Origin: Acidobacteriota bacterium
GTDB lineage: Bacteria; Acidobacteriota; UBA6911; RPQK01; JADFOI01
Assembly: GCA_963663035.1 (NCBI GenBank)
Contig: OY760074.1
Location: forward strand, 1,824,001 to 1,888,000
Length of the DNA: 64,000 bases
Direction: 5' to 3'
Shown here: one piece after another, positions 1-64,000 of the stretch
Position numbering within the stretch: the stretch's first letter is position 1
Layout of the letters: each line of letters opens with the position of its first letter
Translations under genes and position numbers: made by a program
Notes under the pieces: generated by a model
The model's input: only the letters and a program-made list of their open reading frames with translations
The model's database searches: none
Told to the model about the DNA's origin: nothing

Positions 1-2
1 CA

Positions 3-851
3 TCGGCCGCTGTTGAAGGAGCGGAAGCCTCCTTGATGGGGCTGTCTGCGGTCTCCGAGTGGTGGCCACGAGGCCAATGTTTGATGGACATCGAGTACGG
101 AGGAGCAACCAAGGGAGCCAGCATCAAGGCCAACTACTTCATGGAGTGGTACAACCAGGTTGCCCGGGACGGTCTGCGCTCCGGAAATGCTCACATGTCT
201 GGGAATGACTCCCACGCCCGCTTTATTTCCGAGCTGGAGCGTATCGACCGGGCCAATCCGGGAGCGGTCAAAGGCTGGGCCATGGACCATTGCACGCTGA
301 TCAATCCCGAGGACGTTCCACGGGCAGCCAAGCTGGGACTGATGTGGAGCTGCACTCCGTTGGGCGAAGGGGGCCGCGCCCCCATGATTGGGGCGGCTTT
401 CGGCGAGGAGGTGGCCCACACCTATGTAGCTCCGATTAAGCACATGCTTGACGCAGGCATCAACGTCTCCCTGGAAGGGGGTTGGTCGGCGATAGAAAGC
501 CTGATCACGCGCAAGGACGCGGACGGCAATGTGTGGGGGCCTGACGAAAGGGTGGACCGGGCAACCGCTCTGAGAGTTGCCACCCGCAACGGAGCCAATT
601 ATGTCCTTAAAGGTGACACCCTCGGCTCCATCGAAGCAGGCAAGTTGGCCGACCTGGTGGTCATCGACCGGGATTTCATGACGATGTCTGTGGAAGACAT
701 TTCTGAAATTCGAACGTTAGTGACCATGATAGGGGGCAAGTTCAAGTTCCTGCATTCCGACTTTGCCAACGAATACAACCTGAGACCGACCGGCGCGCTC
801 ATCAGCACATTGGAAGATTTGCAAAAGCGCCGCCCGTCGAGGGGCTTCTGA
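3..851 (+). CDS. Amidohydrolase family 3 (YtcJ/NfdA-like), C-terminal part; truncated by window start
   Basis: Frame is open back to the window edge; C-terminal GSIEAGKLADLVVIDRD motif; close paralogue of 18749..20620. Confidence 0.85.
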   Translation, partial: SAAVEGAEASLMGLSAVSEWWPRGQCLMDIEYGGATKGASIKANYFMEWYNQVARDGLRSGNAHMSGNDSHARFISELERIDRANPGAVKGWAMDHCTLINPEDVPRAAKLGLMWSCTPLGEGGRAPMIGAAFGEEVAHTYVAPIKHMLDAGINVSLEGGWSAIESLITRKDADGNVWGPDERVDRATALRVATRNGANYVLKGDTLGSIEAGKLADLVVIDRDFMTMSVEDISEIRTLVTMIGGKFKFLHSDFANEYNLRPTGALISTLEDLQKRRPSRGF

Positions 852-1429
852 TGAACAAAACTTCCCTTATTGGACTGAGCCTCTGGACAGCCATCGTCAG
901 CTTGGGCGGACCCTCCTTTACAGCCCATGCTGCCGCGCAGGAAGAGGGCAGGAAAGTCACCAGTTTGGATTTGGGCTATGACGCCAACATTCCGGGCCAT
1001 GAGGCCCTTTTGGCGCTGACTCTGGATGTGGCGGAGGGAGTTCAGGTGAAAACGGTCATCGGCGAGATCACCTTCCCCACTGCGCTGGTCTCATTTGAAG
1101 AGGTCCTGAGCGGGCTGTCGGCTCAGGCATCGGGTGCGGCAGTCAGCGCTGTTGTACAAGTGGATGATCAAAATCCGGAGAACTCTATTGTCACCGTGAC
1201 CGTGTCAACCGAAGGGGAACGGTCTATTCCCAGCGGTGTCATTGCCGATCTCGCTTTCATCATTTCCGAAGATGCTCCCCTTGAGGAGACGGTCACCTTG
1301 GGAACTGTGGCAAGAGCATTGACCACAGATGATCCGCCTGCCCCGGTCGATCCAATCTTAGGGATGGAAGGCGAGATCCTGGTCACTGAAACCCCTCCCG
1401 TCTTCGTTTGCTTCTTCTTCATGCACTGA
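851..1429 (+). CDS. Secreted cohesin-like beta-sandwich protein with C-terminal VCFFFMH tail
   Basis: Signal peptide ending AHA/AAQ; cohesin-like pattern (ITFPTALVSF...IPSGVIADLAFII); start overlaps the upstream stop (TGATG). Confidence 0.6.
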   Translation: MNKTSLIGLSLWTAIVSLGGPSFTAHAAAQEEGRKVTSLDLGYDANIPGHEALLALTLDVAEGVQVKTVIGEITFPTALVSFEEVLSGLSAQASGAAVSAVVQVDDQNPENSIVTVTVSTEGERSIPSGVIADLAFIISEDAPLEETVTLGTVARALTTDDPPAPVDPILGMEGEILVTETPPVFVCFFFMH

Positions 1430-1439
1430 TTTCTGCACT

Positions 1440-1588
1440 AGCCCGCATTCTGCATAGGTTCTCGTAGCGAAGTGGCGCAAGCGCCGCAATGACAAGGCGT
1501 GTGAGGGGTACCCGCTTGCGGGTCGCACAACGCCGTCAGGGCGGATGATGGCGCCACTGTAGCAGAGAAGTTATGCAGAGTGCGGGCT
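1440..1588. repeat. Dispersed hairpin/MITE-like element, copy 1 (149 bp)
   Basis: Terminal inverted arms AGCCCGCATTCTGCATA / TATGCAGAGTGCGGGCT; core GGGGTACCCGCTTGCGGGTCG shared with five other copies. Confidence 0.85.
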
Positions 1589-1637
1589 TACGCCTCAGCT
1601 CTCATTGTCAGACACCGGACGTATTCTGACTAGAGGC

Positions 1638-2849
1638 ATGGACTTTACAACAATTATACTGATCATATTGGGGATTCTGTCTGCTCAGGCGCTTTTCTTT
1701 CTGGTCCTGAAGACCAAACTCCGAGAGCTTTTCAATTTCCTGGCCAACGAAGCTCTGGTCCGGAATAACCAGAATTTTGTGGAGATGGCCAGGGCAACGC
1801 TGGAGAAGTTTCAGACTCAAGCACAGGGCGACCTGGCCCTGAAGCAGCAAGCCATACAGGAACTGGTGAACCCCCTGAAGCAAGCCCTCGAAAAACATGA
1901 AAGCCATGTCGTGGAACTGGAGAAAAAGCGCGAACAGGCCTATGGGGGATTGCGCCAGTACCTGGAAGACGTCGTCCAGACCCAGAGCCAACTGCGAAAG
2001 GAAACCGGCAATCTGGCCAAGGCCTTACACACTTCCCACGTGCGAGGGAAATGGGGTGAAATGAGCCTGAAACGGGTTGTCGAAATGGCCGGTCTCCTCG
2101 AGCACTGCGATTTTGAGACTCAGCAATCGATAACTGGGGAGGATTCTCGTCTGAGACCGGACCTGATTGTCTATCTGCCCAACCAGCGCAAGATCGTGAT
2201 TGATGCCAAGACTCCCCTGGATTCCTATCTGAAGGCCATCGAGACGGAAGAGAAGGAAAAGCGAAACCAGCTCATGGCCGATCATTCCCGCCAACTGGAG
2301 CGACACATTTCTTTACTGGGAAGCAAAGCCTATTGGGATCAAGTGGACGGGAGTCCCGAGTTTGTGGTGCTCTATATTCCCCTGGAAAGTCTCTTTAGTG
2401 CAGCTCTTCACCATAATCCGGACCTTCTGGAAAAGAGCACCCGGAAAAAGGTCATCCTGGCGACTCCCACCACCTTGATGGCTCTGCTCAAAGCGGTCGA
2501 GTACGGGTGGAAGCAGGAAAAAATGGCTCACAACGCTGAAGAGATTTCGGCCATGGGAAAGGAACTCTATGACCGGCTGTTCAAGCTTGCCGATCACTTT
2601 TCCAGGCTCGGAACCAGTCTGGATCGAGCGGTTCAGGCCTATAACGAAACCGCCGGTTCGTTTGAGCAGCGCGTTTTCGTGCAGGCCCGGCGCTTTAAAG
2701 AGCTGGGCGTCCCCGCCAAAGAGGATATTTCCGAAATCCCCTGGATCGATCAAACTCCCCGCCAACTTCAGCGGAGTGAGCTCCTGGAGAAAGTGGAGCT
2801 GGAAGAGTTGGAGCTGGAGCAGGTGGAGGATGAGGAGGTCCTGGCCTAA
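1638..2849 (+). CDS. rmuC: DNA recombination protein RmuC
   Basis: N-terminal TM, coiled coil, RGKWGE, LRPDLIVYLP, IVIDAKTPL and ILATPTTLMALL motifs. Confidence 0.93.
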   Translation: MDFTTIILIILGILSAQALFFLVLKTKLRELFNFLANEALVRNNQNFVEMARATLEKFQTQAQGDLALKQQAIQELVNPLKQALEKHESHVVELEKKREQAYGGLRQYLEDVVQTQSQLRKETGNLAKALHTSHVRGKWGEMSLKRVVEMAGLLEHCDFETQQSITGEDSRLRPDLIVYLPNQRKIVIDAKTPLDSYLKAIETEEKEKRNQLMADHSRQLERHISLLGSKAYWDQVDGSPEFVVLYIPLESLFSAALHHNPDLLEKSTRKKVILATPTTLMALLKAVEYGWKQEKMAHNAEEISAMGKELYDRLFKLADHFSRLGTSLDRAVQAYNETAGSFEQRVFVQARRFKELGVPAKEDISEIPWIDQTPRQLQRSELLEKVELEELELEQVEDEEVLA

Positions 2850-2853
2850 AGAA

Positions 2854-2880
2854 GGAGACAGGAGTCAGGAGTCAGAAGCT
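2854..2880. repeat. Heptamer tandem tract (GGAGACA/GGAGTCA)
   Basis: ggagaca-ggagtca-ggagtca-gaagct immediately after the rmuC stop. Confidence 0.6.
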
Positions 2881-2934
2881 GAAATGAGTGAGAGTCACTA
2901 TTTCCTTAAAGTCCTGGTGCGTGTTTAAGGAGTT

Positions 2935-3009
2935 GGCCCGAGGGCTAAAGCCCACGGCTCTGACTGTCCCTCATAAGCTCCATCAGAGCCGCAGGCTAGC
3001 CTGCGGGCC
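2935..3009. repeat. Inverted pair of REP-like palindromes (AGAGCCG-GGGCT(TT)AGCC type)
   Basis: GGCCCGAGGGCTAAAGCCCACGGCTCTG...CAGAGCCGCAGGCTAGCCTGCGGGCC between convergent rmuC and xerD; same motif at 57885-57934. Confidence 0.7.
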
Positions 3010-3059
3010 TGGAACCTGACCGCTGACAACGGACCAACTTCCCCTCTCTTTCTCTCTCT

Positions 3060-3947
3060 TTACGCGCGCGGATGGTGCCGATCGTAGATCCGTTTGAGCC
3101 ACTCACGGTTCACGTGGGTGTAGATTTGGGTGGTGGAGATATCAGCATGACCCAGCATCATCTGAACGGCTCGCAAATCAGCACCATGTTCCAACAGGTG
3201 GGTGGCAAAGCTGTGCCTTAGCACGTGGGGGCTGATTTTCTTCTCAATGCCAATTTTCCTCCCGTATTTCCTCACCAACATCCAGAAGTATTGACGCGTC
3301 ATCGATTGCCCCTGCTGGGTCACGAACAAAAAGGGGCTGGCCTGACGCTTGCGTAAAAAATGCTGCCTGGACTCTCTCAAGTATCGTTGAACCCATCTCA
3401 AGGCCGAATCACCCAACGGAACAATGCGTTCCTTGGATCCTTTACCGAGTGTCCTCAGGCAGCCAACTTCAAAGTTGATCTCCTCCAACCGCAGTCCGAT
3501 CAGTTCGCTCACTCGTAAACCGGTCGCATAGAGCACTTCCAACATAGCCCGGTCACGCAGGCCGTAGGCCGTGGTCACGTCGGGCTGCTCGAGAAGCTGC
3601 TCGACCTCTTCCTCACTGAGATAGGTGGGTAGGGTCCGCCAGGTCTTTGGAGACTCCAGTGTTTCGGCCGGATCTTCCTTAAGATAGCCATCCAGGAGGA
3701 GAAAGCGGAAAAAAGAACGCAGGCTGGCTATCTTCCGCATCACGGAGCGAGCGGACATTCTTCCGGAAAGATGCTGGATGTAGTCGGCTAGTCCTTGCTT
3801 ACCGACATCTTTCAGCGGCCAGTTCCGGGAACTGACAAAGGAGAGAAATTCGCCAAGATCCCTTCGGTAGGCCTCGATTGTGTTGGAGGCCAGCCCTCTT
3901 TCCACCTGGAGATGATTCAGATAATTTCGAAAGGCTCGTTCCTGCAT
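3060..3947 (-). CDS. xerD: Site-specific tyrosine recombinase XerD
   Basis: RDRAMLEVLYATGLRVSEL, GKGSKERIVP, SPHVLRHSFATHLL, LGHADISTTQIYTHV. Confidence 0.95.
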   Translation of the reverse strand: MQERAFRNYLNHLQVERGLASNTIEAYRRDLGEFLSFVSSRNWPLKDVGKQGLADYIQHLSGRMSARSVMRKIASLRSFFRFLLLDGYLKEDPAETLESPKTWRTLPTYLSEEEVEQLLEQPDVTTAYGLRDRAMLEVLYATGLRVSELIGLRLEEINFEVGCLRTLGKGSKERIVPLGDSALRWVQRYLRESRQHFLRKRQASPFLFVTQQGQSMTRQYFWMLVRKYGRKIGIEKKISPHVLRHSFATHLLEHGADLRAVQMMLGHADISTTQIYTHVNREWLKRIYDRHHPRA

Positions 3948-3958
3948 AAGTGCCGCAT

Positions 3959-5545
3959 CTACGACTTCAGGCGACGGAAGAGATGTCGAATTTCCTCAAT
4001 GCGCAAGAGTTGGCAGAGTCCAAAATACACTGCCATTCCCACCAGGATACAGCTGGTCAAGGACAGTAATTCCTGGCTGAAACTCATCTCTCCCCAGCGC
4101 TCCTGGAAGAACCGGTTGAGAAGGTAGACAATCACTCCCATCACGCCTGCGGCAGCCACCGTTTTCAGGAAAGTGGGGATGACCCGGTAGGCTTGAAGCG
4201 ATCCCAGCCTCCGCTGGAAGCTCTTTGCCAACAAGATGCTGCTCACGGTGACGGACAAGGCCGTTCCAAAAGCCAATCCCACGTAGCGGTACTCCTGGGG
4301 AAGAATGAGAAAAACCAGAATGAGATTAATGGACAGGTTGCTGGCCGCCGCCATGAGACTGATTCGAAGCGGGGTACGGGTATCGTCCAGGGCATAGAAG
4401 GTCGGCACATAGACCTTGATGCAGCTGTAAGCGAACAGCCCAAATGAGTAGAAAATCACGGCATAGGCCGTATAGAGCGTGTCAGCTGGCCTGAACCCTC
4501 CTCTCTCGAAAAGCACACGGACAATCGGGACTGCCAGGACCATCAATCCGACCGAGGAGGGGATGGCCAGAATCGAAATGAGTTTAATCGAATTGGCCAC
4601 CGTCTCTTTCAAGTCCTCCCACTTCCCCTGAGTGGCAGAGAGTGAGACTTCTCGAAGATTGACCACACCCACCGCCACTCCGAACAGACCGATGGGCAAA
4701 TAGATGATCCGAAATGCATAGCTCAACCAGGAAACCGGACCATTTTCCTGAAGAAAGGAAGCAATCTGGGTGTTGACCAGGACGTTGATTTGAACCGCAC
4801 CCACCCCCACAAAGGCAGGCGCGATCAACCGAGCGATCTTGCGCACGCCCTCATGGGCCAGGTCAATGCGAAATTGGAAACGATAGCCGTGTCTGCGCAT
4901 GAGGGGCAGCTGGATGCCGTATTGAAGCACACCGCCCAAGAGCGCCCCCACGCCCATGGCATGAATCGGCAAGATGCCCCACTGCTCAAACTGGGGCGCC
5001 AGAAAGATTCCTGCCAAAATCACAGCTACGTTGAAAAACGCAGGAGCCAATGCCGGGATAAAAAAGTGATTGAGAGTGTTGAGGATAGCCATGCCCACGG
5101 AAGCCATGGCCACCAGCATCAAAAAGGGGGACAGAATCTTCAGAAGATCGGCAGTAATCTCTATCTTTCCCGGAACATCAGCAAAGCCGGCTGCCAGCAG
5201 GTACACAAACGGTTTGGAGAAAATCGATAGAGCAAGCGTGAAACCTCCCAAGAGGACCAGAAGTCCGCTCAAGACCAGGTTGGCTAACACCCAGGCTTCC
5301 GGTCGGCCTTTCTTGTGCAGAAACTCGGTAAAAGTGGGAACAACGGCAGCGCTGAGAGCCCCTTCGGCAAAGAGATCCCTCAAAAGATTGGGGATGCGGA
5401 AGGCCACCAGCCAGGCATCGTTGTAGAGTCCGGCCCCGAAGAGCTTGGCAAAGACCTGATCACGCACCAACCCCAGGATCCGACTGAGGAAAACCGCTAA
5501 GCTAACCTTCCCAGCAGCGCGAGCAGATCGAGCAGCTTGAGCCAT
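3959..5545 (-). CDS. murJ: Lipid II flippase MurJ
   Basis: SRILGLVRD, AFRIPNLLRDLFAEGA, FYALDDTRTP; multiple TM helices. Confidence 0.95.
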   Translation of the reverse strand: MAQAARSARAAGKVSLAVFLSRILGLVRDQVFAKLFGAGLYNDAWLVAFRIPNLLRDLFAEGALSAAVVPTFTEFLHKKGRPEAWVLANLVLSGLLVLLGGFTLALSIFSKPFVYLLAAGFADVPGKIEITADLLKILSPFLMLVAMASVGMAILNTLNHFFIPALAPAFFNVAVILAGIFLAPQFEQWGILPIHAMGVGALLGGVLQYGIQLPLMRRHGYRFQFRIDLAHEGVRKIARLIAPAFVGVGAVQINVLVNTQIASFLQENGPVSWLSYAFRIIYLPIGLFGVAVGVVNLREVSLSATQGKWEDLKETVANSIKLISILAIPSSVGLMVLAVPIVRVLFERGGFRPADTLYTAYAVIFYSFGLFAYSCIKVYVPTFYALDDTRTPLRISLMAAASNLSINLILVFLILPQEYRYVGLAFGTALSVTVSSILLAKSFQRRLGSLQAYRVIPTFLKTVAAAGVMGVIVYLLNRFFQERWGEMSFSQELLSLTSCILVGMAVYFGLCQLLRIEEIRHLFRRLKS

Positions 5546-5650
5546 GTTTTTGTGGAGGAAATCGTAATTCTGTTCCCGGCATTTCCCAACCCCTCCCGTG
5601 TCACGTTATCATTCTGACCTGAAATATTTCCGACAGGAGTCAAAAGAGGC

Positions 5651-6700
5651 ATGAAATTAGGAGAGATTGCCAAAAAACTGGGCTGTCAGCTGCGAGGCTC
5701 CCAAGAGGTTGAGATCAACGGAGTTGCCGGAATTGAAGAGGCAAAAAAGGACGATCTGACATTTGTTTCCAATCCCAAGTACTTACCCCAGATTCAATCG
5801 ACTGGGGCGGGGGCCATCATTCTCTCCGCTGACGCGCCTGCCACTTCTCTTCCCACCTTGATCTCAGAGAATCCTTATCTCACCTTCGCCCGCGCCATTG
5901 AGTTGTTTTACCAGCCTCCCGAACCCGTGGAAGGAATTCATCCCACCGCCAGCATTGCCGAGAGCGCGATCATGGGCGAGAGCTATTCGATTGGAGCAAA
6001 CGTGGTGATCGGAGAAGGAGCTCGACTGGGCAAGAATGCCGTTCTCTATCCGAATGTCACCATTTATCCCCATGCCGAAATCGGGGATGACCTGGTCGCC
6101 CATGCCAACTCCGTTGTTCGCGAGCACTGTAGAGTCGGAAACCGGGTGATTCTTCAGAACGGAGCTGTAGTGGGAGCAGACGGCTTCGGGTTTGCGCCTC
6201 AAAAGGACGGCAGTTACTACAAGATTGCTCAATCAGGCATCGCCGTTTTGGAAGATGACGTCGAGGTGGGTGCCAACTCCTGTATCGACCGTGCAACTGT
6301 GGGCGAGACACGAATCGAGCAGGGGACCAAGATAGACAATCTGGTGCAGGTGGGACACGGTTCACGAGTCGGGCAACACACCATTCTGGCGGGCCAGGTC
6401 GGTCTGGCTGGAAGCACTCGGGTGGGGAGCCATGTCCTGTTAGCCGGCCAGGTGGGAACTGCGGGACACATCTCCATCGGAGATCGCGTCCAGGCCACTG
6501 CACAAACCGGCGTAGCCCGATCGGTGGAGGCTGGAAGAACCATTTCCGGCACTCCGGAAATGGATACGGCCTTGTGGAAGCGAACCTACCTGCTGCTGCA
6601 AAAGCTGCCCGAGCTGGTCCGGACCATCAACCGGCTCAAGAAGGACGTCGAAGAACTCCGGAAAAAGCTGACCGCTGACCGCAAAACCACTGACAACTGA
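5651..6700 (+). CDS. lpxD: UDP-3-O-(3-hydroxyacyl)glucosamine N-acyltransferase
   Basis: Hexapeptide repeats, GADGFGF, TKIDNLVQVGH. Confidence 0.95.
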   Translation: MKLGEIAKKLGCQLRGSQEVEINGVAGIEEAKKDDLTFVSNPKYLPQIQSTGAGAIILSADAPATSLPTLISENPYLTFARAIELFYQPPEPVEGIHPTASIAESAIMGESYSIGANVVIGEGARLGKNAVLYPNVTIYPHAEIGDDLVAHANSVVREHCRVGNRVILQNGAVVGADGFGFAPQKDGSYYKIAQSGIAVLEDDVEVGANSCIDRATVGETRIEQGTKIDNLVQVGHGSRVGQHTILAGQVGLAGSTRVGSHVLLAGQVGTAGHISIGDRVQATAQTGVARSVEAGRTISGTPEMDTALWKRTYLLLQKLPELVRTINRLKKDVEELRKKLTADRKTTDN

Positions 6701-6750
6701 CAACTGACAACTGACGGAAACCCTGACACCTGACAGCTGACAACTGACAA
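6668..6750. repeat. Heptamer tandem tract (CTGACAA/CTGACCG)
   Basis: About ten imperfect CTGACNN units spanning the lpxD 3' end and the intergenic gap. Confidence 0.75.
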
Positions 6751-6772
6751 AAAACAACAGAGAAGAGAGGGT

Positions 6773-8553
6773 CTATTCGGTGTGCCAGCGTGCCCTGACG
6801 ATCAGCGAGACGCTGTTGGAGACTCCACCTGTAGGAGGCGGAGTAAAAACCGTGATGGAAAGGGTTCGATCTCCAAAGATACCCACATACTGATCCGGAC
6901 CAGGGGAACGATAACGGTCTGGTAAAGCTCGCTCCACCATACTTGCCGGGATTGTGGCCTTGAGTTTCCGAGGACTCTCAAATGTTGTGGCCAGGGAAAT
7001 TCCTTCTAACTGCACAACTGACGTCCCCACAAAACCAGCTCCTTCGATCACCAGCTCGAAACTCCCGCTGCCCTCAACTGTCGAGTGGGGAGAAATTGCA
7101 CTGATCTTCGGCAGCGGGGTGGACATGGAGATGGAGACGGGCCTTGTGAACGTGGAAAACTCAGGATGGTATCCAAACTCCAGGAACTTCCCCCCTTTCA
7201 TCACCCGTTCAATCCTCTTGGTGTTGGCGATGTTATCCAAAGGGTTCGCCTCCAGCACCAGCAGATCGGCGAAGTTTCCCTCCTGGATCGAGCCGACCTT
7301 TTGGTTTCCTCGGGCTCCCTGGAAGCCAGCGAACATGTCCGCCGCCCAGGAAGTGGAGGCCTGAAGAGCCTGCAGGGGCGTTAAACCCGCCTCCACCAAA
7401 AGCTCCATCTCGTGATGCATGGCAAGTCCCGGGATGGCCACGCTGGAGGCGTCCGTGCCGGCAATGACCTTACCCCCAAGTTGAACATAGCGCTGGACAA
7501 ATCGCTGTACGTGTGCCGAGCACCCTGGAAAGTCTCCAGATCCCCCGCTGACAACTGAGCCACAAGCGGCAGGTGTTCGTAACGAGAGGAATAACCCTTG
7601 ATCTGCCGGTGGCGGTGCAGCAGCATTTCGGCAAGATTCTGGGGGAAGTAGGAAAGATCCGGGTTGCTCAACAAAAGGTAGCCTTCCTGCTCGCGCTGGA
7701 GGGCATTTGGGCTCAAGGAACCCCATTCGTAAACCAGGGTCGGATTCAGATAAACACCTCGAGCCACGGCCTTCCGGATCATCTCATCCAGCCGGTTTCC
7801 CGGTGTCAAGTAGCTGGCCCAGTGTAAGAATCTGCCCTGCTTGAAGTCCTCCAGTTCCTGTGGGGTCATCAAAGGAAAAGCAAAACCCCAAACATGTTCT
7901 GCCACGTCCAGTCCTGCCTCAATGGCCTGAGAAGCATCCTGGGTATGACTAAAGACCGCCAATCCTGCCCGATGGGCATCCTCCGCCCCCCACCCAAAGA
8001 CTTCCCGGTTATTCTCTATAAACTGTAGAAACCAGGCCACGTCCGGCTCTTTTTTCAAATACTCCTCAATGGTCTGCCCGACCTCTTCTCTGGTCATGGA
8101 AGGGGACAGGCCCGGGTGCCCCGCGGTGTGAAAGACGCGGGGAGTGCTCATGCTGGTTTGAGAGACAAGTCGTTCCTCCTGAGAGACATCCGCTTGAGCC
8201 AGGAGGGAGGTCACGCCGTGATTCATGTAGAGCTCGCCCATCCACTTGCTCCAGTGGACATGGGAGTCAATGAGGCCGGGAATAATAAACTTCCCTCTCA
8301 GGTCCAGGACGGTGACTCCAGCAGGGTAAGCGGAGTCTCCTCCAGAAAGAATGGATGTGATCTCATCTCCTTCAATGACCAGGACGGCATCGGAAAGAGG
8401 AGGATTGCCAAGCCCGTCAATAACCGTGGCTCCCCGGAGAACGATGACACTGCCTGCTGGGCGCTGAGGGTGAGCAATACCAGCGTGAAAGGTACTGATC
8501 AGCAAAGAAGTCAGTAGAAAAGGCAGGACTTTTGGTCTCCTGGATACCTTCAT
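6773..8553 (-). pseudogene. Secreted amidohydrolase with C-terminal IPT/TIG-like domain, split by a frameshift near 7515 (pseudogene or assembly error)
   Basis: N-half (PGLIDSHVH) in ORF 7381..8592 and C-half (IAGTDA, GSIQEGNFADLLVL, Ig-like tail) in ORF 6773..7726; one added base at CGG^CAC joins them. Confidence 0.8.
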
Positions 8554-8682
8554 GACAGATCCTCCTGGGTCAGAAAATACACCAAAGCACAAAAGCAGGA
8601 AAGCACTAAGAAGGTTTGGGAGAGTTCCCCTCCCTGGACAGTCACTTCGCTACCGGATTAAAATGGCAGAGCGAGTCCAACA

Positions 8683-9375
8683 ATGTTCTTTTTTGATCCC
8701 ACCTACCTGTTTTTCATGGCCCCCGCGCTGGCCCTGTCCTTGTGGGCCAGCTGGAGGGTAAAGAGCAGCTTCCGGAAGTACTCCAGGGTCCCATCCTCAC
8801 GGGGGCTCAGTGGGGCTGAGGCGGCAACCGAACTGCTGCGGAGGGCGGGTATCGAAGACGTCAAGATTGTGAGAACTCCTGGCAAGCTCTCCGATCATTA
8901 CAATCCCATCACCAAGACCCTGGCTCTCTCTGAGAACGTCCACGACTCAGCTTCCATTGCAGCTCTTGGCGTGGCCACCCACGAGGCCGGCCATGCCATT
9001 CAGCACGCCCAGCACTATGCACCACTTTGGGTCCGCTCCCTGCTGGTCCCGACGGCCAATATCGGTTCCAGTATCGGCTACATCGTCATGTTCCTGGGCT
9101 TGATCATGAGCTCGACCAATATGGTCCTGGTTGGGGCCGTGCTTTTCTCAGCAGTGCTTCTTTTCCAGGTCGTCACGCTGCCTGTGGAGTTCAACGCTTC
9201 GAGGCGCGCCAAGGCCCTGATCGTCGAACATGGAATCATCACGCGGCAGGAGCGGGTTGGAGTGGATCGCGTCCTCAACGCCGCCGCTCTCACCTACGTT
9301 GCAGCTGCCATCAGCACATTGCTCACCTTACTTTATTTTCTGATGCGCTCCGGGCTTCTGGGCGGGCGCAGATAG
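8683..9375 (+). CDS. Membrane zinc metallopeptidase (YugP / Zn_peptidase_2 family)
   Basis: LSDHYNP, HEAGHAIQH, TLPVEFNASRRA, AAALTYVAAA. Confidence 0.9.
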   Translation: MFFFDPTYLFFMAPALALSLWASWRVKSSFRKYSRVPSSRGLSGAEAATELLRRAGIEDVKIVRTPGKLSDHYNPITKTLALSENVHDSASIAALGVATHEAGHAIQHAQHYAPLWVRSLLVPTANIGSSIGYIVMFLGLIMSSTNMVLVGAVLFSAVLLFQVVTLPVEFNASRRAKALIVEHGIITRQERVGVDRVLNAAALTYVAAAISTLLTLLYFLMRSGLLGGRR

Positions 9376-9508
9376 GGTCACTCCAGATCCTCGCCCCAGA
9401 TCCGTTTTTTCCACCTTAGAACATTGACGCATCCTTTGGGATGGGTTAAAAGGACTGTCAAGATACCGACCGGTGGAGTTGGCAGGACAATTAATTGAGG
9501 AGGATAGC

Positions 9509-11365
9509 ATGAAAAGATTTTTCACCCTGTTCGTTATGGGACTCCTGTCCCATGGTTTCGGGCTCTCCCAGCAGATTCCAGATTTGGTAGCCCAGCACGG
9601 CTATGCAGACATGATTCTGGTCAACGGGAAAATAGTCACAATGGATGACTGGAGCGTCGTTCCCAACACGCCTGGGCACATTTTTCAGAGCATGGCCATC
9701 AAAGGGAAGAAAATTATGGCCCTGGGAACCGATGCGGAGATGAGGGCACTGGCTGGACCTCAGACCCGCGTTACGGACGTGCGGGGTAAAACCGTCATCC
9801 CGGGCTTGATTCAGACTCACTACCACCTTTTCGGAGCTGCAGCCGGCCGCTACGGACCTGAGGTTGGTCTGGTGGATCCGAGCGTACGGCTCACCGTGGT
9901 GGCAGAGGATTCGCCGGAAGCCACTTCGAAGAAACTCAGAGATTCAATCGTGAACGCAATCAGGGTGCAAAACATACCCGAAGGAGACTGGATTTCGGTC
10001 AGGCTGCAAGAAGGGCCGGAGAATCTACCCGGCACGAACCGCATTTGGCTTTACGGGAGTTCGATCAATCGAAGAACCATTCAGTTGGATAGTGCCGTAC
10101 CGGACCATCCCACGGTGATTAATGCCGGGCAGTCGGGAATCTTCAACGAGGCTGCAATCAGCGAGATCACAGAGGTATTTCCCGATTGGGCGGAGAGCAC
10201 GGATTTGGAAAATCGGCCGGGAGCAGCCAGGGACGGATACGCAGCCGTTCCCGAACTGCAAGGCATGACCTTCTCCTACTGGTGGAGGAATGAACCCATT
10301 GAAAAGCTGGCCGAAGCGATGCGCTTGCATGGCCTTGAAATACTGAAGTCGGGCCTGACCACGGTCTCCACTCGTATCCTCTTCCCCACGGTCGTCCAGG
10401 CTTATAACCTGCTCAACAGAGAAGGTACCCTGCCTCACCGCTTGTCTTATTACCAGGAACCACAGAGAGGCAACTTTTTCAACACCAAGTCATTTAACGA
10501 GTTTTATAAAGGATCGGGGGCTCCCTGGACCAACCATTCGGGAGGCGGCGAGATGCTGTGGTTGTCCGGAATGTCCAACGAAATTTGGGATTCCAGCCAG
10601 TGGGAGGTGTGTTTGGGACCCGATATCGATGCTCCTGCTGATCTCAAGGAAAGGCAGCGCTGCCCGGGGCCTGGAACCAGACCCTGGGATGTCATCAAGG
10701 CCGCTGTGATGACCGGCTGGCGGCCGGCCGGTGTTCACGGGACTTCCAACCACGGCGTGAGACTCTACATCGAGATGCTCGAAAGTGCGATGAGAGACGC
10801 CAACCTGTCAGTTGAGCACATCAGAAGCCTTCGCACCACCATGGAACACAATCAGCTTCTGGGCGCTTCTCCAGATGTGATGGCCAAGCTGAAAGAGTAC
10901 AACATCCTCCTCAATGTCAATATGCCCTATCTCAACGCTGCCGCGATGCTGATCGATGCCTACGGTGAAGAGCTCAGACCCTTCGCCATGCCGGTCAAGA
11001 CCTGGCTCAATGAGGGCATAAGGGTCACCTTCGAGGCCCAGGGAACCAATTTTTGGAGGCCCATTCACACACTCGTCACCCGCCAGATCACCAATCAAGG
11101 AACAGGTGAACAAGAGATACTCCTTCCAGAGGAGGCTGTGGACCGAGTGACCGCCCTGAAGATGACCACCACCTGGGCATCCTATTACGTTCTGGCTGAG
11201 GACACCCTGGGCACCCTGGAGCCGGGGAAGTACGCCGATTTTGCAGTTCTGGATCAAGACTTCTTCACGGTTCCGGTCGAGGAAATTCCTGACATGGAGG
11301 TCATCATGACCGGACTGGGAGGCGAAGTCGTCTATGATCGCGATCAGTTAGCGGGCGGCAACTAA
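9509..11365 (+). CDS. Secreted amidohydrolase family 3 protein
   Basis: GAGGAGG RBS, signal peptide, GKTVIPGLIQTHYH, GTLEPGKYADFAVLD. Confidence 0.85.
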   Translation: MKRFFTLFVMGLLSHGFGLSQQIPDLVAQHGYADMILVNGKIVTMDDWSVVPNTPGHIFQSMAIKGKKIMALGTDAEMRALAGPQTRVTDVRGKTVIPGLIQTHYHLFGAAAGRYGPEVGLVDPSVRLTVVAEDSPEATSKKLRDSIVNAIRVQNIPEGDWISVRLQEGPENLPGTNRIWLYGSSINRRTIQLDSAVPDHPTVINAGQSGIFNEAAISEITEVFPDWAESTDLENRPGAARDGYAAVPELQGMTFSYWWRNEPIEKLAEAMRLHGLEILKSGLTTVSTRILFPTVVQAYNLLNREGTLPHRLSYYQEPQRGNFFNTKSFNEFYKGSGAPWTNHSGGGEMLWLSGMSNEIWDSSQWEVCLGPDIDAPADLKERQRCPGPGTRPWDVIKAAVMTGWRPAGVHGTSNHGVRLYIEMLESAMRDANLSVEHIRSLRTTMEHNQLLGASPDVMAKLKEYNILLNVNMPYLNAAAMLIDAYGEELRPFAMPVKTWLNEGIRVTFEAQGTNFWRPIHTLVTRQITNQGTGEQEILLPEEAVDRVTALKMTTTWASYYVLAEDTLGTLEPGKYADFAVLDQDFFTVPVEEIPDMEVIMTGLGGEVVYDRDQLAGGN

Positions 11366-11580
11366 TAGGAGAAGTTCAAAGTATTGGACTCAAGAATTCA
11401 ATTTACCGAACCGCCCAGGCCCAGAAATACTTCATCTGGTATTGGATCGAATGCCATGCCACAAAATAGAGAGTGGAATGGGTCTTGAATTGTTGCTGGC
11501 AGCGAGAGAAAAAGGGGGGTTATCCACTCAGTTTAGTTGTCTCCTTTTGTTCTCGATTTAGTTATTTTTCACTTTGTTAG

Positions 11581-11610
11581 TTGACAGACCATAGGAGTAA
11601 GGTGTAAAAC
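11581..11610 (+). promoter_or_regulatory. Possible sigma70 promoter for the TonB-dependent receptor
   Basis: TTGACA-18 nt-TAAAAC in an AT-rich intergenic region, with three TTAGTT boxes upstream or overlapping. Confidence 0.35.
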
Positions 11611-11728
11611 GGCACAACAAATAAAGCAGCGGAATTTAGCGTAGAACGATTATTTCGGATGTTTAAGACTTATTATCCCCATCAGGGGCAACTTCAACAA
11701 TTCCCGATCACAACGGGGGAGGAATTCC

Positions 11729-14700
11729 ATGTCTAGACTACTACCGATCTTTGTCATCCTGACTATTACAGTCTTTCCAGCCTTGGCGCAGATCACAAGT
11801 GCCACCATCGTGGGAACCATCAAAGATACCACAGGTGCCGTGCTGCCGGGGGCGGAAATAGTGCTGACCAATGTGGCCACCGGAATAACCAGGACCAACA
11901 TCTCCGATGACGAAGGCAGATACACTGCCTCCAGTCTGAGTATAGGAACCTATGAAGTCTCGGCCGGCCTGCCTGGCTTTCAAACCTCGGTCAGGAGCGG
12001 AATCACCCTCACTACGGGAAGAGAAGCCGTGATCGATTTCACCCTCTCCCTAGGAGAGATCACCGAGAGAGTCACGGTTACGGGAGAGGCCGCGCTGGTT
12101 GAGACCACCTCGGGGAGCCTGGGCGGTTTGGTGGACAAACAGACTATTATGGAACTCCCACTCAATGGTCGTGACCTGACCGATCTGATAACGCTGCAGC
12201 CGGGAACCGTCACCATTACTGCGGCCTCGACCTCCAACAACAGTGGCTTTACCCAGAAAATAAGCATTGGCGGAGCTCGACCCCAGGACAATCTGATCTT
12301 GATTGATGGGACGGAAATGAAGTCCACCGATTCAGGTGTGCCTGCCGGGGTCTCAGGTAATTTCATGGGAGCAGAAGCGACTCAGGAATTCAAGATCGAG
12401 ACCAGCGCTTACAGTGCCATCTATGGCGGCAACGCGGGAGGTGTCATCAATGTCATCAGCAAGGGAGGCACCAACGAGTTTCACGGCTCCATTTATGAGT
12501 TTCATCGCAACGATAATCTCGATTCCGCCGACTTCCGTGCCCCCGCAGTAATCGATAGCAATAGCGGGGCCTTTATTGGCAAAGAGAAAGCGGAATTCAA
12601 GCGCAACCAATTCGGGTTCGCTGTTGGGGGCCCGATCATCGAGAACCGGACCTTCTTTTTCTTCAATTACGAAGGAATGCGGGACCGGCGCGGTCGCTCT
12701 GGTACCGTCACCACCTTCGGCCCCAACGCCCGCCTGGGTCTGCTGCCCGATGGGCCGTCTGGATCTCTGGTACAGCACCCCCTGGCGCCTGAAGTGATTC
12801 CCTATTTTGCCCTCTGGCCGAATCCGGTAGGGCTGGAATGGGAAAACCTGGGAGATGGGACATTCCGCAAGGGCACCACTGAACAGAACCCGACCAACGA
12901 GGACTTCTACCAGGGTCGGGTCGATCACCAGATCACCGACAATGATTCCTTCTTTGCGCGGTTCACCTGGAACGACTCCAGAATTGCGGACCCGGCGGCG
13001 TTTCCTCAATGGCAAACAGATCAATACGTCTACAGCAGGCTCTCCACCATGGAATGGAAGAGGATCCAGTCGGCTAACCTGCTCAACACCTTCCGTGTAG
13101 GGGCCAACCGACGGGGCGGCGACAAAGAGACTTTTCAAGACCCCGACGTCGACCCAGCCCTTCCCTTTGTTCCGCTTTCCGCCTGGAGAGCGCCGCTGGG
13201 TGCGGGCTATGTGATGGGCAGTATCAGCGGGACCGGCGCAACGACTGTAGGCGTCTCAAATGGCTGGGCCAGAAACCTGACCAACCGCTTTCAATACATT
13301 GATGATGTCGTCTACAACAAGGGTGCGCACTCCTATAAATTCGGAGTCAACTTCATGCGGATCCAGTACAACGTGGACGGCCCCTCTCGTCCTGCCGGAG
13401 CGTTTAGTTTCGGCGGCATAGAGGACTTTTTAGCAGCTGAGCCCTCCAGTTTCCGCGGCGACATCCTGCCCACGCAGGACAGCCAGCGTGGACTGCGCAT
13501 CAGCCAATGGGGAGTCTACTTTCAGGACGATTGGAAGGTCTTACCAAACCTCACAGTGAACCTGGGCTTGCGCTACGAACTTTTCACCGTACCCCGGGAA
13601 GTCAACGGCAAGTTGGGAAACCTGAAGGATCCCCTCAACGACACCGAAGTCAGCTGCCTGGGCACCGAAGGATGCGACTGGTTTGAGAATCCCTCCTTCA
13701 AGGACTTTATGCCCCGCATCGGCTTTGCCTGGGATCCATTCGGAGACGGGAAGATGGCCCTTCGGTCCGGCTTCGGGATCTTCTACAATCACATGGGACC
13801 CGAGACCTATCGGCAAGCCATCATCCGGATGAAACCCTTTCTGATAGAAACCAACATCCGATCCACGTCCACTTCGAGTGTCCCCTTTGCGGATGTTTTT
13901 GATCAGGTGGTCAACAACAACATCGGAACAGGCGACGTTCACATTTTTCCCTATGACTACGCAAACGATCCCCACGCGCTTCAGTGGAATCTCAACATTC
14001 AGCGCGAGATCATGCCCGGGACCGGTCTAATGGTGGGCTATGCCGGCTCCAGAGGTCTAAACGTCATCAAGAATGTCTACCTGCAGACGCCCGTAGCCCA
14101 GCGCATCAACGGCCGCCTGGTGTTCCCAGACGATCCGGTGGGCGGAGAAACGAGAGATTTACTTCCCAATCAGAACCCTGAATTCCGCAGCCTTAGACTG
14201 CGCAGCCGCGAGCAGTCGGGAGACTCCTGGTATCACAGCTTGCAGATGAGTCTGCAGCGACGCTTTTCGAACGGCTTTCAGACTCAGTTCTCCTATACCT
14301 TCGCCAAGACCATGGACGAAGGGTCCCAGATCAATAACGATTTATCGGGAGCCAGCGACGGGTTCGTCATACCCTACTACCATGAGCCTGATTTGTACCA
14401 GGGGCTCTCGCCCTTTGGTGTGAAGCACGCCTTTGTGAATAATTTCGTCATACAGCTCCCCTTCGGGCAGGGAAGGCAATTCGGCGGCAACATGACTGGC
14501 GTGGCACAGCATATTCTGGGCGGTTGGCAGGTGGGCGGCATTCTCTCCCTCATCTCGGGGCCTCCGGGAACCTACGAACAGAGTGACCGAGGCGTCATGC
14601 GTACTCTTGGGATTGGTAATGACTATCCTGACATTCGTGCGGGTATGTCGCCACAGATCCTGGAAGATCCGGATCAGTGGTTTTCCACCGACGCTTTCGT

Positions 14701-14998
14701 CTGGCAGGGCAGTACTGGCCCGCTCGCTCGAGCCCTTAGTAACTCATCGCGGACGAGCATGAGAGGTCCGGGCGTGGCCAATTTTGACTTTTCCTTGAAC
14801 AAGACCACCAATATTTGGGAGGAAGTGGCGTTGCAGATTCGGTTCGAGTTTTTCAACCTCACCAACAATCCCAGTTTTAGACTGCCCTCCGGCAGGATCT
14901 TTAGTGGGTCGGGGCGCCTATCGTCCAGTGCCGGACGTGTGAGCGGGACCACCCAAACCATGCGTGAGGCCCAAATCGCTCTCAGGATCACCTTCTAG
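11729..14998 (+). CDS. TonB-dependent receptor with N-terminal carboxypeptidase-regulatory-like domain (Oar-like)
   Basis: GTIKDTTGAVLPGA, LPLNGRD, KGGTNEFHGS, YFQDDWKVLPNLTVNLGLRYE, C-terminal LRITF. Confidence 0.93.
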   Translation: MSRLLPIFVILTITVFPALAQITSATIVGTIKDTTGAVLPGAEIVLTNVATGITRTNISDDEGRYTASSLSIGTYEVSAGLPGFQTSVRSGITLTTGREAVIDFTLSLGEITERVTVTGEAALVETTSGSLGGLVDKQTIMELPLNGRDLTDLITLQPGTVTITAASTSNNSGFTQKISIGGARPQDNLILIDGTEMKSTDSGVPAGVSGNFMGAEATQEFKIETSAYSAIYGGNAGGVINVISKGGTNEFHGSIYEFHRNDNLDSADFRAPAVIDSNSGAFIGKEKAEFKRNQFGFAVGGPIIENRTFFFFNYEGMRDRRGRSGTVTTFGPNARLGLLPDGPSGSLVQHPLAPEVIPYFALWPNPVGLEWENLGDGTFRKGTTEQNPTNEDFYQGRVDHQITDNDSFFARFTWNDSRIADPAAFPQWQTDQYVYSRLSTMEWKRIQSANLLNTFRVGANRRGGDKETFQDPDVDPALPFVPLSAWRAPLGAGYVMGSISGTGATTVGVSNGWARNLTNRFQYIDDVVYNKGAHSYKFGVNFMRIQYNVDGPSRPAGAFSFGGIEDFLAAEPSSFRGDILPTQDSQRGLRISQWGVYFQDDWKVLPNLTVNLGLRYELFTVPREVNGKLGNLKDPLNDTEVSCLGTEGCDWFENPSFKDFMPRIGFAWDPFGDGKMALRSGFGIFYNHMGPETYRQAIIRMKPFLIETNIRSTSTSSVPFADVFDQVVNNNIGTGDVHIFPYDYANDPHALQWNLNIQREIMPGTGLMVGYAGSRGLNVIKNVYLQTPVAQRINGRLVFPDDPVGGETRDLLPNQNPEFRSLRLRSREQSGDSWYHSLQMSLQRRFSNGFQTQFSYTFAKTMDEGSQINNDLSGASDGFVIPYYHEPDLYQGLSPFGVKHAFVNNFVIQLPFGQGRQFGGNMTGVAQHILGGWQVGGILSLISGPPGTYEQSDRGVMRTLGIGNDYPDIRAGMSPQILEDPDQWFSTDAFVWQGSTGPLARALSNSSRTSMRGPGVANFDFSLNKTTNIWEEVALQIRFEFFNLTNNPSFRLPSGRIFSGSGRLSSSAGRVSGTTQTMREAQIALRITF

Positions 14999-15026
14999 CA
15001 GCTGATTCGCACGCGTTAAGTCACAT

Positions 15027-15052
15027 GGGGGGTCGGGAGAGACCCGGCCCCC
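15027..15052 (+). terminator. GC-rich hairpin after the TonB-dependent receptor (weak terminator or mRNA stabiliser)
   Basis: GGGGGGTCGGG-agaga-CCCGGCCCCC with only a short U tract. Confidence 0.45.
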
Positions 15053-15160
15053 TTCCCCTCTCCTCCAGCCGACGCTTCCAGGATTAACAACCCATCATCC
15101 CTGTCGCTTTGCACCATGCCAAGAGCTAGGGAGTTCTGTATGCGGCTCTGGAGTAGTAGA

Positions 15161-16069
15161 ATGAGCCCCATGGACTTTCACTACAAGTACTCTGCCATCG
15201 TTGATCGTAAGCCCCTCAAGTGGCCCCACGGCGCCCGCATCGCCGTCGTCCTCACCCTCAATGTGGAATGCTGGGATCCTGTTCCCGAGCCGGGAAAGCT
15301 CTCCTATCCGGGCGGACCCAACCTGCTCCCCATCCCGCTGCCGGAAGGGGTTCCCGACCTGGTCAATCATACCTGGAGAGAATATGGCCACCGGGTCGGC
15401 ATCTGGCGCATACTGGAAGTCTTTGACCGACACCGGATTCAGGCCACTGCCACCATCAACACCTCACTGGGTAAGCGACTTCCCAGGATCCTCGATGAAC
15501 TCAAGAAGCGAGACTGGGAACTGGTCGCTCACTCCCAGGTCGAAAATGATTTGCTGGTGAATTTTAGCGGGGACCGCGAGGCGGAGAAGGCCTATATCCA
15601 GGCCACCCTGGCGGAGTATGAGGAGGTTGTGGGACGCAAAGCGAAGTGTTGGCTCTCACCCTCGGTCAGCCCCACCGTCAATACGCTGGGGATCCTGGCC
15701 GAGGAAGGCATTGAGTACTTCTGCGACTTTGTCAATGACGATCAACCCTATCCCATTCAGGTGGGAAACAAGCAGATTCTATCCATCCCTTATACCACGG
15801 AAATCAACGATTATCCCCTGTTCATGCGTCACTTCCATTCTCCTCAAACCGTTTTCGAGATTGTCCAAGCCCAATTCGACACCCTCTATCGTGAAGGAGA
15901 AAAGAGCGGGCGCATGATGAACGTGGGGCTGCATCCTCATGTCATGGGTCAGCCTTACCGGATTCCCACACTGGACCGGATCCTGACCTATATGAAGAGT
16001 CAGGAGAAAGTCTGGTTTACCAGTCGCGAGGAGATCGCAGCCTGGTATCGGGACAACTATCTCAGCTGA
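15161..16069 (+). CDS. Polysaccharide deacetylase family protein (PuuE/allantoinase-like)
   Basis: WPHGARIAVVLTLNVE, EYGHRVGIWRIL, DDQPY, GLHPHVMGQPYRI; start could be 15116, 15161 or 15170. Confidence 0.85.
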   Translation: MSPMDFHYKYSAIVDRKPLKWPHGARIAVVLTLNVECWDPVPEPGKLSYPGGPNLLPIPLPEGVPDLVNHTWREYGHRVGIWRILEVFDRHRIQATATINTSLGKRLPRILDELKKRDWELVAHSQVENDLLVNFSGDREAEKAYIQATLAEYEEVVGRKAKCWLSPSVSPTVNTLGILAEEGIEYFCDFVNDDQPYPIQVGNKQILSIPYTTEINDYPLFMRHFHSPQTVFEIVQAQFDTLYREGEKSGRMMNVGLHPHVMGQPYRIPTLDRILTYMKSQEKVWFTSREEIAAWYRDNYLS

Positions 16070-16088
16070 GTCCTTTGGGGCCGTCCAC

Positions 16089-16871
16089 ATGAAGAAGCCG
16101 AAGAGAATTCGGATCGGGAATCTGGTCCTGCCCCTGACGGTCATGGCCGGTGCGATGGGGGTTTGGGAAACCGCTATATGGATTCTCCACACCCCCACTT
16201 ACATTCTCCCGGCCCCCTCGCAAATCTTCCTGGGCCTGATCAGCGATCTGGGTCTTCTCTGGGTCCATGCCCAGGTCACGACCATGGAAATCCTGGTGGG
16301 ATTCGTGATGAGCCTGGCCATTGGCATTCCCTGCGCGATCCTGATCGTTTACTCGAAACCGCTGGAGAGCGCCCTTTACCCCTTGCTGGTCTTCTCTCAG
16401 ATTGTGCCCAAGATCGCGGTGGCACCCCTGTTTCTCATCTGGTTCGGTTTCGGGTGGGCGCCCAAGATTCTGCTGGTGGTCTTGATTGCCATCTTTCCCA
16501 TCATCATCAACACCATCATCGGGCTCAAATCGGTCGATCCCCAGGCGATCTTGATGATCCGATCGATGAACGCCAGCCCGCTGAAGATCTTTTGCAAGGT
16601 CACTTTTCCCAGCGCCCTTCCCAGCATATTTGGCGGACTGAAGGTCGCCATTACCCTGGCGGTCATCGGTGCGGTGGTAGCAGAGTGGGTGGCTTCGGAA
16701 AGAGGGTTGGGTTATCTGCTTCTCTCGGCAGGTGCCAACTTCCAGTCCATTCTTCTCTTTGAAGCGCTGACGGTGGTGACCGTGATTGGTTTTCTGCTGT
16801 TCTTTCTGATCGATGTGCTGGAACGTCGCCTTGTGCCCCAGCGCAGCGGCCAGTCCTGGCTACAAAGCTAG
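16089..16871 (+). CDS. ABC transporter permease, NitT/TauT (SsuC-like) family
   Basis: LPAPSQI, PKIAVAPLFLIWFG, PSALPSIFGGLK, GAVVAEW. Confidence 0.9.
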   Translation: MKKPKRIRIGNLVLPLTVMAGAMGVWETAIWILHTPTYILPAPSQIFLGLISDLGLLWVHAQVTTMEILVGFVMSLAIGIPCAILIVYSKPLESALYPLLVFSQIVPKIAVAPLFLIWFGFGWAPKILLVVLIAIFPIIINTIIGLKSVDPQAILMIRSMNASPLKIFCKVTFPSALPSIFGGLKVAITLAVIGAVVAEWVASERGLGYLLLSAGANFQSILLFEALTVVTVIGFLLFFLIDVLERRLVPQRSGQSWLQS

Positions 16872-16879
16872 CGAGTTTC

Positions 16880-17028
16880 AGCCGGGATAATGCATAAGTT
16901 TTCTACTGCAGTGCCGCAATCATCCACGCTGCCTGCGTTGTGCGACCCGCAAGCGGGTACCCCTTGCACGCCTTGTCATCGTGGCGCCTGCGGCACTTCG
17001 TCACGAAAACCTATGCATAATCCCGGCT
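16880..17028. repeat. Dispersed hairpin/MITE-like element, copy 2 (149 bp)
   Basis: Arms AGCCGGGATAATGCATA / TATGCATAATCCCGGCT; core CGACCCGCAAGCGGGTACCCC; right end overlaps the stop of 17027..18070. Confidence 0.85.
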
Positions 17029-18070
17029 AGGAAAGGAAGTCGTTGGTGAAATATCGCGAGACATCCCATTCCTCCCTCAGGCCCAGATACTGAATTTGTA
17101 AATCCTGAAGGTCCTCCCAGCTCTGCCTGTCGTGATAGCCAAAGACTGCCTGGGTCTGCTCGGGCTGGATCAGCTTGAAAAACCATTGGAGCTGAAGCAG
17201 AGCCACCTGGGTGTCGGTTTCCGGATAAGCCTTTGTGAGAGCGGCCACAGCATCCTCAGGGTCTCTCAGCGAGGCCTCGATGCTCCTCGAAGTCGCCCCG
17301 AGAAAGTCTCGGACCAGCTCAGGATCGTCCTGGAGGAGGTTGTTGTGGGTGACCAGGACATTGGAGATAGGATTGATGCCCCAGTCCGAGTAGGAGAGCA
17401 CATCGATGTCATAACCCTGGGCCTCAAAAGCGGGCGGCTGGGCTGTGATGGAACCGGTCATGGCATCCACTCTTCCCGTCAGCACCAGCCCTTCCTTGGC
17501 CTGGCTGGCGACCTGAACCACCTGCACCCTGGAGAAGTCAGCGCCATTTTTCTGCATGAGGGCGGGCAACAGACTGAGGATCGGATCGTTGACCCCGGTG
17601 GTGGCAGCCAGGAACTTTCCTTCCAGATCCTGGGGGGAGCGGATTCCGCTCTCCTGGAGTGACACAATGCAAAAGGGTGTCTTCTGCTTGACCACCATGA
17701 TCGATTTCAGAGGAGCGCCCTCCTGGATGCTGCGAATCAGAATGCCCGCATCCAGGTAACCAAAGGTTTGGGATCCCGCGGCTACAAGTTGAGCCGTGTT
17801 CCCGGAGCCTTTGCCCCCCTGGATATCCAGTAGAATGTCTGCTGATTCATAGTAGCCCAGTTCTTTTCCCAGAAAATAAGGGGCGTGTTTCCCCACCACA
17901 ACCCAGTCCAGTCGCAGAGACACCTTCCTGCTCTGAGCACTTTGACTGGGCTGACTGGAGGAACAAGCTCCCAGCGGCCCCAGGAATCCCAGGGCAGCAG
18001 TCTGGGCTGCCAGTCCCAGGAAGAGTCGTCGCGTGGTATCGAGGGTCGGCTCAGAGGATATCCACTTCAT
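17027..18070 (-). CDS. ABC substrate-binding protein, NMT1/THI5-like, Tat/lipoprotein signal
   Basis: TRRLFLGLA twin-arginine motif, LGAC lipobox, LRLDW, GIRSPQDLEGK, FTNDFL. Confidence 0.88.
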   Translation of the reverse strand: MKWISSEPTLDTTRRLFLGLAAQTAALGFLGPLGACSSSQPSQSAQSRKVSLRLDWVVVGKHAPYFLGKELGYYESADILLDIQGGKGSGNTAQLVAAGSQTFGYLDAGILIRSIQEGAPLKSIMVVKQKTPFCIVSLQESGIRSPQDLEGKFLAATTGVNDPILSLLPALMQKNGADFSRVQVVQVASQAKEGLVLTGRVDAMTGSITAQPPAFEAQGYDIDVLSYSDWGINPISNVLVTHNNLLQDDPELVRDFLGATSRSIEASLRDPEDAVAALTKAYPETDTQVALLQLQWFFKLIQPEQTQAVFGYHDRQSWEDLQDLQIQYLGLREEWDVSRYFTNDFLS

Positions 18071-18570
18071 TTCAGCATATCGCTCACTGCCGCGCTCATC
18101 GAGGCCGGAAAGGCGACGATGATGACTCGCTTAATAGCGACTAAATTGTCAATCCCCCACGGGCACTTATCGATGATGGTGAGGAGGACGGCCACGACCA
18201 ACAGGGCAACCCCATAGATCCCCACAACCCGCTTGATGAACTGCCAAGTGTATTCCCTCAAATGAAATCGGTAAAAGTTGAAGTACACAAAGGCTGAGAT
18301 AAACAGCAGGGAAAGAAAAGTAAGAGCGAGGACATTCCGGAGGGGAAGAGTAGTGCCCAGCCCCCAGGTCTCCTCCGTGAACCTTACCGGGATAGCTAGA
18401 ATCGAAGCCCCCACCATCATCTGCATCACGTCTCGGGCTTTGACCTCCACCATGAAAGGGCGAGTAGCGTGGCTAATGACCTTGCCTGTGCTGTCCAGAA
18501 TCGGCACGATCCGGTGCAAGTAACCGCCAATTCGCTGGATCGTGTGATTGGATTTGTGTTCTTCAGGCAT
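18067..18570 (-). CDS. DUF2391-like integral membrane protein
   Basis: DVMQMMVGASILAIPVRFTEETW, FPASMSAAVSD; four TM segments; stop overlaps the next start (ATGA). Confidence 0.7.
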   Translation of the reverse strand: MPEEHKSNHTIQRIGGYLHRIVPILDSTGKVISHATRPFMVEVKARDVMQMMVGASILAIPVRFTEETWGLGTTLPLRNVLALTFLSLLFISAFVYFNFYRFHLREYTWQFIKRVVGIYGVALLVVAVLLTIIDKCPWGIDNLVAIKRVIIVAFPASMSAAVSDMLK

Positions 18571-18748
18571 GGGCCGGCTCCATCAGTTGCCAAAACTCAC
18601 CTGGTTGAGCTAAGCTTCATCGGTTCTACCTGTCCAGCATACATTAACATGACAATGCTGTTCTCTTTTTCTCTTGCTCAGCTCCAGTGGAACCTCTAGA
18701 ATTGGCCCCCTGACCCGACTTGCACGTCAACAGCAGGCAGGTAACATA

Positions 18749-20620
18749 ATGAAGAAGCACCACCTTTGGATCCTCGCTATAGCGATAGCCGCCAGCATCA
18801 GTCTGGGCTCTGCGCAGCAAGCTGCGGACACGATTTTGCACAATGGGAAGGTTCTGACCGTTGACGCCAATTTCAGCGTTGCGGAAGCGGTGGCGGTCGG
18901 CGACAGCCGGATTCTGGCGGTGGGAACCAACGATGATGTTCTGAAACTGGCCGGGCCCAACACGCTCAAGATTGACTTGAAGGGAAGGACGGTGACCCCG
19001 GGGCTGATCCATACACACGTGCATGTGGAAACACCCAACGACCCTCCCTGGAGTTACGGCGATGACCTGCCCGCCTCGATACGCAAGAAATATCCTTTGA
19101 ACTTTAGACTGGTGAAAACCAAGGACGACGTCCTCAAGCAGATCCAGGACATTATCGAGGCTTTCCAGTTCAAGCCGGGCGAGTGGATCTACTTCCTCAG
19201 CAATCCGAGTGCAGATCAGGCTGGGGTGCTCCTTGAGGAGCTCGACCGGTGGGAACTGGACAAGGTCGCTCCAGACAATCCCATCATTGTCACCACCGGG
19301 GTACCCGTCCTGAACATGCTGCTGATCAACAGCAAGGCCATTGAAGAGCTGTGGAGCAAGCACGGAGACTTTATTGAAACCTACGGGCGTTACTGGATCG
19401 ACGCGTCGGGCAGGCCGGAAGGTCATGTGGAGCCTCCGGCCGTCCGTATCCTTCTCCAGGAGTTTGTGCCTCAGCCTGCGGTAGACGTCGTTGCCCCGAT
19501 CTTCAGGAAAATTCTCCAGGAACGGTCAGCATTGGGTGTCACCACCATCTCAGGGGGTCTCCATGCTGCCGCCCTGGAGGCCTATCAATGGCTCAACTCC
19601 CGAGGCGAAATGCCGATGAGATATGGCTACGGTGTCAGTTGGACGTTTGGGCAGCCAGGAGCGGACATGAAGCAGTTTGAAATGGGGGCTGGCACGGACA
19701 TGCTGTGGGTTGTTGCGATGAGTGCCCGGGCGGCGGACGGGTTGGGCTCCAGAATGTGCATTTCGCTGGAGAGAGACTCCCAGGCAGCGGCCGCTGTTAC
19801 GGGAGAGGCTGCCAGGCTGGTCGGGCTGTCGGCCGTTTCCGAGTGGTGGCCACGAGGCCAATGCCACCTGGACATCGAGTACGGAGGAGCAACCAAGGGA
19901 GCCGGCATCAAGGCCAACTACTTCGCGGAGTGGTACAGCCAGCTGGCCCGGGACGGTCTGCGCTCCGCTAATACCGGCATGTCTGGGGATGAGACCCACA
20001 CCCGCTTTCTCTCGGCACTGGAGAACATCGACCGGGCCATGCCGGGATCGGTCAAAGGCTGGGCCATGGACCACTGCGACTTGATCGATCCGGTGGACAT
20101 TCCGCGGGCAGCCAAGCTCGGACTGATGTGGAGCTGTAGACCCCGAAACATCCTGCGCAACAGTCTGGAGGTGGCTGCGGCCTTTGGCGAGCAGGCTGCC
20201 CATACCTATCCGCTGCCGATCAAGTCGATGGTCGAGGCAGGTATAAACGTCTCCCTGGAGGGGGAGTGGCTGGCCCTGGAAACCCTGATCACGCGAAAGG
20301 ACGACAAAGGCAATGTGTGGGGACCCGATCAACGGATGGACCGGGTAACCGTTCTGAGGATCGCCACCCAGAACGGGGCCAATTACGTCCTCAAAGGGGA
20401 CCAGCTCGGCTCCCTCGAGCCGGGAAAGTTTGCCGACCTGGTGATCCTTGATCGAGACTACATGACCGTGCCGGAAGACGATATTTCAGAAATCCAATCC
20501 CTGATGACCATGTTGGGGGGCAAGCTCATCTTCCTGCGTCCCGATTTGGCCGACGAACTCAACATGAGGCCCGCCGGCGCGTTGATCAGCACCTACGAGG
20601 AATTGCTGGCGCGCCGCTAG
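18749..20620 (+). CDS. Secreted amidohydrolase family 3 protein
   Basis: Signal peptide, ADTILHNGKVLTVD, GRTVTPGLIHTHVH, GSLEPGKFADLVILD. Confidence 0.87.
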   Translation: MKKHHLWILAIAIAASISLGSAQQAADTILHNGKVLTVDANFSVAEAVAVGDSRILAVGTNDDVLKLAGPNTLKIDLKGRTVTPGLIHTHVHVETPNDPPWSYGDDLPASIRKKYPLNFRLVKTKDDVLKQIQDIIEAFQFKPGEWIYFLSNPSADQAGVLLEELDRWELDKVAPDNPIIVTTGVPVLNMLLINSKAIEELWSKHGDFIETYGRYWIDASGRPEGHVEPPAVRILLQEFVPQPAVDVVAPIFRKILQERSALGVTTISGGLHAAALEAYQWLNSRGEMPMRYGYGVSWTFGQPGADMKQFEMGAGTDMLWVVAMSARAADGLGSRMCISLERDSQAAAAVTGEAARLVGLSAVSEWWPRGQCHLDIEYGGATKGAGIKANYFAEWYSQLARDGLRSANTGMSGDETHTRFLSALENIDRAMPGSVKGWAMDHCDLIDPVDIPRAAKLGLMWSCRPRNILRNSLEVAAAFGEQAAHTYPLPIKSMVEAGINVSLEGEWLALETLITRKDDKGNVWGPDQRMDRVTVLRIATQNGANYVLKGDQLGSLEPGKFADLVILDRDYMTVPEDDISEIQSLMTMLGGKLIFLRPDLADELNMRPAGALISTYEELLARR

Positions 20621-20652
20621 AGGTACCCAGGCACCAACGGAGGTTCATAGTT

Positions 20653-22560
20653 ATGAGAAAAACGCGTTTGGCCGTTCTGGCGGCTTTTGTGGTGGTCCAC
20701 TTTCTTTGTGCAGGCACGGCATGGGCCCAGCAGAGCAGTGACCAAATCTATTACAACGGGAAGATCGTCACAGTAGATGACGCCGCTTTCACTTCCCAGC
20801 TAGGCACCATTGCCGAGGCCATGCATGTCAGAGATGGCAAGATTGTCCAGGTAGGGGCAAACGGGCAGATTCGAGCCCTGGCAGGAGCGGATACCCGGTT
20901 AATCGACCTCAACGGGAGAACGGTCCTTCCTGGCTTCATCTTGACGCACGAGCACCCCTGGGACTGGAACCCGGTGGAGCCGCCCGTACTGAAGAGTATT
21001 CTCAATGACGGCAATGTCGTTGCACGGTATTTAGAGGACAGTCCGGAAGAGAATCTGAAGGCCTTCCCGGGTGTGCTGGCGGAAGCGGTTCAAAAGGCCA
21101 GGCCAGGGCAATGGATCTATATTGTTTTCACTTACGGAAAACACTATGAGTATGCTCCCTGGGGCACGGGACGCTTCGGTCGAAAGGGCCTGGACCCGAA
21201 GTCATTTGATTCTATCGGTGAAGGGCTCATCACCAAGAGCGACCTGGACGCCGCGGCACCCGACAATCCTGTCGTACTGAGAGACGTGTTTGTTTCCATG
21301 CTCCTGAATCAAAGAGCGGTTGAGGAGTCCCGTAAAGTGTATCCGCAAGAGAACATCAACCGTGTCCAGGATGACACGGGACTGGGGGCCAGTTTCCGGT
21401 GGATGTTCCAGGACGTGGTCATGAAGGATCACTATCCGGAACTCGTGGAGTTGATGCGACGTGGACTCGAGTGGTGGGCAGGCTATGGAATGACGACCTT
21501 TGCCTCCAATACGTATGACCCTCTCAACGTCAAGGTCTATAGCGAGCTGGACCAGCAGGGACGAATGCCGGTCCGGCAGATGTGGACCTGGAATTGGCGC
21601 GAGGAAGATTTCCTGAGCGATCCCTACTTTCTCAGTGCCTTCGTGAGTTTCACAGGGGCTGGTTCGGACTACTTCTGGTTTGGTGGGGGAGGAGTGACTC
21701 AGGGGGGCCGGTGCACCTCAGCTCGAACTCTGGAATCCTCCAGGCTCGCCAACACCGAAGACTTGCAGGTATGGAAGCAGGCCCGTGAAATGAATTGCAC
21801 CTTTCTTCCAGACTCGGATAACGCTCGCTTGCTCTACGACTACATCAAGGCAGGAGGACGATTTGCCAACTACCATATGATCGGCGACCGGGATATTGAT
21901 AATGTTCTGAATGTCATCCTTACAGCCAGTCGGGATGCCGGAATGACCGAGCAGGACATTCGTGACAAGCGGCATACGTTCGATCACAGCATCATGTTTC
22001 CTCGTCCCGATCAGGTGGGACTGTTCAAGAGGCTGGGAATCGTTTCCAGCGGCACCCCATTTGAAATTCATCTCGGTTCTCCTGCGGTCCTCGATCTTTA
22101 CGGCGAAGGAGTGCTCACCTGGCTGGTTCCGAAGAAGCGGTTGGTCGAGGCGGGAGTTTACAACACCCTGGAACTGGACCATGCCATTGGAAGCTCTGAC
22201 TTGACGATCTTCTCTGGTCTTTACTGGATGATTACCAGGAAGGCATGGGATGGAAAAATTTACGCCGTCGACCAGGCGGTGGATAGGGAGACGGCGTTGA
22301 AGATCGCGACGACCTGGGGCGCTTATTATGTGTTGCGCGAAGACGTCCTGGGCTCCCTGGAACCGGGCAAGTGGGCAGACTTCATCGTACTGGACAAGGA
22401 TTACCTCACTGTTCCAGTAGACGAAATTGCCGACCTGCGAGTCCTCATGACCGTGAGTGGAGGCAAGGTGGTTCACCTGGTCCCCTCCCTGGCGGGGGAG
22501 ATCGGGATGCAGCCAACAGGCGCACAGGTAACGGTAGGCGGGGCTGCAGCAAATTGGTGA
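20653..22560 (+). CDS. Secreted amidohydrolase family 3 protein
   Basis: Signal peptide AWA/QQ, GRTVLPGFILTHEH, HMIGD, GSLEPGKWADFIVLD. Confidence 0.87.
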   Translation: MRKTRLAVLAAFVVVHFLCAGTAWAQQSSDQIYYNGKIVTVDDAAFTSQLGTIAEAMHVRDGKIVQVGANGQIRALAGADTRLIDLNGRTVLPGFILTHEHPWDWNPVEPPVLKSILNDGNVVARYLEDSPEENLKAFPGVLAEAVQKARPGQWIYIVFTYGKHYEYAPWGTGRFGRKGLDPKSFDSIGEGLITKSDLDAAAPDNPVVLRDVFVSMLLNQRAVEESRKVYPQENINRVQDDTGLGASFRWMFQDVVMKDHYPELVELMRRGLEWWAGYGMTTFASNTYDPLNVKVYSELDQQGRMPVRQMWTWNWREEDFLSDPYFLSAFVSFTGAGSDYFWFGGGGVTQGGRCTSARTLESSRLANTEDLQVWKQAREMNCTFLPDSDNARLLYDYIKAGGRFANYHMIGDRDIDNVLNVILTASRDAGMTEQDIRDKRHTFDHSIMFPRPDQVGLFKRLGIVSSGTPFEIHLGSPAVLDLYGEGVLTWLVPKKRLVEAGVYNTLELDHAIGSSDLTIFSGLYWMITRKAWDGKIYAVDQAVDRETALKIATTWGAYYVLREDVLGSLEPGKWADFIVLDKDYLTVPVDEIADLRVLMTVSGGKVVHLVPSLAGEIGMQPTGAQVTVGGAAANW

Positions 22561-22591
22561 GTTTGCCCCCAAACACAAGGGAGGATCTATC

Positions 22592-24241
22592 ATGAACCGG
22601 ATAGCATACTGGATGTCGCTATTGTCTACGAGCTCTGTATTGGCTTTGTTCTTAGGCTGCGGCGAATCAGCAACCTTGTCGGAAGCACAAGCCGCTTGTG
22701 AAGCCCTGACGGGGACGCGAAATCTCACCATTACTTTGGCTCAACTGGTGGAGGCCACCGATACGACTCCGCAGTACTGCTATGTCAAAGGAGTCATCTC
22801 ACCCGCCATCGGCTTTCATGTGCAACTTCCCCTCCCTGAGAATTGGAATGGCCGCTTTCTCAATTGGGGGGATGGCGGCAAGGACGGGGATCTGGATTTC
22901 GCTGACTCTCGCCTGGCCCAGGGCTACTCCGTGGCCAACAGCAACCTGGGTCACGACAGTGGGGCGGAACCTGCAGCATCCTTCGGCTTCAACAACCGCC
23001 AGGCGGAAATCGATTTTGGCTACCGGGCGGTGCATCTGACCGTCAACGCGGCCAAGACGGTCATCAACGCCTATTACGATCAGGACCCGCAGTACTCCTA
23101 CCACGAGGGCTGCTCGACCGGTGGTCGTCAGGGATTGATGGAAGCCCAGCGCTTCCCCTATGATTTTGACGGAATCGTTGTGGGTGATCCCGTGAATTTC
23201 TATCAGGCGCTGAACATCAGCCATCTCTGGAAGTTGCAGCGGATGTATCTCAATGACTTTGCGGGCATGTTGGCCTATGACACCGACGGGGACGGCTCCT
23301 TCGACAGCTTAAAAAAACTGGAAACTCTGGCGGAAGCGGTACTGGATAAATGTGACGCTATTGACGGAATCAGCGACGGTGTGATCGACAATCCCCTCCT
23401 CTGTGAATTCGACCCCGACCTGGAATTGGCCGATCTGATGTGCTCCGGTGACGTGAACGCCGATGGCTGTTTCACTACTGCACAGCTGCAAACGATTAAG
23501 GATTTCTATGCCGGGGCTTACGACAGCAATGGGGTCACCGTTCTCAAGGGAAAGGCTTTTGGTACCGAGATGCAATGGGCCGGTCGCTATATCCCCTATG
23601 AAGGGAACTCATTTAACCCATCGATTTTGCGGAATTCGACCAATCACATCAACTATCTCTTTTACGAAACCGATCCCGGTGTCCCCGTGCCGGATCCATC
23701 TGATCTCTCTCATATCCCGGATTCGACAAGCGTGCCGCCTGAAATTGCCTGGTGGGACTTCAATATCGACGATATCACGGCCGGTCTAGGGGACCTCATG
23801 AGCTCCATTACAGACGCCACTGACCCAAACTTAAAGCGATTTTCTCTTGATCACGGCGGCAAACTGATTCTCTACAACGGTTGGGCCGATCCATCGCCTC
23901 CAGGCGAGGTTCTTCTGGATTACTACAACGACGTAGCCGCCACCACTTTCGCTGGTGATATCACCACCACCAGAGAGAATGTACGGTTGTTCCTGGCCCC
24001 GGGGATGGGCACCTGCGGAGGTGGGCCCGGTCCCAATGAGTGGGACAAGCTGGGTCCGCTGGTGGAGTGGGTGGAGAATGGCAATGAGCCTGACTTCGTG
24101 GTAGCGACCCACAGCACGGAGGGTGTGGTGGACAACCAAAGGCGGATTTGTGCTTACCCGGAGGTGGCCGTCTACACCGGTCCTGCTGGCGGGGAAAACG
24201 ATCCTGCCAACTGGGTGGAAAGCAACTTTACCTGTCAGTAA
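22592..24241 (+). CDS. Tannase/feruloyl esterase family lipoprotein (catalytic His replaced by Thr)
   Basis: FLGC lipobox, LPENWNGRF, GCSTGGRQG, GWADP, PGMGTCGGGPGP. Confidence 0.88.
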   Translation: MNRIAYWMSLLSTSSVLALFLGCGESATLSEAQAACEALTGTRNLTITLAQLVEATDTTPQYCYVKGVISPAIGFHVQLPLPENWNGRFLNWGDGGKDGDLDFADSRLAQGYSVANSNLGHDSGAEPAASFGFNNRQAEIDFGYRAVHLTVNAAKTVINAYYDQDPQYSYHEGCSTGGRQGLMEAQRFPYDFDGIVVGDPVNFYQALNISHLWKLQRMYLNDFAGMLAYDTDGDGSFDSLKKLETLAEAVLDKCDAIDGISDGVIDNPLLCEFDPDLELADLMCSGDVNADGCFTTAQLQTIKDFYAGAYDSNGVTVLKGKAFGTEMQWAGRYIPYEGNSFNPSILRNSTNHINYLFYETDPGVPVPDPSDLSHIPDSTSVPPEIAWWDFNIDDITAGLGDLMSSITDATDPNLKRFSLDHGGKLILYNGWADPSPPGEVLLDYYNDVAATTFAGDITTTRENVRLFLAPGMGTCGGGPGPNEWDKLGPLVEWVENGNEPDFVVATHSTEGVVDNQRRICAYPEVAVYTGPAGGENDPANWVESNFTCQ

Positions 24242-24275
24242 ATGTGAGAAATATCGGTCTTTTGGGGAGGTTTCC

Positions 24276-25952
24276 ATGCGGATAAGACGAAAGCAACTCA
24301 TCTGTCTCTTCATCATTGCTGCGACACTTACTTTCTTGAGGCACAGCAGCCAACTGCTATGGGGACAAACTTCAGCCAGCCAGTCCATTTTCTCTTCTGG
24401 TAAAGAATTCATGGTTCCCCAGAAAGAGGTGAACGGGAAACTCATTGGCCAGGAAGATGCCCTGTTGCAGGAATCTGTCGTGACAGATCTCGGTCGCCGC
24501 TATCTGCGAGTGGACGTGGGAGTCACCGGGACTCTGGAGGGGTGGGTGGTCAAGGAAGGTCCCAGAGGCAACCACTTCACCTCTGAGCCGGGTTTTGCTT
24601 TCACTCAGACCGGAAATGAGTATCCACGCTTCCACGGGACATTGAGATACCAGGCCTCCCGGGGTACCGCTATGACCATCATCTATCCGGAGGGCGGGAC
24701 GGGGTGGAACGGAAAACTATTCATCATGGTTCACGGCTCGGGGGGATCCTTTCTGGGGGAGACACTGAAACCCTGGAATCAGAACTTCAAGCGGTCACAG
24801 CCTTGGGAAGATATCAGTAAATACGAGAGACTGATGCTGGATAAGGGCTATGCCATCGCCAAAACAAGACGCAATGCCGGCAGTCCGGGTGACTATGCAG
24901 TGACCTTGGATGATGGGGAAATCCTGCAGGGACGAAATCTCAACGTACACACCGGCTTGATTTTGGGCATGGTGCAATTGGCCGAGAATCTTCTGCAGGC
25001 CCGCTTGGGAGAGAAACCTTCGCGCACCTATTGGTACGGCCATTCCGGTGGTGGAATGAAGGGAAGGATGGTGAACTACCTCCCGGGAGTGAATCGCAAT
25101 GAGAATGGAGAGCCGATCATTGACGGGTTCCTGAACGATGATTCCGGCGGCGGAAGGTACCTTCCCATCTTGGAGAAAAATGGCCGGGATACCCTGCTGT
25201 TAACGGAAAAGGAGCGGCAGCAATTTGCCAAAACCATCGAAATCAGCCATCAACTCTACAATGGCCGACTGAACGTTCCGAGTGTTCCCCCCTGGATGTC
25301 TCAAGTGTATCTCATCAACAAAAGATTGAATGCCCAGGTACTCCAAGAGAAAGGCCTTGGAGAGAAGATACGAATGTATGAGGTGAGAGGGATCAGTCAC
25401 CAGGGTGGCGAATACCTGGAAGAGGGTAGGGACGGAGACATTGTCGTTCTGGACCTGTCGCGAATCATGGACTCCCTGATTGATCTTTTGGACAACTGGG
25501 TGGAAAAGGACAGCGTACCTCCTCCCACCAAATCCGACTGGTTGGAGCTGGGCGACACTGATGGCGACGGCAAGATCGAAAACGAAGCTATCGCCATGCC
25601 CGAGCTTGCCTGTCCTCTGGGGATGTTCTTTCAGTTTCCCCCCAGCATGGAAGAAGGAGGGAGCGGATGGACGGGTTTTGCCCCCTTCGATGGCCAGAGC
25701 CTCGAGCCCCAGGATGGGCGCGGAGTCTTTGTCGATATGAACCTGAACAGATATCAAGATCACCGGGAAAGTGTAGAGGAAGCCTGGCACAGACTCGGCC
25801 TCTTGAAGCCCGCTGAGAAGTTCACTCGTGCCAAATACCAAGCCTGCGTCGAGGCTTCGGTAGCGAAGTTACAGCAGGAGAGGTTCTTCACTGAACAGGT
25901 GGCCAGCCTGTATATCCAGCAGGCATCAGAGACAGATTTCCCAGGGCAGTGA
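24276..25952 (+). CDS. Secreted alpha/beta-hydrolase-fold protein of unknown specificity
   Basis: GGGGAGG RBS, signal-like N-terminus, WNGKLF, YWYGHSGGG nucleophile elbow, YEVRGISH. Confidence 0.65.
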   Translation: MRIRRKQLICLFIIAATLTFLRHSSQLLWGQTSASQSIFSSGKEFMVPQKEVNGKLIGQEDALLQESVVTDLGRRYLRVDVGVTGTLEGWVVKEGPRGNHFTSEPGFAFTQTGNEYPRFHGTLRYQASRGTAMTIIYPEGGTGWNGKLFIMVHGSGGSFLGETLKPWNQNFKRSQPWEDISKYERLMLDKGYAIAKTRRNAGSPGDYAVTLDDGEILQGRNLNVHTGLILGMVQLAENLLQARLGEKPSRTYWYGHSGGGMKGRMVNYLPGVNRNENGEPIIDGFLNDDSGGGRYLPILEKNGRDTLLLTEKERQQFAKTIEISHQLYNGRLNVPSVPPWMSQVYLINKRLNAQVLQEKGLGEKIRMYEVRGISHQGGEYLEEGRDGDIVVLDLSRIMDSLIDLLDNWVEKDSVPPPTKSDWLELGDTDGDGKIENEAIAMPELACPLGMFFQFPPSMEEGGSGWTGFAPFDGQSLEPQDGRGVFVDMNLNRYQDHRESVEEAWHRLGLLKPAEKFTRAKYQACVEASVAKLQQERFFTEQVASLYIQQASETDFPGQ

Positions 25953-25956
25953 GCGG

Positions 25957-27408
25957 TTAATCCTCGGGATCGCTATTGCGAAAGGCATCGGGGATCTTTT
26001 CCAAGCGCTCTTTGGGAATAAAGTCGTGAAGTTTGATGCGCTTCATGTCCTCTTCCGGGAACATGGTGGGGATCAGGAAGGGCTCGGGGGGAGCGGGCCG
26101 GGTGGCGTCGATTCCCGCCTTGGAGCCCCAATGGTGTTCGATGGACGGGTCAACGATGCTGCACATCACGTCCTTGATAATGACCCAATCCTTATCCGGT
26201 TGCGCGCGCGTCCCCACAGCCCAAAACACCATTCGTTCATCGTAGATATCAACGTCATCGTCGACCACGATGACATGCTTGATTCCATAATTGGCGGTCA
26301 GGGCGGCGTGTATGGCCGTTTTGGCCTGGCCCTCGGCTGTTTTCTTGATCTGGATAAAACAAAAGCCTAGACCGTCAACGCCTCCCGCATGGGGCAGCAG
26401 GTAAACCCTAGTCACCTGGGGAACCACCTGCTTGACCATATCGTAGACCTTGAACTCCCGCGCCAGTCCCTGAAAGGCATGATTGCGCCCGATAGCGTAA
26501 TTGGACCACAGCGGATTCTTGCGCTGGGTGATGCAACTGATCTTCATGTAGGGGCACCAACGCTGAGCTCCAATGTGACGGGTGTACTCGCTGTAAGGAC
26601 CCTCCGCGGTGCGCTCCATGGCAAGAATCTCACCCTCGATCACGATCTCCGCATCAGCCGGCACCATGAAATCATCACCCAGGGTCTCAGAGGCGACCAA
26701 TCGCAGCGGTTCACCCAACAGTCCACCGCAGATCTCAAAATGGCTTTCCGGATAACCCATTTTGGTCTGCGAGGCCATGAGCACGTTCGGATGCAGTCCC
26801 TCCACCACAGCGCACTTCATGTTCTTATTGTGCTCCTGTTCGTGCTTATAAAAATTCATGGAGTTGTGGTTATCCGGAGAAAACAGGAAGGCGATCTTGT
26901 CCTTGCCCTGGATTTCACCTCGATGGATCCCCATGTTGTCGACATGGATTTCCGGATGATAGGTGATCATGGGGGCCAGGGAAACGTAGGGATGGGGCAG
27001 CATAAGATACGGTTGATAGGCAGGGTAACGCTGCATATCCACATCATCGCCCTTCAGGATTTCCTCTTTCACCGGTGCCTCGCTTCGATCGACAACGACG
27101 GGCTTTTGCTTGTTTTCGAGGGACAGACGACGCCAGTCGTGGGAGACGGCTTCCCAGGTGGAATTCAAGGCATAGGCCAACTTACTTCGTGAGCCGATCT
27201 CATTCATGATCACTTCGTATTCGGAGGTCTCACCATTGCACAAAATGGGGTTTTTGATGCGCAGCAAGGGAAACTTGCGCTCACGATCCAGGAGATCGAC
27301 CAGAATTCCGATCTCATGCTTGAGACTGATGGGCCTTTCAATCGTGATCACATCTTCGGGATGGTCCCGTTCGTACTCTTTCAAAAAATGACGCAAATCT
27401 TTCGCCAC
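25957..27408 (-). CDS. UbiD-family (prFMN-dependent) decarboxylase
   Basis: DLRHFL N-terminus, NMGIHR, VPADAEIVIEG, EGPYSEYT, KHVIVVDDDVDIYD, KAGIDAT. Confidence 0.92.
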   Translation of the reverse strand: MAKDLRHFLKEYERDHPEDVITIERPISLKHEIGILVDLLDRERKFPLLRIKNPILCNGETSEYEVIMNEIGSRSKLAYALNSTWEAVSHDWRRLSLENKQKPVVVDRSEAPVKEEILKGDDVDMQRYPAYQPYLMLPHPYVSLAPMITYHPEIHVDNMGIHRGEIQGKDKIAFLFSPDNHNSMNFYKHEQEHNKNMKCAVVEGLHPNVLMASQTKMGYPESHFEICGGLLGEPLRLVASETLGDDFMVPADAEIVIEGEILAMERTAEGPYSEYTRHIGAQRWCPYMKISCITQRKNPLWSNYAIGRNHAFQGLAREFKVYDMVKQVVPQVTRVYLLPHAGGVDGLGFCFIQIKKTAEGQAKTAIHAALTANYGIKHVIVVDDDVDIYDERMVFWAVGTRAQPDKDWVIIKDVMCSIVDPSIEHHWGSKAGIDATRPAPPEPFLIPTMFPEEDMKRIKLHDFIPKERLEKIPDAFRNSDPED

Positions 27409-27451
27409 AGTTTCTCCTTATAGATGGTGCGTGGGCGCTAGGCAGTGCGCC

Positions 27452-27616
27452 TCACACTTCGACCCGTTCCGCTTCCTTGGCCGTGAATTCAGCCAGGCAC
27501 CAACAACAGCGGCAAAACGGCTTCGTGCCTGTAGACGGATGAGTTTCCTTGAGCATGAGAAGCTCAACATAAAACCGCTTGTGACATTTTGGACAGGTAA
27601 TCCAGGCAACTTTCAT
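27452..27616 (-). CDS. 54-aa zinc-ribbon-like small protein (not in the ORF track)
   Basis: Hand translation MKVAWITCPKCHKRFYVELLMLKETHPSTGTKPFCRCCWCLAEFTAKEAERVEV; AAGGGAG RBS; lies between a promoter and the UbiD gene. Confidence 0.75.
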   Translation of the reverse strand: MKVAWITCPKCHKRFYVELLMLKETHPSTGTKPFCRCCWCLAEFTAKEAERVEV

Positions 27617-27645
27617 GACAAAATGCTCCCTTTAGGGCTTCTCTA

Positions 27646-27690
27646 GCTAATAAGGACCTATATGCTAATAGGACCACTCCCGAGAGTCAA
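27646..27690 (-). promoter_or_regulatory. Sigma70 promoter with overlapping direct-repeat operator
   Basis: Minus strand TTGACT-17-TAGCAT (27690..27662); direct repeat GCTAATA(A)GGACC at 27646-27658 and 27664-27675. Confidence 0.6.
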
Positions 27691-27717
27691 GGACAGGAAT
27701 TGTAGGCGTATCTCTTG

Positions 27718-28984
27718 TGACCTGCCCCCACGAACGAGTCCACCCTCTATGCTAGACCCGGGACCATTTGAAGTCCACTCCAAGGGATTGGATCCAGTGC
27801 CTGCGACCTAGGTAGTTTGGCCTCTGGCGCCGGCGGCCGATAGGCCAAGGCGCTGTGAGGCCGGATCTGATTGTAATCCCTCCGCCAGCGTTCTACCAAC
27901 ACCTTGGCTTCCCCCAGCGTGTCGAAGATCTCCATGTTCAGCAGCTCATCCCGTAGTTTCCCGTTGAAACTCTCAATGTACCCATTCTCCCAGGGGCTGC
28001 CCGGCTCGATGTACAAGGTCCTTACCCCAACAGCCTGCAGCCAGTCCCGGACCGCCTGTGCCGTAAACTCCGATCCGTTATCGGACCGGATAAACTCAGG
28101 CACTCCCCGATCAACGAATAACTCCGCCAGCCGGTCCAACACGTCTTGGTGATTCATCTGCCGTTTCACATCAATGGCGAGGCACTCTCTGGTGTACTCA
28201 TCCAGGATCGTCAATAGCCGAAAGGCTCGCCCATCATGGGTCCGTTCATGCACGAAATCATAGCTCCAGACGTGGTTCTTGCGAGCCGCTCGTAACCGAA
28301 CACAGGAACCGTCATTAAGCCACAGCCTCCTTCGTTTCGGCTGTCTGGACGGGACTTTCAGCCCTTCTTGTCTCCACAGCCTCTCCACCCGCTTAGGATT
28401 CACCTTCCACCCTTCCCCATGAAGTATCGCCGTGACCCGCCGGTAGCCATAACGCCCGTATTGCGTAGCCAACTCCACCATCCGGGCCACCAATCGGGCC
28501 TCATCATCGGGAATTTGCCTTTCCCTTCGCTGGGTCGATCGAACCTGTCCCAGCACTTGGCAGGCCCGACGTTCGGAGACTCGCTCTGCTCCTAATCGCT
28601 CTCGTACCCACATCACCGCTCGTCTCCTGTTCGCCGGGCCTAGAAGTTTCCCGAGGACACTTCCTTCAGGATCTGCTTGTCCAAAGACAGATCCGCCACC
28701 AGCTTCTTCAACCGGGTATTCTCCTTCTCCAACACCTTCAACCTCTTGGCCTGGTCCAACCGGAGCCCTCCGTACTCTTTGCGCCACCGGTAGTAGGTCT
28801 GCTCGCTCACCCCCATCTGCTTCGACACCTGTCCCACCCTCTGTCCTTGGGCCAGATCCACCTCTGCCTCACGCAGCTTCATGATGATCTGTTCTGCCCT
28901 AAACCGCTTCCCTGCCATCCTTGCCTCCTTCCTAAACCGGAAATCCTAACATTCAAACTGGACTCGTTTTAGGGGGCAAGGTCA
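27718..28984 (-). mobile_element. Complete IS3-family insertion sequence (IS407-group-like), 1267 bp
   Basis: Imperfect TIRs TGACCTGCCCCCACGAACGAGTCCA / TGACCTTGCCCCCTAAAACGAGTCCA; 4-bp direct repeat CTTG on both flanks; orfA and orfB present. Confidence 0.95.
27747..28918 (-). CDS. IS3 transposase OrfA (28640..28918) / OrfB (to 27747), -1 frameshift fusion
   Basis: OrfA HTH ([12 protein letters not shown]); OrfB DDE ([23 protein letters not shown]); slippery GGGAAAC at the orfA end with orfB in the -1 frame. Confidence 0.93.
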
Positions 28985-29022
28985 CTTGTTTTCTCCAATC
29001 GAGAAGAACAACAATAGGACCG

Positions 29023-31152
29023 ATGAGACCTCCAACAAGATTCCGCTTCTCTGCTTCTCTACTCTGTTTGATCTTCTTTCTCCCAGGGTGCAGTGACTCT
29101 CCAATGGATCGGCCCACCGGGCTGGACCAAACCGAAATTCTTTGGGATTCGTGGGGAGTGCCGCACATCTTTGCCGCGCAGGAAGGAAACCTGTTCTACG
29201 CAATGGGCTGGGCTCAGGCCAAAAGCCACGGCAATCTGATCTTGAGACTTTATGGCCAGGCACGGGGACGGGGAGCCGAACACTGGGGCCAGGCCTATCT
29301 GCCAACAGACCGTTGGGTCCGGATGATGGGTATTCCCGACCGTGCCAGGACCTGGTATGACGCCCAGAGTGGGGAATGGAAGCAAAATCTGGATTCCTTT
29401 GCCCAGGGTATCAATGCTTACGCTCAGGACCATCCTGATCAAATCTCGGAGGAGTTGAAGGTCATCCTGCCGGTAAACGGGCGGGACGTGCTGGCTCACG
29501 CTCAGCGGGTGATTCTTTTTTCCTTCGTCACCAGTCAGAGGCTTCTTCCCTTTGTCGACCAACAATGGAATCCTGGCCAGTCTGCACAACTCCCCAGGAA
29601 CCCTGGTGGATCCAACGGTTGGGCCATTGGACCCTCCAGGTCAGAAAGCGGAAACGCTCTGCTTCTCGCCAATCCCCATTTGCCCTGGTTCGATCTTTAC
29701 CTCTGGTATGAAACACACCTGGTTGGGCCAGGGATCGACGCCTATGGAGCAGGCCTGGTGGGCATCCCGGTCCTGGGGATAGCCTTTAACGACTATCTGG
29801 GCTGGACCCACACCGTCAACGCCCATGACGGAGATGACCTCTACGAGCTCACACTTACGGACGGCGGTTATCGCTGGAACGGTGGGGTCCAGGAGTTTGA
29901 AACGACCCAGGAGATTCTCACGGTCAAGCAGGAGGACGGCACCCTGAAGGAGGAAAAGCTCATCTTCAGGCAGTCCGTTCACGGTCCTGTGATTGCCGAG
30001 AAGAACGGCAAGGCCCTTGCCTTGAGGATCGTGGGGCTCGATCAGTCGGCCATGCTTTCCGAGTGGTGGGATATGATGCAGGCAAGAGATCTCGAGGAAT
30101 TCGAATCTGTTTTGAGGCGCATGCAGATTCCCATGTTTACGGTGATCTATGCCGACCGGGATGGCCACATCATGCATTTCTTCGGTGGTATCACCCCGAT
30201 ACGCCCGGCAGGAGATTGGGACTGGTCGGGGATCGTCCCGGGCGACACCTCGGAAACCCTCTGGACGGGAACCCATAGTTACGAAGAACTCCCTAAAGTG
30301 GTTGATCCCCAGAGCGGCTGGCTCCAAAACGCCAATGATCCCCCTTGGACGACAACCTTTCCGCCCGTCCTGGAGGCCAGCCAGTTCCCTCCTTACATGG
30401 CACCTCGAAGGATGCGCTTGCGAGCGCAGCGTTCGGCCCACATGCTGATGGAAGATGAGAGTATGACCCTCCAAGAGCTGATCCGCTATAAACATTCGAC
30501 CCATGTGGAACTGGCTGATCGTCTCCTCGATGACCTGTTAGCAGCTGCCCAGCAGAGCACCAGTGACCTGGTCCGCCAGGCCGCCCAGGTTCTGAGTTCC
30601 TGGGACCGCAAGACCGATGCCCAAAGCCGGGGTGCGGTCCTGTTTGAAGCTTTCTTTCAGGAACTCAATCGCTCCCAGTCTGACTCTGGTCTTTTTACCC
30701 TCAACTGGAGTGAGGAGTCTGCATTGGAAACCCCCAAGGGACTGGCTGATCGGGAGGCTGCCCTCAAAGCGCTGGAAATCGCGGCAACTCAAGTCCAGGC
30801 AGACCATGGAACACTGGAGGTGGAGTGGGGAAAAGTCAATCGTCTGCGTATAGCTGACCAAGATCTTCCCGCCAACGGAGGACCGGATAGTCTGGGTATC
30901 TTCCGAGCCCTCAGTTTCCAGGGGATTGGCCAGGGCCTGAGAAGGGCTACCTCGGGAGACTCCTTTGTGATGGCCGTGGAGTTTTCCAACCCGGTTCGGG
31001 CTCGGGCCCTACTGAGCTACGGAAATTCCTCACAACCGGAGTCACCCTTTCTTGGAGATCAACTTGAACTTTTTTCACAAAAGGAGTTACGCCCGGTGTG
31101 GCGAACTCGAGAGGAGATCGAGGCCAACCTGGACTCTAGGAAAGAGTTTTAG
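29023..31152 (+). CDS. Penicillin/glutaryl-7-ACA acylase family Ntn-hydrolase lipoprotein
   Basis: LPGC lipobox, WDSWGVPHI, autoproteolytic G/SNGWAI, LLLANPHLPW. Confidence 0.92.
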   Translation: MRPPTRFRFSASLLCLIFFLPGCSDSPMDRPTGLDQTEILWDSWGVPHIFAAQEGNLFYAMGWAQAKSHGNLILRLYGQARGRGAEHWGQAYLPTDRWVRMMGIPDRARTWYDAQSGEWKQNLDSFAQGINAYAQDHPDQISEELKVILPVNGRDVLAHAQRVILFSFVTSQRLLPFVDQQWNPGQSAQLPRNPGGSNGWAIGPSRSESGNALLLANPHLPWFDLYLWYETHLVGPGIDAYGAGLVGIPVLGIAFNDYLGWTHTVNAHDGDDLYELTLTDGGYRWNGGVQEFETTQEILTVKQEDGTLKEEKLIFRQSVHGPVIAEKNGKALALRIVGLDQSAMLSEWWDMMQARDLEEFESVLRRMQIPMFTVIYADRDGHIMHFFGGITPIRPAGDWDWSGIVPGDTSETLWTGTHSYEELPKVVDPQSGWLQNANDPPWTTTFPPVLEASQFPPYMAPRRMRLRAQRSAHMLMEDESMTLQELIRYKHSTHVELADRLLDDLLAAAQQSTSDLVRQAAQVLSSWDRKTDAQSRGAVLFEAFFQELNRSQSDSGLFTLNWSEESALETPKGLADREAALKALEIAATQVQADHGTLEVEWGKVNRLRIADQDLPANGGPDSLGIFRALSFQGIGQGLRRATSGDSFVMAVEFSNPVRARALLSYGNSSQPESPFLGDQLELFSQKELRPVWRTREEIEANLDSRKEF

Positions 31153-32716
31153 CCCGTAAGACGGCTCGTTGAATTTTTCCCGTGGGCGTCAGGGGAAGAC
31201 TCTCAACGATCTCCAGTCGCTCAGGCCATTTGAACTTGGCCGTTCCATCTTGTTCAAGCAGGGCACAAAGTTCCTCCAGGGTGGGGGGCGCCTTTCCCTG
31301 AACTGGCACCACAAAGCAGACGGCGCGTTCACCCAGTCGTTCATCGGGCATGCCCACAATAGCCGTCATATACACTGCGGGATGACGGCGGATCACCTCT
31401 TCCACACTTTCCGGGAGGTACTTGGCCCCGCCCCGATTGATTTCCTCCTTGCGACGTCCCAGGATCTGCACATTGCCCGCGGAATCCATTCTGGCCAGAT
31501 CACCAGTTCGAAACCAACCGTCGCTGGTAAAGCTCTCCTGGGTAGCTTCCGGGTTCTTAAAATAGCTCTTGATGCCAAAGGGGGTTTGAATGACAAGCTC
31601 CCCTTTCTGATCAGGGGAAACTGTCTTGTCCTGGTCGTCGCGAAGGGCAATGACGCAGGCACCTGAGACTCGTCCGGCCGTCATCTCAATCACCTCCGCC
31701 CGATCATCCAGACGCGTGTAGAAACCACCTCCGGTTTCGGTCATGCCCCAAAAAACCATCGGCGTGCAATGCTTCAAGGTCTTGCGCAGCTTGCCCACCA
31801 GATCGGGAGAACAGACGCTGCCGGAGAGGGCAAAGAGCCGAAGGCCACCGAGAGCTTCAGGGTTCAAGTCAGAAGAGGCTAGAAGGTCAACGGCATGCAC
31901 GGGAGCCCCAATCACGACCGTTGCCCCACCTTCAGCCAGCCTGGATGGAAAGGTAGTAGGGCGATACTTTTCCAGAAGCACTTGACGGCAACCGTAGATC
32001 ACACTACTCCAATAGTTCAAAATCGCCCACATGTGGCTGAGGGCTGAACAGCAAAGCATGCCATCGCTTGTTTGAAGTTCCATATCCTTCCCGCAAAACC
32101 AGGAGTTGCTCATCCGCATATTGTGCGTGTGTAGTGTTGCCTTGGGGCTGGCAGTGGTGCCCGATGTAAAAAGCAGCAGGAAGGGATCCTGGGGCTGCGG
32201 ATCTTCCTCTTGAGCCTTGGCAGACTCCTCGGCAAGTTCCTCCCAGGGAATGCTCCCCTGGGGTCTCTCTTCCCCCAGCGAGACGACCTGGCGCAGGGAG
32301 GGAAGCCGTTGCTGTATTTCCAGACCCATCTCCAGGTAGCTAAAGTCCTTGACCGGAGAGCCCATCACCAACATGGCGCTTTCAGCAAAACCCAGGATAT
32401 GCGCCATTTCCGAGCTCCGGTAGGGCATGTGAATGGGATTGAAGATGGCTCTGCGCTTGGATACCGCATGGTGCAGGATGAGAAACTCCGGGATATTGGG
32501 GAGTTGACAGGAGACAACATCGCCCTTTCCTATCCCCCATCTGGCCAATCCTGCGGCCAGGCGATCGCTCTTGAGATCCAAATCGGCGTGACTGAGGGTG
32601 ATGTCTCCCCATTCAATGGCCGGAGCATCGGGGTTTTTCTGGACATTCTCCCGGAGCAGATCGGTAAGACTCTTGTCCAGCCAGCAAGAGTCAGAGGGCT
32701 TCTTATTCGATAACAT
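31136..32716 (-). CDS. AMP-forming acyl/aryl-CoA ligase (cyclohexanecarboxylate-CoA-ligase-like)
   Basis: FTSGTTASPK, WGMTE, GWFRTGDL, GRRKEEINRGG, LPLTPTGKIQR. Confidence 0.9.
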   Translation of the reverse strand: MLSNKKPSDSCWLDKSLTDLLRENVQKNPDAPAIEWGDITLSHADLDLKSDRLAAGLARWGIGKGDVVSCQLPNIPEFLILHHAVSKRRAIFNPIHMPYRSSEMAHILGFAESAMLVMGSPVKDFSYLEMGLEIQQRLPSLRQVVSLGEERPQGSIPWEELAEESAKAQEEDPQPQDPFLLLFTSGTTASPKATLHTHNMRMSNSWFCGKDMELQTSDGMLCCSALSHMWAILNYWSSVIYGCRQVLLEKYRPTTFPSRLAEGGATVVIGAPVHAVDLLASSDLNPEALGGLRLFALSGSVCSPDLVGKLRKTLKHCTPMVFWGMTETGGGFYTRLDDRAEVIEMTAGRVSGACVIALRDDQDKTVSPDQKGELVIQTPFGIKSYFKNPEATQESFTSDGWFRTGDLARMDSAGNVQILGRRKEEINRGGAKYLPESVEEVIRRHPAVYMTAIVGMPDERLGERAVCFVVPVQGKAPPTLEELCALLEQDGTAKFKWPERLEIVESLPLTPTGKIQRAVLRAKTLS

Positions 32717-33830
32717 CGGGAAGGGTCCAGCCTTCCTTAGGACCTGGTGCTTTGTAGTACAGCCATTGCCGTCTGGGGTTGGGTTTCTTTCCGCGGATCA
32801 GATCGTCCATCCAGAGAAAGCCCTTTCGCCACCAACGCCATTTGGGGATTCCCCAGGTGATGATGCGGGCCCACCGCGAATCGGGAAGATTCCAGACGCA
32901 AGTGGTAAAGCAACGGGCGCAATCGTTGAAACGACCCCGATTAGCCGTCCAATACTTCATGCATTTTTTGTTGTCCACCGCCCATTTCTCCACGTTGTCC
33001 TCGATAACCTTCTCTCCATAGGGGATGCACTGAGCCGGGCAATTCACCGCACACTTGTTGCAATCGGTACACATGTCCTGCACACCGATATCCACCGGGC
33101 TGTCCACCTCAAGGGGGAGATCGGTGGTCACGGTTGCCAAACGGACACGTGGTCCATATTTGCGAGTGATAAGGTTTCCGTTTCGTGCCAGCTCTCCCAC
33201 ACCAGCCTCAACAGCAATGGGAATATGGACCACTTCCTCACTAATAAAAAAGTGGGCCTTGGCGGGCCAGCCAATTTCACGGATCCAGGCTGCAAGACTG
33301 ACCACCACCTTGGCACTGTCCAGATAACCCTTGCCAGTTGAAGCGTTGTCGATGAAGCTGGGGGAATTGGCATAGTTTTCGTGTGCCATTTCGACGGCAA
33401 TCGAAATGGCATACTTGTGATTGAGGTCGATAGGCTGCCCGGCAATGCCCTTATGGTGATCGATCCGCAGACCCCGGTGGGTAAAAACCCAAGCTTGATT
33501 CAGCTTGCAGATGCCCACCAGATCAGCATCCAGGAACTTGGCCACCCCTTTGATGATCTCGGACATCCGCCTGGGGTTTTTGACCTCGGTCCGCTTGGGG
33601 TTTAAGGGCCCATCGGCCACACTGCGCCAGGAGCGAATGGGAGCATTTTGGGGTCGCCGATCCGGGTAAAAGATACGCCGAAAAGGATCCTCCGATTCGG
33701 AAATCCATCTTTCCTGGACCCGTTTACCCAGATTGCCCATGGCCGCCTGGGTGTGCAGCTCATCTCGTTGATCGATGCGCTTCAGGGGACCCTTCACCCG
33801 GGTAGTGGGCTCGGATACCGTTCGTGTCAT
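32703..33830 (-). CDS. Reductive dehalogenase-like cobalamin/2x[4Fe-4S] protein, no Tat signal
   Basis: ADLVGI, AISIAVEM, GVGELARNG, GPRVRLATVTTDLPL, CTDCNKCAVNCP and C-x13-CARCFTTC. Confidence 0.8.
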   Translation of the reverse strand: MTRTVSEPTTRVKGPLKRIDQRDELHTQAAMGNLGKRVQERWISESEDPFRRIFYPDRRPQNAPIRSWRSVADGPLNPKRTEVKNPRRMSEIIKGVAKFLDADLVGICKLNQAWVFTHRGLRIDHHKGIAGQPIDLNHKYAISIAVEMAHENYANSPSFIDNASTGKGYLDSAKVVVSLAAWIREIGWPAKAHFFISEEVVHIPIAVEAGVGELARNGNLITRKYGPRVRLATVTTDLPLEVDSPVDIGVQDMCTDCNKCAVNCPAQCIPYGEKVIEDNVEKWAVDNKKCMKYWTANRGRFNDCARCFTTCVWNLPDSRWARIITWGIPKWRWWRKGFLWMDDLIRGKKPNPRRQWLYYKAPGPKEGWTLPDVIE

Positions 33831-33848
33831 GCTTTACACCTCAGGGAA

Positions 33849-33963
33849 GGAGACAGGAGTCAGGAGATAGGAGTCAGGAGAAAGAAATCAGAAGTCAGTC
33901 TCCTGAATAGACTTGAAACTTGGAACCTGGAACTGGTCTCCTGCCTCCTACCTCCTGCCTCCT
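33849..33963. repeat. Heptamer tandem tracts, with an inverted pair at the two ends
   Basis: GGAGACA-GGAGTCA-GGAGATA-GGAGTCA ... CTTGAAA-CTTGGAA-CCTGGAA ... TCCTGCC-TCCTACC-TCCTGCC. Confidence 0.7.
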
Positions 33964-33969
33964 TCTCTT

Positions 33970-35621
33970 TCACCCTGCCTGGATCAGCACAAAGGTGAGG
34001 TCATCGTGTTGAGCCATCCCCTCAGTGAATTGGTCCAAGGCTTCCAGGAGTTCTTTTTTTAGTGCCTCGGCTCCGGCAGGTGCGAAGGTTTTGATGATTT
34101 GCAAAAGTCTCTCTTCCTCAAACATCTCTCCCTGAGTGTCAGTCGCCTCCGTGACGCCATCGGAGTAGATAACCAGGACATCCTTAGGCCCGAACTGGAG
34201 TGGGCGAGAGTTGTAAGAGGCATTGTCGAAAGCTCCCAGGATCAAGCCTTCTGAGCGGAGCTCTTCAATCTCACCCGTGGCAGCACGGAAGAGATAGGCG
34301 GGATTGTGGCCCGCCCCCACGAATTCTCCCTTACCCTGGGCATCGACAGAGAAGAGAAAGAGGGTGGCGAAAGCATTGGAGGGTGATCTTTCGCACAGGA
34401 GGGAATTCACACGGGCCAGTGCCTCCCTGGGTGGCACACCCATACGGAATTCCATGTCCAGGGCTCCCTGCAGCATCGAACTCAACAGAGCCGCCGGCAC
34501 CCCTTTACCGGAGACATCTGCCAAGATCCCAATCAGTTCCTGGGAGGTCGGTTGGAGAAAATCATAGAAGTCGCCTCCCACGTGACGGGTGGGTTCACTA
34601 TGAGCCTCGAAGCTGAAATTCCCGAATTTGGGAAGGGAACGAGGTAAAAGACTTCTCTGGGTCTCGAAGGCGATCACCATTCCCTGCTCGTACTTCCTTC
34701 TCTCCTCAAAGCCTTTGATCATCTCCACCTTCTCGAGCACGTTACCGGCCTCAATTGCCAGCTTCTTGAGGATCTTTTCATCCAGACCCGACAGGGCACC
34801 CATGATGCTGGTACTGTCCAGATAAAGGATTCCCAGAACTTCAGGTCTGTCCGACTCAGCCGATATTCCCTTAAGAGGCAGGCAAGGGCTCTGAGCTGCA
34901 TTTCCACAATACTCTCCTGGCGCGCGAGGTCACCCTTGATTCCCTCAGTCATAAAGACAGGGACTCCAGTGCCTGCCACCTGAGCCACCACAGTTTGGCT
35001 GCTACGAAATTCGGCTTCAGACAAAACCTTGTCCTGGGCAGTGAGCCCTACGACAAAACTGAAAGCGTCGCCCTGCCGCCGAAAAACGCAACCTTTTTCT
35101 GCGCCGATGGTTTGGAGAGCAAATCTCAGTATGTGTTCAAAGGTCTCATCGGAGGAAAACTGCTGCCCCCATTGGTATTGGAGATCCAGGATGAAGTGAA
35201 TCTTCTCCAGATCGGAGTATTCTGAGTACTTCTCAGACCCAAGAACCGAGGTCAAATGGGCTAAGGAGGTTCTGAGATCTCCAGCGGTGGTCTCGCTACC
35301 TTTGGCGAATTCGTCAGATGAAAAAAGCACTTCCAAGCGCCCCAGACGGATTTGGTCTCCAGCTTGAAGCTCTTTCTCTTCAATGCGCTCGTCGTTGACA
35401 AAGGTGCCATGGGTGCTTTTCAGGTCAACGATCGAATAACCTTTATCCTTTTTGACAATCTTGGCATGTTGTCGAGACACAGAGCGGTCGATGAGGACGA
35501 CAAAATCAGCGTCAGAACTTCTGCCAATGAGAACTTCATCCGAACTGACTTCGAAGACTTGCTCCTGGGTCTTCTCCGGGCCCAGCAACTTAAGATAGGG
35601 AGTCGGCTGTTTTTTACTCAT
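33970..35621 (-). pseudogene. FHA-GAF-SpoIIE(PP2C) phosphatase split by a frameshift near 34880
   Basis: FHA (IGRS, SVSRQHA, STHGTFVN) and partial GAF in one frame; VLGILYLDS, VGGDFYDF, ADVSGKG, YSDGVTEA, HDDLT in the other. Confidence 0.85.
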
Positions 35622-35681
35622 CAGGTTTTCCGAGTACTCTCAGCTGGTGCTGATTATCTCAGATAAATTGCATTTTGTAAG

Positions 35682-37004
35682 CTACTGATAGTAATCCAGC
35701 CCCAGATGAGTGATCTGCTCCTCACCGCGCAAATATCGAAGTGTGTTTTTTAACTTCATCAGCTGAATGAAAAGATCGTGTTCGGGGTACAATTCGGGCA
35801 GTGTCATGGGACTCTTGAAATAGAAGGAGAGCCATTCCTGGATGCCACCCATCCCGGCCCTCTTGGCCAGATCCAGAAAGAGCACCAGATCTAAAAGAAG
35901 AGGAGCCGCCAAAATACTATCGCGGCACAAAAAATTAATCTTGAGCTGCATCGGATAGCCCAGCCACCCGAACAGATCGATGTTGTCCCAGCCCTCTTTG
36001 TTGTCTCTTCGAGGGGGATAGTAGTTGATCCGAACCTTGTGATAGAAATTGCTGTAAAGATCGGGATAAACATCGGGCTGCAGAATGTGCTCCAGGACCG
36101 ACAATTTAGATTCTTCCTTGGTTTTGAATGAGCCGGGATCGTCCAAGACTTCACCGTCTCGATTTCCCAAAATATTGGTTGAAAACCAGCCTGATAGTCC
36201 CAACAACCGGGCCTTGAACCCGGGAGCAAGAATCGTCTTCATGAGCGTCTGACCCGTTTTAAAGTCTTTCCCACACACAGGCACTTGCTTCAGTTCCGCC
36301 AGCTGGGTAAAAGCTGGAACATCGACGGTGAGATTGGGAGCTCCATTGGCAAAGGGTATTCCCAAGTGAAGGGCTGCGTAAGCATAGACCATGCTGGAAG
36401 GGATGCTCTCGTCATTGCTCTTCAACCCCGCCTCCAGCTTCTCCAGGGACTGGTGAGCCTCCGTCTGGTTGATAAACACTTCGGTGCTGCCGCACCAAAT
36501 CATGACCATTCGGTCTATGTCTTTCTCCTTTTGAAAGTGCTGGATGTCCTCAACCAACTTCTGGGCCAGATCCCATTTCGTTTTCTCCTTCTTGAGGTGG
36601 GTACCGTGCAGTCGTTTCACATCGCGAGGGTGAAAGACAGCTTTCATGGGGCGGATAGCCTCAAGCTCTCCCCTCACCTGTTCCAACAAGCTGGCTTCCA
36701 GCACGCCGGCATTGACGGAAGCCTTGTAGGCATCCTCCTCAAAGATGTCCCAAGCAGCAAAAACAAGGTCCTCCAGTCCCGCCAGAGGAACAAACTCCGC
36801 AATCCTTGGAATTCTCTTCTCGGTACGCTTTCCCAGACGGACGGTGCCCATCTGGGTGAGGGAACCAATGGGTTTTCCCAAACCCTTTTTTATGGCTTCC
36901 ACTCCAGCGATAAAGGTGGTACTGACAGCTCCAAGGCCAATCAGCAGGACTCCCAGCTTACCCTTTGCATCCGTTATTTCTATTTTCTTCTCACTCATGC
37001 TCAA
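35682..37004 (-). CDS. ino1: Inositol-3-phosphate synthase
   Basis: GLGAV, FANGAPN, GKDFKTGQT, NILGNRDG, CRDSILAAPL, LSFYFKSP. Confidence 0.93.
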   Translation of the reverse strand: MSMSEKKIEITDAKGKLGVLLIGLGAVSTTFIAGVEAIKKGLGKPIGSLTQMGTVRLGKRTEKRIPRIAEFVPLAGLEDLVFAAWDIFEEDAYKASVNAGVLEASLLEQVRGELEAIRPMKAVFHPRDVKRLHGTHLKKEKTKWDLAQKLVEDIQHFQKEKDIDRMVMIWCGSTEVFINQTEAHQSLEKLEAGLKSNDESIPSSMVYAYAALHLGIPFANGAPNLTVDVPAFTQLAELKQVPVCGKDFKTGQTLMKTILAPGFKARLLGLSGWFSTNILGNRDGEVLDDPGSFKTKEESKLSVLEHILQPDVYPDLYSNFYHKVRINYYPPRRDNKEGWDNIDLFGWLGYPMQLKINFLCRDSILAAPLLLDLVLFLDLAKRAGMGGIQEWLSFYFKSPMTLPELYPEHDLFIQLMKLKNTLRYLRGEEQITHLGLDYYQ

Positions 37005-39064
37005 CCCTCCTGCACAATTTCTGAGATGTCAGCGATCTTCAAGAATAGCTGGGAGATATCATACAAAAGGCGTAATCGATTTCTCCGCAGCTTTTCGTCC
37101 TCGGCCATGACCAGAACCTTGTCAAAAAAAGGATCCACACTCTTTCTCAACCCGGCAATCTGCTTCAGGGCAGAGACATAATCACCCATCTTGAGATTCT
37201 CGTCAACCTTCGGTCTGAGCTCCGAATAGGCACGGAAAAGGGTACGTTCCTCTGGTTCTATCAAGCTCTCTGTGTTGACCTCTGACACTTCAATGGCCTG
37301 GTTGGCCAGAATATTCTTGGTCCTCTTGAAAGCAATAGCCAGAGCCTCAAAATCCTCTTCGCCCCGAATTCCAGACAGAGACTCGGCTCTCTGGTAGGCG
37401 TCGTAGACTCCATGAATCTCTACTGCCAGAACTGCATTCAAGACATCGTAGGAGATTCCCTTCTCCTTGAAAATAAAACGCACACGCCTCCGCAGGAACT
37501 CCATGACCGACTCGCAGACTTCCTGACTCTCCATTTCGGACGGGAAGTTTTTCTGAGTCAACTTCACCAGAGAGCGCAAGGAATGGTCCAGGCGATGGTC
37601 GAACAGGACCTTGACCAGGGCTTGAGCCTGCCGCCGCAAGGCAAAAGGATCACTCGAACCCGTGGGAACAATGCCGACGGCGAAACAGCCGACAATGGTG
37701 TCCAGCTTATCAGCGATCGAGAGTAAGGCGCCCAACTCCGTCGAGGGGGAGGCATCTTCCAGAGATACCGGCTCATAATGTTCATAGATCGCCTTCCAAA
37801 CTTCTGCAGGATAACCTTCCTCACGGGCATATAATCCGCCCATTACTCCTTGAAGCTCAGGAAATTCACGGACCATTGCACTCATGAGGTCCGTTTTACA
37901 AAGCCTGGCCGCTGTCTTCAGATTAGGATCCTCAGACAACTCACCGCACAGCATCTGAAGACGCTCTGTCTTGGCACCGTAACTCCCCAACCTTTCCTGA
38001 AAGAGGACGCTCTCTAGCGCCTCCACACGCTCCTCGAGCCGCTTTTTCCGATCCGCCTTCCAAAAGAAAACGGAGTCCTCCAGTCTGGCCTTCAAGACCT
38101 TTTCGTGCCCCTTTTGAATCGTCCCCTCGGGGTCACCGCTGGTGTTCATCACCGTCACAAAATAGGGTTGAATCTCTTCTGCTTCGTTGACCACAGAGAA
38201 ATACTTTTGATGGTGACGCATCACTGTAATCAGCACTTCCTGGGGCAGTTCCAGGAACGCCTGGCTGAAGCTCCCACAGATCAGGGTGGGGTACTCGTTG
38301 AGATGGACTACCGTTTCCAGCAAGTGGGGGTCAGGAAGAATTTGTAGACCCTCCGGAAGGACAAGTTCAATCTCCTTGCTGATCTTGTTCCTTCTCTCCT
38401 CTACATCCGCCAGGACATAGTTCTCCCGCAACCTTTCCAGGAAATCGTCGATCTCAGACAGCTGAATTTCATGCTGCCCCAAAAAGCGATGTCCCCGTGT
38501 CACATTGCCTGCCCGAATCCCCTCAAACTCCAGGGGAAGGACCTGGTCATTCAAAAGTGCAAGGCACCAGCGCAGCGGTCGAATGAAGCGGAAGCGACTT
38601 TCCCGCCAGTACATGTTCTTGGGCCAGGAAATCGAGGTGACTACCTGGGGCAGAATTTCCTGGAGGACTTCCGCCAATAACTTTCCTGGGATTTTCTTCC
38701 GATAACCCACATAGCGGCCTCGCTCGGTCTCCACCACCTCCAGGTCCGCTACAGCCAGACCCCCTTTCCGGGCAAAGCCTTCCGCAGCCCGGGTCGGCTT
38801 GTTCTCCTGGTCGTAGGCGACTGAGTGAGAGGGACCCATGACAACTTCCTCCCGCTCCGGCTGGTGATCTGGGAATCCCTCCAGCAGGAGAACCAGGCGA
38901 CGAGGGGAGGCGAATGATTTCATCGATTCAAAGTGCAGGTGGGCCTCCTCCAGCAGTCCTTCACAGCTTTGACACATCTGCTCCAGAGCTGGGGAGATCA
39001 TGTCAGCCGGGATCTCCTCCAAACCCAATTCAAACAGGAATTTGTTCTTCTTGCTTCTCGACAT
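37001..39064 (-). CDS. glyS: Glycine-tRNA ligase beta subunit
   Basis: [34 protein letters not shown]. Confidence 0.96.
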
Positions 39065-39890
39065 ACTGCTTGGCTATTTTCAGCGCAAGGGAACGCACGC
39101 GCGCGATCACTCCGACTCTTTGGGTCACACTAATGGCTCCACGACTGTCTAACAGGTTAAAGGTGTGAGAGCACTTCAAGCAATAGTCATATGCGGGAAG
39201 GACACAGCCTTTTTCTAAACAGCGGAGACTCTCTTTCTCGTAAAGATCGAAGAGCTTAAAGAGCATTCCTGTGTCAGCAACCTCAAAATTGTATTTGGAG
39301 AACTCATATTCTTCCTGCCCTTTGACCTGTCCATAGGTCAGTTCCTCATTCCAGGGGAGGTCAAAGATGCTGTCCGAATCGGTGATAAAACTGGCAATCC
39401 GTTCCAGCCCATAGGTTATCTCTGCTGAGATCGGCATGAGATCGAGCCCTCCCGTCTGCTGAAAGTAGGTAAACTGGGTGATTTCCAGACCATCCAGCAG
39501 AACTTGCCAGCCAATTCCCCAGGCTCCCAGTGTAGGGGCTTCCCAGTTGTCTTCTTCGAACCGAAGATCGTGCTTGTCCAGGGGAATTCCCAGTTTCCGA
39601 AGGCTTTCCAGGTAGACGTCTTGAACATCATCAGGGGAAGGCTTCAGAATCACCTGGACCTGGTAGTGACGATAGACACGATTCGGATTCTCGCCATAAC
39701 GGCCATCCGTGGGCCGACGCGACGGCTGAACGTAGGCAACCTTGTAAGGCTGCGAACCCAGGACCCGGAAGAAAGTCTCCGGGTGCATGGTCCCTGCCCC
39801 GACTTCAACGTCGTAGGGCTGCTGAATGACACACCCGTACTTCATCCAGTACTCGATCAATCCGTGAGTAATCTCCTGAAACGTCTTCAT
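39030..39890 (-). CDS. glyQ: Glycine-tRNA ligase alpha subunit
   Basis: [31 protein letters not shown]. Confidence 0.97.
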
Positions 39891-39905
39891 TCTCAGTAAC
39901 CCGCT

Positions 39906-40547
39906 CTACAAGAATTCCAGCAACATTTTTCTTGTCTTCAACCGCTTTTCCAGGTGGTATTCTATCAACTCACTGCACAGACTTTCTAACCTCTTATTTT
40001 CCTTTCCAGAGAGCTCGAAAGTGTGAAGCTGATTAGCGTGGAGCTTCATCATGTTTTTGACCTTGACCGCCAGCTGGAGAGGAAGTTTTTCCTCAAGTGA
40101 GGGCAAGACGCCTTCCAATTGGAGAAGCCACAGTTCAAAATAGCGGGCCAGCAGGTCGACTGGCACCTGTTGACTCGCCTCCAGAACCCTCAGGCTCAAA
40201 CGGAAAAGCAGTTCACTCTCCTCCTGTTCCTTGGAAAACTCCACCAGGAGCTCAGCAAAATAGCTGAAGTGAAGACTGACTTCCCAGGTAAGCTGGTAGG
40301 CCGAAAAGGCCCGCAGGATCTCACAGCTTTGAATTGCAGCCAATTCCTGATGCTCTTTCCGAGAAAAACTGAGCCGCACCTGAGTCAATGGTTCCAGGCT
40401 GCCGGTAAATCGGCCTTTCGCCTTCTGAGCTCCGTAAGCGACCCCTCGCACTTTTCCAAAGTCTCGCGTGAGGAAAACAGCAATCTTATGGGACTCAGAG
40501 TAAGGGTAAGTCCTGAGGGTCAGAGCTTCGGACCGGTGGGCACTCAT
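39906..40547 (-). CDS. recO: DNA repair protein RecO
   Basis: LRTYPYSESHKI, GKVRGVAYGA, YFELWLL; located upstream of glyQ. Confidence 0.9.
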   Translation of the reverse strand: MSAHRSEALTLRTYPYSESHKIAVFLTRDFGKVRGVAYGAQKAKGRFTGSLEPLTQVRLSFSRKEHQELAAIQSCEILRAFSAYQLTWEVSLHFSYFAELLVEFSKEQEESELLFRLSLRVLEASQQVPVDLLARYFELWLLQLEGVLPSLEEKLPLQLAVKVKNMMKLHANQLHTFELSGKENKRLESLCSELIEYHLEKRLKTRKMLLEFL

Positions 40548-41911
40548 GAGACCGGAAGGAGATGGAGGAAATATGTCGCTAATCCCAGGAAGGACAAAAA
40601 TCCAACTGCATCGGTAAAGGTCGTCACGAAAATACCCGAAGCGATCGCCGGGTCGATCTTCAAGTTCTTTAAAATCAGTGGGATCAGGGTTCCTACCACC
40701 CCGGCCAAGGCCACGTTAATAATCATCGCTCCCCCCAGGACCAGCCCCAGTATATAACTGCCCCTCCAGAGATAGGCCACCACACCGGCAAGGATGCCGG
40801 TCACAAGTCCATTGTTTATACCCACAAGAAGCTCCTTCAGGAGAATCGATTTCCCGCTCGCCCAGCTCACTTCTCCCAAAGCCATCCCACGCACCATGAC
40901 AGTCAAGGTTTGGGTCCCGGAATTCCCGCCCATACCGGCAACAACAGGCAAAAAGACTGCCAGAAACGAAAAGCGCGCGATGGTCGGTTCGTAGAGAGCA
41001 ACAACCGTGGCCGCAAGCAGTGCCGCAGCCAAATTCACCACCAACCAGGGAAGTCGTTTCCTCACTGAGGTCAGCGCGGGTGTATGAATGTGATCACTCG
41101 CCTCAATGCCCGCCAGATGGAAAATATCTTCCGTCGCCTCCTCTTCAATAACGTCGATGATGTCATCCACAGTAATAGTCCCGACCAGCTTGTTCTCGTA
41201 ATCCACGACCGGAATGGCTAACAAATCGTACAGAGCCACCTCACGGGCAACCTCTTCCTGGTCAGTCTCAGTGGTGACCGAGATGACATCGGTGGTCATG
41301 ATCTTCTTGAGAGGAGTGCTGGATGCAACGCTGAGAAGCTCACGCAGAGACGCCACACCGACCAGGTGATTTCGCTCATCGACAACATACAGATAAAAGA
41401 CCACCTCCAACTCCTGGGCGGTCTGAATGGTATGGATGGCTTCGCTGACGGAAAGGTCCTCACAGAGAGAAAACACATTGGGCGTCATGATTCGCCCGGC
41501 TGTTTCTTCTTCATAGAGGAGAAGATGTTGAACTTCAGTGGACTCCTCCACCCCCATTTGCTCCAGAATCTCCTGGGCAAACTCCTCGGGAAGGGCGGAA
41601 ATAAACACGGTGGCAGAGTCCGTTTCCAACCTCTGGAGCACCTTACCGATCTCCTCCCGGGGAATCTGTTTCAGGAGATCCAGACCTGGATCCACTCCCA
41701 AAATCTTCAGCGTCTCAGCTGCCAGTTGCCGATCACGTTGAACCAGGAGCGAGAAGACGGAGTTCTGCTCCCGCTCGCTTAATTCCAGCATGATGCTGGA
41801 GATATCACCCGGTCGCAGCTTGCTCAGGAGATTGGTCAGGTGACGGTCCGCACTTCTCCTGAGCAGTTTGCGAACCGACTTTCCCATGACATCCACTTTC
41901 TGAGCACGCAT
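40544..41911 (-). CDS. mgtE: Magnesium transporter MgtE
   Basis: CBS pair, TAGRIMT, RLPWL, GGNSGTQ, DPAIASG, TTFTD. Confidence 0.95.
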   Translation of the reverse strand: MRAQKVDVMGKSVRKLLRRSADRHLTNLLSKLRPGDISSIMLELSEREQNSVFSLLVQRDRQLAAETLKILGVDPGLDLLKQIPREEIGKVLQRLETDSATVFISALPEEFAQEILEQMGVEESTEVQHLLLYEEETAGRIMTPNVFSLCEDLSVSEAIHTIQTAQELEVVFYLYVVDERNHLVGVASLRELLSVASSTPLKKIMTTDVISVTTETDQEEVAREVALYDLLAIPVVDYENKLVGTITVDDIIDVIEEEATEDIFHLAGIEASDHIHTPALTSVRKRLPWLVVNLAAALLAATVVALYEPTIARFSFLAVFLPVVAGMGGNSGTQTLTVMVRGMALGEVSWASGKSILLKELLVGINNGLVTGILAGVVAYLWRGSYILGLVLGGAMIINVALAGVVGTLIPLILKNLKIDPAIASGIFVTTFTDAVGFLSFLGLATYFLHLLPVS

Positions 41912-41963
41912 GGATACTCCTCAGGAAAAGCACCACTGTAGAAAATGGGCCTCCCGGCAGGCT

Positions 41964-42158
41964 AGCCGGGAAAATGCATAGATTTTCTACTGCAGTGCCG
42001 CAATCAACCACGCTGACTGCGTTATACTTCCTTGGGCTCCTCGGCGTACCGTATGAGTACGCCTGCGGAACCCGACCCGCAAGCGGGTACCCCTCGCCTG
42101 CCTTGTCATCGCGGCGCCTGCTGCACTTCGTCACGAAAACCTATGCATTATCCCGGCT
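41964..42158. repeat. Dispersed hairpin/MITE-like element, copy 3 (195 bp)
   Basis: Arms AGCCGGGAAAATGCATAG / CTATGCATTATCCCGGCT; extra GGCGTAC...GTACGCC module; right end overlaps the pssA stop. Confidence 0.85.
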
Positions 42159-42973
42159 TAATCGAGATTGAGTTCTTCGGCGGCAAGTTCTTCGGATCGT
42201 AGACGATACTTCACGAACTGGTGGGCCCGGGAGAACAATCCGCTGCAAAGATAAGCAAGCGCAAGGATCATCAGGACCTGCTGCGAGTACCAGACCACCC
42301 CGGCCAGGAGCAGTGCAAAAAGCAGCACATTCAGGTGAGATTTTCCACGCCCCAGGTTCAGTTGAGTCAAGGAAGGATAACGAATTGTGCTGATCATTAG
42401 AAAGGAAATGAAATAAGTGATCCCCACCAGATAGTACGAAAACAACGGCGATGGGAGCGGCTCTCCAAAGAGATGGACTGTGGCAGCCACAAAACCAGCG
42501 CCGCCAGGAATGGGAAGTCCGGCAAAGTGCCTCAGATCCTTCATTTGGAGATTGAAACGTGCCAGACGCATGGCCCCACAGATAAGAAAAACAAAGGCAG
42601 AGAAACGTGCAAAATTGCCAAAGTCGGCTAAACCCCAGGAATAGATGAGAACGGCTGGAGCTATTCCAAAACTGATGACATCCGCCAGAGAATCCAGCTG
42701 CGACCCGAAATCGCTGGTCACATTGGCCATCCGTGCCACTCGTCCGTCCAAAAAGTCCAGGACCACTGCAATGCCAATGGCAACGGCCGCACTTTGATAT
42801 TCACCGCTTAAGGTTGAGGTGACGGCATAGAATCCTGCGAAGATGTTCCCTACCGTGAAAGCTGTCGGTAAGAGATACACACTCCGGCGAAGTTTTCGGG
42901 GCCGGTTAAGCACCCGCTTGGATTCTGTTCTCAACGGCTTCCTTTCCGTACCTGTCACGAATTCTCTTTCCAA
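42158..42973 (-). CDS. pssA: CDP-diacylglycerol--serine O-phosphatidyltransferase
   Basis: DFLDGRVAR...GSQLDSLADVISFG, RLARFN, FAGLPIP. Confidence 0.93.
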   Translation of the reverse strand: MEREFVTGTERKPLRTESKRVLNRPRKLRRSVYLLPTAFTVGNIFAGFYAVTSTLSGEYQSAAVAIGIAVVLDFLDGRVARMANVTSDFGSQLDSLADVISFGIAPAVLIYSWGLADFGNFARFSAFVFLICGAMRLARFNLQMKDLRHFAGLPIPGGAGFVAATVHLFGEPLPSPLFSYYLVGITYFISFLMISTIRYPSLTQLNLGRGKSHLNVLLFALLLAGVVWYSQQVLMILALAYLCSGLFSRAHQFVKYRLRSEELAAEELNLD

Positions 42974-43560
42974 TAGGCAATAATGGTGGATCCGCCGTAG
43001 ACTCGATCGCCCTTGTGGACAACGACCTCACATTCGGGGGGTAGAGCAATATCGACGCGACTCCCGAACCGGATCAACCCTATCTTATCACCTTTTTGGA
43101 CATGAGCTCCTTCCTGGCTCCAAACTCTGATCCGCCGAGCCAGCATTCCCGCGATCAAGGAAAAAGTCAGCTTCTGCTTGCCAGCAATGGTGATCGTCAT
43201 GTGCTCATTCTCCACCGAAGCGCGGTCGTCGTAGGCCAGCAGGAACTTCCCAGGCCGATAATCCTTCTTGATAATCGTCCCCTCCAGGGGCGCCCGGTTG
43301 ATGTGCACGTCCAGGAGGGAAAGAAAAATACTCAAGATCGTATCTTCACCCTTCTGAAGCAGGCGAACGACTTTCCCGTCGGCTGGACTCACGATGGCCC
43401 TGGGGTCCTCAGGAATGGACCTCTCCGGGTCTCGAAAGAAATAAACAACAAACAGGCAGAGGACAAAAAGCGCAAGAGCCACCCAGAGGAACCCGGCCCA
43501 GAAACAAAGGAATACCAGGGCAGCGAGAGGCGTCAAAAAATAGTAAGCGTCCTTAGCCAT
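42955..43560 (-). CDS. psd: Phosphatidylserine decarboxylase proenzyme
   Basis: FFRDPER, SPADGKV, DVHINRAP, IRFGSRVD. Confidence 0.93.
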   Translation of the reverse strand: MAKDAYYFLTPLAALVFLCFWAGFLWVALALFVLCLFVVYFFRDPERSIPEDPRAIVSPADGKVVRLLQKGEDTILSIFLSLLDVHINRAPLEGTIIKKDYRPGKFLLAYDDRASVENEHMTITIAGKQKLTFSLIAGMLARRIRVWSQEGAHVQKGDKIGLIRFGSRVDIALPPECEVVVHKGDRVYGGSTIIAYWKENS

Positions 43561-43572
43561 TGTTGGAGGCAG

Positions 43573-43618
43573 AAAAAAAGCCCGCTGCACGACTGGCTCC
43601 AAGCCTTGCAAGCGGGCT
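43573..43618 (-). terminator. Intrinsic terminator just upstream of psd
   Basis: Minus strand AGCCCGCTTGCA...TGCAGCGGGCT followed by a T run. Confidence 0.65.
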
Positions 43619-43645
43619 ACAAATGAACTTCACTCAATGTGGACT

Positions 43646-43858
43646 AGTCCGCATTATGCATAGGTTTTCGTAGCGAAGTGGCGCAAGCGCCACGCTGACA
43701 AGGAGCCCAAGGGGTACCCGCTTGCGGGTCGCACAACGCAGGCGTACTCTTGCAGTACGCCGAGGAGCCCAAGGGGTACCCGCTTGTGCGGGTCGCACAA
43801 CGCCGTCAGCGTGGATGATTGCGACACTGTAGCAGAAAATTTATGCATGATGCGGACT
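43646..43858. repeat. Dispersed hairpin/MITE-like element, copy 4 (213 bp, core duplicated)
   Basis: Arms AGTCCGCATTATGCATA / TATGCATGATGCGGACT; two GGAGCCCAAGGGGTACCCGCTTG cores; right end overlaps the stop of 43857..44087. Confidence 0.85.
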
Positions 43859-44087
43859 ACTCCTGGGCCTGGCCAGTTCGATAACGCTGAATCCGTACCT
43901 GCATCTGATCCTTCACTGCCAGCTTCTTCTTCTTGATGATGGTTTCCTCGAATCTGTCCGTCTCGTTGAGAAAAGATCTGCTCTGTAATTCCTGAAGTTG
44001 ATCTTCATAGCTCCGGTGTCGCTGCACCAGTTGACGGAATTCCTGGTCGTTGTTGAGCAGATAATCTTTGGTCTCCACCTCACTCAT
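43857..44087 (-). CDS. YdcH/DUF465-family small coiled-coil protein
   Basis: EFRQLVQRH...KKKKLAVKDQM; GAGG RBS. Confidence 0.8.
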   Translation of the reverse strand: MSEVETKDYLLNNDQEFRQLVQRHRSYEDQLQELQSRSFLNETDRFEETIIKKKKLAVKDQMQVRIQRYRTGQAQE

Positions 44088-44164
44088 ATTCAGTGGCCTC
44101 CTCTGAAAAATGGTTTGTTTGACTAACAGGTTTCGGTAGGTTGCAGTGCATCCTTATGCTCGTA

Positions 44165-44193
44165 ATTCTAATATAGCAACTCCCCGCAAGCAA
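44165..44193 (-). promoter_or_regulatory. Probable sigma70 promoter for the DUF465 gene
   Basis: Minus strand TTGCTT-17-TAGAAT. Confidence 0.5.
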
Positions 44194-44200
44194 GCCAAGA

Positions 44201-45259
44201 TCATCGCTCCACCGAAAAGCGACTGCGGCGGCGATGCCTTTCCATCCCCAGGTCGATCAGTTTATCCAGGAGTTCAGGATAGGGAAGCCCAGACGCCTCC
44301 CATAGTCTTGGGTACATGCTGATGTCGGTAAACCCCGGAATGGTATTGGCCTCGCTGACCCAGAACTGGCCGGTCTTCTTGTCCATGAGGAGGTCTACGC
44401 GAGCCATACCCTCCAACTGCAGGGCTTTAAAGGTTGCCAGGGCAAGCTCCCTCACTCCCTGCCCTTGCTCCTCAGAAAGAGGGGCTGGAATCAGAAGCTG
44501 ACTGTCCTGGTCGTGATATTTCGCCTCGTAGCTGTAAAACTCCCTCGAAGGAATGATCTCGCCTGCCATGGAGACTTCAGGCTGGCTGTTGCCGAGCACC
44601 GCAGTTTCAATCTCCCGAGCCTCGATTCCTTCCTCAATCACAATAAAGTCGTCGTAGCGGAAGGCAACTTCAATATGCTCGCTCAACTCATCCCTATCCT
44701 TGCTCTTATTGATTCCAACGGAAGACCCGAGATTGGCTGGTTTGACGAAGACGGGATAATGCAGCTGTTGCTCCAGGAGCTCCAGGAAATCCTCCGCTCC
44801 TTCCTGCCATTCAGCCTGGCCAAGAGAGAGAAAGGGCAGGACCGGCAAACCCGAATCCATCAAGATCTCGTTACTATGGATCTTGTTCATACCTACTGCT
44901 GACCCCCCCACACCGGCGCCAACGTAGGGGATATCGAGAACTTCCAGCGTCCCCTGAACGGTCCCATCCTCCCCAAAGGGACCGTGCAGCGCAGGGAAAA
45001 CGACGTCCGGCGCAGGATCCAGATCCAGCAACAAACAGACCCAGTGCTTGCCGGAGGGAAAATGATACTGCGGACTCGAGTCCAACCCGAGCTTGTCCCG
45101 GGTAGCTTCCGGGGAGTAAAGCGAACCATCCTTTTGAATTCCCATCACTGAAAGCCGGTACTTTTCCTGGTTCAGGCGACTCAGGATCGATCTGGCCGAC
45201 AAGAAAGACACCTCATGTTCGGCCGATCGTCCCCCGCACAGAACGACTACATGTTTCAA
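44201..45259 (-). CDS. ddl: D-alanine--D-alanine ligase
   Basis: GGRSAEHEVS, LHGPFGEDG, GSSVG, FYSYEAKY, EANTIPGFT. Confidence 0.96.
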   Translation of the reverse strand: MKHVVVLCGGRSAEHEVSFLSARSILSRLNQEKYRLSVMGIQKDGSLYSPEATRDKLGLDSSPQYHFPSGKHWVCLLLDLDPAPDVVFPALHGPFGEDGTVQGTLEVLDIPYVGAGVGGSAVGMNKIHSNEILMDSGLPVLPFLSLGQAEWQEGAEDFLELLEQQLHYPVFVKPANLGSSVGINKSKDRDELSEHIEVAFRYDDFIVIEEGIEAREIETAVLGNSQPEVSMAGEIIPSREFYSYEAKYHDQDSQLLIPAPLSEEQGQGVRELALATFKALQLEGMARVDLLMDKKTGQFWVSEANTIPGFTDISMYPRLWEASGLPYPELLDKLIDLGMERHRRRSRFSVER

Positions 45260-46230
45260 AGAATCCTCTTCCCCAAACCCGAGCAGATCAGCTCGACTCC
45301 CAGTAAACCTGTCATATTTCCCTTGTCCAGGACGGGATTGACTTCCACACAGTCCAGCGCCAGCAATTGGGCACTGTCGGCAATAATCTCCATAGCCAGA
45401 TGACTCTCCCGGTAGGTCATCCCACCGCGAACGGGAGTCCCGACACCAGGGGCCTCCTGGGGATCGACAACGTCTAAGTCCAAGCTACAATGAAACCCGG
45501 CGGTGCCGTCCGTGGCCCTTTCCACAGCCTCTTCCATAACGGCTCTCATGCCTCGCATGTCCAGCTCCTTCATGGTGATCACCCTTAAGCCAGCTTTCTG
45601 AATTTTGGGCTTTTCCCGAGCATCAATGCTGCGAGCCCCAATGACCACCCCATTCACACCATTCACCTTGGGCGAAAATCCCTCAATTTCACTCAGTTCT
45701 GTGGGCTTCAGCCCTAAAACAGCGGCCAGGGGCATTCCATGGACATTCCCCGAGATACTGCTCTCGGGAGTATTCATATCGGTATGAGCGTCGATCCAGA
45801 TTAACCCGATCTTCTTATTCTGTTTCCGAAAAAAGGAAGAAGTTCCGGCAATGCTTCCGGCGGCTACGGAGTGATCTCCTCCCAAGATGAGGGGGAATTT
45901 GTTCTCTTCCAACGTCTCACCAACACGACCAGCTACAAGCTTGCAAACCTGGGCAATCTCCTGGAGGAAAACCTCTCTTTGCTCGCCACGAACAGCCTTT
46001 TCCGGGATCTTGACCTCGAGATCCCCTCCCTCTTCTACTTGGAAGTTCACTCCTTCAAGCTTCCGGTGTAAACCTCCGATTCGAATGGCGGAGGGTCCCA
46101 TGTCCACTCCCCGACGACCGGCTCCCAGGTCCATGGGAACACCGATGATTCGGACAGTTCTTCCGTCACCCGGTTTGGGGGTGCCCGAAGGGCTCTCGGT
46201 GCCACGCTGAGGTAGAGTTCTTTTTTTCAA
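45256..46230 (-). CDS. rocF: Arginase
   Basis: GGDHS, DAHTDMN, SGNVHGMP, SLDLDVVDP, PGVGTP, EVNP. Confidence 0.93.
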   Translation of the reverse strand: MKKRTLPQRGTESPSGTPKPGDGRTVRIIGVPMDLGAGRRGVDMGPSAIRIGGLHRKLEGVNFQVEEGGDLEVKIPEKAVRGEQREVFLQEIAQVCKLVAGRVGETLEENKFPLILGGDHSVAAGSIAGTSSFFRKQNKKIGLIWIDAHTDMNTPESSISGNVHGMPLAAVLGLKPTELSEIEGFSPKVNGVNGVVIGARSIDAREKPKIQKAGLRVITMKELDMRGMRAVMEEAVERATDGTAGFHCSLDLDVVDPQEAPGVGTPVRGGMTYRESHLAMEIIADSAQLLALDCVEVNPVLDKGNMTGLLGVELICSGLGKRIL

Positions 46231-46275
46231 ACGGGCTGGTTGGACAGCTTGCTATGGTGATCAGGAGAAAGGCAT

Positions 46276-46542
46276 CTAGGAAGCAAAGCCGTTCAGGTGC
46301 TTCGTCAGTCTGGACTTATACCGTGCGGCAGTATTGGAGTGAATGATGCCTTTTTGGGCGGACCGATCAATCACCGCATGCACTTCCCTCAACATGCCCC
46401 GAGCATCATCTATTTTCTTCTCGCTCAAGAGCTGTCGGAACCTTTTAATCTCTGTTCGCATCTGACTGCGCCTGCGGCGATTCACTTCTCTTCTCACCAC
46501 ATTTTGCCGCATTCGCTTTGCAGCCGACTTTACATTAGGCAT
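46276..46542 (-). CDS. rpsT: 30S ribosomal protein S20
   Basis: MPNVKSAAKRMRQ, KGIIHSNTAARYKSRL. Confidence 0.97.
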   Translation of the reverse strand: MPNVKSAAKRMRQNVVRREVNRRRRSQMRTEIKRFRQLLSEKKIDDARGMLREVHAVIDRSAQKGIIHSNTAARYKSRLTKHLNGFAS

Positions 46543-46563
46543 ATGCTGTTCTCAGTGGGCTTA

Positions 46564-47511
46564 TTATAAGGACTTGCTGCGACAAGTGTCAACGATCATC
46601 CGTTCCAGATGAAGCTTGGGATCGGTGCTCGTCGTCTTGCACAAGCGGTCAGTCTCACGGAGGCCAATCAGTATCTCCACCAGAATCTCATACGAATAGG
46701 CTCGGATTTCCCGCTCCTTGTCCTTGTAACTCCAGATTTTCAATTCAGGCAGGATGGAGCGAAAAGGTCGCCCGCCTTTTAACATCTCCTGGGCAACCAG
46801 GACTCGACGGAAATTCCAGTAGAGCATCGAGATGATCTGTGGAGCGGTCATCCCCGAGCCGCAAAGTCGATCCAGAATGCGCAGCGCTCCTTTCGAGTCA
46901 CGGCCGGCAATGGCATTGATCAGAGAGAAGACATCGTACTCTCGCGCTTGACGAGTCATCCGAAGCACCGAGTCGAGGGTGATCTTTCGACTCTCAAGAT
47001 CCCAGAGAAACTGTTTTTCAAGCTCGGACTCCAGCTGCTGATAATTCTCTCCTATGAGCTCCAGCAAAGCCTCTGCCGCACGAGGATCCATGTCATACCC
47101 CTCTCTCTTGGCCCTGCTCTTGACCCAGCCCAGGGGGTCCGTTTTTTCCGGCAGCTCTATGAGGGGAAGACTTGACCATGTCCGCGACCGCCTCCTGACC
47201 TCCATAACCAGGCTGGTACGAGAAGAAGGACTCTTCAAATACTCACTTAACTTCGCAGCTGCCAGATCCGCATTTCTCACGTAGATCCAGCGACGAGGTC
47301 CCATCCAGGGTAAGGTTCTTGCAGTGTTCAGCAGTTCCGCGACGGAATCCTTGTCAAGATCATAGACTCTCCAGTTGAAGGTTCGGAACTGTTCTTCGAC
47401 CTGACTGCGGCACAACTCGTACACTCTCTTCTTGAGGTAATCCTGGTCGGTGATCAGAAGATACACAGGCTCGGGAGATTGGATTGTCTTTTGGAACTTG
47501 GAAAAGTCCAT
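46564..47511 (-). CDS. holA: DNA polymerase III delta subunit
   Basis: PVYLL, TLPW, ESELEK; canonical leuS-lptE-holA-rpsT order. Confidence 0.88.
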   Translation of the reverse strand: MDFSKFQKTIQSPEPVYLLITDQDYLKKRVYELCRSQVEEQFRTFNWRVYDLDKDSVAELLNTARTLPWMGPRRWIYVRNADLAAAKLSEYLKSPSSRTSLVMEVRRRSRTWSSLPLIELPEKTDPLGWVKSRAKREGYDMDPRAAEALLELIGENYQQLESELEKQFLWDLESRKITLDSVLRMTRQAREYDVFSLINAIAGRDSKGALRILDRLCGSGMTAPQIISMLYWNFRRVLVAQEMLKGGRPFRSILPELKIWSYKDKEREIRAYSYEILVEILIGLRETDRLCKTTSTDPKLHLERMIVDTCRSKSL

Positions 47512-47531
47512 GACTGGCTTTAGCCCGGCTT

Positions 47532-47726
47532 AGCCCGCCTTTCTCACACCAGGTCTACTGCATCGGCGCAATGATCCGACCTGCCTGCGTTGCTCTCGGT
47601 CGGCCTCCTCAACGTACTCAAGAGTACGTTTGCGGGGGGTCGACCCGCAAGCGGGTACCCCTCGCGCGCCTTGCCAGGCCGGCCCTTTCGCCGCTTCGCG
47701 ACGACCCGGCGTGAGAAAGGCGGGCT
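47532..47726. repeat. Dispersed hairpin/MITE-like element, copy 5 (195 bp, variant arms)
   Basis: Arms AGCCCGCCTTTCTCAC / GTGAGAAAGGCGGGCT; core CGACCCGCAAGCGGGTACCCC; AACGTACTC-AA-GAGTACGTT module; overlaps the lptE stop. Confidence 0.85.
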
Positions 47727-48339
47727 AGAAACTCTCCAGAACAGTGGTGACCACACTGGCAGCGAAATCATCGGCAATCCGCTCCAGAGCAGGATTGAGC
47801 TCTGAGAAGAAGTTCCGCACATCGACGTTGATCACATACTGTTCGCGGAAGAGATAGCTGCCACTGAGAAGCACCTCTCCTGTTGCCTGCTCCCGCAGCT
47901 CCACCTTTGAATTGAGGGTGACCAGAAAGGTGGAACCGAAACTCCCTTGGCTAAAAGTGACGGGACTGACACTCACCCCGGAAAGCACACCTTCAAGGAT
48001 TCCATCGGCCTGGGACGGATCGGTGATCACACGATAACTGGACCTCTCGACCAAGGCTCGAATGAAGGATCGAGTCAGGATCTGCTCCACTTCAAAAGTG
48101 GAGGTCTCATTCACAAAGGGTAAGACAGCAATTGTGCTCAATTGGGGAGCCATTCGATTCTTGCTGGCCACCCGATAGCCACAGGCGAGTTGAACCACCA
48201 GCAACAGAAGGACTGCAACTCGTGGGAGGCACCTCAGGTGCCAAATCCCTGTACGTGGGAGGCACCTCAGGTGCCAAATCCCTGCTTTTATGCTGTCCTG
48301 CGTGGGAGGCACCTCAGGTGCCGAATTCCTATGGGGCAT
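47725..48339 (-). CDS. lptE: LPS assembly lipoprotein LptE family; N-terminus contains REP-like repeats
   Basis: LLLLVVQLA-CGY lipobox, IAVLPFVNET, ADGILEG; lies between leuS and holA. Confidence 0.85.
   Translation of the reverse strand: MPHRNSAPEVPPTQDSIKAGIWHLRCLPRTGIWHLRCLPRVAVLLLLVVQLACGYRVASKNRMAPQLSTIAVLPFVNETSTFEVEQILTRSFIRALVERSSYRVITDPSQADGILEGVLSGVSVSPVTFSQGSFGSTFLVTLNSKVELREQATGEVLLSGSYLFREQYVINVDVRNFFSELNPALERIADDFAASVVTTVLESF
48222..48322. repeat. Three copies of the REP-like palindrome GTGGGAGGCACCTCAGGTGCC
   Basis: Copies at 48222, 48255 and 48302; stem GGCACCT-C-AGGTGCC; a fourth copy at 60824. Confidence 0.9.
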
Positions 48340-48372
48340 GTCTTTGAGTCCTGTCTCCTACCTCCTGCCTCC

Positions 48373-50850
48373 TCATACAACAATATTGACCAGCTTTTGA
48401 GGCACAACGATAATCTTTCGAATCGTCTTCCCCTCGATGTAGGCCTTGGTCTTTTGGTCATCCAGGGCAAGGGTCTGCATCTCCTCTTCAGAAATTCCCG
48501 GTAAAGCTGAAACCCTGGAGCGAACCTTCCCATTCACCTGGATGATGATCTTGACCTCCTCTTCCCGAGCTAACTCTGGGTCGAACACGGGCCAAGGAGC
48601 GAATGTCAAACGCTCTGCCTGTCCCAGGGTTTCCCACATCTCCTCGGCAAAGTGGGGTGCAAAGGGAGATAAGAGAAGGGCTGTGGTCTTCAAGACCTCC
48701 TTCAACATGGCCGGATCCGGCTGATCTTCCCGATCCGCATACTCGTAGATTGAATTCAACAGCTCCATGATGGCTGCGATGGCCGTGTTCTGACGAATCC
48801 GCTCCAGGTCATTGGTGACCTTCTGGATGGTCTGGTGCAGCTTTCGTTGCAGAGCTCTCCCCGGTTCGGACAACTCCTCTCGGCTGACCGATGAGGCGGT
48901 GGCATCTGGACTCATTTCTTCCACAATTCGATGGAGCAACCTCCAAAGCCGCTTCAGAAAGCGAGAGCAGCCCTCCAAGCCTTGATCACTCCAATCCAGA
49001 TCCCGTTCCGGCGGAGCGGCAAACTGAATGAAGAGACGCAGAGCATCGGTTCCATATTCACGTACGACAGACTCGGGCGACACAGTATTCCCTCGGGACT
49101 TACTCATGGCCATGCCCTCCTGGAGCACCATTCCCTGGGTAAAGAGACGCTTAACCGGCTCACCGAAGCCAGTCAGCCCGAGATCCCGCATCAGCTTGGT
49201 GAAGAAGCGCATGTAGATGAGATGTAAGATCGCATGCTCAACACCTCCGATGTAAATATCAACTGGAAACCAGTATCGAACAGCCTCGTCCCGCACCGGT
49301 GCGGAGTCGATCTGAGGGTCCGTGTAGCGGTAGAAATACCAGGAGCTGTCCACAAACGTGTCCATGGTATCCGTCTCTCTCTGGGCCTTCCCCTGACATT
49401 TCGGACAGCTTGTGTTGAGGAATTCCGGGATTGTGGCAAGCGGTGACTGCCCCAGCTGGATAGTCTCCACTTTGGGCAATTTCACCGGGAGATCCTCCTC
49501 GGGAACAGGAACCGCACCGCACTTCTGGCAATGAACGATGGGGATCGGAGTGCCCCAATAACGCTGACGGCTGATGCTCCAGTCCCTCAGCCGGTAACTC
49601 ACAGCTGCTTCACCAAACCCTTGAGCCTGAGCGTACTCAACCATCTTTTTCTGAGCCACTTCCGAGGAAAGCCCGGAAAAAGACTCGCTGTTGACCAGCA
49701 CACCATCGTCCACAAAAGCCTGCTCCAGATCGGGACCAGCATCCTGGTCCTGGGACTGAATAACCTGGCGAATACTCAAATCGTAGTTCTTTGCAAAGTC
49801 AAAATCGCGCTCGTCATGGGCGGGAACAGCCATGATGGCCCCCGTCCCATATTCCATCAAAACAAAATTGGCGATCCAGATGGGGATTCGCTCCCTGGTG
49901 AAGGGATTGATGGCATAGTGTCCCGTGAAAACCCCCTTCTTCTCTGTTTCCTCGGCGGTACGCAGTGCCTTCCCCTGACGACGGATTGCCTTCACGAATC
50001 GTGACAACTCCTCACTGGATTGCGTATCGTCCATCCAACCTCGGACCAACTCGTGCTCAGGCGCCAGAACGACAAAGGTGGCACCGTAGATGGTATCCAA
50101 ACGAGTGGTGAAGATATCGAGTCCATCTCCTTGAGTATCAGCCAGTGGAAAGGTCACCTGAGCCCCTACAGACTTTCCAATCCAGTTCCGCTGCATACTC
50201 TTCACTTTCTCCGGCCAATCTTCTAACTGATCCAGATCCTGCAGCAGTTGCTCGTTGTACTCTGTAATGCGAAAGCACCACTGCTCGAGCTCCTTCTCGA
50301 TGACCAAAGTTCCATCCCGCCAGCAGCACCCCTCTACTACCTGCTCATTGGCTAAAACCGTCTGGCACTGCTCACACCAATTGACGGTCCCTTTTCGTTG
50401 GTAGGCCAGACCCTGTTTGTACATTTGGAGAAAGAACCACTGAGTCCACCGATAATACTCCGGCCTACAAGTCGCAATCTCGCGCTCCCAGTCATACGTC
50501 CAGCCCATCTGCAGGCACTGCTTTCTCATGATGGCAATGTTGTCCATCGTCCAACGTTCCGGAGGAATTTCGTTCTTAATGGCAGCGTTTTCTGCAGGCA
50601 ATCCAAAAGCATCCCACCCTATGGGATGCAAGACGTTAAATCCCTGCATGCGCTTGAATCGGGCGATGGAGTCTCCCAGGGAGTAATTACGGACGTGACC
50701 GATATGGAGAGCTCCTGAAGGATAGGGAAGCATTTCCAGCACATAATACTTGGGAAGGGTGGAATCCTCTCGAGCGGCAAACTCCTGGGCCTGTGCCCAG
50801 CGTTGCTGCCACTTCATTTCGATTGCTTGAAAGTCGTAGCGCTCGTTCAC
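48373..50850 (-). CDS. leuS: Leucine-tRNA ligase
   Basis: PYPSGALHIGH, GWDAFGLPAENAA, SRQRYWG, MSKSRGN. Confidence 0.97.
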   Translation of the reverse strand: MNERYDFQAIEMKWQQRWAQAQEFAAREDSTLPKYYVLEMLPYPSGALHIGHVRNYSLGDSIARFKRMQGFNVLHPIGWDAFGLPAENAAIKNEIPPERWTMDNIAIMRKQCLQMGWTYDWEREIATCRPEYYRWTQWFFLQMYKQGLAYQRKGTVNWCEQCQTVLANEQVVEGCCWRDGTLVIEKELEQWCFRITEYNEQLLQDLDQLEDWPEKVKSMQRNWIGKSVGAQVTFPLADTQGDGLDIFTTRLDTIYGATFVVLAPEHELVRGWMDDTQSSEELSRFVKAIRRQGKALRTAEETEKKGVFTGHYAINPFTRERIPIWIANFVLMEYGTGAIMAVPAHDERDFDFAKNYDLSIRQVIQSQDQDAGPDLEQAFVDDGVLVNSESFSGLSSEVAQKKMVEYAQAQGFGEAAVSYRLRDWSISRQRYWGTPIPIVHCQKCGAVPVPEEDLPVKLPKVETIQLGQSPLATIPEFLNTSCPKCQGKAQRETDTMDTFVDSSWYFYRYTDPQIDSAPVRDEAVRYWFPVDIYIGGVEHAILHLIYMRFFTKLMRDLGLTGFGEPVKRLFTQGMVLQEGMAMSKSRGNTVSPESVVREYGTDALRLFIQFAAPPERDLDWSDQGLEGCSRFLKRLWRLLHRIVEEMSPDATASSVSREELSEPGRALQRKLHQTIQKVTNDLERIRQNTAIAAIMELLNSIYEYADREDQPDPAMLKEVLKTTALLLSPFAPHFAEEMWETLGQAERLTFAPWPVFDPELAREEEVKIIIQVNGKVRSRVSALPGISEEEMQTLALDDQKTKAYIEGKTIRKIIVVPQKLVNIVV

Positions 50851-51420
50851 TCAGTCCTCAGTTCCTTTGACCTTTGAGAGCACGATTCCCTTTTGGGCCT
50901 GATACTTCCCTTTCCTATCTCGATAAGAGATCTGACAAACTTCACTAGCCTCAAGAAAAAGGAGCTGCGCAATTCCCTCTCCGGAATAGATCTTAACAGG
51001 AGCTGACCCGGTGTTAGAGATGGATAGGGTGGCATGTCCTTCCCATTCCGGCTCAAAAGGGGTTACATTAACGAGCACTCCACATCTCGCATAGCTGGAT
51101 TTTCCGGTACAGATCGTCAAGATATCGCGAGGTATTCTAAAGTATTCGACTGACTGAGCCAGCACAAACGATCCTGGGGGAACCACACAATGCTCCCCTT
51201 CGAAATCATCAAAAAGCTGGCCGTGAACATTCTTTGGATCCAGTACTTCGGACTGCCCTTCCCGGCAGATTTTGTATTTTCGATCGACTCGAAAGTCATA
51301 TCCATAGGAGGAGATCCCGTAGGAAATTTCCCCTTCTTGGGCTAGAGATTCCTGAAAGGGCTCGATCATGTGCTGCTCCCTGGCCATGCGAGTGATCCAG
51401 TGATCTGGTTTGATGCCCAT
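50851..51420 (-). CDS. dcd: dCTP deaminase
   Basis: ISYGISSYGYD, GKSSYARCG, TPFEPEWEG, KYQAQKG. Confidence 0.94.
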   Translation of the reverse strand: MGIKPDHWITRMAREQHMIEPFQESLAQEGEISYGISSYGYDFRVDRKYKICREGQSEVLDPKNVHGQLFDDFEGEHCVVPPGSFVLAQSVEYFRIPRDILTICTGKSSYARCGVLVNVTPFEPEWEGHATLSISNTGSAPVKIYSGEGIAQLLFLEASEVCQISYRDRKGKYQAQKGIVLSKVKGTED

Positions 51421-51487
51421 AGGCTTGTCTTCCGGCTGCAGGAAAAGCAGAAGTTTATCTGAATTGCCAGCCCAAAGTCCAAAGTGG

Positions 51488-51516
51488 TTGACAGAGCTTT
51501 TGAAGACAAGTATAGT
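51488..51516 (+). promoter_or_regulatory. Near-consensus sigma70 promoter for HU
   Basis: TTGACA-17-TATAGT. Confidence 0.75.
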
Positions 51517-51549
51517 CAAATTAATCATTTAAAGAGGAACGAAGAAGCA

Positions 51550-51819
51550 GTGATTAAACAAGATATTGTCAGTCGCGTCGCCAACCGGATGGGCATTACG
51601 AAAGTGAAAGCCGAAGTTGCCGTTGACTCCTTTTTCAATGCTCTCAAAGAGGCTATGAAGAAAGGCGAACGCATCGAGCTGAGAGGTTTCGGGGTCTTTG
51701 TTGTGAAGCCTCGCAAGAGCGGCATCGGCAGAAACCCAAGAACAGGGGCCGAAGTCCCAATTCCTCCTGGAAAGACCGTCCGGTTCAAACCAGGCAAGGA
51801 AATTCGATTCAGCCAATAG
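51550..51819 (+). CDS. HU/IHF family DNA-binding protein
   Basis: IELRGFGVF, GRNPRTG, VRFKPGK; GTG start. Confidence 0.93.
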   Translation: MIKQDIVSRVANRMGITKVKAEVAVDSFFNALKEAMKKGERIELRGFGVFVVKPRKSGIGRNPRTGAEVPIPPGKTVRFKPGKEIRFSQ

Positions 51820-51825
51820 CAGATT

Positions 51826-52806
51826 TTGAGCTGGAATTCTTCTCTCCCATCTGAGACACCTTCACAGCCCCCTCTGTTCACCTACCAACCGTCTCCGCCT
51901 CCCGCCAAGACCAAGGTTTTGCTTCCAGCCCTATTATTTCTGGGCACCATAGTCACGACCTTAACGGCCGGCTACATTCTCCACCTCAACTTCGTCGGCC
52001 AGGGGGCCGTGTGGGCCCGACTCACTGGAGTCTTCTCTCATCCCCTGGATCTTTTACAGGGACTTCCCTTCGCCTTTACAATATTGGTGATCCTGCTGGC
52101 TCATGAACTGGGCCACTATCTGACCTGTCGTTATTATGGAATTGACGCCACCCTTCCCTACTTGATCCCCGCTCCCCCACCATTCCCCTTCGGCACCTTC
52201 GGTGCCGTGATCAAGATCCGATCCCAGTTCCCGAACAAACGCCAACTCTTCGACGTGGGGGTCGCCGGGCCTGTGGGAGGATTCATCTTTATCATTCCGG
52301 CCTTAATTGTTGGACTGCAGCTGTCAAAACCGTTCATCTTGACGGATTCCGCCCTAGGCTCCTATGAACTGGGTGAGCCCTTGATCTTTTCTCTGGCTGC
52401 CATGTTCTTCTTTCCGGGTGAAGCAGGCACCACTATCAGCCTGCATCCCATCGGATTTGCCGCATGGTTTGGAATGCTGGCCACCAGCATTAATTTACTT
52501 CCGATTGGGCAGTTGGACGGAGGCCACATGGTGTACGGGCTTTTTGGAGAGCGGGCTCACCGAATCATCTCCCAGGTAAGCTTCGCCGCACTGATTGGAA
52601 TCAGCCTGTATTCCTGGCCAAACCTAGGCTATCTGGTCTTTACCTTGGTTCTCCTTTTTATAGGTTTCCGCCATCCCAGACCTATCACTGAGTTTGGCCA
52701 AATGGGACGAGGGCGGCTGCTGGCTGCGTTGATTGGTTTGATCATCTTCATTCTGACCTTCATGCCCATCCCAGTCCGCGTCATTCAGCACGTGGGTCGG
52801 TTGTGA
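51826..52806 (+). CDS. Site-2 protease (M50) family membrane metalloprotease
   Basis: HELGH, GTFGAVI, AGPVGG, NLLPIGQLDGGH. Confidence 0.92.
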   Translation: MSWNSSLPSETPSQPPLFTYQPSPPPAKTKVLLPALLFLGTIVTTLTAGYILHLNFVGQGAVWARLTGVFSHPLDLLQGLPFAFTILVILLAHELGHYLTCRYYGIDATLPYLIPAPPPFPFGTFGAVIKIRSQFPNKRQLFDVGVAGPVGGFIFIIPALIVGLQLSKPFILTDSALGSYELGEPLIFSLAAMFFFPGEAGTTISLHPIGFAAWFGMLATSINLLPIGQLDGGHMVYGLFGERAHRIISQVSFAALIGISLYSWPNLGYLVFTLVLLFIGFRHPRPITEFGQMGRGRLLAALIGLIIFILTFMPIPVRVIQHVGRL

Positions 52807-53210
52807 GTGCCAAAGTAGCCAATTATTCCGAAAAAGACAGGGACGAGATCATTCGAGATTACTTTGGCCCGTCAGGAGCTGAAGAGAATCCCCGCTGTCC
52901 CATCTGTGGAGAAGTTCTTCGATTCGACACTCTCTATCAGTCCGGCGGCAGCAAGATCCAGATTCGGGTGAGTTGCCCCGACTGTCAAGCCCATTTCAGC
53001 TGGGAACAGGGCCAGCAGCAACAGCCCTGGAAATCACTCCACTTGCAGTACTTTCTAGAGCGTTACCTGACGAATGACCGCATTCGGTGCCCACTTGACG
53101 ACTGTTACGTGGTCTACACGGAGTTTAGCGACAGGGTGTTGGAATTTCGGTGTCCCTACTGCAACCATCGAGGCAGGGCTCAGCTGCCGGCCCCGACGGA
53201 TAGTTCCTAG
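52803..53210 (+). CDS. Double zinc-ribbon hypothetical protein
   Basis: CPIC, CPDC, CPLDDC and CPYC motifs; start overlaps the S2P stop (GTGA). Confidence 0.7.
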   Translation: MSAKVANYSEKDRDEIIRDYFGPSGAEENPRCPICGEVLRFDTLYQSGGSKIQIRVSCPDCQAHFSWEQGQQQQPWKSLHLQYFLERYLTNDRIRCPLDDCYVVYTEFSDRVLEFRCPYCNHRGRAQLPAPTDSS

Positions 53211-54691
53211 CCCTCAGGGGCTCCATCGAAGATCGCGAAGTACTCTCGAGTCCCCTCATCCTGGGGAGGCGCAGTCAGATACGTCACCCCTACCAGGACG
53301 ACCAAACCCAGCACGAGTGCGGGTAAACCAGACAAAAACCCAAACTTCCAGCTCTCCGGTAGCAGACCCAACTCTAAACCCCACAGGCACACCTGGGACG
53401 AAACGATCGACCAGATGGCCGCCTGAGAAGTACATCGTTTCCAGTAGAGTGCTGCCAGGGTTGGCACGACCATGCAGGCAAATCCAGCCAAGGCAAATTC
53501 GATGATGGTAATGATCCCTAAAGGATTGATGAAACCCAAAGCCAGGGCAATGATGGTCATCAGCAGGACGAGCCCTCGGCTGATTCGTACCATGGTCGCT
53601 TCGGTGGCGTCAGTGAGTCGTGTGCGGGAGAGGAAATCCCGTGCGATCATGGTGGTCACACTCAGCAACTGAGAGTCCATGGTGGACATCATGGCGGCAA
53701 AGGCCGCTGCTCCCAGAATCCCCATCATCCAGATGGGTGTCAGCTGTGTCAGAAGCATCGGTAGAATGGCGTCCGATTCGGCACCCTGCAAGTTGGGAAT
53801 GGCCGTACGGCCCCACATTCCAACCGTGGCCATCAAGAACATGATCACAAGAGAGGGCACAGGATAAATACACATGATCCGTTTCAGGGTCTTGGGATCT
53901 CTTCCTGTGAGGAGCCTCATGAAGAGCTGCGGGAAAACGATGGGAGACAAACCGACGATGATACCGTAGCTGAAAAACTGTCTCCAGGGCATCCTGGCGC
54001 GAGATATCAGTTCTGGATAGTCCTCCAGAACACGCCGGGTGGCCTCAGCGGGTCCCCCCAGCACTGAAGCGATCACGATAAAGATGGCCACACCCCCAAC
54101 CAGAAAAACGGCCGTTTGAAACGTGTTGACCCAGGCCGCACCGCGCATCCCGCCCAACAGAAGGTAAGTCAGCACTGCTGCTGCCACGACAGCCATACTG
54201 ATATTGAGCGTCACATAGCCCTCCGTCAAAGCCTCCAGCGTACGGCCTGCTCCCAGGAGACCGGTCATGAGATAGGGAACGGTGTACACGATCAGCATCA
54301 AACTGATTAGGAGGGCCAGAAAGGGGGATTTCCAGCGCCCGCCAACCACCTCAGCCACTGTCATGTAGCCGAATTTCTGGCCCAGGACCCAGGAACGGCT
54401 TCCGACCGTATAGAAGAGCAAGGGTGTAAGCCAGGCCCAGCTGGTGGCAAAGTAGGGCCACAAAACCCAGCCCGCATGGTAGGCCCCACCCGGAACCCCG
54501 GCCAGTGTCACCGCTGAAATATTGGCGCCGAAGACCGCAGAAAAAAGGACGAAGGTCTTAAAGCTGCGGCTGCCCATGTGAAAGTCCTCCATGGTAGCTC
54601 GACTGAAGCGAGCACTGTAGAGTCCAATGCCGACAATCACAGCCATGTAGGCAGCTAAGATGCTCAGAACCACCAGTACCTGTGTGCTCAT
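53207..54691 (-). CDS. Sodium:solute symporter family protein
   Basis: GGMRGAAWVN, AAMMSTMDSQLL, many TM helices; AGGGAGG RBS. Confidence 0.92.
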   Translation of the reverse strand: MSTQVLVVLSILAAYMAVIVGIGLYSARFSRATMEDFHMGSRSFKTFVLFSAVFGANISAVTLAGVPGGAYHAGWVLWPYFATSWAWLTPLLFYTVGSRSWVLGQKFGYMTVAEVVGGRWKSPFLALLISLMLIVYTVPYLMTGLLGAGRTLEALTEGYVTLNISMAVVAAAVLTYLLLGGMRGAAWVNTFQTAVFLVGGVAIFIVIASVLGGPAEATRRVLEDYPELISRARMPWRQFFSYGIIVGLSPIVFPQLFMRLLTGRDPKTLKRIMCIYPVPSLVIMFLMATVGMWGRTAIPNLQGAESDAILPMLLTQLTPIWMMGILGAAAFAAMMSTMDSQLLSVTTMIARDFLSRTRLTDATEATMVRISRGLVLLMTIIALALGFINPLGIITIIEFALAGFACMVVPTLAALYWKRCTSQAAIWSIVSSQVCLWGLELGLLPESWKFGFLSGLPALVLGLVVLVGVTYLTAPPQDEGTREYFAIFDGAPEG

Positions 54692-54701
54692 TGCTCCCTC
54701 C

Positions 54702-54926
54702 CTACTGGTCGTCCACCCAGATGTATTTAACGGTATAGAGAACCAGGAGGTAACCAACCACCCACATGCCAAACTGGTAGAGCATGGGAAGATTGAGCCA
54801 GCCAAACAAGACCATTGGCATCTCTTCTCCCCACCACCAGAGATCTACGCGGATTATCATGAGAATGATCGCCAACGAATAGATGACCAGTTCTCGTTTC
54901 CTGCGCCTTCGCGGGTCTAGTTTCAT
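54702..54926 (-). CDS. Small two-TM SSS partner protein (DUF3311-like)
   Basis: DLWWW...LFGWL pattern directly upstream of the SSS gene. Confidence 0.7.
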   Translation of the reverse strand: MKLDPRRRRKRELVIYSLAIILMIIRVDLWWWGEEMPMVLFGWLNLPMLYQFGMWVVGYLLVLYTVKYIWVDDQ

Positions 54927-55007
54927 CCCTTTTCCTCCTTCACTTTTTGCCTAGGCTACAACACGACCTGAACAGATAGCCAGCAAGAAATGCGGGACTG
55001 CTTGAGG

Positions 55008-55418
55008 TCAGCCTACTTTCTTGGCCTCAGGCTTGTTGAACAGGAGATTGTCCAGGGCAAGCTTCCCCGGGCCAGTGGCAGCCAACAAAAGGAAGATAAA
55101 GCAATACAAGACGGCCCTCTCTCCCGAGTTCATGACGGGCCAGAAGCCGCGGGGAAAGTGGGACATAAAATAGGCAACCGCCATCTCCCCGGCAAGAAGA
55201 AAGGCGACGGCGCGGGTAAAGAGGCCAAAGCCGATAAAGAGGGGGCCGAAAAACTCCAGTATTCCGGCAAACCAGAGCAGTGATAGGAAGGTCTGGGGTT
55301 CTCGACCAAAAAAACCAAACAGCTTTTCTCCCCCGTGCATCCAGAACACGAAGGCCGTCACAATGCGGAGAAGTGTTAAGGCCCAGACGCTGAGATCAGC
55401 ATGTATCGAGTGGAACAT
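55008..55418 (-). CDS. DoxX family membrane protein
   Basis: LLRIV, HGGEKLFG, GLFTR, GEMAVAYF, GPGKLALD. Confidence 0.9.
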   Translation of the reverse strand: MFHSIHADLSVWALTLLRIVTAFVFWMHGGEKLFGFFGREPQTFLSLLWFAGILEFFGPLFIGFGLFTRAVAFLLAGEMAVAYFMSHFPRGFWPVMNSGERAVLYCFIFLLLAATGPGKLALDNLLFNKPEAKKVG

Positions 55419-55430
55419 CGTTTTTTCCTT

Positions 55431-56033
55431 TCATTCGGGCCGGGTCACCACTTCCTTCAAATAGATGAAGTCCCCGAGACTCGAGGCATCGTCGTTGCCC
55501 GCGTTGGCCGCAACATGGAAAGCCACGGACGCCACAGAAAACTCTGGAGCAATCCATCGAAGGGTCCACGATATCTCATCCCGGGAGGAAGGAAGGCTGG
55601 CAACCTCAACATGGTGAGCGTACTGAATTTCCCCATCCTCTCCCTTCATGACGGCAACCAGCTCATCCACCGGCTGCAAGGATCCTGCCTGCCTGCCGTC
55701 CTGTGCTCCGCCGGTAAATCGCGTGGCCAGTTGAAAGCCACCTCTTCTCAAAGCGGGCCGTTTCAGGGTGATCCTAATCAGATATTGACTGTTCGGCTCA
55801 TAGAATTCGGGCAGACCGCGGATATTCAGGGACCCTTCCTGATCGTTGAGTGGGTGATCGAAATGGCACTGATGGCAACTCGAGTCACCGAAACCTCCTG
55901 TGTTTCCAGGTGGTGGCTTGTCCTGGTAAGCAGAAACAATGAGCGGGCTCGTGAACATCGCCACGGCTAAAGCAAGAAGTACTACGCCACCCAGGCTGAA
56001 GGTCACGGTGTTCCTATCTAATGCGAAACGCAC
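55431..56033 (-). CDS. Secreted Reeler-like domain protein with a CxxCH heme motif
   Basis: Signal/TM, TGGFGDSSCHQCH, GFQL, WIAP, AANAGNDD. Confidence 0.65.
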   Translation of the reverse strand: MRFALDRNTVTFSLGGVVLLALAVAMFTSPLIVSAYQDKPPPGNTGGFGDSSCHQCHFDHPLNDQEGSLNIRGLPEFYEPNSQYLIRITLKRPALRRGGFQLATRFTGGAQDGRQAGSLQPVDELVAVMKGEDGEIQYAHHVEVASLPSSRDEISWTLRWIAPEFSVASVAFHVAANAGNDDASSLGDFIYLKEVVTRPE

Positions 56034-56047
56034 ATTTCGAGGTTCAA

Positions 56048-56503
56048 CTATCTAGTCATAACTGCCAGAAAGAGGATCAGCAGAGCGACCGTGATCATGA
56101 TGAGAAGATACATCAGTTGTCGAAACCTGGACTTCTCCTGGAATTCTTCATGTTTTCTTTCCCAGTCGTCATCTCTCAGCTCCAATTCTAATTCCTCTGT
56201 ATCCAGCGCTCCTTCTGGGACCTGCAAATCACCGGAAATGCGCTGCCAATCGATAAATCGAGGAAGAAACCAGAAAAAAACCGCAACTCCAATGAAGAAA
56301 GGAAAAATCCAAAGATTGCTATCAGAGAGGGAGGAGATGACAAGAAGGACGAGTACGACTACAACCAGGAGGAGGAGCCGAAAGTAAGCCCAAGACACCG
56401 TCGGTCGAAAAACGGTCCCGCAACGCGGGCAACTCAGCCTCCCTGGTGTGTGCAGAGGATCGGTCCACAGACGAGTTTTACAAACTGGACAGGGCTGGGA
56501 CAT
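56048..56503 (-). CDS. Zinc-ribbon membrane protein (hypothetical)
   Basis: CPVC...CPRC followed by three TM helices. Confidence 0.65.
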   Translation of the reverse strand: MSQPCPVCKTRLWTDPLHTPGRLSCPRCGTVFRPTVSWAYFRLLLLVVVVLVLLVISSLSDSNLWIFPFFIGVAVFFWFLPRFIDWQRISGDLQVPEGALDTEELELELRDDDWERKHEEFQEKSRFRQLMYLLIMITVALLILFLAVMTR

Positions 56504-56520
56504 CAGTCGTGCCGATCAGA

Positions 56521-57708
56521 CTATTCCCTCACCGAAGGCAACTCCATGATAGAGGCTGCGACTACGGAAGCCACCTTCTTACGTAAGGAAACCACACCGC
56601 CCATTCCATCCGGATGCACCCGATTGGTGAAAAGGATGACAAAGACCTGGTTGGACGGATCAATCCATAACGAGGTTCCGGTGAATCCAGTGTGACCAAA
56701 GGATCCCACCGGAAAAAGATCGCCTCGAGGGCCACTGAAAGGCGTTCGAATATCGAATCCGATGCCACGCAAGTTGGTCGCTCCGATGGGAGACTGGGGG
56801 GTAGCCATCTTGTGAATGGCGAGGGGCGAAAGAATTCGCACTCCGTTATAGAGACCTTGGTTGAGAATCATCTGGGCATAGATTGCTGTCTCATCTACAG
56901 TGGAAAACAGCCCAGCATGTCCGGCAGCTCCTCCCATTCGAGCAGTGGTGGGGTCGTGGACAACTCCCCGCAGCAGCTGACCGTCTCTGTAATCGGTAGG
57001 AGCGATCAGATCTCGAAACTCTGGCGGTGGCAGAAAACGGGTTTTCATCATTCCCAAGGGGGAAAAGATCCGTTCCTCAGAAAACTCCTGCAGAGGCTTG
57101 CCGCTCACCTGACGAATCAGTTCGGCCAGAACAATGTAGTTGATGTCACTGTAGACAAACTCCTCACCCGGCGAAAAGATCAACTGCTCCTGAAACGCTT
57201 TCTCAATAGCGGTTTCATAGCCTTCCCAAGGCTCATCCAGGTCCAGATCGGGCCGCAGACCCGAATAGTGTGTCAGCAACTGCAGGAGCGTGATCGAACC
57301 TTTGCCATTCGCCTCGAAACCAGGCAAATAGGCCGATACTCGATCGGTTAAGGCGATCTTCCCTTCCTCTACTAAGATCAGAATCGAAGGCGCAGTGGCG
57401 ATCACCTTGGTCAAAGAGGCAATGTCGAAGATCGTGTCCACGGTCATGGGTTCCTTGGCAGGCACCAAGGATCTGTAGCCCAGAGCATTGCGATACACGA
57501 TCTTCCCCATGCGTGCGACCAGGACAACAGCTCCAGGAGTTTCCCCCTGGGTGATGGCTTCCTGAACCACTTCATCCAGTCGAGCCAGACGCTCACTGGA
57601 CATTCCCACTTCTTCAGGCTTGCCCGGCGTTAAGACCTGGCCCTGGACAGTGTTGAGGAAGATGAGAAGACTCAATCCTCTCCAAAACATCCGTTTTCTC
57701 TCATTCAT
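56521..57708 (-). CDS. Serine hydrolase, beta-lactamase/AmiE-like
   Basis: ASLTK, LLTHYSGL, YSD, GHAGLFS, GHTGFTG; signal peptide. Confidence 0.9.
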   Translation of the reverse strand: MNERKRMFWRGLSLLIFLNTVQGQVLTPGKPEEVGMSSERLARLDEVVQEAITQGETPGAVVLVARMGKIVYRNALGYRSLVPAKEPMTVDTIFDIASLTKVIATAPSILILVEEGKIALTDRVSAYLPGFEANGKGSITLLQLLTHYSGLRPDLDLDEPWEGYETAIEKAFQEQLIFSPGEEFVYSDINYIVLAELIRQVSGKPLQEFSEERIFSPLGMMKTRFLPPPEFRDLIAPTDYRDGQLLRGVVHDPTTARMGGAAGHAGLFSTVDETAIYAQMILNQGLYNGVRILSPLAIHKMATPQSPIGATNLRGIGFDIRTPFSGPRGDLFPVGSFGHTGFTGTSLWIDPSNQVFVILFTNRVHPDGMGGVVSLRKKVASVVAASIMELPSVRE

Positions 57709-57749
57709 CGCTCTCACAGGGTTCAATTGTATGTCAAAGGCAATTTCTT

Positions 57750-57797
57750 GGCGAGGGAGGGAGGGAGAAATGAGTCGTCTGGCCTCCCTCCCTCGCC
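57750..57797. repeat. Perfect 15-bp inverted repeat
   Basis: GGCGAGGGAGGGAGG-18 nt-CCTCCCTCCCTCGCC. Confidence 0.7.
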
Positions 57798-57831
57798 GCT
57801 TTGCCAACCCCATCAAGAACCGTTAGACTGA

Positions 57832-58089
57832 AGCCCGGATTATGCATAGGGTCTCGTCATGAAGCGGCGAAAGCGCCGGAAAACAGAGCCGTGGGCTTTA
57901 GCCCACGGGCCCGCAGGCTAAAGCCTGCGGCTCCGACTGGCGCGCGAGGGGTACCCGCCACGGGTCGGCCCCCGCAAACGTACTCTTGAGTACGTTGAGG
58001 AGCTGAGGGGTACCCGCTTGCGGGTCGCGCAACGCTGGCAGGGCGGATGATTTCGTCGCTGCAGTAGAGAATTTATGCATAATACGGGC
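57832..58089. repeat. Dispersed hairpin/MITE-like element, copy 6 (258 bp, nested REP pair)
   Basis: Arms GCCCGGATTATGCATA / TATGCATAATACGGGC; core GGGGTACCCGCTTGCGGGTCG; REP pair at 57885-57934. Confidence 0.85.
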
Positions 58090-58097
58090 AGTAAACG

Positions 58098-59609
58098 ATG
58101 CCTTCTCAAAAGCAGAGCCTCATTCAGTCGTTCATGGCCCAAGCCCAGGAGCTCACCGAACTCAAAAGTGTCATTCAAACACTCGAATGGGACCAGGAAA
58201 CAATGATGCCTGCCCTGGGCAGTCCCTTGCGCGCGCGTCAGCTGGCAGCCTTGAGTGCTCTGCACCACCAAAAACTCACTTCGCCGGATCTGGGTGAAAT
58301 CCTGGAACGCCTGAGCACCGCTAATCTAGATCTGTGGCCGCAAGCCGCTGTCAGAGAACTGCGCCGCGAGCACGAGAAGGCGGTTCGGCTTCCCGAAGCA
58401 CTCGTTCGAGAGCTGGCGGAAACGACTTCCCTGGCTCACACAGCCTGGGTGACGGCCCGTCAGAAATCGGACTTCGCCGCCTTTTCCCCCTGGTTAGAAA
58501 AAATTCTGCGGCTGAAACGAGAGGAGGCCCGCTGCCTGCAAGTCTCCAATTCGCTCTACGAAGCCCTGCTGGATCATTATGAGCCTGGAATGCGGGTCGG
58601 GGAGCTGGATGAACTGTTCGCTCTCCTCAGGCCGAAACTCACCTCGCTGCTCCAGAAGATCCAGGCTTCCGATCGGCAACCCAAGCGGGATCTCTTGAAG
58701 GGCGAGTTTCCGGTGGCCCAACAGGAGTCCTTTGGGCGCGCCGTGCTCAGCGCAATGGGCTTCCAATGGGATGCCGGCAGACTGGATCGATCGCCACACC
58801 CTTTCTGTATGGGAATCTCTCCACTGGACGTGAGACTGACGACCCGCTACTCAGAGCAGGACTTCGCCTCATCACTCTTTGGCATGATCCATGAAGGTGG
58901 ACATGGGCTGTACGAACAGGGGCTGAATCGGGAACATGACGGCTCACCGGCCTGCGACGGGATTTCCCTGGGAATTCACGAGTCCCAGTCGCGCTTATGG
59001 GAAAACCAGGTGGCACGAAGCGAGGCCTTTTGGAAACATTGGCTTCCCCGCCTCCAGCAGACTTTTGCGGACCAACTGGATCACGTATCCCTCCAGGACT
59101 TTCTCCACGCCATCAATCGCGTGGAAGCATCCCTGATCCGCGTCGAGGCGGACGAGGTAACCTACGGTCTGCACGTCATTATGCGCTACGAATTGGAGAA
59201 GCAAATGGTGGAAGGCGATTTGGAAGTACAGGATCTGGAGACAGCCTGGAATTCTAGCATGAAGGAATATCTAGACATCGTGCCGTCAAACTCGGCTGAA
59301 GGTGTACTCCAGGACACTCACTGGTCACAAGGCTACCTCGGTTACTTCCCAACCTATCTGCTGGGAAATCTCTATTCTGCTCAAATCTTTCATCAGGCAA
59401 AGAAGGTGTTCCGAGACCTGGAAGAAGACATTGGCGGGGGAAACCTGACTCCCTTGCGCGAGTGGCTGGGTGAAGAAATTCACCGGCACGGAAAAACGAT
59501 CAGCGCACAGGAGCTGATCGAGCGGATCAGTGGTAAAGCCCTCAACGCAAAATACTTCTTGGATTATCTGGAGCAGAAGTTTGGTCAGCTTTACGGCTTA
59601 AATGACTAA
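58098..59609 (+). CDS. Carboxypeptidase M32 (Taq-type)
   Basis: WDQET, HPF, HEGGHGLYEQ, HESQS, IRVEADE, QDTHW, GYFPTY. Confidence 0.95.
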   Translation: MPSQKQSLIQSFMAQAQELTELKSVIQTLEWDQETMMPALGSPLRARQLAALSALHHQKLTSPDLGEILERLSTANLDLWPQAAVRELRREHEKAVRLPEALVRELAETTSLAHTAWVTARQKSDFAAFSPWLEKILRLKREEARCLQVSNSLYEALLDHYEPGMRVGELDELFALLRPKLTSLLQKIQASDRQPKRDLLKGEFPVAQQESFGRAVLSAMGFQWDAGRLDRSPHPFCMGISPLDVRLTTRYSEQDFASSLFGMIHEGGHGLYEQGLNREHDGSPACDGISLGIHESQSRLWENQVARSEAFWKHWLPRLQQTFADQLDHVSLQDFLHAINRVEASLIRVEADEVTYGLHVIMRYELEKQMVEGDLEVQDLETAWNSSMKEYLDIVPSNSAEGVLQDTHWSQGYLGYFPTYLLGNLYSAQIFHQAKKVFRDLEEDIGGGNLTPLREWLGEEIHRHGKTISAQELIERISGKALNAKYFLDYLEQKFGQLYGLND

Positions 59610-60816
59610 TTTTACCCGTCCCGGCGCCCTTTTCTTTCTTTCTCTCTCTCTCTCTTTCTCTCCCTCCTGTCAGCCCACGGACCCACCAAGCGAGGTTCGA
59701 GTAGGAGCCGATCGTATTTTCGAGGAACCCTATCTAAACTGGATCCAGGGAAAGCGCGTCGGCTTGATCACCAATCCCACCGGTGTCAATTCGGAACTGG
59801 AAAGCACCATGGATCTCTTGGCCCGCCATTCAGAGGTGCAGCTGGTAGCACTGTTCGCTCCCGAACATGGGATCTTGGGCCAGGCACAGGCAGCAGAAAG
59901 GTTTGCCAGCTACGGAAACGTGTACAGCCTCTATGGGGAAACCCGCGCACCCACCGCTGAGATGTTGCAAGATGTCGAAGTTCTCCTCTATGACATGCAA
60001 GACGTGGGAGTTCGCTTCTACACTTACATCTCCACAATGTTCTTGAGCATGCAAGCGGCCGCCGAAAAGGGTATTCCTTTCATCGTTTTAGATCGCCCCA
60101 ATCCAATAGACGGGTCACGCGTCGAGGGCCCTGTATTACAACCTGGCCATGAGTCCTTTGTTGGCATCTATGCCCTCCCGATTCGTTACGGTATGACCGC
60201 GGGAGAGCTGGCCCAGATGCTCAACCAGCAAGCCAACCTTCAATGCGATCTTAAAGTGGTGCCACTGGGAGGATGGCAGCGCGAGCAATGGTACGACCAG
60301 ACAGGCCTGGAGTGGATCTCGCCCTCTCCGAACATGCCCACGGTGACGACTGCCACCGTCTATCCGGGACTCTGTTTGATTGAAGGAACCAATCTCTCGG
60401 AGGGACGTGGAACGACTCGTCCCTTTGAGTTGGTAGGAGCTCCCTGGCTCAACAGCCGTGAGTTGGCTGAGAGATTGAATCGCCTCCAGCTCCCGGGCGT
60501 AAGATTTCGCCAACAAGCTTTTACCCCCACATTTTCTAAGTTTCGGGATGAGCAGGCTCAGGGTCTCCAGATTCATGTGGTGGACCGCACCGCATTTCAC
60601 CCGCTTCCCACCGTGCTCCACCTTTTGACGGAGATCAGAAGACTCCACCCCCAGCAGCTTGTGCTCGAGGAAACGTTCTTCGACCGATTGGTCGGGAATA
60701 GTTGGGTCCGCGAAGCGCTGACTCAGGGAACGCCCGTTGAGGACATCGTGGATCAGTGGCAACCCGCCCTCCAGGAGTTCCAGCAGATTCGAGAAAAGTA
60801 TCTTCTTTACCCATAA
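59602..60816 (+). CDS. Exo-beta-N-acetylmuramidase NamZ (DUF1343) family
   Basis: GLITNPTG, FAPEHG, DMQDVGVRFYTY, LDRPNP, SPNMP, SEGRGTTRPFE. Confidence 0.92.
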   Translation: MTNFTRPGALFFLSLSLSFSPSCQPTDPPSEVRVGADRIFEEPYLNWIQGKRVGLITNPTGVNSELESTMDLLARHSEVQLVALFAPEHGILGQAQAAERFASYGNVYSLYGETRAPTAEMLQDVEVLLYDMQDVGVRFYTYISTMFLSMQAAAEKGIPFIVLDRPNPIDGSRVEGPVLQPGHESFVGIYALPIRYGMTAGELAQMLNQQANLQCDLKVVPLGGWQREQWYDQTGLEWISPSPNMPTVTTATVYPGLCLIEGTNLSEGRGTTRPFELVGAPWLNSRELAERLNRLQLPGVRFRQQAFTPTFSKFRDEQAQGLQIHVVDRTAFHPLPTVLHLLTEIRRLHPQQLVLEETFFDRLVGNSWVREALTQGTPVEDIVDQWQPALQEFQQIREKYLLYP

Positions 60817-60823
60817 TTCATAT

Positions 60824-60844
60824 GTGGGAGGCACCTCAGGTGCC
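60824..60844. repeat. Single REP-like palindrome GTGGGAGGCACCTCAGGTGCC
   Basis: Identical to the lptE copies; 7 bp after the NamZ stop. Confidence 0.85.
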
Positions 60845-60877
60845 GAAATCATACTGCCTTGAGATAAAATAGTAGGA

Positions 60878-62293
60878 ATGACGACTCCGTTAGCGGTTTT
60901 GTTGCTTCTGACGACTTTTCTGCAGAGCACCACGACTGTGGATCCCGCTGCTTTAGAGTGGTTTCAAAAAGGCGAAGAGCTGATTGGCACCCCACAGGTA
61001 AACTCCCAGCAGCAAGCTGAGTATTTCAGAAAGGCAGTGGAATTGGCGCCCGACTTTTCCGCTGCCCGTTTCAATCTGGCGCTCATCTACCTCAACCAGA
61101 GACAGCACAGGCAGGCTCGGGAGCAACTTGATGCCTTGATCGATCTGGAGCCCGAAGATGCTCGGGGCTATCTTCTGCGGGCTCGTCTCAGCCTCGAAGA
61201 CTCTCAACTGGGTCCTGCTGCTGAGGATCTGGAGCGGGCGCTCGAGCTCAATCCCCTGGATTACGACGCATGGCAGTTGATGGGTGAGATTCGATATCAA
61301 CAGCAGGATTACCAACAGGCTGTACAGGCCTTTGAGAAGGTTTTGGAATTAAGGCCCCATCCCGTCCCAACCTATTTCGATCTTGCTCTCTCACAGCAAC
61401 TCCTGGATCAGAGGGAAGAAGCCATCCAGAACTATCAAAGATTTCTGATTGAGTTCCCAGACAATTTTCAGGCCAATTACTTTCTGGGATCGCTGTATCG
61501 GCAGGTTGGTCAAGACGATTTAGCACTGGAGTTTTTTCTGAAGGCCGAATCACTGGAACCGACCCACCAGGAACTGGCCCAGGAACTGGGTTATCTTTTT
61601 ATGGATGGGAATCATCTTGAGGAAGCGCGCAAGAGATTGCTGCGTGCCAATTTGGACCTGGCCGTAAACCTGGGAAATTTGGGTGTCATCGCCAAGAGAC
61701 AGGGGGAAGGCAGCCAGGCAGAGGACTACTTTCGAAGAGCCCTTGATCAGGAGCCGGAACACCCTCTGCTTTGGGCTCAGTTGGGTGACCTGTTGGCCGA
61801 GCAGGAGAGAGACCAGGAATCCGTTGAGGCCTATGAGAAGGCTCTGCACTACGATCCGCAGGACTTCGACAGCCTTTTTAACCTGGGAACTCTCTATGGG
61901 AATCTGGAACAGCCTCAAGAAGCGATCGAGTTACTGGGCAGAGCCTTGCAAATCAATCCCCATCATGGATCTGCTCATTTTAATCTTGCCCTTGTACTGG
62001 ATCGAGAAAAGGATTTGGATGAGGCTCAGGCCCATTACTTGAAGGCTATTGAGTACGGAACCGACAGGGCCCATGCTCACTTTAGACTTGCCTTTTTGTG
62101 GGCCCTTCAGAAGGAGCAGACAGAAGCTTTGAAACATCTGGAGATGGCTTTGGAGAAGGAACCACAGCAATACATCCGCCTGGTTAGCGAGGAGCTTCGC
62201 AAGGTGAACTCCGATTTGGACAGCATTCGCTACGGTCGGGAGTTCAATGAGTTGCTCGAGAAGTATCGGGAGCGGATAGGGGATAGGAGATAG
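60878..62293 (+). CDS. Secreted tetratricopeptide-repeat protein
   Basis: Signal peptide and many TPR units (A..FNLA, RALEL.P). Confidence 0.9.
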   Translation: MTTPLAVLLLLTTFLQSTTTVDPAALEWFQKGEELIGTPQVNSQQQAEYFRKAVELAPDFSAARFNLALIYLNQRQHRQAREQLDALIDLEPEDARGYLLRARLSLEDSQLGPAAEDLERALELNPLDYDAWQLMGEIRYQQQDYQQAVQAFEKVLELRPHPVPTYFDLALSQQLLDQREEAIQNYQRFLIEFPDNFQANYFLGSLYRQVGQDDLALEFFLKAESLEPTHQELAQELGYLFMDGNHLEEARKRLLRANLDLAVNLGNLGVIAKRQGEGSQAEDYFRRALDQEPEHPLLWAQLGDLLAEQERDQESVEAYEKALHYDPQDFDSLFNLGTLYGNLEQPQEAIELLGRALQINPHHGSAHFNLALVLDREKDLDEAQAHYLKAIEYGTDRAHAHFRLAFLWALQKEQTEALKHLEMALEKEPQQYIRLVSEELRKVNSDLDSIRYGREFNELLEKYRERIGDRR

Positions 62294-62296
62294 GAG

Positions 62297-63289
62297 TCAG
62301 GAGGCAGGAGTCAGGAGGCTCGGCAGTTCCTCGAAATCTTCAAAGTGGGTCATCTCCTTGAATTCTCGATAGCGCAATTCGATCTCCGTATAGGTCAGTT
62401 CCTTGAGCCGATCGAGGGAGAATTTTTCCACGCTGAAGCTGGCCATAACTGATCCGAAGATGATGGCCTGACGCATGGCCTGTGCATCGGATCGGTTGAC
62501 TCCCGCCAGATACCCCATGAATCCCCCGGCAAAGCTGTCTCCGGCACCAGTGGGGTCAAAGACATCTTCCAGGGGGTAGGCAGGCGCGCCGAAAACCGAC
62601 AGCTCACCTCCCTGAGGCAGGCCGGCCTGACCCAAGCTCGCCTGACGGTCCACTTGAAACATGAGCACTCCGTACTCACCCCTTTTGATCACCACGATTT
62701 CGGGACCCCAGCCCAGGATTTTCCGTGCCGCCTTGACCAGGTTTGCTTCCCTTGCCAGCTGCCGAGCCTCCGAATCATTGACCAGGAGAATACCCACGTA
62801 TTTCAGTGTCTCCAGAAGGGACTCGAAATGGCCGTCGATCCAATAGTTCATCGTGTCGCAGGCCACCAATTGAGGCTTCTGGACCTGGGAAATGACCTCC
62901 CGTTGAAGAGCTGGATCAATGTTGCCGAGAAAAACATAGTCCGAATCGCCATCCTTCTCTGGAATCTTAGGTTGAAAATCGGAAAACACATTCAGTTGAG
63001 TATCCAGGGTGGTTCTTTCGTTCAGGTCGTAGCCATACTCACCCTTCCAGCGGAAGGTTCGGCCATCCATCGTTTCGAGGCCTTCCAAATCGATATTTCG
63101 GGATTCCAGAAATTGCACGTCCTGGCGACAAAAATCTTGGCCCACACAGGCCACCAGATCCACCTGGGTGAAGAAGCTGGCAGCCACACTGAAATAGGTG
63201 CCTGAGCCTCCCAGGACCTCTTCCACTTCGCCAAAGGGAGTCTTGACCGAATCGTAAGCTACCGATCCCACTGCAAGGATTGACGCCAT
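62297..63289 (-). CDS. PfkB-family carbohydrate/nucleoside kinase
   Basis: GSVAYD, LGGSG, NDSEA, KRGEYG, DPTGAGDSFAGG. Confidence 0.92.
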   Translation of the reverse strand: MASILAVGSVAYDSVKTPFGEVEEVLGGSGTYFSVAASFFTQVDLVACVGQDFCRQDVQFLESRNIDLEGLETMDGRTFRWKGEYGYDLNERTTLDTQLNVFSDFQPKIPEKDGDSDYVFLGNIDPALQREVISQVQKPQLVACDTMNYWIDGHFESLLETLKYVGILLVNDSEARQLAREANLVKAARKILGWGPEIVVIKRGEYGVLMFQVDRQASLGQAGLPQGGELSVFGAPAYPLEDVFDPTGAGDSFAGGFMGYLAGVNRSDAQAMRQAIIFGSVMASFSVEKFSLDRLKELTYTEIELRYREFKEMTHFEDFEELPSLLTPAS

Positions 63290-63302
63290 GTTGGTTTCCT
63301 CC

Positions 63303-64000
63303 TTACAGGTACTTTCCGATGATCACTTTCAGCTTTTCCTTCGTTTCCTCCGGAATCACGTCCGGATTGGTGATAATGGCGTTTTGCAAGGCATGCTGGC
63401 ATGCGCAGTCGAACTCATCGGGAAGGATCTTGATAACCTCCTTGATCACTCTCTGGGCACTTTGACTGTTCTTGCCCAGATACTCAAGGAGAGTCTCCAC
63501 CGTCACGGGTTCCTCCTCCTCATGCCAGCAGTCATAGTCGGTGACCATTGCGATGGTGACGTAGCAGATTTCAGCCTCTCGAGCCAGCTTGGCTTCCTGC
63601 AGATTCGTCATCCCAATCAGATCCATCCCCCAGGCTCGGTAGAGTTCAGACTCAGCACGGGTGGAAAAAGCCGGCCCTTCCATACACAGGTAAGCTCCGC
63701 CCAGCTTGATGGGAAAGTTGATATTGCCGGCCGCTGCTTCCACTTGCTGTGCCAGCTGAGAGCAGATGGGATCGGCAAAGCTGATGTGGGCAACAATGCC
63801 TTCCCCGAAGAAAGTCGAGATGCGCCCCCGAGTGCGGTCCACAAACTGATCCGGAAGCACGAAATCCATCGGCTTATGCTCCATCTTCAGTGAGCCGACG
63901 GCACTGGCCGAAAGAAGCCGCCCCACCCCAAGCTTTTTGAATCCATAGATGTTAGCGCGAAAATTCAGCTCGGTGGGAGGAATCCGATGTCCCCTCCCGT
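63303..64000 (-). CDS. mtnP: S-methyl-5'-thioadenosine phosphorylase; 5' end beyond the window
   Basis: SAVGSL, PDQFVDRT, EGPAFSTRAES, GMTNLQEAKLAREA, VTDYDCW. Confidence 0.9.
   Translation of the reverse strand, partial: GRGHRIPPTELNFRANIYGFKKLGVGRLLSASAVGSLKMEHKPMDFVLPDQFVDRTRGRISTFFGEGIVAHISFADPICSQLAQQVEAAAGNINFPIKLGGAYLCMEGPAFSTRAESELYRAWGMDLIGMTNLQEAKLAREAEICYVTIAMVTDYDCWHEEEEPVTVETLLEYLGKNSQSAQRVIKEVIKILPDEFDCACQHALQNAIITNPDVIPEETKEKLKVIIGKYL

Follow-up and report, generated by a model that had tools for sequence, protein, structure and literature searches.

A MITE family with IS1380-like tips and a mosaic hairpin centre in an Acidobacteriota genome

Six hairpin repeats in a 64,000-nucleotide stretch of an Acidobacteriota genome (the window, meaning the whole stretch analyzed) share a short core, yet their terminal arms differ from copy to copy and pair within each copy. 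What are these repeats, and what keeps the two arms of each copy alike? A sequence-only reading of the window had left two answers, a family of miniature inverted-repeat elements (MITEs) with subfamilies or a mobile structured RNA. All six belong to one MITE family, a small noncoding mobile element, and in this respect they are ordinary genome biology.

Six copies in the window and the family in the genome

The 21-mer CGACCCGCAAGCGGGTACCCC has exactly six exact matches in the window, at 1505 (minus), 16943 (plus), 42073 (plus), 43711 (minus), 47641 (plus), and 58007 (minus), where none is expected from 100 dinucleotide shuffles. Copy boundaries were taken from places read directly and from an arm-HMM catalogue, both of which agree with the sizes in the sequence-only reading. 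The six copies that it had described are all real in boundaries, sizes, and shared core, as judged from the 21-mer matches and the catalogue, and the terminal arm sequences that it quoted are correct. No seventh copy was found in the window with the arm-HMM catalogue. The copies and their parts are as follows.

1440..1588, minus strand: MITE copy, arm type B, 149 bp, centre formed by the core hairpin only
16880..17028, plus strand: MITE copy, arm type A, 149 bp, centre formed by the core only
41964..42158, plus strand: MITE copy, arm type A, 195 bp, centre with a CGTAC hairpin (42043-42063) and one core to its right (42073-42093) and, on the left, a linker TTCC that still lacks the core
43646..43858, minus strand: MITE copy, arm type B, 213 bp, centre with a core (43711-43731), a CGTAC hairpin (43741-43761), and a longer-loop variant of the core (43773-43795)
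47521..47530, plus strand: TAGCCCGGCT, two abutted MITE tips with no interior, directly upstream of the next copy
47532..47726, plus strand: MITE copy, arm type D with tips CCCGCCTTTCTCACACC, 195 bp, with a CGTAC hairpin (47611-47630) and a core (47641-47661)
57832..58089, minus strand: MITE copy, arms C/B, 258 bp, with a centre made up, in plus-strand order, of hairpin H4 (57889-57908), hairpin H3 (57911-57930), a core variant with a TGG loop (57948-57967), a CGTAC hairpin (57977-57996), and a core (58007-58027)

In these copies, GC-rich hairpins make up a mosaic centre that is enclosed by the long, imperfectly palindromic arms, and folding as single-stranded DNA gave z scores of −6.4, −5.8, and −6.0 against 200 shuffles for the copies at 1440, 16880, and 57832, respectively. 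The abutted tips at 47521..47530 may be what is left of an element that had inserted earlier at this hot spot. The right flank CTAG of the 16880 copy provides the TAG stop of an opposite-strand frame of 367 codons, and that of the 47532 copy is likewise the stop of an opposite-strand frame of 210 codons.

Genome-wide, the family comprises 180 complete paired elements and 30 solo arms in 3.59 Mb (genome G000). The paired elements total 34,580 bp, MITEs making up ∼1% of the genome; they are 149 to 262 bp long, have no coding capacity, and fall into four arm types (A, 64 copies; B, 31; C, 26; D, 41), with mixed arms in 18. Exact cores number 138 in the genome, and 76 of the 180 copies lie directly on the TAG stop of a gene. 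In an alignment of 33 copies, 96.5% of the cells in helix 1 (columns 2-17 with 138-153) are paired, as befits terminal inverted repeats.

Three of the four window copies examined are absent at the same site in three to five sister-species genomes, providing the empty sites that the earlier reading had suggested looking for. The 16880 copy has an empty site in G001, G003, and G004; the 43646 copy has an empty CTAG or TTAG site, where CTAG stands once, in G001, G003, G004, G005, and G006; and the 47532 copy has one in G001, G005, and G006, while G004 carries at this position a different element with the same tips. The site of the 41964 copy is MITE-free in G005 and G006. Contigs of four DNA runs over 40500-58500 were short and broken at every MITE. 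The proposal of a MITE family with subfamilies is borne out by the four arm types, the empty sites in sister species, and a cognate insertion sequence.

The partner element and its target site

It was correctly noted from the sequence that no cognate transposase lies in the window. An IS1380-family insertion sequence (IS) of 1,639 bp is present in 27 complete, near-identical copies in the genome, none of them in the window, and its ends match the MITE tips; the sequence-only reading had suggested looking for a transposase with the same termini. Thirty of 33 genome matches to the IS1380 family model NF033539 score above the cut-off (best 399.9 bits versus a cut-off of 180). The IS1380 family is defined in ISfinder by CC...GG ends and a target duplication of 4-5 bp; the CC...GG ends and 4-bp duplication of the resident IS fit this definition. 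Compared with the IS ends, CCCGGATTATTCATAAATTCT... and ...AACTTATGAATAATTGCGG, the MITE tip (type C, CCCGGATTATGCATAAATTCT) matches the left one in 20 of 21 nt and the right one in 16 of 21, the latter counted by eye, and the likeness is limited to the last ∼21 nt of each MITE arm.

The 27 complete IS copies are flanked by CTAG/CTAG in 24 cases, by CTAA/CTAA in one, and by mixed words in two. Among the 140 fully bounded MITE copies, the flanks include TTAG/CTAG (20), CTAG/CTAG (15), and TAAG/CTAG (8), left-hand counts being partly biased by the boundary rule; the inner AG...CT is nearly constant, and in most copies the outer two letters differ, unlike in clean 4-bp duplications. An IS630/Tc1-type element with a TA duplication was considered as partner and dropped, the resident IS being of the IS1380 family with CTAG duplications and one CTAA/CTAA. 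Because the ends are similar and the target is shared, the MITEs are most likely mobilized in trans by the DDE transposase (476 aa) of the 1,639-bp IS, judging from sequence comparison. Insertion of the IS is at the rare word CTAG, which becomes duplicated, and the MITEs lie in CTAG-like words. For the 41 copies with type D tips, no autonomous partner was found in the genome, where no pair among 133 tip matches encloses a transposase hit.

Bacterial MITEs are exemplified by Correia/NEMIS and Nezha. As in bacterial MITEs with a cognate IS, the elements described here are small, noncoding, and present in many copies, with terminal inverted repeats that match an IS, a short preferred target, and presence/absence polymorphism; they differ in that the partner belongs to the IS1380 family and in their mosaic centre, whose hairpins are also dispersed separately. 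No literature title joining IS1380 with miniature inverted-repeat elements was found in a comparison of titles. The piggyBac elements, which are eukaryotic, duplicate TTAA. The partner IS resembles the IS1380 and piggyBac elements in its NF033539 score, its CC...GG ends, and its 4-bp palindromic target duplication (CTAG here), whereas the MITE encodes nothing and the outer two letters of its flanks often differ, unlike a simple 4-bp duplication. In PMC5718144, IS1380-like elements are named as the counterparts of piggyBac.

Complementary arms and covariation

Pairing of the arms was assessed by swapped-partner folding and in an alignment of 33 copies (A1), with shuffles and slid partners as controls. 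Covariation in the 33 copies is 0.237, as compared to 0.093 ± 0.007 in shuffles (0 of 500 as high) and 0.03-0.07 with slid partners; 95.5% of cells are paired versus 86.6% in shuffles, and 16 pairs show double changes. The claim that structure is conserved over sequence is upheld by these values. The accompanying claim, of pairing between the two ends of each copy, is true as a statistical statement but not to the letter, since only 24 of the 140 fully bounded copies genome-wide are perfectly complementary over their first 15 nt. Folding with the own rather than a swapped partner arm gave z scores of −9.5, −8.4, −5.0, and −3.9 for nt 1-26 and of −0.5 to −1.3 for nt 27-62, so that copy-specific matching within subfamilies is confined to the terminal ∼26 nt. 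Between subfamilies, the inner helix at nt 33-38 contains three compensated pairs, and RNAalifold applied to linker-joined arms of all subfamilies returned a poor consensus. At the tips (126 copies by 24 positions), deviations are one-sided in 209 cells, compensated in 47, and double but noncompensated in 8; the compensated cells compare with an expectation of 5.98 ± 2.41 (no more than 16 in any of 2,000 partner shuffles) and represent 36 distinct variants, 27 found in a single copy and 9 in two or more. Hypermutable tips were considered and set aside, per-site deviation being generally no higher than in the inner arms, with the exception of the type A left arm.

The nature of the covariation, together with the lack of an orientation bias and of an Rfam match described below, speaks for concerted evolution of the two inverted repeats as DNA and against a structured RNA. 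The near-perfect terminal repeats would be homogenized at the DNA level, either by intra-element gene conversion or by replication template-switching in a fold-back, the quasipalindrome mechanism; selection for a fold-back DNA substrate may be an alternative route to matched tips. Template switching mutates quasipalindromes, according to an excerpt of PMC7202029. Conversion limited to the tips does not account for the compensated pairs of the inner helix at nt 33-38.

Matched ends might also reflect the fit to a shared transposase together with descent from symmetrical master copies, with no active equalizing of the tips. Such descent predicts variants common to several copies, as the 9 of 36 are, and it agrees with the one-sided state of 209 of the 264 deviating tip cells; the tip differences between types A/B/C and type D could in turn reflect different transposases. 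Against this stand the 27 singletons among the compensated variants and the excess of compensated cells over expectation (47 versus 5.98). Moreover, a mutation at one end is not mended, for protein binding, by the same mutation at the other end. The left and right ends of the IS itself differ at tip positions 3-5 and 16-21, exactly where the MITE tips vary and co-vary; the difference at positions 3-5 therefore indicates a transposase that makes no demand for symmetry there. We consider descent and protein fit an unlikely explanation of the matched tips.

A structured RNA, serving for example as an mRNA 3′ stabilizer, a terminator, or a processing site and keeping its arms in covariation through selection on the RNA fold, is very unlikely, and the mobile structured RNA of the sequence-only reading is not supported. 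Such an RNA would be in keeping with the long stable hairpin (between about −67 and −75 kcal/mol under RNA parameters), with covariation above controls, and with the 76 copies that begin directly at a TAG stop and would be cotranscribed; the last of these is explained by CTAG targeting alone. The covariation, however, is almost wholly Watson-Crick, with about 5 G-U cells versus 97 double-change cells, and the strand cotranscribed with the upstream gene shows no G-U excess (62 A-C mismatches versus 38 G-U). No orientation bias relative to genes was observed (46 left versus 36 right), matching within subfamilies stops after ∼26 nt, and sister species thrive without the copies. An Rfam search gave no match at gathering score in the whole window, and only chance-level hits at E up to 10 in 41900-43900, around two of the copies.

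BIMEs and ERIC/IRU of enterobacteria are imperfect palindromes of combinable modules, with size classes that arise from internal insertions, and to our knowledge they have no DDE partner with matching ends; the likeness of the present elements to them is one of anatomy. REPIN hairpins, as presented in part of Bertels and Rainey (2011; PMC3116915), are doublets in which compensatory changes on both sides are common. The MITEs share the compensatory changes, and H3 and H4 also occur in the genome as free REPIN-like doublets, whereas the MITEs have the tips of a DDE element and no RAYT gene flanked by these repeats was found in G000, which has two Y1_Tnp genes. A single-stranded DNA hairpin moved by an HUH (RAYT/IS200-type) or Ssn-type nuclease, in the manner of REPINs or NTS/SRM repeats and with a secondary likeness to IS1380 ends, would draw on this REPIN-like fold-back architecture, on the free doublets, and on the two Y1_Tnp genes, but it deserves very little credence: none of these hairpins lies within 900 bp of either Y1_Tnp gene, one of which has its own different repeats, G000 has a GIY-YIG match only within a frame of 663 aa, arms and core do not fit the SRM pattern HGTCWY-hairpin-RNCYNB by eye (PMC11893778, in part), and the tips share 20 of 21 nt and the CTAG target with the IS.

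The core as a probable guest of the MITE

The sequence-only reading had the longer copies adding a CGTAC..GTACG module. The hairpin is indeed found in all four longer window copies, but the added part is the core, and the CGTAC hairpin is the older of the two. In four sister-genus genomes, the 177-nt MITEs are core-less, as are those of more distant relatives, and the centre forms "2", "2-1", and "1-2-1" in G000 differ solely in the replacement of TTCC/TTCG or TCGGTC/TCCGTC by the core; on both grounds the core is secondary to the MITE. In this reading, the 20-nt core is a guest that took the place of 4-6-nt linkers on either side of the older CGTAC hairpin. Size classes arise by insertion of independent small hairpin repeats into the MITE centre, the core being one of these, and, probably, by deletion of material between the two direct core copies.

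The exact 20-mer core occurs at at least 99 loci in many phyla. The 80 loci listed span Planctomycetota, Chloroflexota, Desulfobacterota-like groups, Verrucomicrobia, candidate-phyla-radiation bacteria, WOR-3, a cyanobacterium, and a Thermaceae MAG, and among them MITE arms surround the core only at Acidobacteriota loci. Among viral contigs, the 20-mer was seen once, in a contig of 2.4 kb. In two Saccharibacteria, the core lies in frame in the NifS gene, 21 nt standing in place of 6 nt at the same site, and nine relatives are core-less; in a cyanobacterial MAG, it lies in frame in the LeuRS gene with a net gain of 15 nt and is absent from five relatives. The core would tolerate translation, because all six of its frames are open. 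The idea that it always inserts into hairpin loops was dropped, flank complementarity outside Acidobacteriota being an unconvincing 2.91 of 8 versus 2.70 ± 0.13 in the control.

The core is a very small, GC-rich, dispersed, and nested hairpin, as are NTS/SRM hairpins, and has the stem letters CCCGC/GCGGG in common with the Neisseria NTS; it differs in the lack of the GTCWY head of the SRM pattern, and G000 has no small GIY-YIG gene. NTS/SRM hairpins follow the pattern HGTCWY... and are associated with Ssn GIY-YIG nucleases, in the part of Chenal et al. (2025; PMC11893778) that bears on them. SDR elements of Nostocaceae are likewise very small, GC-rich, dispersed, nested hairpin repeats and, in an excerpt of PMC5861425, are reported from Nostocaceae only, whereas the core 20-mer is identical across many phyla. 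A literature search for the core letters gave no match. With the odds evenly balanced in our view, the 20-22-nt core (consensus C-GACCCGCAAGCGGGTACCCC-G) may be foreign to the MITE, a tiny insertion module that spreads across phyla, overwrites 4-6 nt of its target without duplication, and uses the MITE as a vehicle. The MITE would have been colonized by the core and would then have amplified it to more than 230 copies.

Taken together, it is probable that the MITEs are moved in trans by an IS1380-family transposase, that their tips are homogenized at the DNA level or kept alike by fold-back selection, and that the core is a guest. For annotation, it is useful that the family accounts for ∼1% of the genome, for many gene-end "hairpins," and for TAG stops that derive from the CTAG target. 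The MITE tips are a clean natural data set on how the inverted repeats of short transposons stay alike, and the answer also matters for how the two ends meet in elements that are below the DNA persistence length. If the 20-nt modules are truly mobile, they would add another level of parasitism, with a guest riding on a nonautonomous element, in which hundreds of copies would be reachable without machinery of their own in the host.

The MITE family, its probable IS1380-family partner and its target

The finding is real, and the base identity of the repeat is ordinary: it is a MITE family linked to an insertion sequence (IS) of the IS1380 family. The boundaries, sizes and terminal words that the sequence-only reading gave for the six window copies (named by their starts, 1440, 16880, 41964, 43646, 47532 and 57832) match the sequence at all six places. 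Exactly six matches to the 21-mer core named in that reading lie in the window, where none is expected by chance, and the arm-profile catalogue lists no further MITE there. The window spans bases 1,824,001–1,888,000 of a single contig (C1) of 3,594,683 bp (54.4% G+C). Across the genome (G000), there are 138 exact matches to the core, a blastn search that used the six copies as queries returned 245 intervals totaling 39,570 bp, and searching with separate profiles for the left and right arm yielded 180 elements with paired arms and 30 solo arms, with size classes near 149, 177, 195, 200–213 and 255–262 bp. Four subfamilies of arms (types A–D) are distributed over the 180 elements as A 64, B 31, C 26, D 41 and mixed 18. 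Four public DNA runs, each from a different study, show a summed contig word depth of ∼400–2,500 over MITEs versus ∼10–40 on flanking genes, and their contigs end whenever they reach a MITE; the family is thus highly repeated in the communities sampled.

Intervals compared for word depth in the four public DNA runs (window positions)
41702–42302
43505–44105
47111–47711
57328–58500

The NCBIfam IS1380 model gave 33 matches in G000 (30 above the curated cut-off), none of them in the window and the nearest ∼7.5 kb past its end, in agreement with the earlier statement that the window lacks a cognate transposase. Comparison of IS copies placed CCCGGATTATTCATAAATTCT directly after CTAG at the left end and AACTTATGAATAATTGCGG directly before CTAG at the right end, and 26 of 27 copies with both ends are 1,639 bp long. 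The flanks of these 27 copies (CTAG/CTAG in 24; CTAA/CTAA, CTAG/TTAG and TAAG/CTAG in one each) indicate that the IS genuinely duplicates a 4-bp, CTAG-like target. The type C MITE tip CCCGGATTATGCATAAATTCT (tips being the terminal ∼21–26 nt of the arms) is identical to the left IS end in all but 1 of 21 letters, and similarity between MITE and IS stops after ∼21 nt at both ends; for type D tips (CCCGCACTTCTCACACC), no autonomous partner was found in G000. The piggyBac element, with CCC...GGG ends and a TTAA duplication, is a close formal parallel to the partner IS in both ends and duplicated tetranucleotide. Eukaryotic piggyBac is paired with IS1380-like elements in one account (PMC5718144).

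CTAG is strongly avoided in G000 (2,882 observed versus ∼13,821 expected, ratio 0.21); the ratios for TTAG, CTAA and TTAA are 0.31–0.45, and that for GATC is 1.74. Of the 180 elements, 76 directly adjoin a TAG stop that ends an open frame of 100 codons or more (left only 40, right only 30, both 6), an adjacency that fits insertion at CTAG followed by loss of insertions within genes. The flanks of the MITEs are more irregular than those of the IS: in the 140 copies bounded by a profile match at each end, the inner two letters (AG...CT) are almost constant and the outer two variable (TTAG/CTAG 20, CTAG/CTAG 15, TAAG/CTAG 8 and TTAG/CTTA 6, plus others), with the boundary rule imposing AG on the left flank, so that only the right-hand constancy is unbiased. 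Three readings of these flanks are that old duplications decayed while their inner letters were protected as part of the stem, that donor flanks were carried over in a piggyBac-like manner, or that the element ends are imprecise.

Judged from empty sites in relatives, the MITE is mobile. The comparison covered copies 16880, 41964, 43646 and 47532 in sister species (G001, G003–G006), and the sites of 16880, 43646 and 47532 were found empty. At the 16880 site, G001, G003 and G004 are collinear on both sides with only ...GCGAG-CTAG-GGAAGG... present; the 43646 site is a single CTAG or TTAG in all five genomes; and the 47532 site is empty in G001, G005 and G006. G004 carries at the 47532 site (locus L021, G004:C226, about 7971–8224) another element whose tips are of the same kind (AGCCCGGATGATGCAG... 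/ ...TTTCATAATCCGGGCT) and a palindromic, partly N-masked interior unlike that of the 47532 copy (GGGAGGCACCTCAGGTGCC...); the same tips thus carry different cargo in relatives. The 41964 site holds unrelated sequence in G005 and G006. Immediately upstream of the 47532 copy, window positions 47521–47530 read TAGCCCGGCT, a pair of MITE tips joined end to end with no interior between them, and G001 has TAGCCCGGATGAGGCTAG at this site. Both may be what is left of earlier elements at a gene-end CTAG hot spot.

Copy-specific matching of the arm tips

When 33 copies from the 149-nt size class were aligned, their consensus fold had 38 pairs, 16 of which stay paired despite changes on both sides. Within this structure 95.5% of cells are paired, versus 86.6 ± 0.5% under partner shuffling, and the covariation score is 0.237, versus 0.093 ± 0.007 in shuffles (0 of 500 as high) and 0.03–0.07 with slid partners, bearing out the claim that pairing is maintained while sequence changes. 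Both sides are changed in 97 cells, with G-U in only ∼5 cells of the long-range helices. As much of the covariation lies between the four arm types, that is, in few events, copy-specificity was examined within types: each left arm was folded either with the right arm of its own copy or with right arms taken from other copies of its type. Own pairs were more stable in the terminal 26 nt (z = −9.5 for A, n = 55; −8.4 for B, n = 24; −5.0 for C, n = 19; −3.9 for D, n = 28), a stability reached in 0 of 2,000 permutations, and arm positions 27–62 showed no own-partner effect in the same folding (z = −0.5 to −1.3). Tip deviations over 126 copies and 24 positions were left-only in 122 cells, right-only in 87, compensated (identical on both sides) in 47 and different on both sides in 8. 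Partner shuffling gave 5.98 ± 2.41 compensated cells (maximum 16 in 2,000 shuffles); the 47 observed are spread over 38 copies and 36 distinct variants, 27 of them single-copy. New here is the quantitative demonstration that the tips match in a copy-specific way, by Watson-Crick pairs only, and that this matching does not extend beyond the terminal repeat. The proposal that each copy pairs with its own other end holds statistically for the terminal 26 nt (z = −3.9 to −9.5), but its wording was too strong, the first 15 nt being perfectly complementary in only 24 of 140 copies and most deviations uncompensated.

An RNA fold predicts more G-U than A-C mismatches on the co-transcribed strand; the 70 copies that have a gene stop at just one of their ends exhibited the opposite (A-C 62 versus G-U 38), which points to DNA. 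With respect to the upstream gene, the asymmetric centre does not face one way significantly more often than the other (46 versus 36), and an Rfam search of the window matched no family. Together with the near absence of G-U, these results argue for DNA rather than RNA, leaving the suggested mobile structured RNA unsupported.

The best reading of the symmetry is that two near-perfect terminal repeats evolve in concert at the DNA level. Tips would be equalised by intra-element gene conversion or by replication template switching in the fold-back, restricted to the stretch where both arms are sufficiently alike; quasipalindromes are described as known hot spots for templated changes (PMC7202029). 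An inner helix at nt 33–38 also covaries between arm types (three compensated pairs in the 33-copy alignment), which tip-limited conversion does not account for. An alternative compatible with the same data is selection for a fold-back DNA substrate that draws the ends of a very short element together; compensatory changes are reported as common in REPIN hairpins (PMC3116915). A requirement that both ends fit one transposase does not account for the symmetry, since compensated positions, mainly 3–12, include 3–5, where the two ends of the IS itself differ.

Nested hairpin modules and the core as a later guest

Central hairpin modules of the MITE
H1: the core, a 20–21-nt hairpin common to all six window copies; in G000 essentially only within MITEs
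H2: CGTAC..GTACG hairpin; stems GGCGTAC/GTACGCC (types A, B) and AACGTAC/GTACGTT (types C, D)
H3: CCGCAGGC-N4-GCCTGCGG
H4: CCGTGGGC-N4-GCCCACGG

The common architectures 1, 1-2-1, 2-1, 1-3-4 and 1-2-1-3-4 were each found with all four arm types. Within G000, 232 of 235 loose H1 matches lie in MITEs (one of the remaining three is a diverged MITE), H2 is essentially confined to MITEs, and H3 (n = 23) and H4 (n = 34) also occur outside them, mostly as free ∼100-bp inverted doublets. We read the modules as nested, separately dispersed hairpins plus deletions, a reading that is new here. The free doublets, with a ∼30-nt spacer (CTCTGAC...CAGAG; e.g., C1:2440279–2440400, 271779–271850 and 468928–469000, outside the window), look like REPINs, and no RAYT was found beside them in G000. 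A Y1_Tnp (IS200/RAYT-type) gene at G000:C1:346384–346728, also outside the window, has its own repeat on both sides (CCGGAGCCCCGAAGGGGCGACAGGAAATAGCCCAGGGC...) and is a separate REP/RAYT-like system.

The evidence indicates that the core is a later, secondary guest of the MITE. MITEs of four sister-genus genomes (G009, G010, G013 and G014) are 177 nt long and contain H2 without the core, and those of the more distant relatives G025 and G028 likewise lack it. Near-isogenic type B elements inside G000 trace a change from form 2 (...GTTGTGT-TTCC-TTGCGCTCC...GGGGCGC-TTCG-TCACACGCC...) to form 2-1, in which the core replaces TTCG (...GGGGCGC-[20-nt core]-TCACACGCC...), and from there to form 1-2-1, in which the left side is also replaced (...GTTGTGC-[core]-TTGCGCTCC...); the linkers replaced in types C and D are TCGGTC and TCCGTC. 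Window copy 41964 is an intermediate, with the core on the right and the left linker intact. In 9 of 11 close pairs of direct core copies the distance is 62 nt, and the 149-nt form (one core, no H2) would most simply derive from deletion between two such copies.

The core 20-mer in other phyla

In a scan of one genome per species, the exact 20-mer was found in at least 99 stretches. The 80 matches listed comprise Acidobacteriota/Acidobacteria (13), Bryobacteraceae (1), Planctomycetota groups (27), Chloroflexota groups (16), Syntrophus/Syntrophorhabdales/“delta proteobacterium” (13), candidate-phyla-radiation (CPR) bacteria (3), Verrucomicrobiaceae, WOR-3, Thermosynechococcaceae and Thermaceae (1 each) and 3 without a taxon label. 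Among these listed matches, IS1380-type tips surround the core at 9 of 13 Acidobacteriota loci and 2 of 3 without a label, and in no other group, one Saccharibacteria pattern match being taken as chance. Allowing up to one mismatch, a Gemmataceae MAG has 56 copies, a cyanobacterial MAG 6 and CPR genomes of 0.7–0.8 Mb 1–4, with 0 matches for a reversed-pattern control. In the Gemmataceae MAG, nearly all of the 33 matches to the inner 13-mer belong to a complete or almost complete 20-mer, which makes the 20-mer as a whole the unit. Outside Acidobacteriota, C precedes the core in 56 of 79 contexts and G follows it in 71 of 79.

Two Saccharibacteria carry the core in frame at the same site of a NifS-like gene (...A(K/Q)-RPASGYP-EI...), where nine relatives have two codons (CCN-RAY) instead; 21 nt thus replace 6, a net gain of 15. 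The two genes are ∼70–80% identical around the insert and 20/20 identical within it. In the LeuRS gene of the cyanobacterial MAG, the core, likewise in frame, adds a net 15 nt, which five relatives lack.

A literature search found the core letters in no paper, no small GIY-YIG gene was found in G000, and the core does not fit the SRM pattern of Ssn nucleases as outlined in PMC11893778. At six loci in Chloroflexota and Dehalococcoidia MAGs (L051, L065, L074, L075, L097 and L098), the core lies inside a host-specific repeat starting TGTCATTCTGAAC-TTGA-TTCAGAATCTC, which by eye fits the NTS/SRM hairpin outlined in the same source; the core is thus nested in SRM-like repeats there. In a Planctomycetia MAG (L050, L054, L067 and L108), core half-sites stand in tandem, with GACCCGC two to three times before and GGGTACCCC/GGTAGCCC two to four times after, within GTAG-headed palindromes (GTAGGCCGGAACAAGC...), an arrangement suggesting that the core's arms have expanded locally.

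What this analysis adds to an otherwise ordinary MITE family is the tip-matching statistics, the nested-module reading and the guest status of the core, which by the evidence joined the MITE secondarily and has the same letters as a 20-mer found over many phyla and also in essential genes.

What the first reader, a model, noticed from the sequence alone, without database searches (positions are those of the whole stretch)
31136..33830. Cytoplasmic reductive-dehalogenase-like enzyme coupled to an acyl-CoA ligase
Seen: a 375-aa protein with RdhA-type motifs (ADLVGI; a candidate catalytic Tyr in GKGY; GELARNG; GPRVRL..VTTDLPL; two Fe-S motifs). It has no Tat leader, no rdhB anchor and no fused reductase domain, and it overlaps the CoA-ligase gene by 14 bp. 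Known: respiratory RdhA has Tat plus RdhB; catabolic NpRdhA/BhbA act on free halophenolics; QueG shares the fold. Inference: a two-gene module for cobalamin-dependent reduction or dehalogenation linked to CoA activation, possibly on a thioester substrate, which I do not recognise as described. This is the best candidate for a novel system here.
Basis: partly seen in the sequence, partly recalled or inferred. Interest (0 to 1): 0.75.

Follow-up and report, generated by a model that had tools for sequence, protein, structure and literature searches.

The report
B12 dehalogenase paired with CoA ligase
This is an untested, soluble vitamin-B12 enzyme of the reductive dehalogenase family whose relatives in several bacterial phyla nearly always sit beside an acid-activating CoA ligase, which suggests it removes a halogen from a CoA-bound aromatic acid, a substrate type my literature searches did not find for this family.

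Summary
In detail: a 375-aa RdhA-fold gene (33830-32703) runs into a 526-aa AMP-forming ligase (32716-31136); no Tat leader, anchor or reductase domain. It is not QueG: NpRdhA is the best structure match (E 2e-63, TM 0.78; QueG 6e-8, 0.36), QueG's Asp134 is missing, and the Tyr/basic proton-donor pair is kept. It belongs to its own well-supported clade, apart from respiratory and BhbA/NpRdhA-type enzymes. The key result is linkage: 22 of 27 clade loci have an AMP-forming ligase directly adjacent, against 0 of 52 other RdhA loci, and the ligases come from at least three distant families (phenylacetate-, benzoate- and cyclohexanecarboxylate/aryl-AMP-like), upstream or downstream. The 14-bp overlap is private to this genome. 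NpRdhA's phenolate-binding triad is not kept. Best reading (0.45): the ligase makes a halo-(hetero)aryl-CoA, and a homodimeric B12/2x[4Fe-4S] enzyme dehalogenates it. Reaction order and substrate are inferred, not shown; the ligase could act after dehalogenation. The stripped-down cytosolic architecture is already in print (PMC12219181); the ligase pairing was not found. New variant of a known kind; interest 0.65.

The parts
32703..33830 (-). Cytoplasmic reductive-dehalogenase-family protein, 375 aa, single cobalamin domain plus 2x[4Fe-4S] domain; no Tat, no TM helix, no vestigial duplicate, no reductase
   Evidence: TIGR02486 156 bits; NpRdhA 267-615, E 2e-63; pLDDT 85; TM 0.78
33324..33326 (-). 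Tyr169, aligns with NpRdhA Tyr426 (proton donor); invariant in 33 of 33 clade rows
33141..33143 (-). Arg230, aligns with NpRdhA Lys488; invariant in 33 of 33 clade rows
32949..32951 (-). Trp294, in place of NpRdhA Arg552 (phenolate binder); Trp in 33 of 33 clade rows
32898..33071 (-). Two Fe-S motifs: C254-C257-C260-C264 and C290-C304-C307-C311
31136..32716 (-). AMP-forming (ANL) acid:CoA ligase, 526 aa, closest to FadK/cyclohexanecarboxylate-CoA ligase/aryl-AMP ligases but below every curated cut-off shown; P-loop TSGTTASPK 184, SHMWA 227, WGMTE 323, FRTGD 402, PLTPTGK 508
32703..32716 (-). 14-bp overlap of RDH stop and ligase start; private to this genome (L006 has 18 more bases here, with its own ATG)

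Best explanation
A two-gene catabolic module. An unusual halogenated aromatic or heteroaromatic carboxylic acid enters the cell (LIV-type ABC transporters in many relatives). The ligase turns it into its CoA thioester at the cost of ATP to AMP + PPi (ligase family shown; substrate inferred). The soluble RdhA-family enzyme, probably a homodimer (predicted), reduced through its two [4Fe-4S] clusters by a host ferredoxin or flavodoxin encoded elsewhere (inferred), uses cob(I)alamin to take off the halide while Tyr169, helped by Arg230, protonates the carbon (residues shown; chemistry inferred from NpRdhA). The product is a plain aryl-CoA that joins the host's normal CoA-dependent aromatic breakdown. 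The thioester takes the activating and positioning role that the phenolate has in NpRdhA (inferred).
For: Linkage: AMP-forming ligase adjacent on the same strand in 22 of 27 clade loci, within 6 kb in 24 of 27; adjacent in 0 of 52 other RdhA loci and anywhere in 2 of 52; with at least 1.5 kb flank on both sides 16 of 19 against 0 of 37. Partners are of at least three families that share 20-30% identity or give no full-length BLAST match: PaaK-like upstream (9 loci, one branch), benzoate-CoA-ligase-like downstream (6 loci, one branch), window type downstream (6 loci plus the window), plus two further PaaK-like ones. All three resemble aryl- or cyclic-acid ligases, and the directly adjacent ones tested (9 of 22) fall below the substrate-specific cut-offs, as expected for an odd substrate that housekeeping ligases do not take. 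Other neighbours fit aromatic-acid catabolism: LivH-type permease 14 of 27 vs 1 of 52, UbiD 7 of 27 vs 0 of 52. Y426/K488 positions kept (Y169/R230), S422/R552 not (T165, mostly V; W294). Known anaerobic halobenzoate routes activate to the CoA ester first, with a specific ligase (PMC4992971, passages). No carrier-protein-like ORF in the 27 clade loci. Homodimer: score 0.94, best of 3 controls 0.02; the mark was reached by 20 of 30 proteins solved as pairs of one chain and 1 of 23 solved as single chains; runs agree in at least 98% of contacts, pLDDT at least 90; may be recalled from the solved PceA dimer.
Against: Gene order cannot tell which enzyme acts first. Known catabolic RDase clusters carry the genes that act on the product (pobA and protocatechuate dioxygenase, dioxygenase), which is the pattern of the first rival. 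3 of 27 clade loci have no AMP-forming ligase, among them the close relatives L001 (83%) and L030 (86%, partial). No CoA site was located: of 8 clade-specific basic residues (R41, R51, R52, R59, R66, R122, K127, R306), two lie in the predicted dimer interface, and acidic residues are conserved almost as often. Trp at the R552 position is the common state in RdhAs (58 of 67 outgroup rows), so its presence says only 'not NpRdhA-like'. The loci are related, so the Fisher p of 4e-15 overstates the case; the ligase profiles were built from clade members. ADP-forming CoA ligases also lie near 9 of 52 outgroup RdhAs, so CoA-ligase neighbours are not exclusive to this clade. No electron donor is encoded in the module (ferredoxin-type motif in a short separate ORF in 2-3 of 27 loci). 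All clade members found are from uncultured genomes.
Confidence: 0.45

Rival explanations
1. Same pathway, reverse order: the enzyme dehalogenates a free halogenated acid (not an ortho-halophenol), and the ligase activates the product for breakdown.
For: All characterised catabolic RDases that I read about act on free substrates (PMC10463259, PMC7565698, passages); their clusters hold product-side genes. Ligase replacement among families fits a product that many ligases can take. No CoA site was shown.
Against: A common product acid would be served by housekeeping ligases, yet a divergent ligase is kept directly adjacent in 22 of 27 loci and scores below known-substrate cut-offs. In the Acidobacteriota the unit is just these two genes.
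Confidence: 0.27
2. The enzyme works on an aryl-CoA but removes a non-halogen group (hydroxyl, amino, sulfonate or thioether), filling one of the orphan reductive-elimination steps of anaerobic aromatic breakdown (salicylyl-, gentisyl-, 3-hydroxybenzoyl- or aminobenzoyl-CoA to benzoyl-CoA; these reactions are recalled, not from a call).
For: The fold can break C-O bonds (QueG). UbiD (de)carboxylases, CoA transferases, a glutamine-synthetase-like gene and aminotransferases occur in related loci. The window ligase's best structures are 2,3-dihydroxybenzoate- and salicylate-AMP ligases. Many clade-specific invariant residues line the N-terminus and the 118-127 insertion.
Against: The Tyr/basic pair of dehalogenases is invariant. 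Aryl C-O and C-N bonds are much harder to reduce (established chemistry). The DhbE hydroxyl-binding stretch AHNYPLSS is SHMWAILN here (role of these residues recalled). A paper search for this link gave 0 hits.
Confidence: 0.12
3. The substrate is a halogenated aliphatic or alicyclic acyl-CoA (for example a halo-alkanoate or halo-alkenoate) fed to beta-oxidation.
For: Best profiles for the window ligase are medium-chain fatty-acid and cyclohexanecarboxylate ligases; the best structure for the PaaK-like partner is 2-hydroxyisobutyryl-CoA synthetase; cytosolic rdhA genes were reported next to beta-oxidation genes (PMC12219181); ADP-forming ligases sit directly upstream of RdhA in L027, L033, L035.
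Against: One partner family is closest to benzoate- and anthranilate-CoA ligases; UbiD neighbours point to (hetero)aromatic acids; acyl-CoA dehydrogenases or enoyl-CoA hydratases were not among the neighbours annotated.
Confidence: 0.1
4. It is a QueG-like tRNA-modifying enzyme, or the ligase is a chance neighbour.
For: Shared fold; AU test did not reject QueG as sister of the clade (p 0.61); linkage is absent in L001, L007, L030.
Against: TIGR00276 56 bits against a cut-off of 200; TM 0.36 to QueG against 0.78 to NpRdhA; QueG's DYH and VDT motifs (Asp134) are GYL and FIS here; QueG lies on a stem of about 4 changes per column; repeated recruitment of unrelated ligases is hard to get by chance.
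Confidence: 0.04

Closest known systems
NpRdhA (Nitratireductor pacificus; PDB 4RAS, 6ZY1) and BhbA (Comamonas 7D-2): catabolic reductive dehalogenases
   Same: No Tat leader; whole-length match to the catalytic half (residues 3-358 with 267-615, E 2e-63, TM 0.78); Tyr426 and a basic residue at 488 kept.
   Different: About 30% identity and a separate branch; no vestigial duplicate domain (predicted homodimer instead), no reductase domain, Ser422/Arg552 phenolate site not kept; neighbours are CoA ligases rather than hydroxylase and ring-cleavage dioxygenases.
'Simplified cytosolic' RdhA-like proteins (PMC12219181)
   Same: About 395 aa, no Tat, no TM helix, no vestigial domain; Desulfobacterota members; IclR/MarR and beta-oxidation neighbours. 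Probably overlaps this clade.
   Different: Uncharacterised; the main text has 0 occurrences of 'ligase' or 'CoA'; its supplement could not be read, so overlap and any ligase note there stay unchecked.
Respiratory RdhA (PceA of Sulfurospirillum, Dehalobacter; PDB 4UQU, 8Q4H)
   Same: Core fold, Tyr/Arg pair, Trp at the 294 position, dimer (predicted here).
   Different: No Tat leader, no RdhB, 375 aa; separate branch.
CoA-dependent halobenzoate routes: 3-chlorobenzoate-CoA ligase plus class I benzoyl-CoA reductase; 4-chlorobenzoate-CoA ligase plus hydrolytic 4-chlorobenzoyl-CoA dehalogenase
   Same: Logic of a dedicated ligase followed by dehalogenation of the thioester (PMC4992971, PMC6922536, PMC6100074; passages).
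   Different: Those dehalogenating enzymes are ATP-driven Fe-S reductases or hydrolases, not corrinoid enzymes.
QueG epoxyqueuosine reductase
   Same: Cobalamin and 2x[4Fe-4S] fold.
   Different: Profile score, TM-score and catalytic residues do not match.
Cyclohexanecarboxylate-CoA ligase (TIGR03208), FadK (NF004758), DhbE (TIGR02275)
   Same: Nearest profiles for the window ligase (274-310 bits); about 33% identity to plasmid-borne members.
   Different: Far below their cut-offs (724-792); pocket stretch SHMWA is its own.

Membership tests
Reductive dehalogenase superfamily (RdhA) | Cobalamin-binding core fold | tested here: met
   Foldseek TM 0.78 to NpRdhA, E 1e-25; phmmer E 2e-63
Reductive dehalogenase superfamily (RdhA) | Two C-terminal Fe-S motifs, 8 Cys | tested here: met
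   C254/257/260/264 and C290/304/307/311, invariant in 34 of 34 rows
Reductive dehalogenase superfamily (RdhA) | Tyr plus Lys/Arg proton-donor pair | tested here: met
   Y169 = Y426, R230 = K488
Reductive dehalogenase superfamily (RdhA) | TIGR02486 curated cut-off | tested here: not met
   156.1 bits against 160.35; just below
Reductive dehalogenase superfamily (RdhA) | Cobalamin binding and halide release | not testable with these tools
   needs assay
Respiratory RdhA | Tat signal peptide | tested here: not met
   the same scan found Tat motifs in Dehalobacter-type RdhAs
Respiratory RdhA | Adjacent rdhB anchor | tested here: not met
Transmembrane RdhA | N-terminal transmembrane helices | tested here: not met
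   highest hydropathy 1.19 against 2.1-3.1
Catabolic RdhA (NpRdhA/BhbA type) | Vestigial duplicated cobalamin domain | tested here: not met
   single domain; some clade members of 564-617 aa do carry an N-terminal duplicate
Catabolic RdhA (NpRdhA/BhbA type) | Phenolate triad S422/K488/R552 | tested here: not met
   T165 (V in 24 of 33), R230, W294
Catabolic RdhA (NpRdhA/BhbA type) | Branches with BhbA-type enzymes | tested here: not met
   separate starred branches in both quick trees; the AU test for this grouping did not finish
'Simplified cytosolic' RdhA (PMC12219181) | About 395 aa, no Tat, TM, vestigial or reductase domain | tested here: met
'Simplified cytosolic' RdhA (PMC12219181) | Same phylogenetic group as the paper's sequences | not testable with these tools
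   supplement could not be read
QueG | TIGR00276 cut-off | tested here: not met
   56 against 200 bits
QueG | DYH motif and catalytic Asp134 | tested here: not met
   GYL and FIS at the aligned places; Asp134 named in PDB title; role of the DYH His recalled
QueG | Branches with QueG | tested here: inconclusive
   far apart in both trees, but AU test did not reject QueG as sister, p 0.61
AMP-forming acid:CoA ligase (ANL) | AMP-binding domains and core motifs | tested here: met
   PF00501 217 bits, PF13193 56 bits; motifs
AMP-forming acid:CoA ligase (ANL) | CoA rather than a carrier protein as acceptor | tested here: inconclusive
   no carrier-like ORF by motif in 27 clade loci; best structure is DhbE, which loads a carrier; sister partners are CoA-ligase families
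Cyclohexanecarboxylate-CoA ligase / FadK / DhbE equivalogs | Curated cut-offs | tested here: not met
   296/792, 310/736, 274/724 bits

The most novel reading that the evidence does not exclude
The clade is a family of cobalamin enzymes that work on aryl-CoA thioesters and remove a group other than a halogen (hydroxyl, amino or sulfonate), i.e. the missing catalysts of orphan reductive-elimination steps in anaerobic aromatic breakdown. That would turn the 'reductive dehalogenase' fold into a general aryl-CoA reductive lyase. (The milder novel case, a B12 dehalogenase specific for CoA thioesters, is the best explanation at about 0.45 and would deserve about 0.8.)
Probability: 0.12. Interest if true: 0.9.

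Novelty: new variant of a known kind. Interest (0 to 1): 0.65.

Why it matters
The characterised corrinoid dehalogenases that I read about act on free molecules, and the known CoA-dependent dehalogenations use non-corrinoid enzymes. A B12 enzyme working on CoA esters would join the two and give anaerobes and microaerobes a way to use halogenated aromatic acids as carbon sources rather than as electron acceptors. The clade spans Acidobacteriota, Rokuibacteriota, Tectomicrobia, Nitrospinota, Thermodesulfobacteriota and Pseudomonadota. It is unusually easy to test: the enzyme is small and soluble, an E. coli system for expressing RDases is in print (PMC13101508, PMC10463259), and three unrelated ligase families should converge on one acid, so a ligase screen can name the substrate before the B12 enzyme is assayed. 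It also gives a first concrete pathway hypothesis for the uncharacterised 'simplified cytosolic' RdhAs.

Tried and rejected
QueG: rejected on profile, fold and residues; the AU test was uninformative (p 0.61). Translational coupling through a conserved overlap: rejected, the overlap is private. RDH-ligase fusion: none among 2 hits in the 658-2000 aa search (weak evidence) or the top profile hits checked (P0244 is a tandem RDH). A physical RDH-ligase complex was not tested; replacement by unrelated ligases argues against it. A 'basic CoA patch': only suggestive, since R52 and R59 are explained by the dimer interface and the complex job does not score or locate the CoA that rode along. Substrate naming from neighbours failed: the binding protein's best structures are amino-acid/amide binders at E 1e-25; one UbiD is closest to PDB 6H6V and AnInD, far from phthaloyl-CoA decarboxylase, and UbiDs of different loci are not one family. 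No cobalamin riboswitch in the window or 8 of the 27 clade loci; no sigma-70 promoter match. No cultured member: best plasmid hit about 31%. The window's own UbiD (25957-27408) is cut off from the module by an IS and the acylase gene and is not counted as a part. T7RdhA (PMC10008544, passages) is described as PceA-branch with Y213/W343 numbering that does not match; not compared by sequence. The careful tree and the AU test against catabolic RDases did not finish.
Full report
OBSERVATION. All motifs are present. Upstream lies an FHA/SpoIIE gene and housekeeping genes; downstream a convergent penicillin acylase whose stop overlaps the ligase's. There is no Tat leader, transmembrane helix, rdhB-like ORF or second Fe-S protein in the module. 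The closest relative, 94% identical with the same upstream genes, is in an Acidobacteriota MAG (L006), so the window is probably from that phylum (inference). The overlap is private: L006 has 18 more bases after the RDH stop with its own ATG; other relatives have short gaps.

WHAT THE RDH IS. It scores 156 bits on TIGR02486 (cut-off 160) and 56 on QueG TIGR00276 (cut-off 200). It aligns along its length with the catalytic half of NpRdhA (E 2e-63), less with PceA-type enzymes (1e-36, 2e-26) and barely with QueG (6e-8). An AlphaFold model from a 34-row alignment (pLDDT 85) gives TM 0.78 to NpRdhA, about 0.62 to PceA, 0.36 to QueG. Counting along the NpRdhA alignment, Y169 = Y426, R230 = K488, T165 = S422, W294 = R552. 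Y426/K488 are the proton-donor pair, and S422/K488/R552 hold the substrate's phenol oxygen (PMC7565698, passages). So the catalytic pair is kept and the phenolate site is not. QueG's DYH and VDT (Asp134) motifs are absent. In a tree of 112 rows the protein falls in a clade of 33 rows (SH-aLRT 100; 98 in a 42-row tree), apart from BhbA-type, PceA-type, transmembrane RdhAs and QueG (both quick trees, no bootstrap). Against this: an AU test did not reject a tree with QueG attached beside the clade (p 0.61); QueG is a very long branch and the root is unsure. A profile search of 1.84 billion 50%-clusters gives two full-length hits above 600 bits and then a drop to 421 and below, so the clade is compact. 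A complex prediction supports a homodimer: 0.94, best of 3 controls 0.02; the mark was reached by 20 of 30 proteins solved as pairs of one chain and 1 of 23 solved as single chains; runs agree in at least 98% of contacts, pLDDT at least 90; the pass may come from memory of the PceA dimer. This fits the report that NpRdhA's vestigial domain mimics the dimer partner (PMC10463259, passages), and some clade members of 564-617 aa carry such a duplicate.

THE LINKAGE. One scan of GTDB genomes with the clade alignment confirmed 97 relatives and kept the best 80. 27 loci (L001-L025, L028, L030) are 53-94% identical; L030 is a 121-aa fragment placed by identity, not by tree. I dropped L080 as a duplicate of L076, leaving 52 other RdhA loci. 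Profiles built from the clade's ligases were run over all six-frame ORFs. An AMP-forming ligase is directly adjacent on the same strand (gap under 300 bp) in 22 of 27 clade loci and within 6 kb in 24 of 27; none is seen in L001, L007, L030. It is adjacent in 0 of 52 other loci and present anywhere in 2 of 52. With at least 1.5 kb of flank on both sides the counts are 16 of 19 and 0 of 37. The loci are kin, so the Fisher p (4e-15) overstates this. The stronger point is replacement: PaaK-like ligases lie upstream in 9 loci, mostly Thermodesulfobacteriota (one branch, 99), benzoate-CoA-ligase-like ones downstream in 6 Pseudomonadota loci (one branch, 100), the window type downstream in Acidobacteriota and a Nitrospinota locus (7 rows with the window, 4 changes), and two Tectomicrobia loci have other PaaK-like genes at 26-39% to the rest. 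The families share 20-30% identity or give no full-length match. Five more RDH/ligase pairs in the protein database share an exact contig length; the look-up that could confirm this could not be made. LivH-type permeases occur in 14 of 27 against 1 of 52 loci, UbiD in 7 of 27 against 0 of 52, CoA transferase subunits in 3 of 27 against 0 of 52. A caveat in the other direction: ADP-forming CoA ligases lie near 9 of 52 outgroup RdhAs, directly upstream on the same strand in three (L027, L033, L035) and convergent in six closely related transmembrane RdhA loci. CoA activation next to soluble RdhAs may therefore be a wider theme.

THE LIGASE. It has all core motifs; its nearest profiles are FadK, cyclohexanecarboxylate-CoA ligase and DhbE, all far below cut-off, and its nearest structures are DhbE and salicylate-AMP ligase. 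The pocket stretch is SHMWA where DhbE has AHNYP, so a dihydroxybenzoate substrate is unlikely (residue roles recalled). No carrier-protein motif was found in the 27 clade loci. The 9 of 22 directly adjacent partners that I scanned all fall below the substrate-specific cut-offs (for example benzoate family 327-345 against 375; PaaK 118-271 against 646); the one that passes the benzoate family cut-off is two genes away in L025.

HOW IT MOST LIKELY WORKS. Shown: fold, Fe-S and catalytic residues, cytoplasmic architecture, own clade, repeated pairing with acid-activating ligases. Predicted: homodimer. Inferred: an aromatic or heteroaromatic halo-acid is imported, activated to its CoA ester, and dehalogenated by cob(I)alamin with Tyr169 as proton donor, electrons coming from a host carrier; the plain aryl-CoA enters central breakdown (0.45). 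The reasons for ligase first are that a common product would not need its own divergent ligase kept adjacent, that the phenolate site is gone, and that anaerobic halobenzoate routes use a specific ligase before dehalogenation (PMC4992971, passages; PMC6922536, passages). The main rival, dehalogenation of the free acid followed by activation (0.27), cannot be excluded: BhbA-type clusters also hold product-side genes. Non-halogen elimination (0.12), an aliphatic acyl-CoA (0.10) and QueG or chance (0.04) follow. I looked for a CoA-binding signature: eight basic residues are nearly invariant in the clade and rare outside, but two are in the predicted dimer interface and acidic residues are conserved almost as often, so this is a lead only.

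WHAT IS KNOWN. PMC12219181 (passages) already names a 'simplified cytosolic' RdhA group of about 395 aa without the vestigial domain, mainly in Desulfobacterota and Chloroflexota, near IclR/MarR and beta-oxidation genes, untested. Its main text has no 'ligase' or 'CoA'; its supplement, which lists neighbouring genes and may bear on novelty, could not be read. Transmembrane RdhAs are described in PMC6797604 (search listing and start of abstract only). CoA-dependent dehalogenation is known with class I benzoyl-CoA reductase and the hydrolytic 4-chlorobenzoyl-CoA dehalogenase. Nine searches of the open library returned no paper, among the listings I saw, that describes a corrinoid dehalogenase paired with a CoA ligase or acting on a thioester; subscription journals are mostly missing from that library, and for only the top 25 of 157 and 20 of 148 were listed. 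PMC10008544 and PMC13101508 were seen as passages and do not concern this clade as far as I saw.

VERDICT. A real, conserved, uncharacterised module: a distinct clade of minimal cytoplasmic RdhA-family enzymes tied to acid:CoA ligases by repeated, independent recruitment. It works like a catabolic reductive dehalogenase but is not a member of the NpRdhA/BhbA, respiratory, transmembrane or QueG families by the features tested. New variant of a known kind; interest 0.65, rising to about 0.8 if the thioester substrate is confirmed.

Noticed in passing
window:33970-35621 (-): FHA-GAF-SpoIIE phosphatase gene is split into two ORFs by a 4-bp deletion near 34878 relative to the intact 551-aa gene in L006; pseudogene or assembly error.
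   Followed up: yes
window:33843-33968: The spacer upstream of the RDH gene is a long imperfect hairpin (31-nt arms, 81% complementary) built from AGGAGxC-type heptamer repeats; no Rfam match.
   Followed up: partly
window:27723-28978: IS3-family element (two ORFs, 33-nt terminal inverted repeats) between the UbiD gene and the penicillin acylase.
   Followed up: partly
window:9473-31152: Catabolic-looking stretch: several secreted amidohydrolase-3 genes, TonB receptor, tannase/feruloyl esterase, Abhydrolase_10, UbiD decarboxylase, penicillin acylase. Homologues of the amidohydrolase and Abhydrolase_10 also lie beside the module in L002.
   Followed up: no
L013:7208-8581, L014:7173-8579, L019:3432-4850: A second RdhA with an N-terminal hydrophobic region sits directly upstream of the PaaK-like ligase, giving RdhA-ligase-RdhA clusters with CoA transferase, ADP-forming ligase and, in two, a glutamine-synthetase-like gene.
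   Followed up: partly
L033:3562-6720, L035:7622-10876, L027:7984-11140: Soluble RdhAs outside the clade (Anaerolineaceae, Actinomycetota) lie directly behind ADP-forming acyl-CoA synthetases; L027 also has a ferredoxin, P450, AMP ligase and PaaX-like regulator.
   Followed up: partly
P0010, P0011, P0013, P0015, P0017, P0020: Clade members of 564-617 aa with an N-terminal degenerate copy of the cobalamin domain, apparently an independent repeat of the NpRdhA architecture.
   Followed up: partly
P0241, P0244: P0241 is a soluble RdhA-like domain joined to a solute-binding protein, with D in place of the catalytic Tyr (may be a gene-call artefact); P0244 holds two RdhA domains in tandem.
   Followed up: no
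L026:5705-11080: Sister-group RdhA near an MtmB-like methyltransferase, a corrinoid protein and an alcohol dehydrogenase.
   Followed up: no
L012, L017, L018, L021, L023: CrtO/phytoene-desaturase-like FAD oxidoreductases, often in pairs, recur in 5 of 27 clade loci and 0 of 52 others; role unexplained.
   Followed up: no
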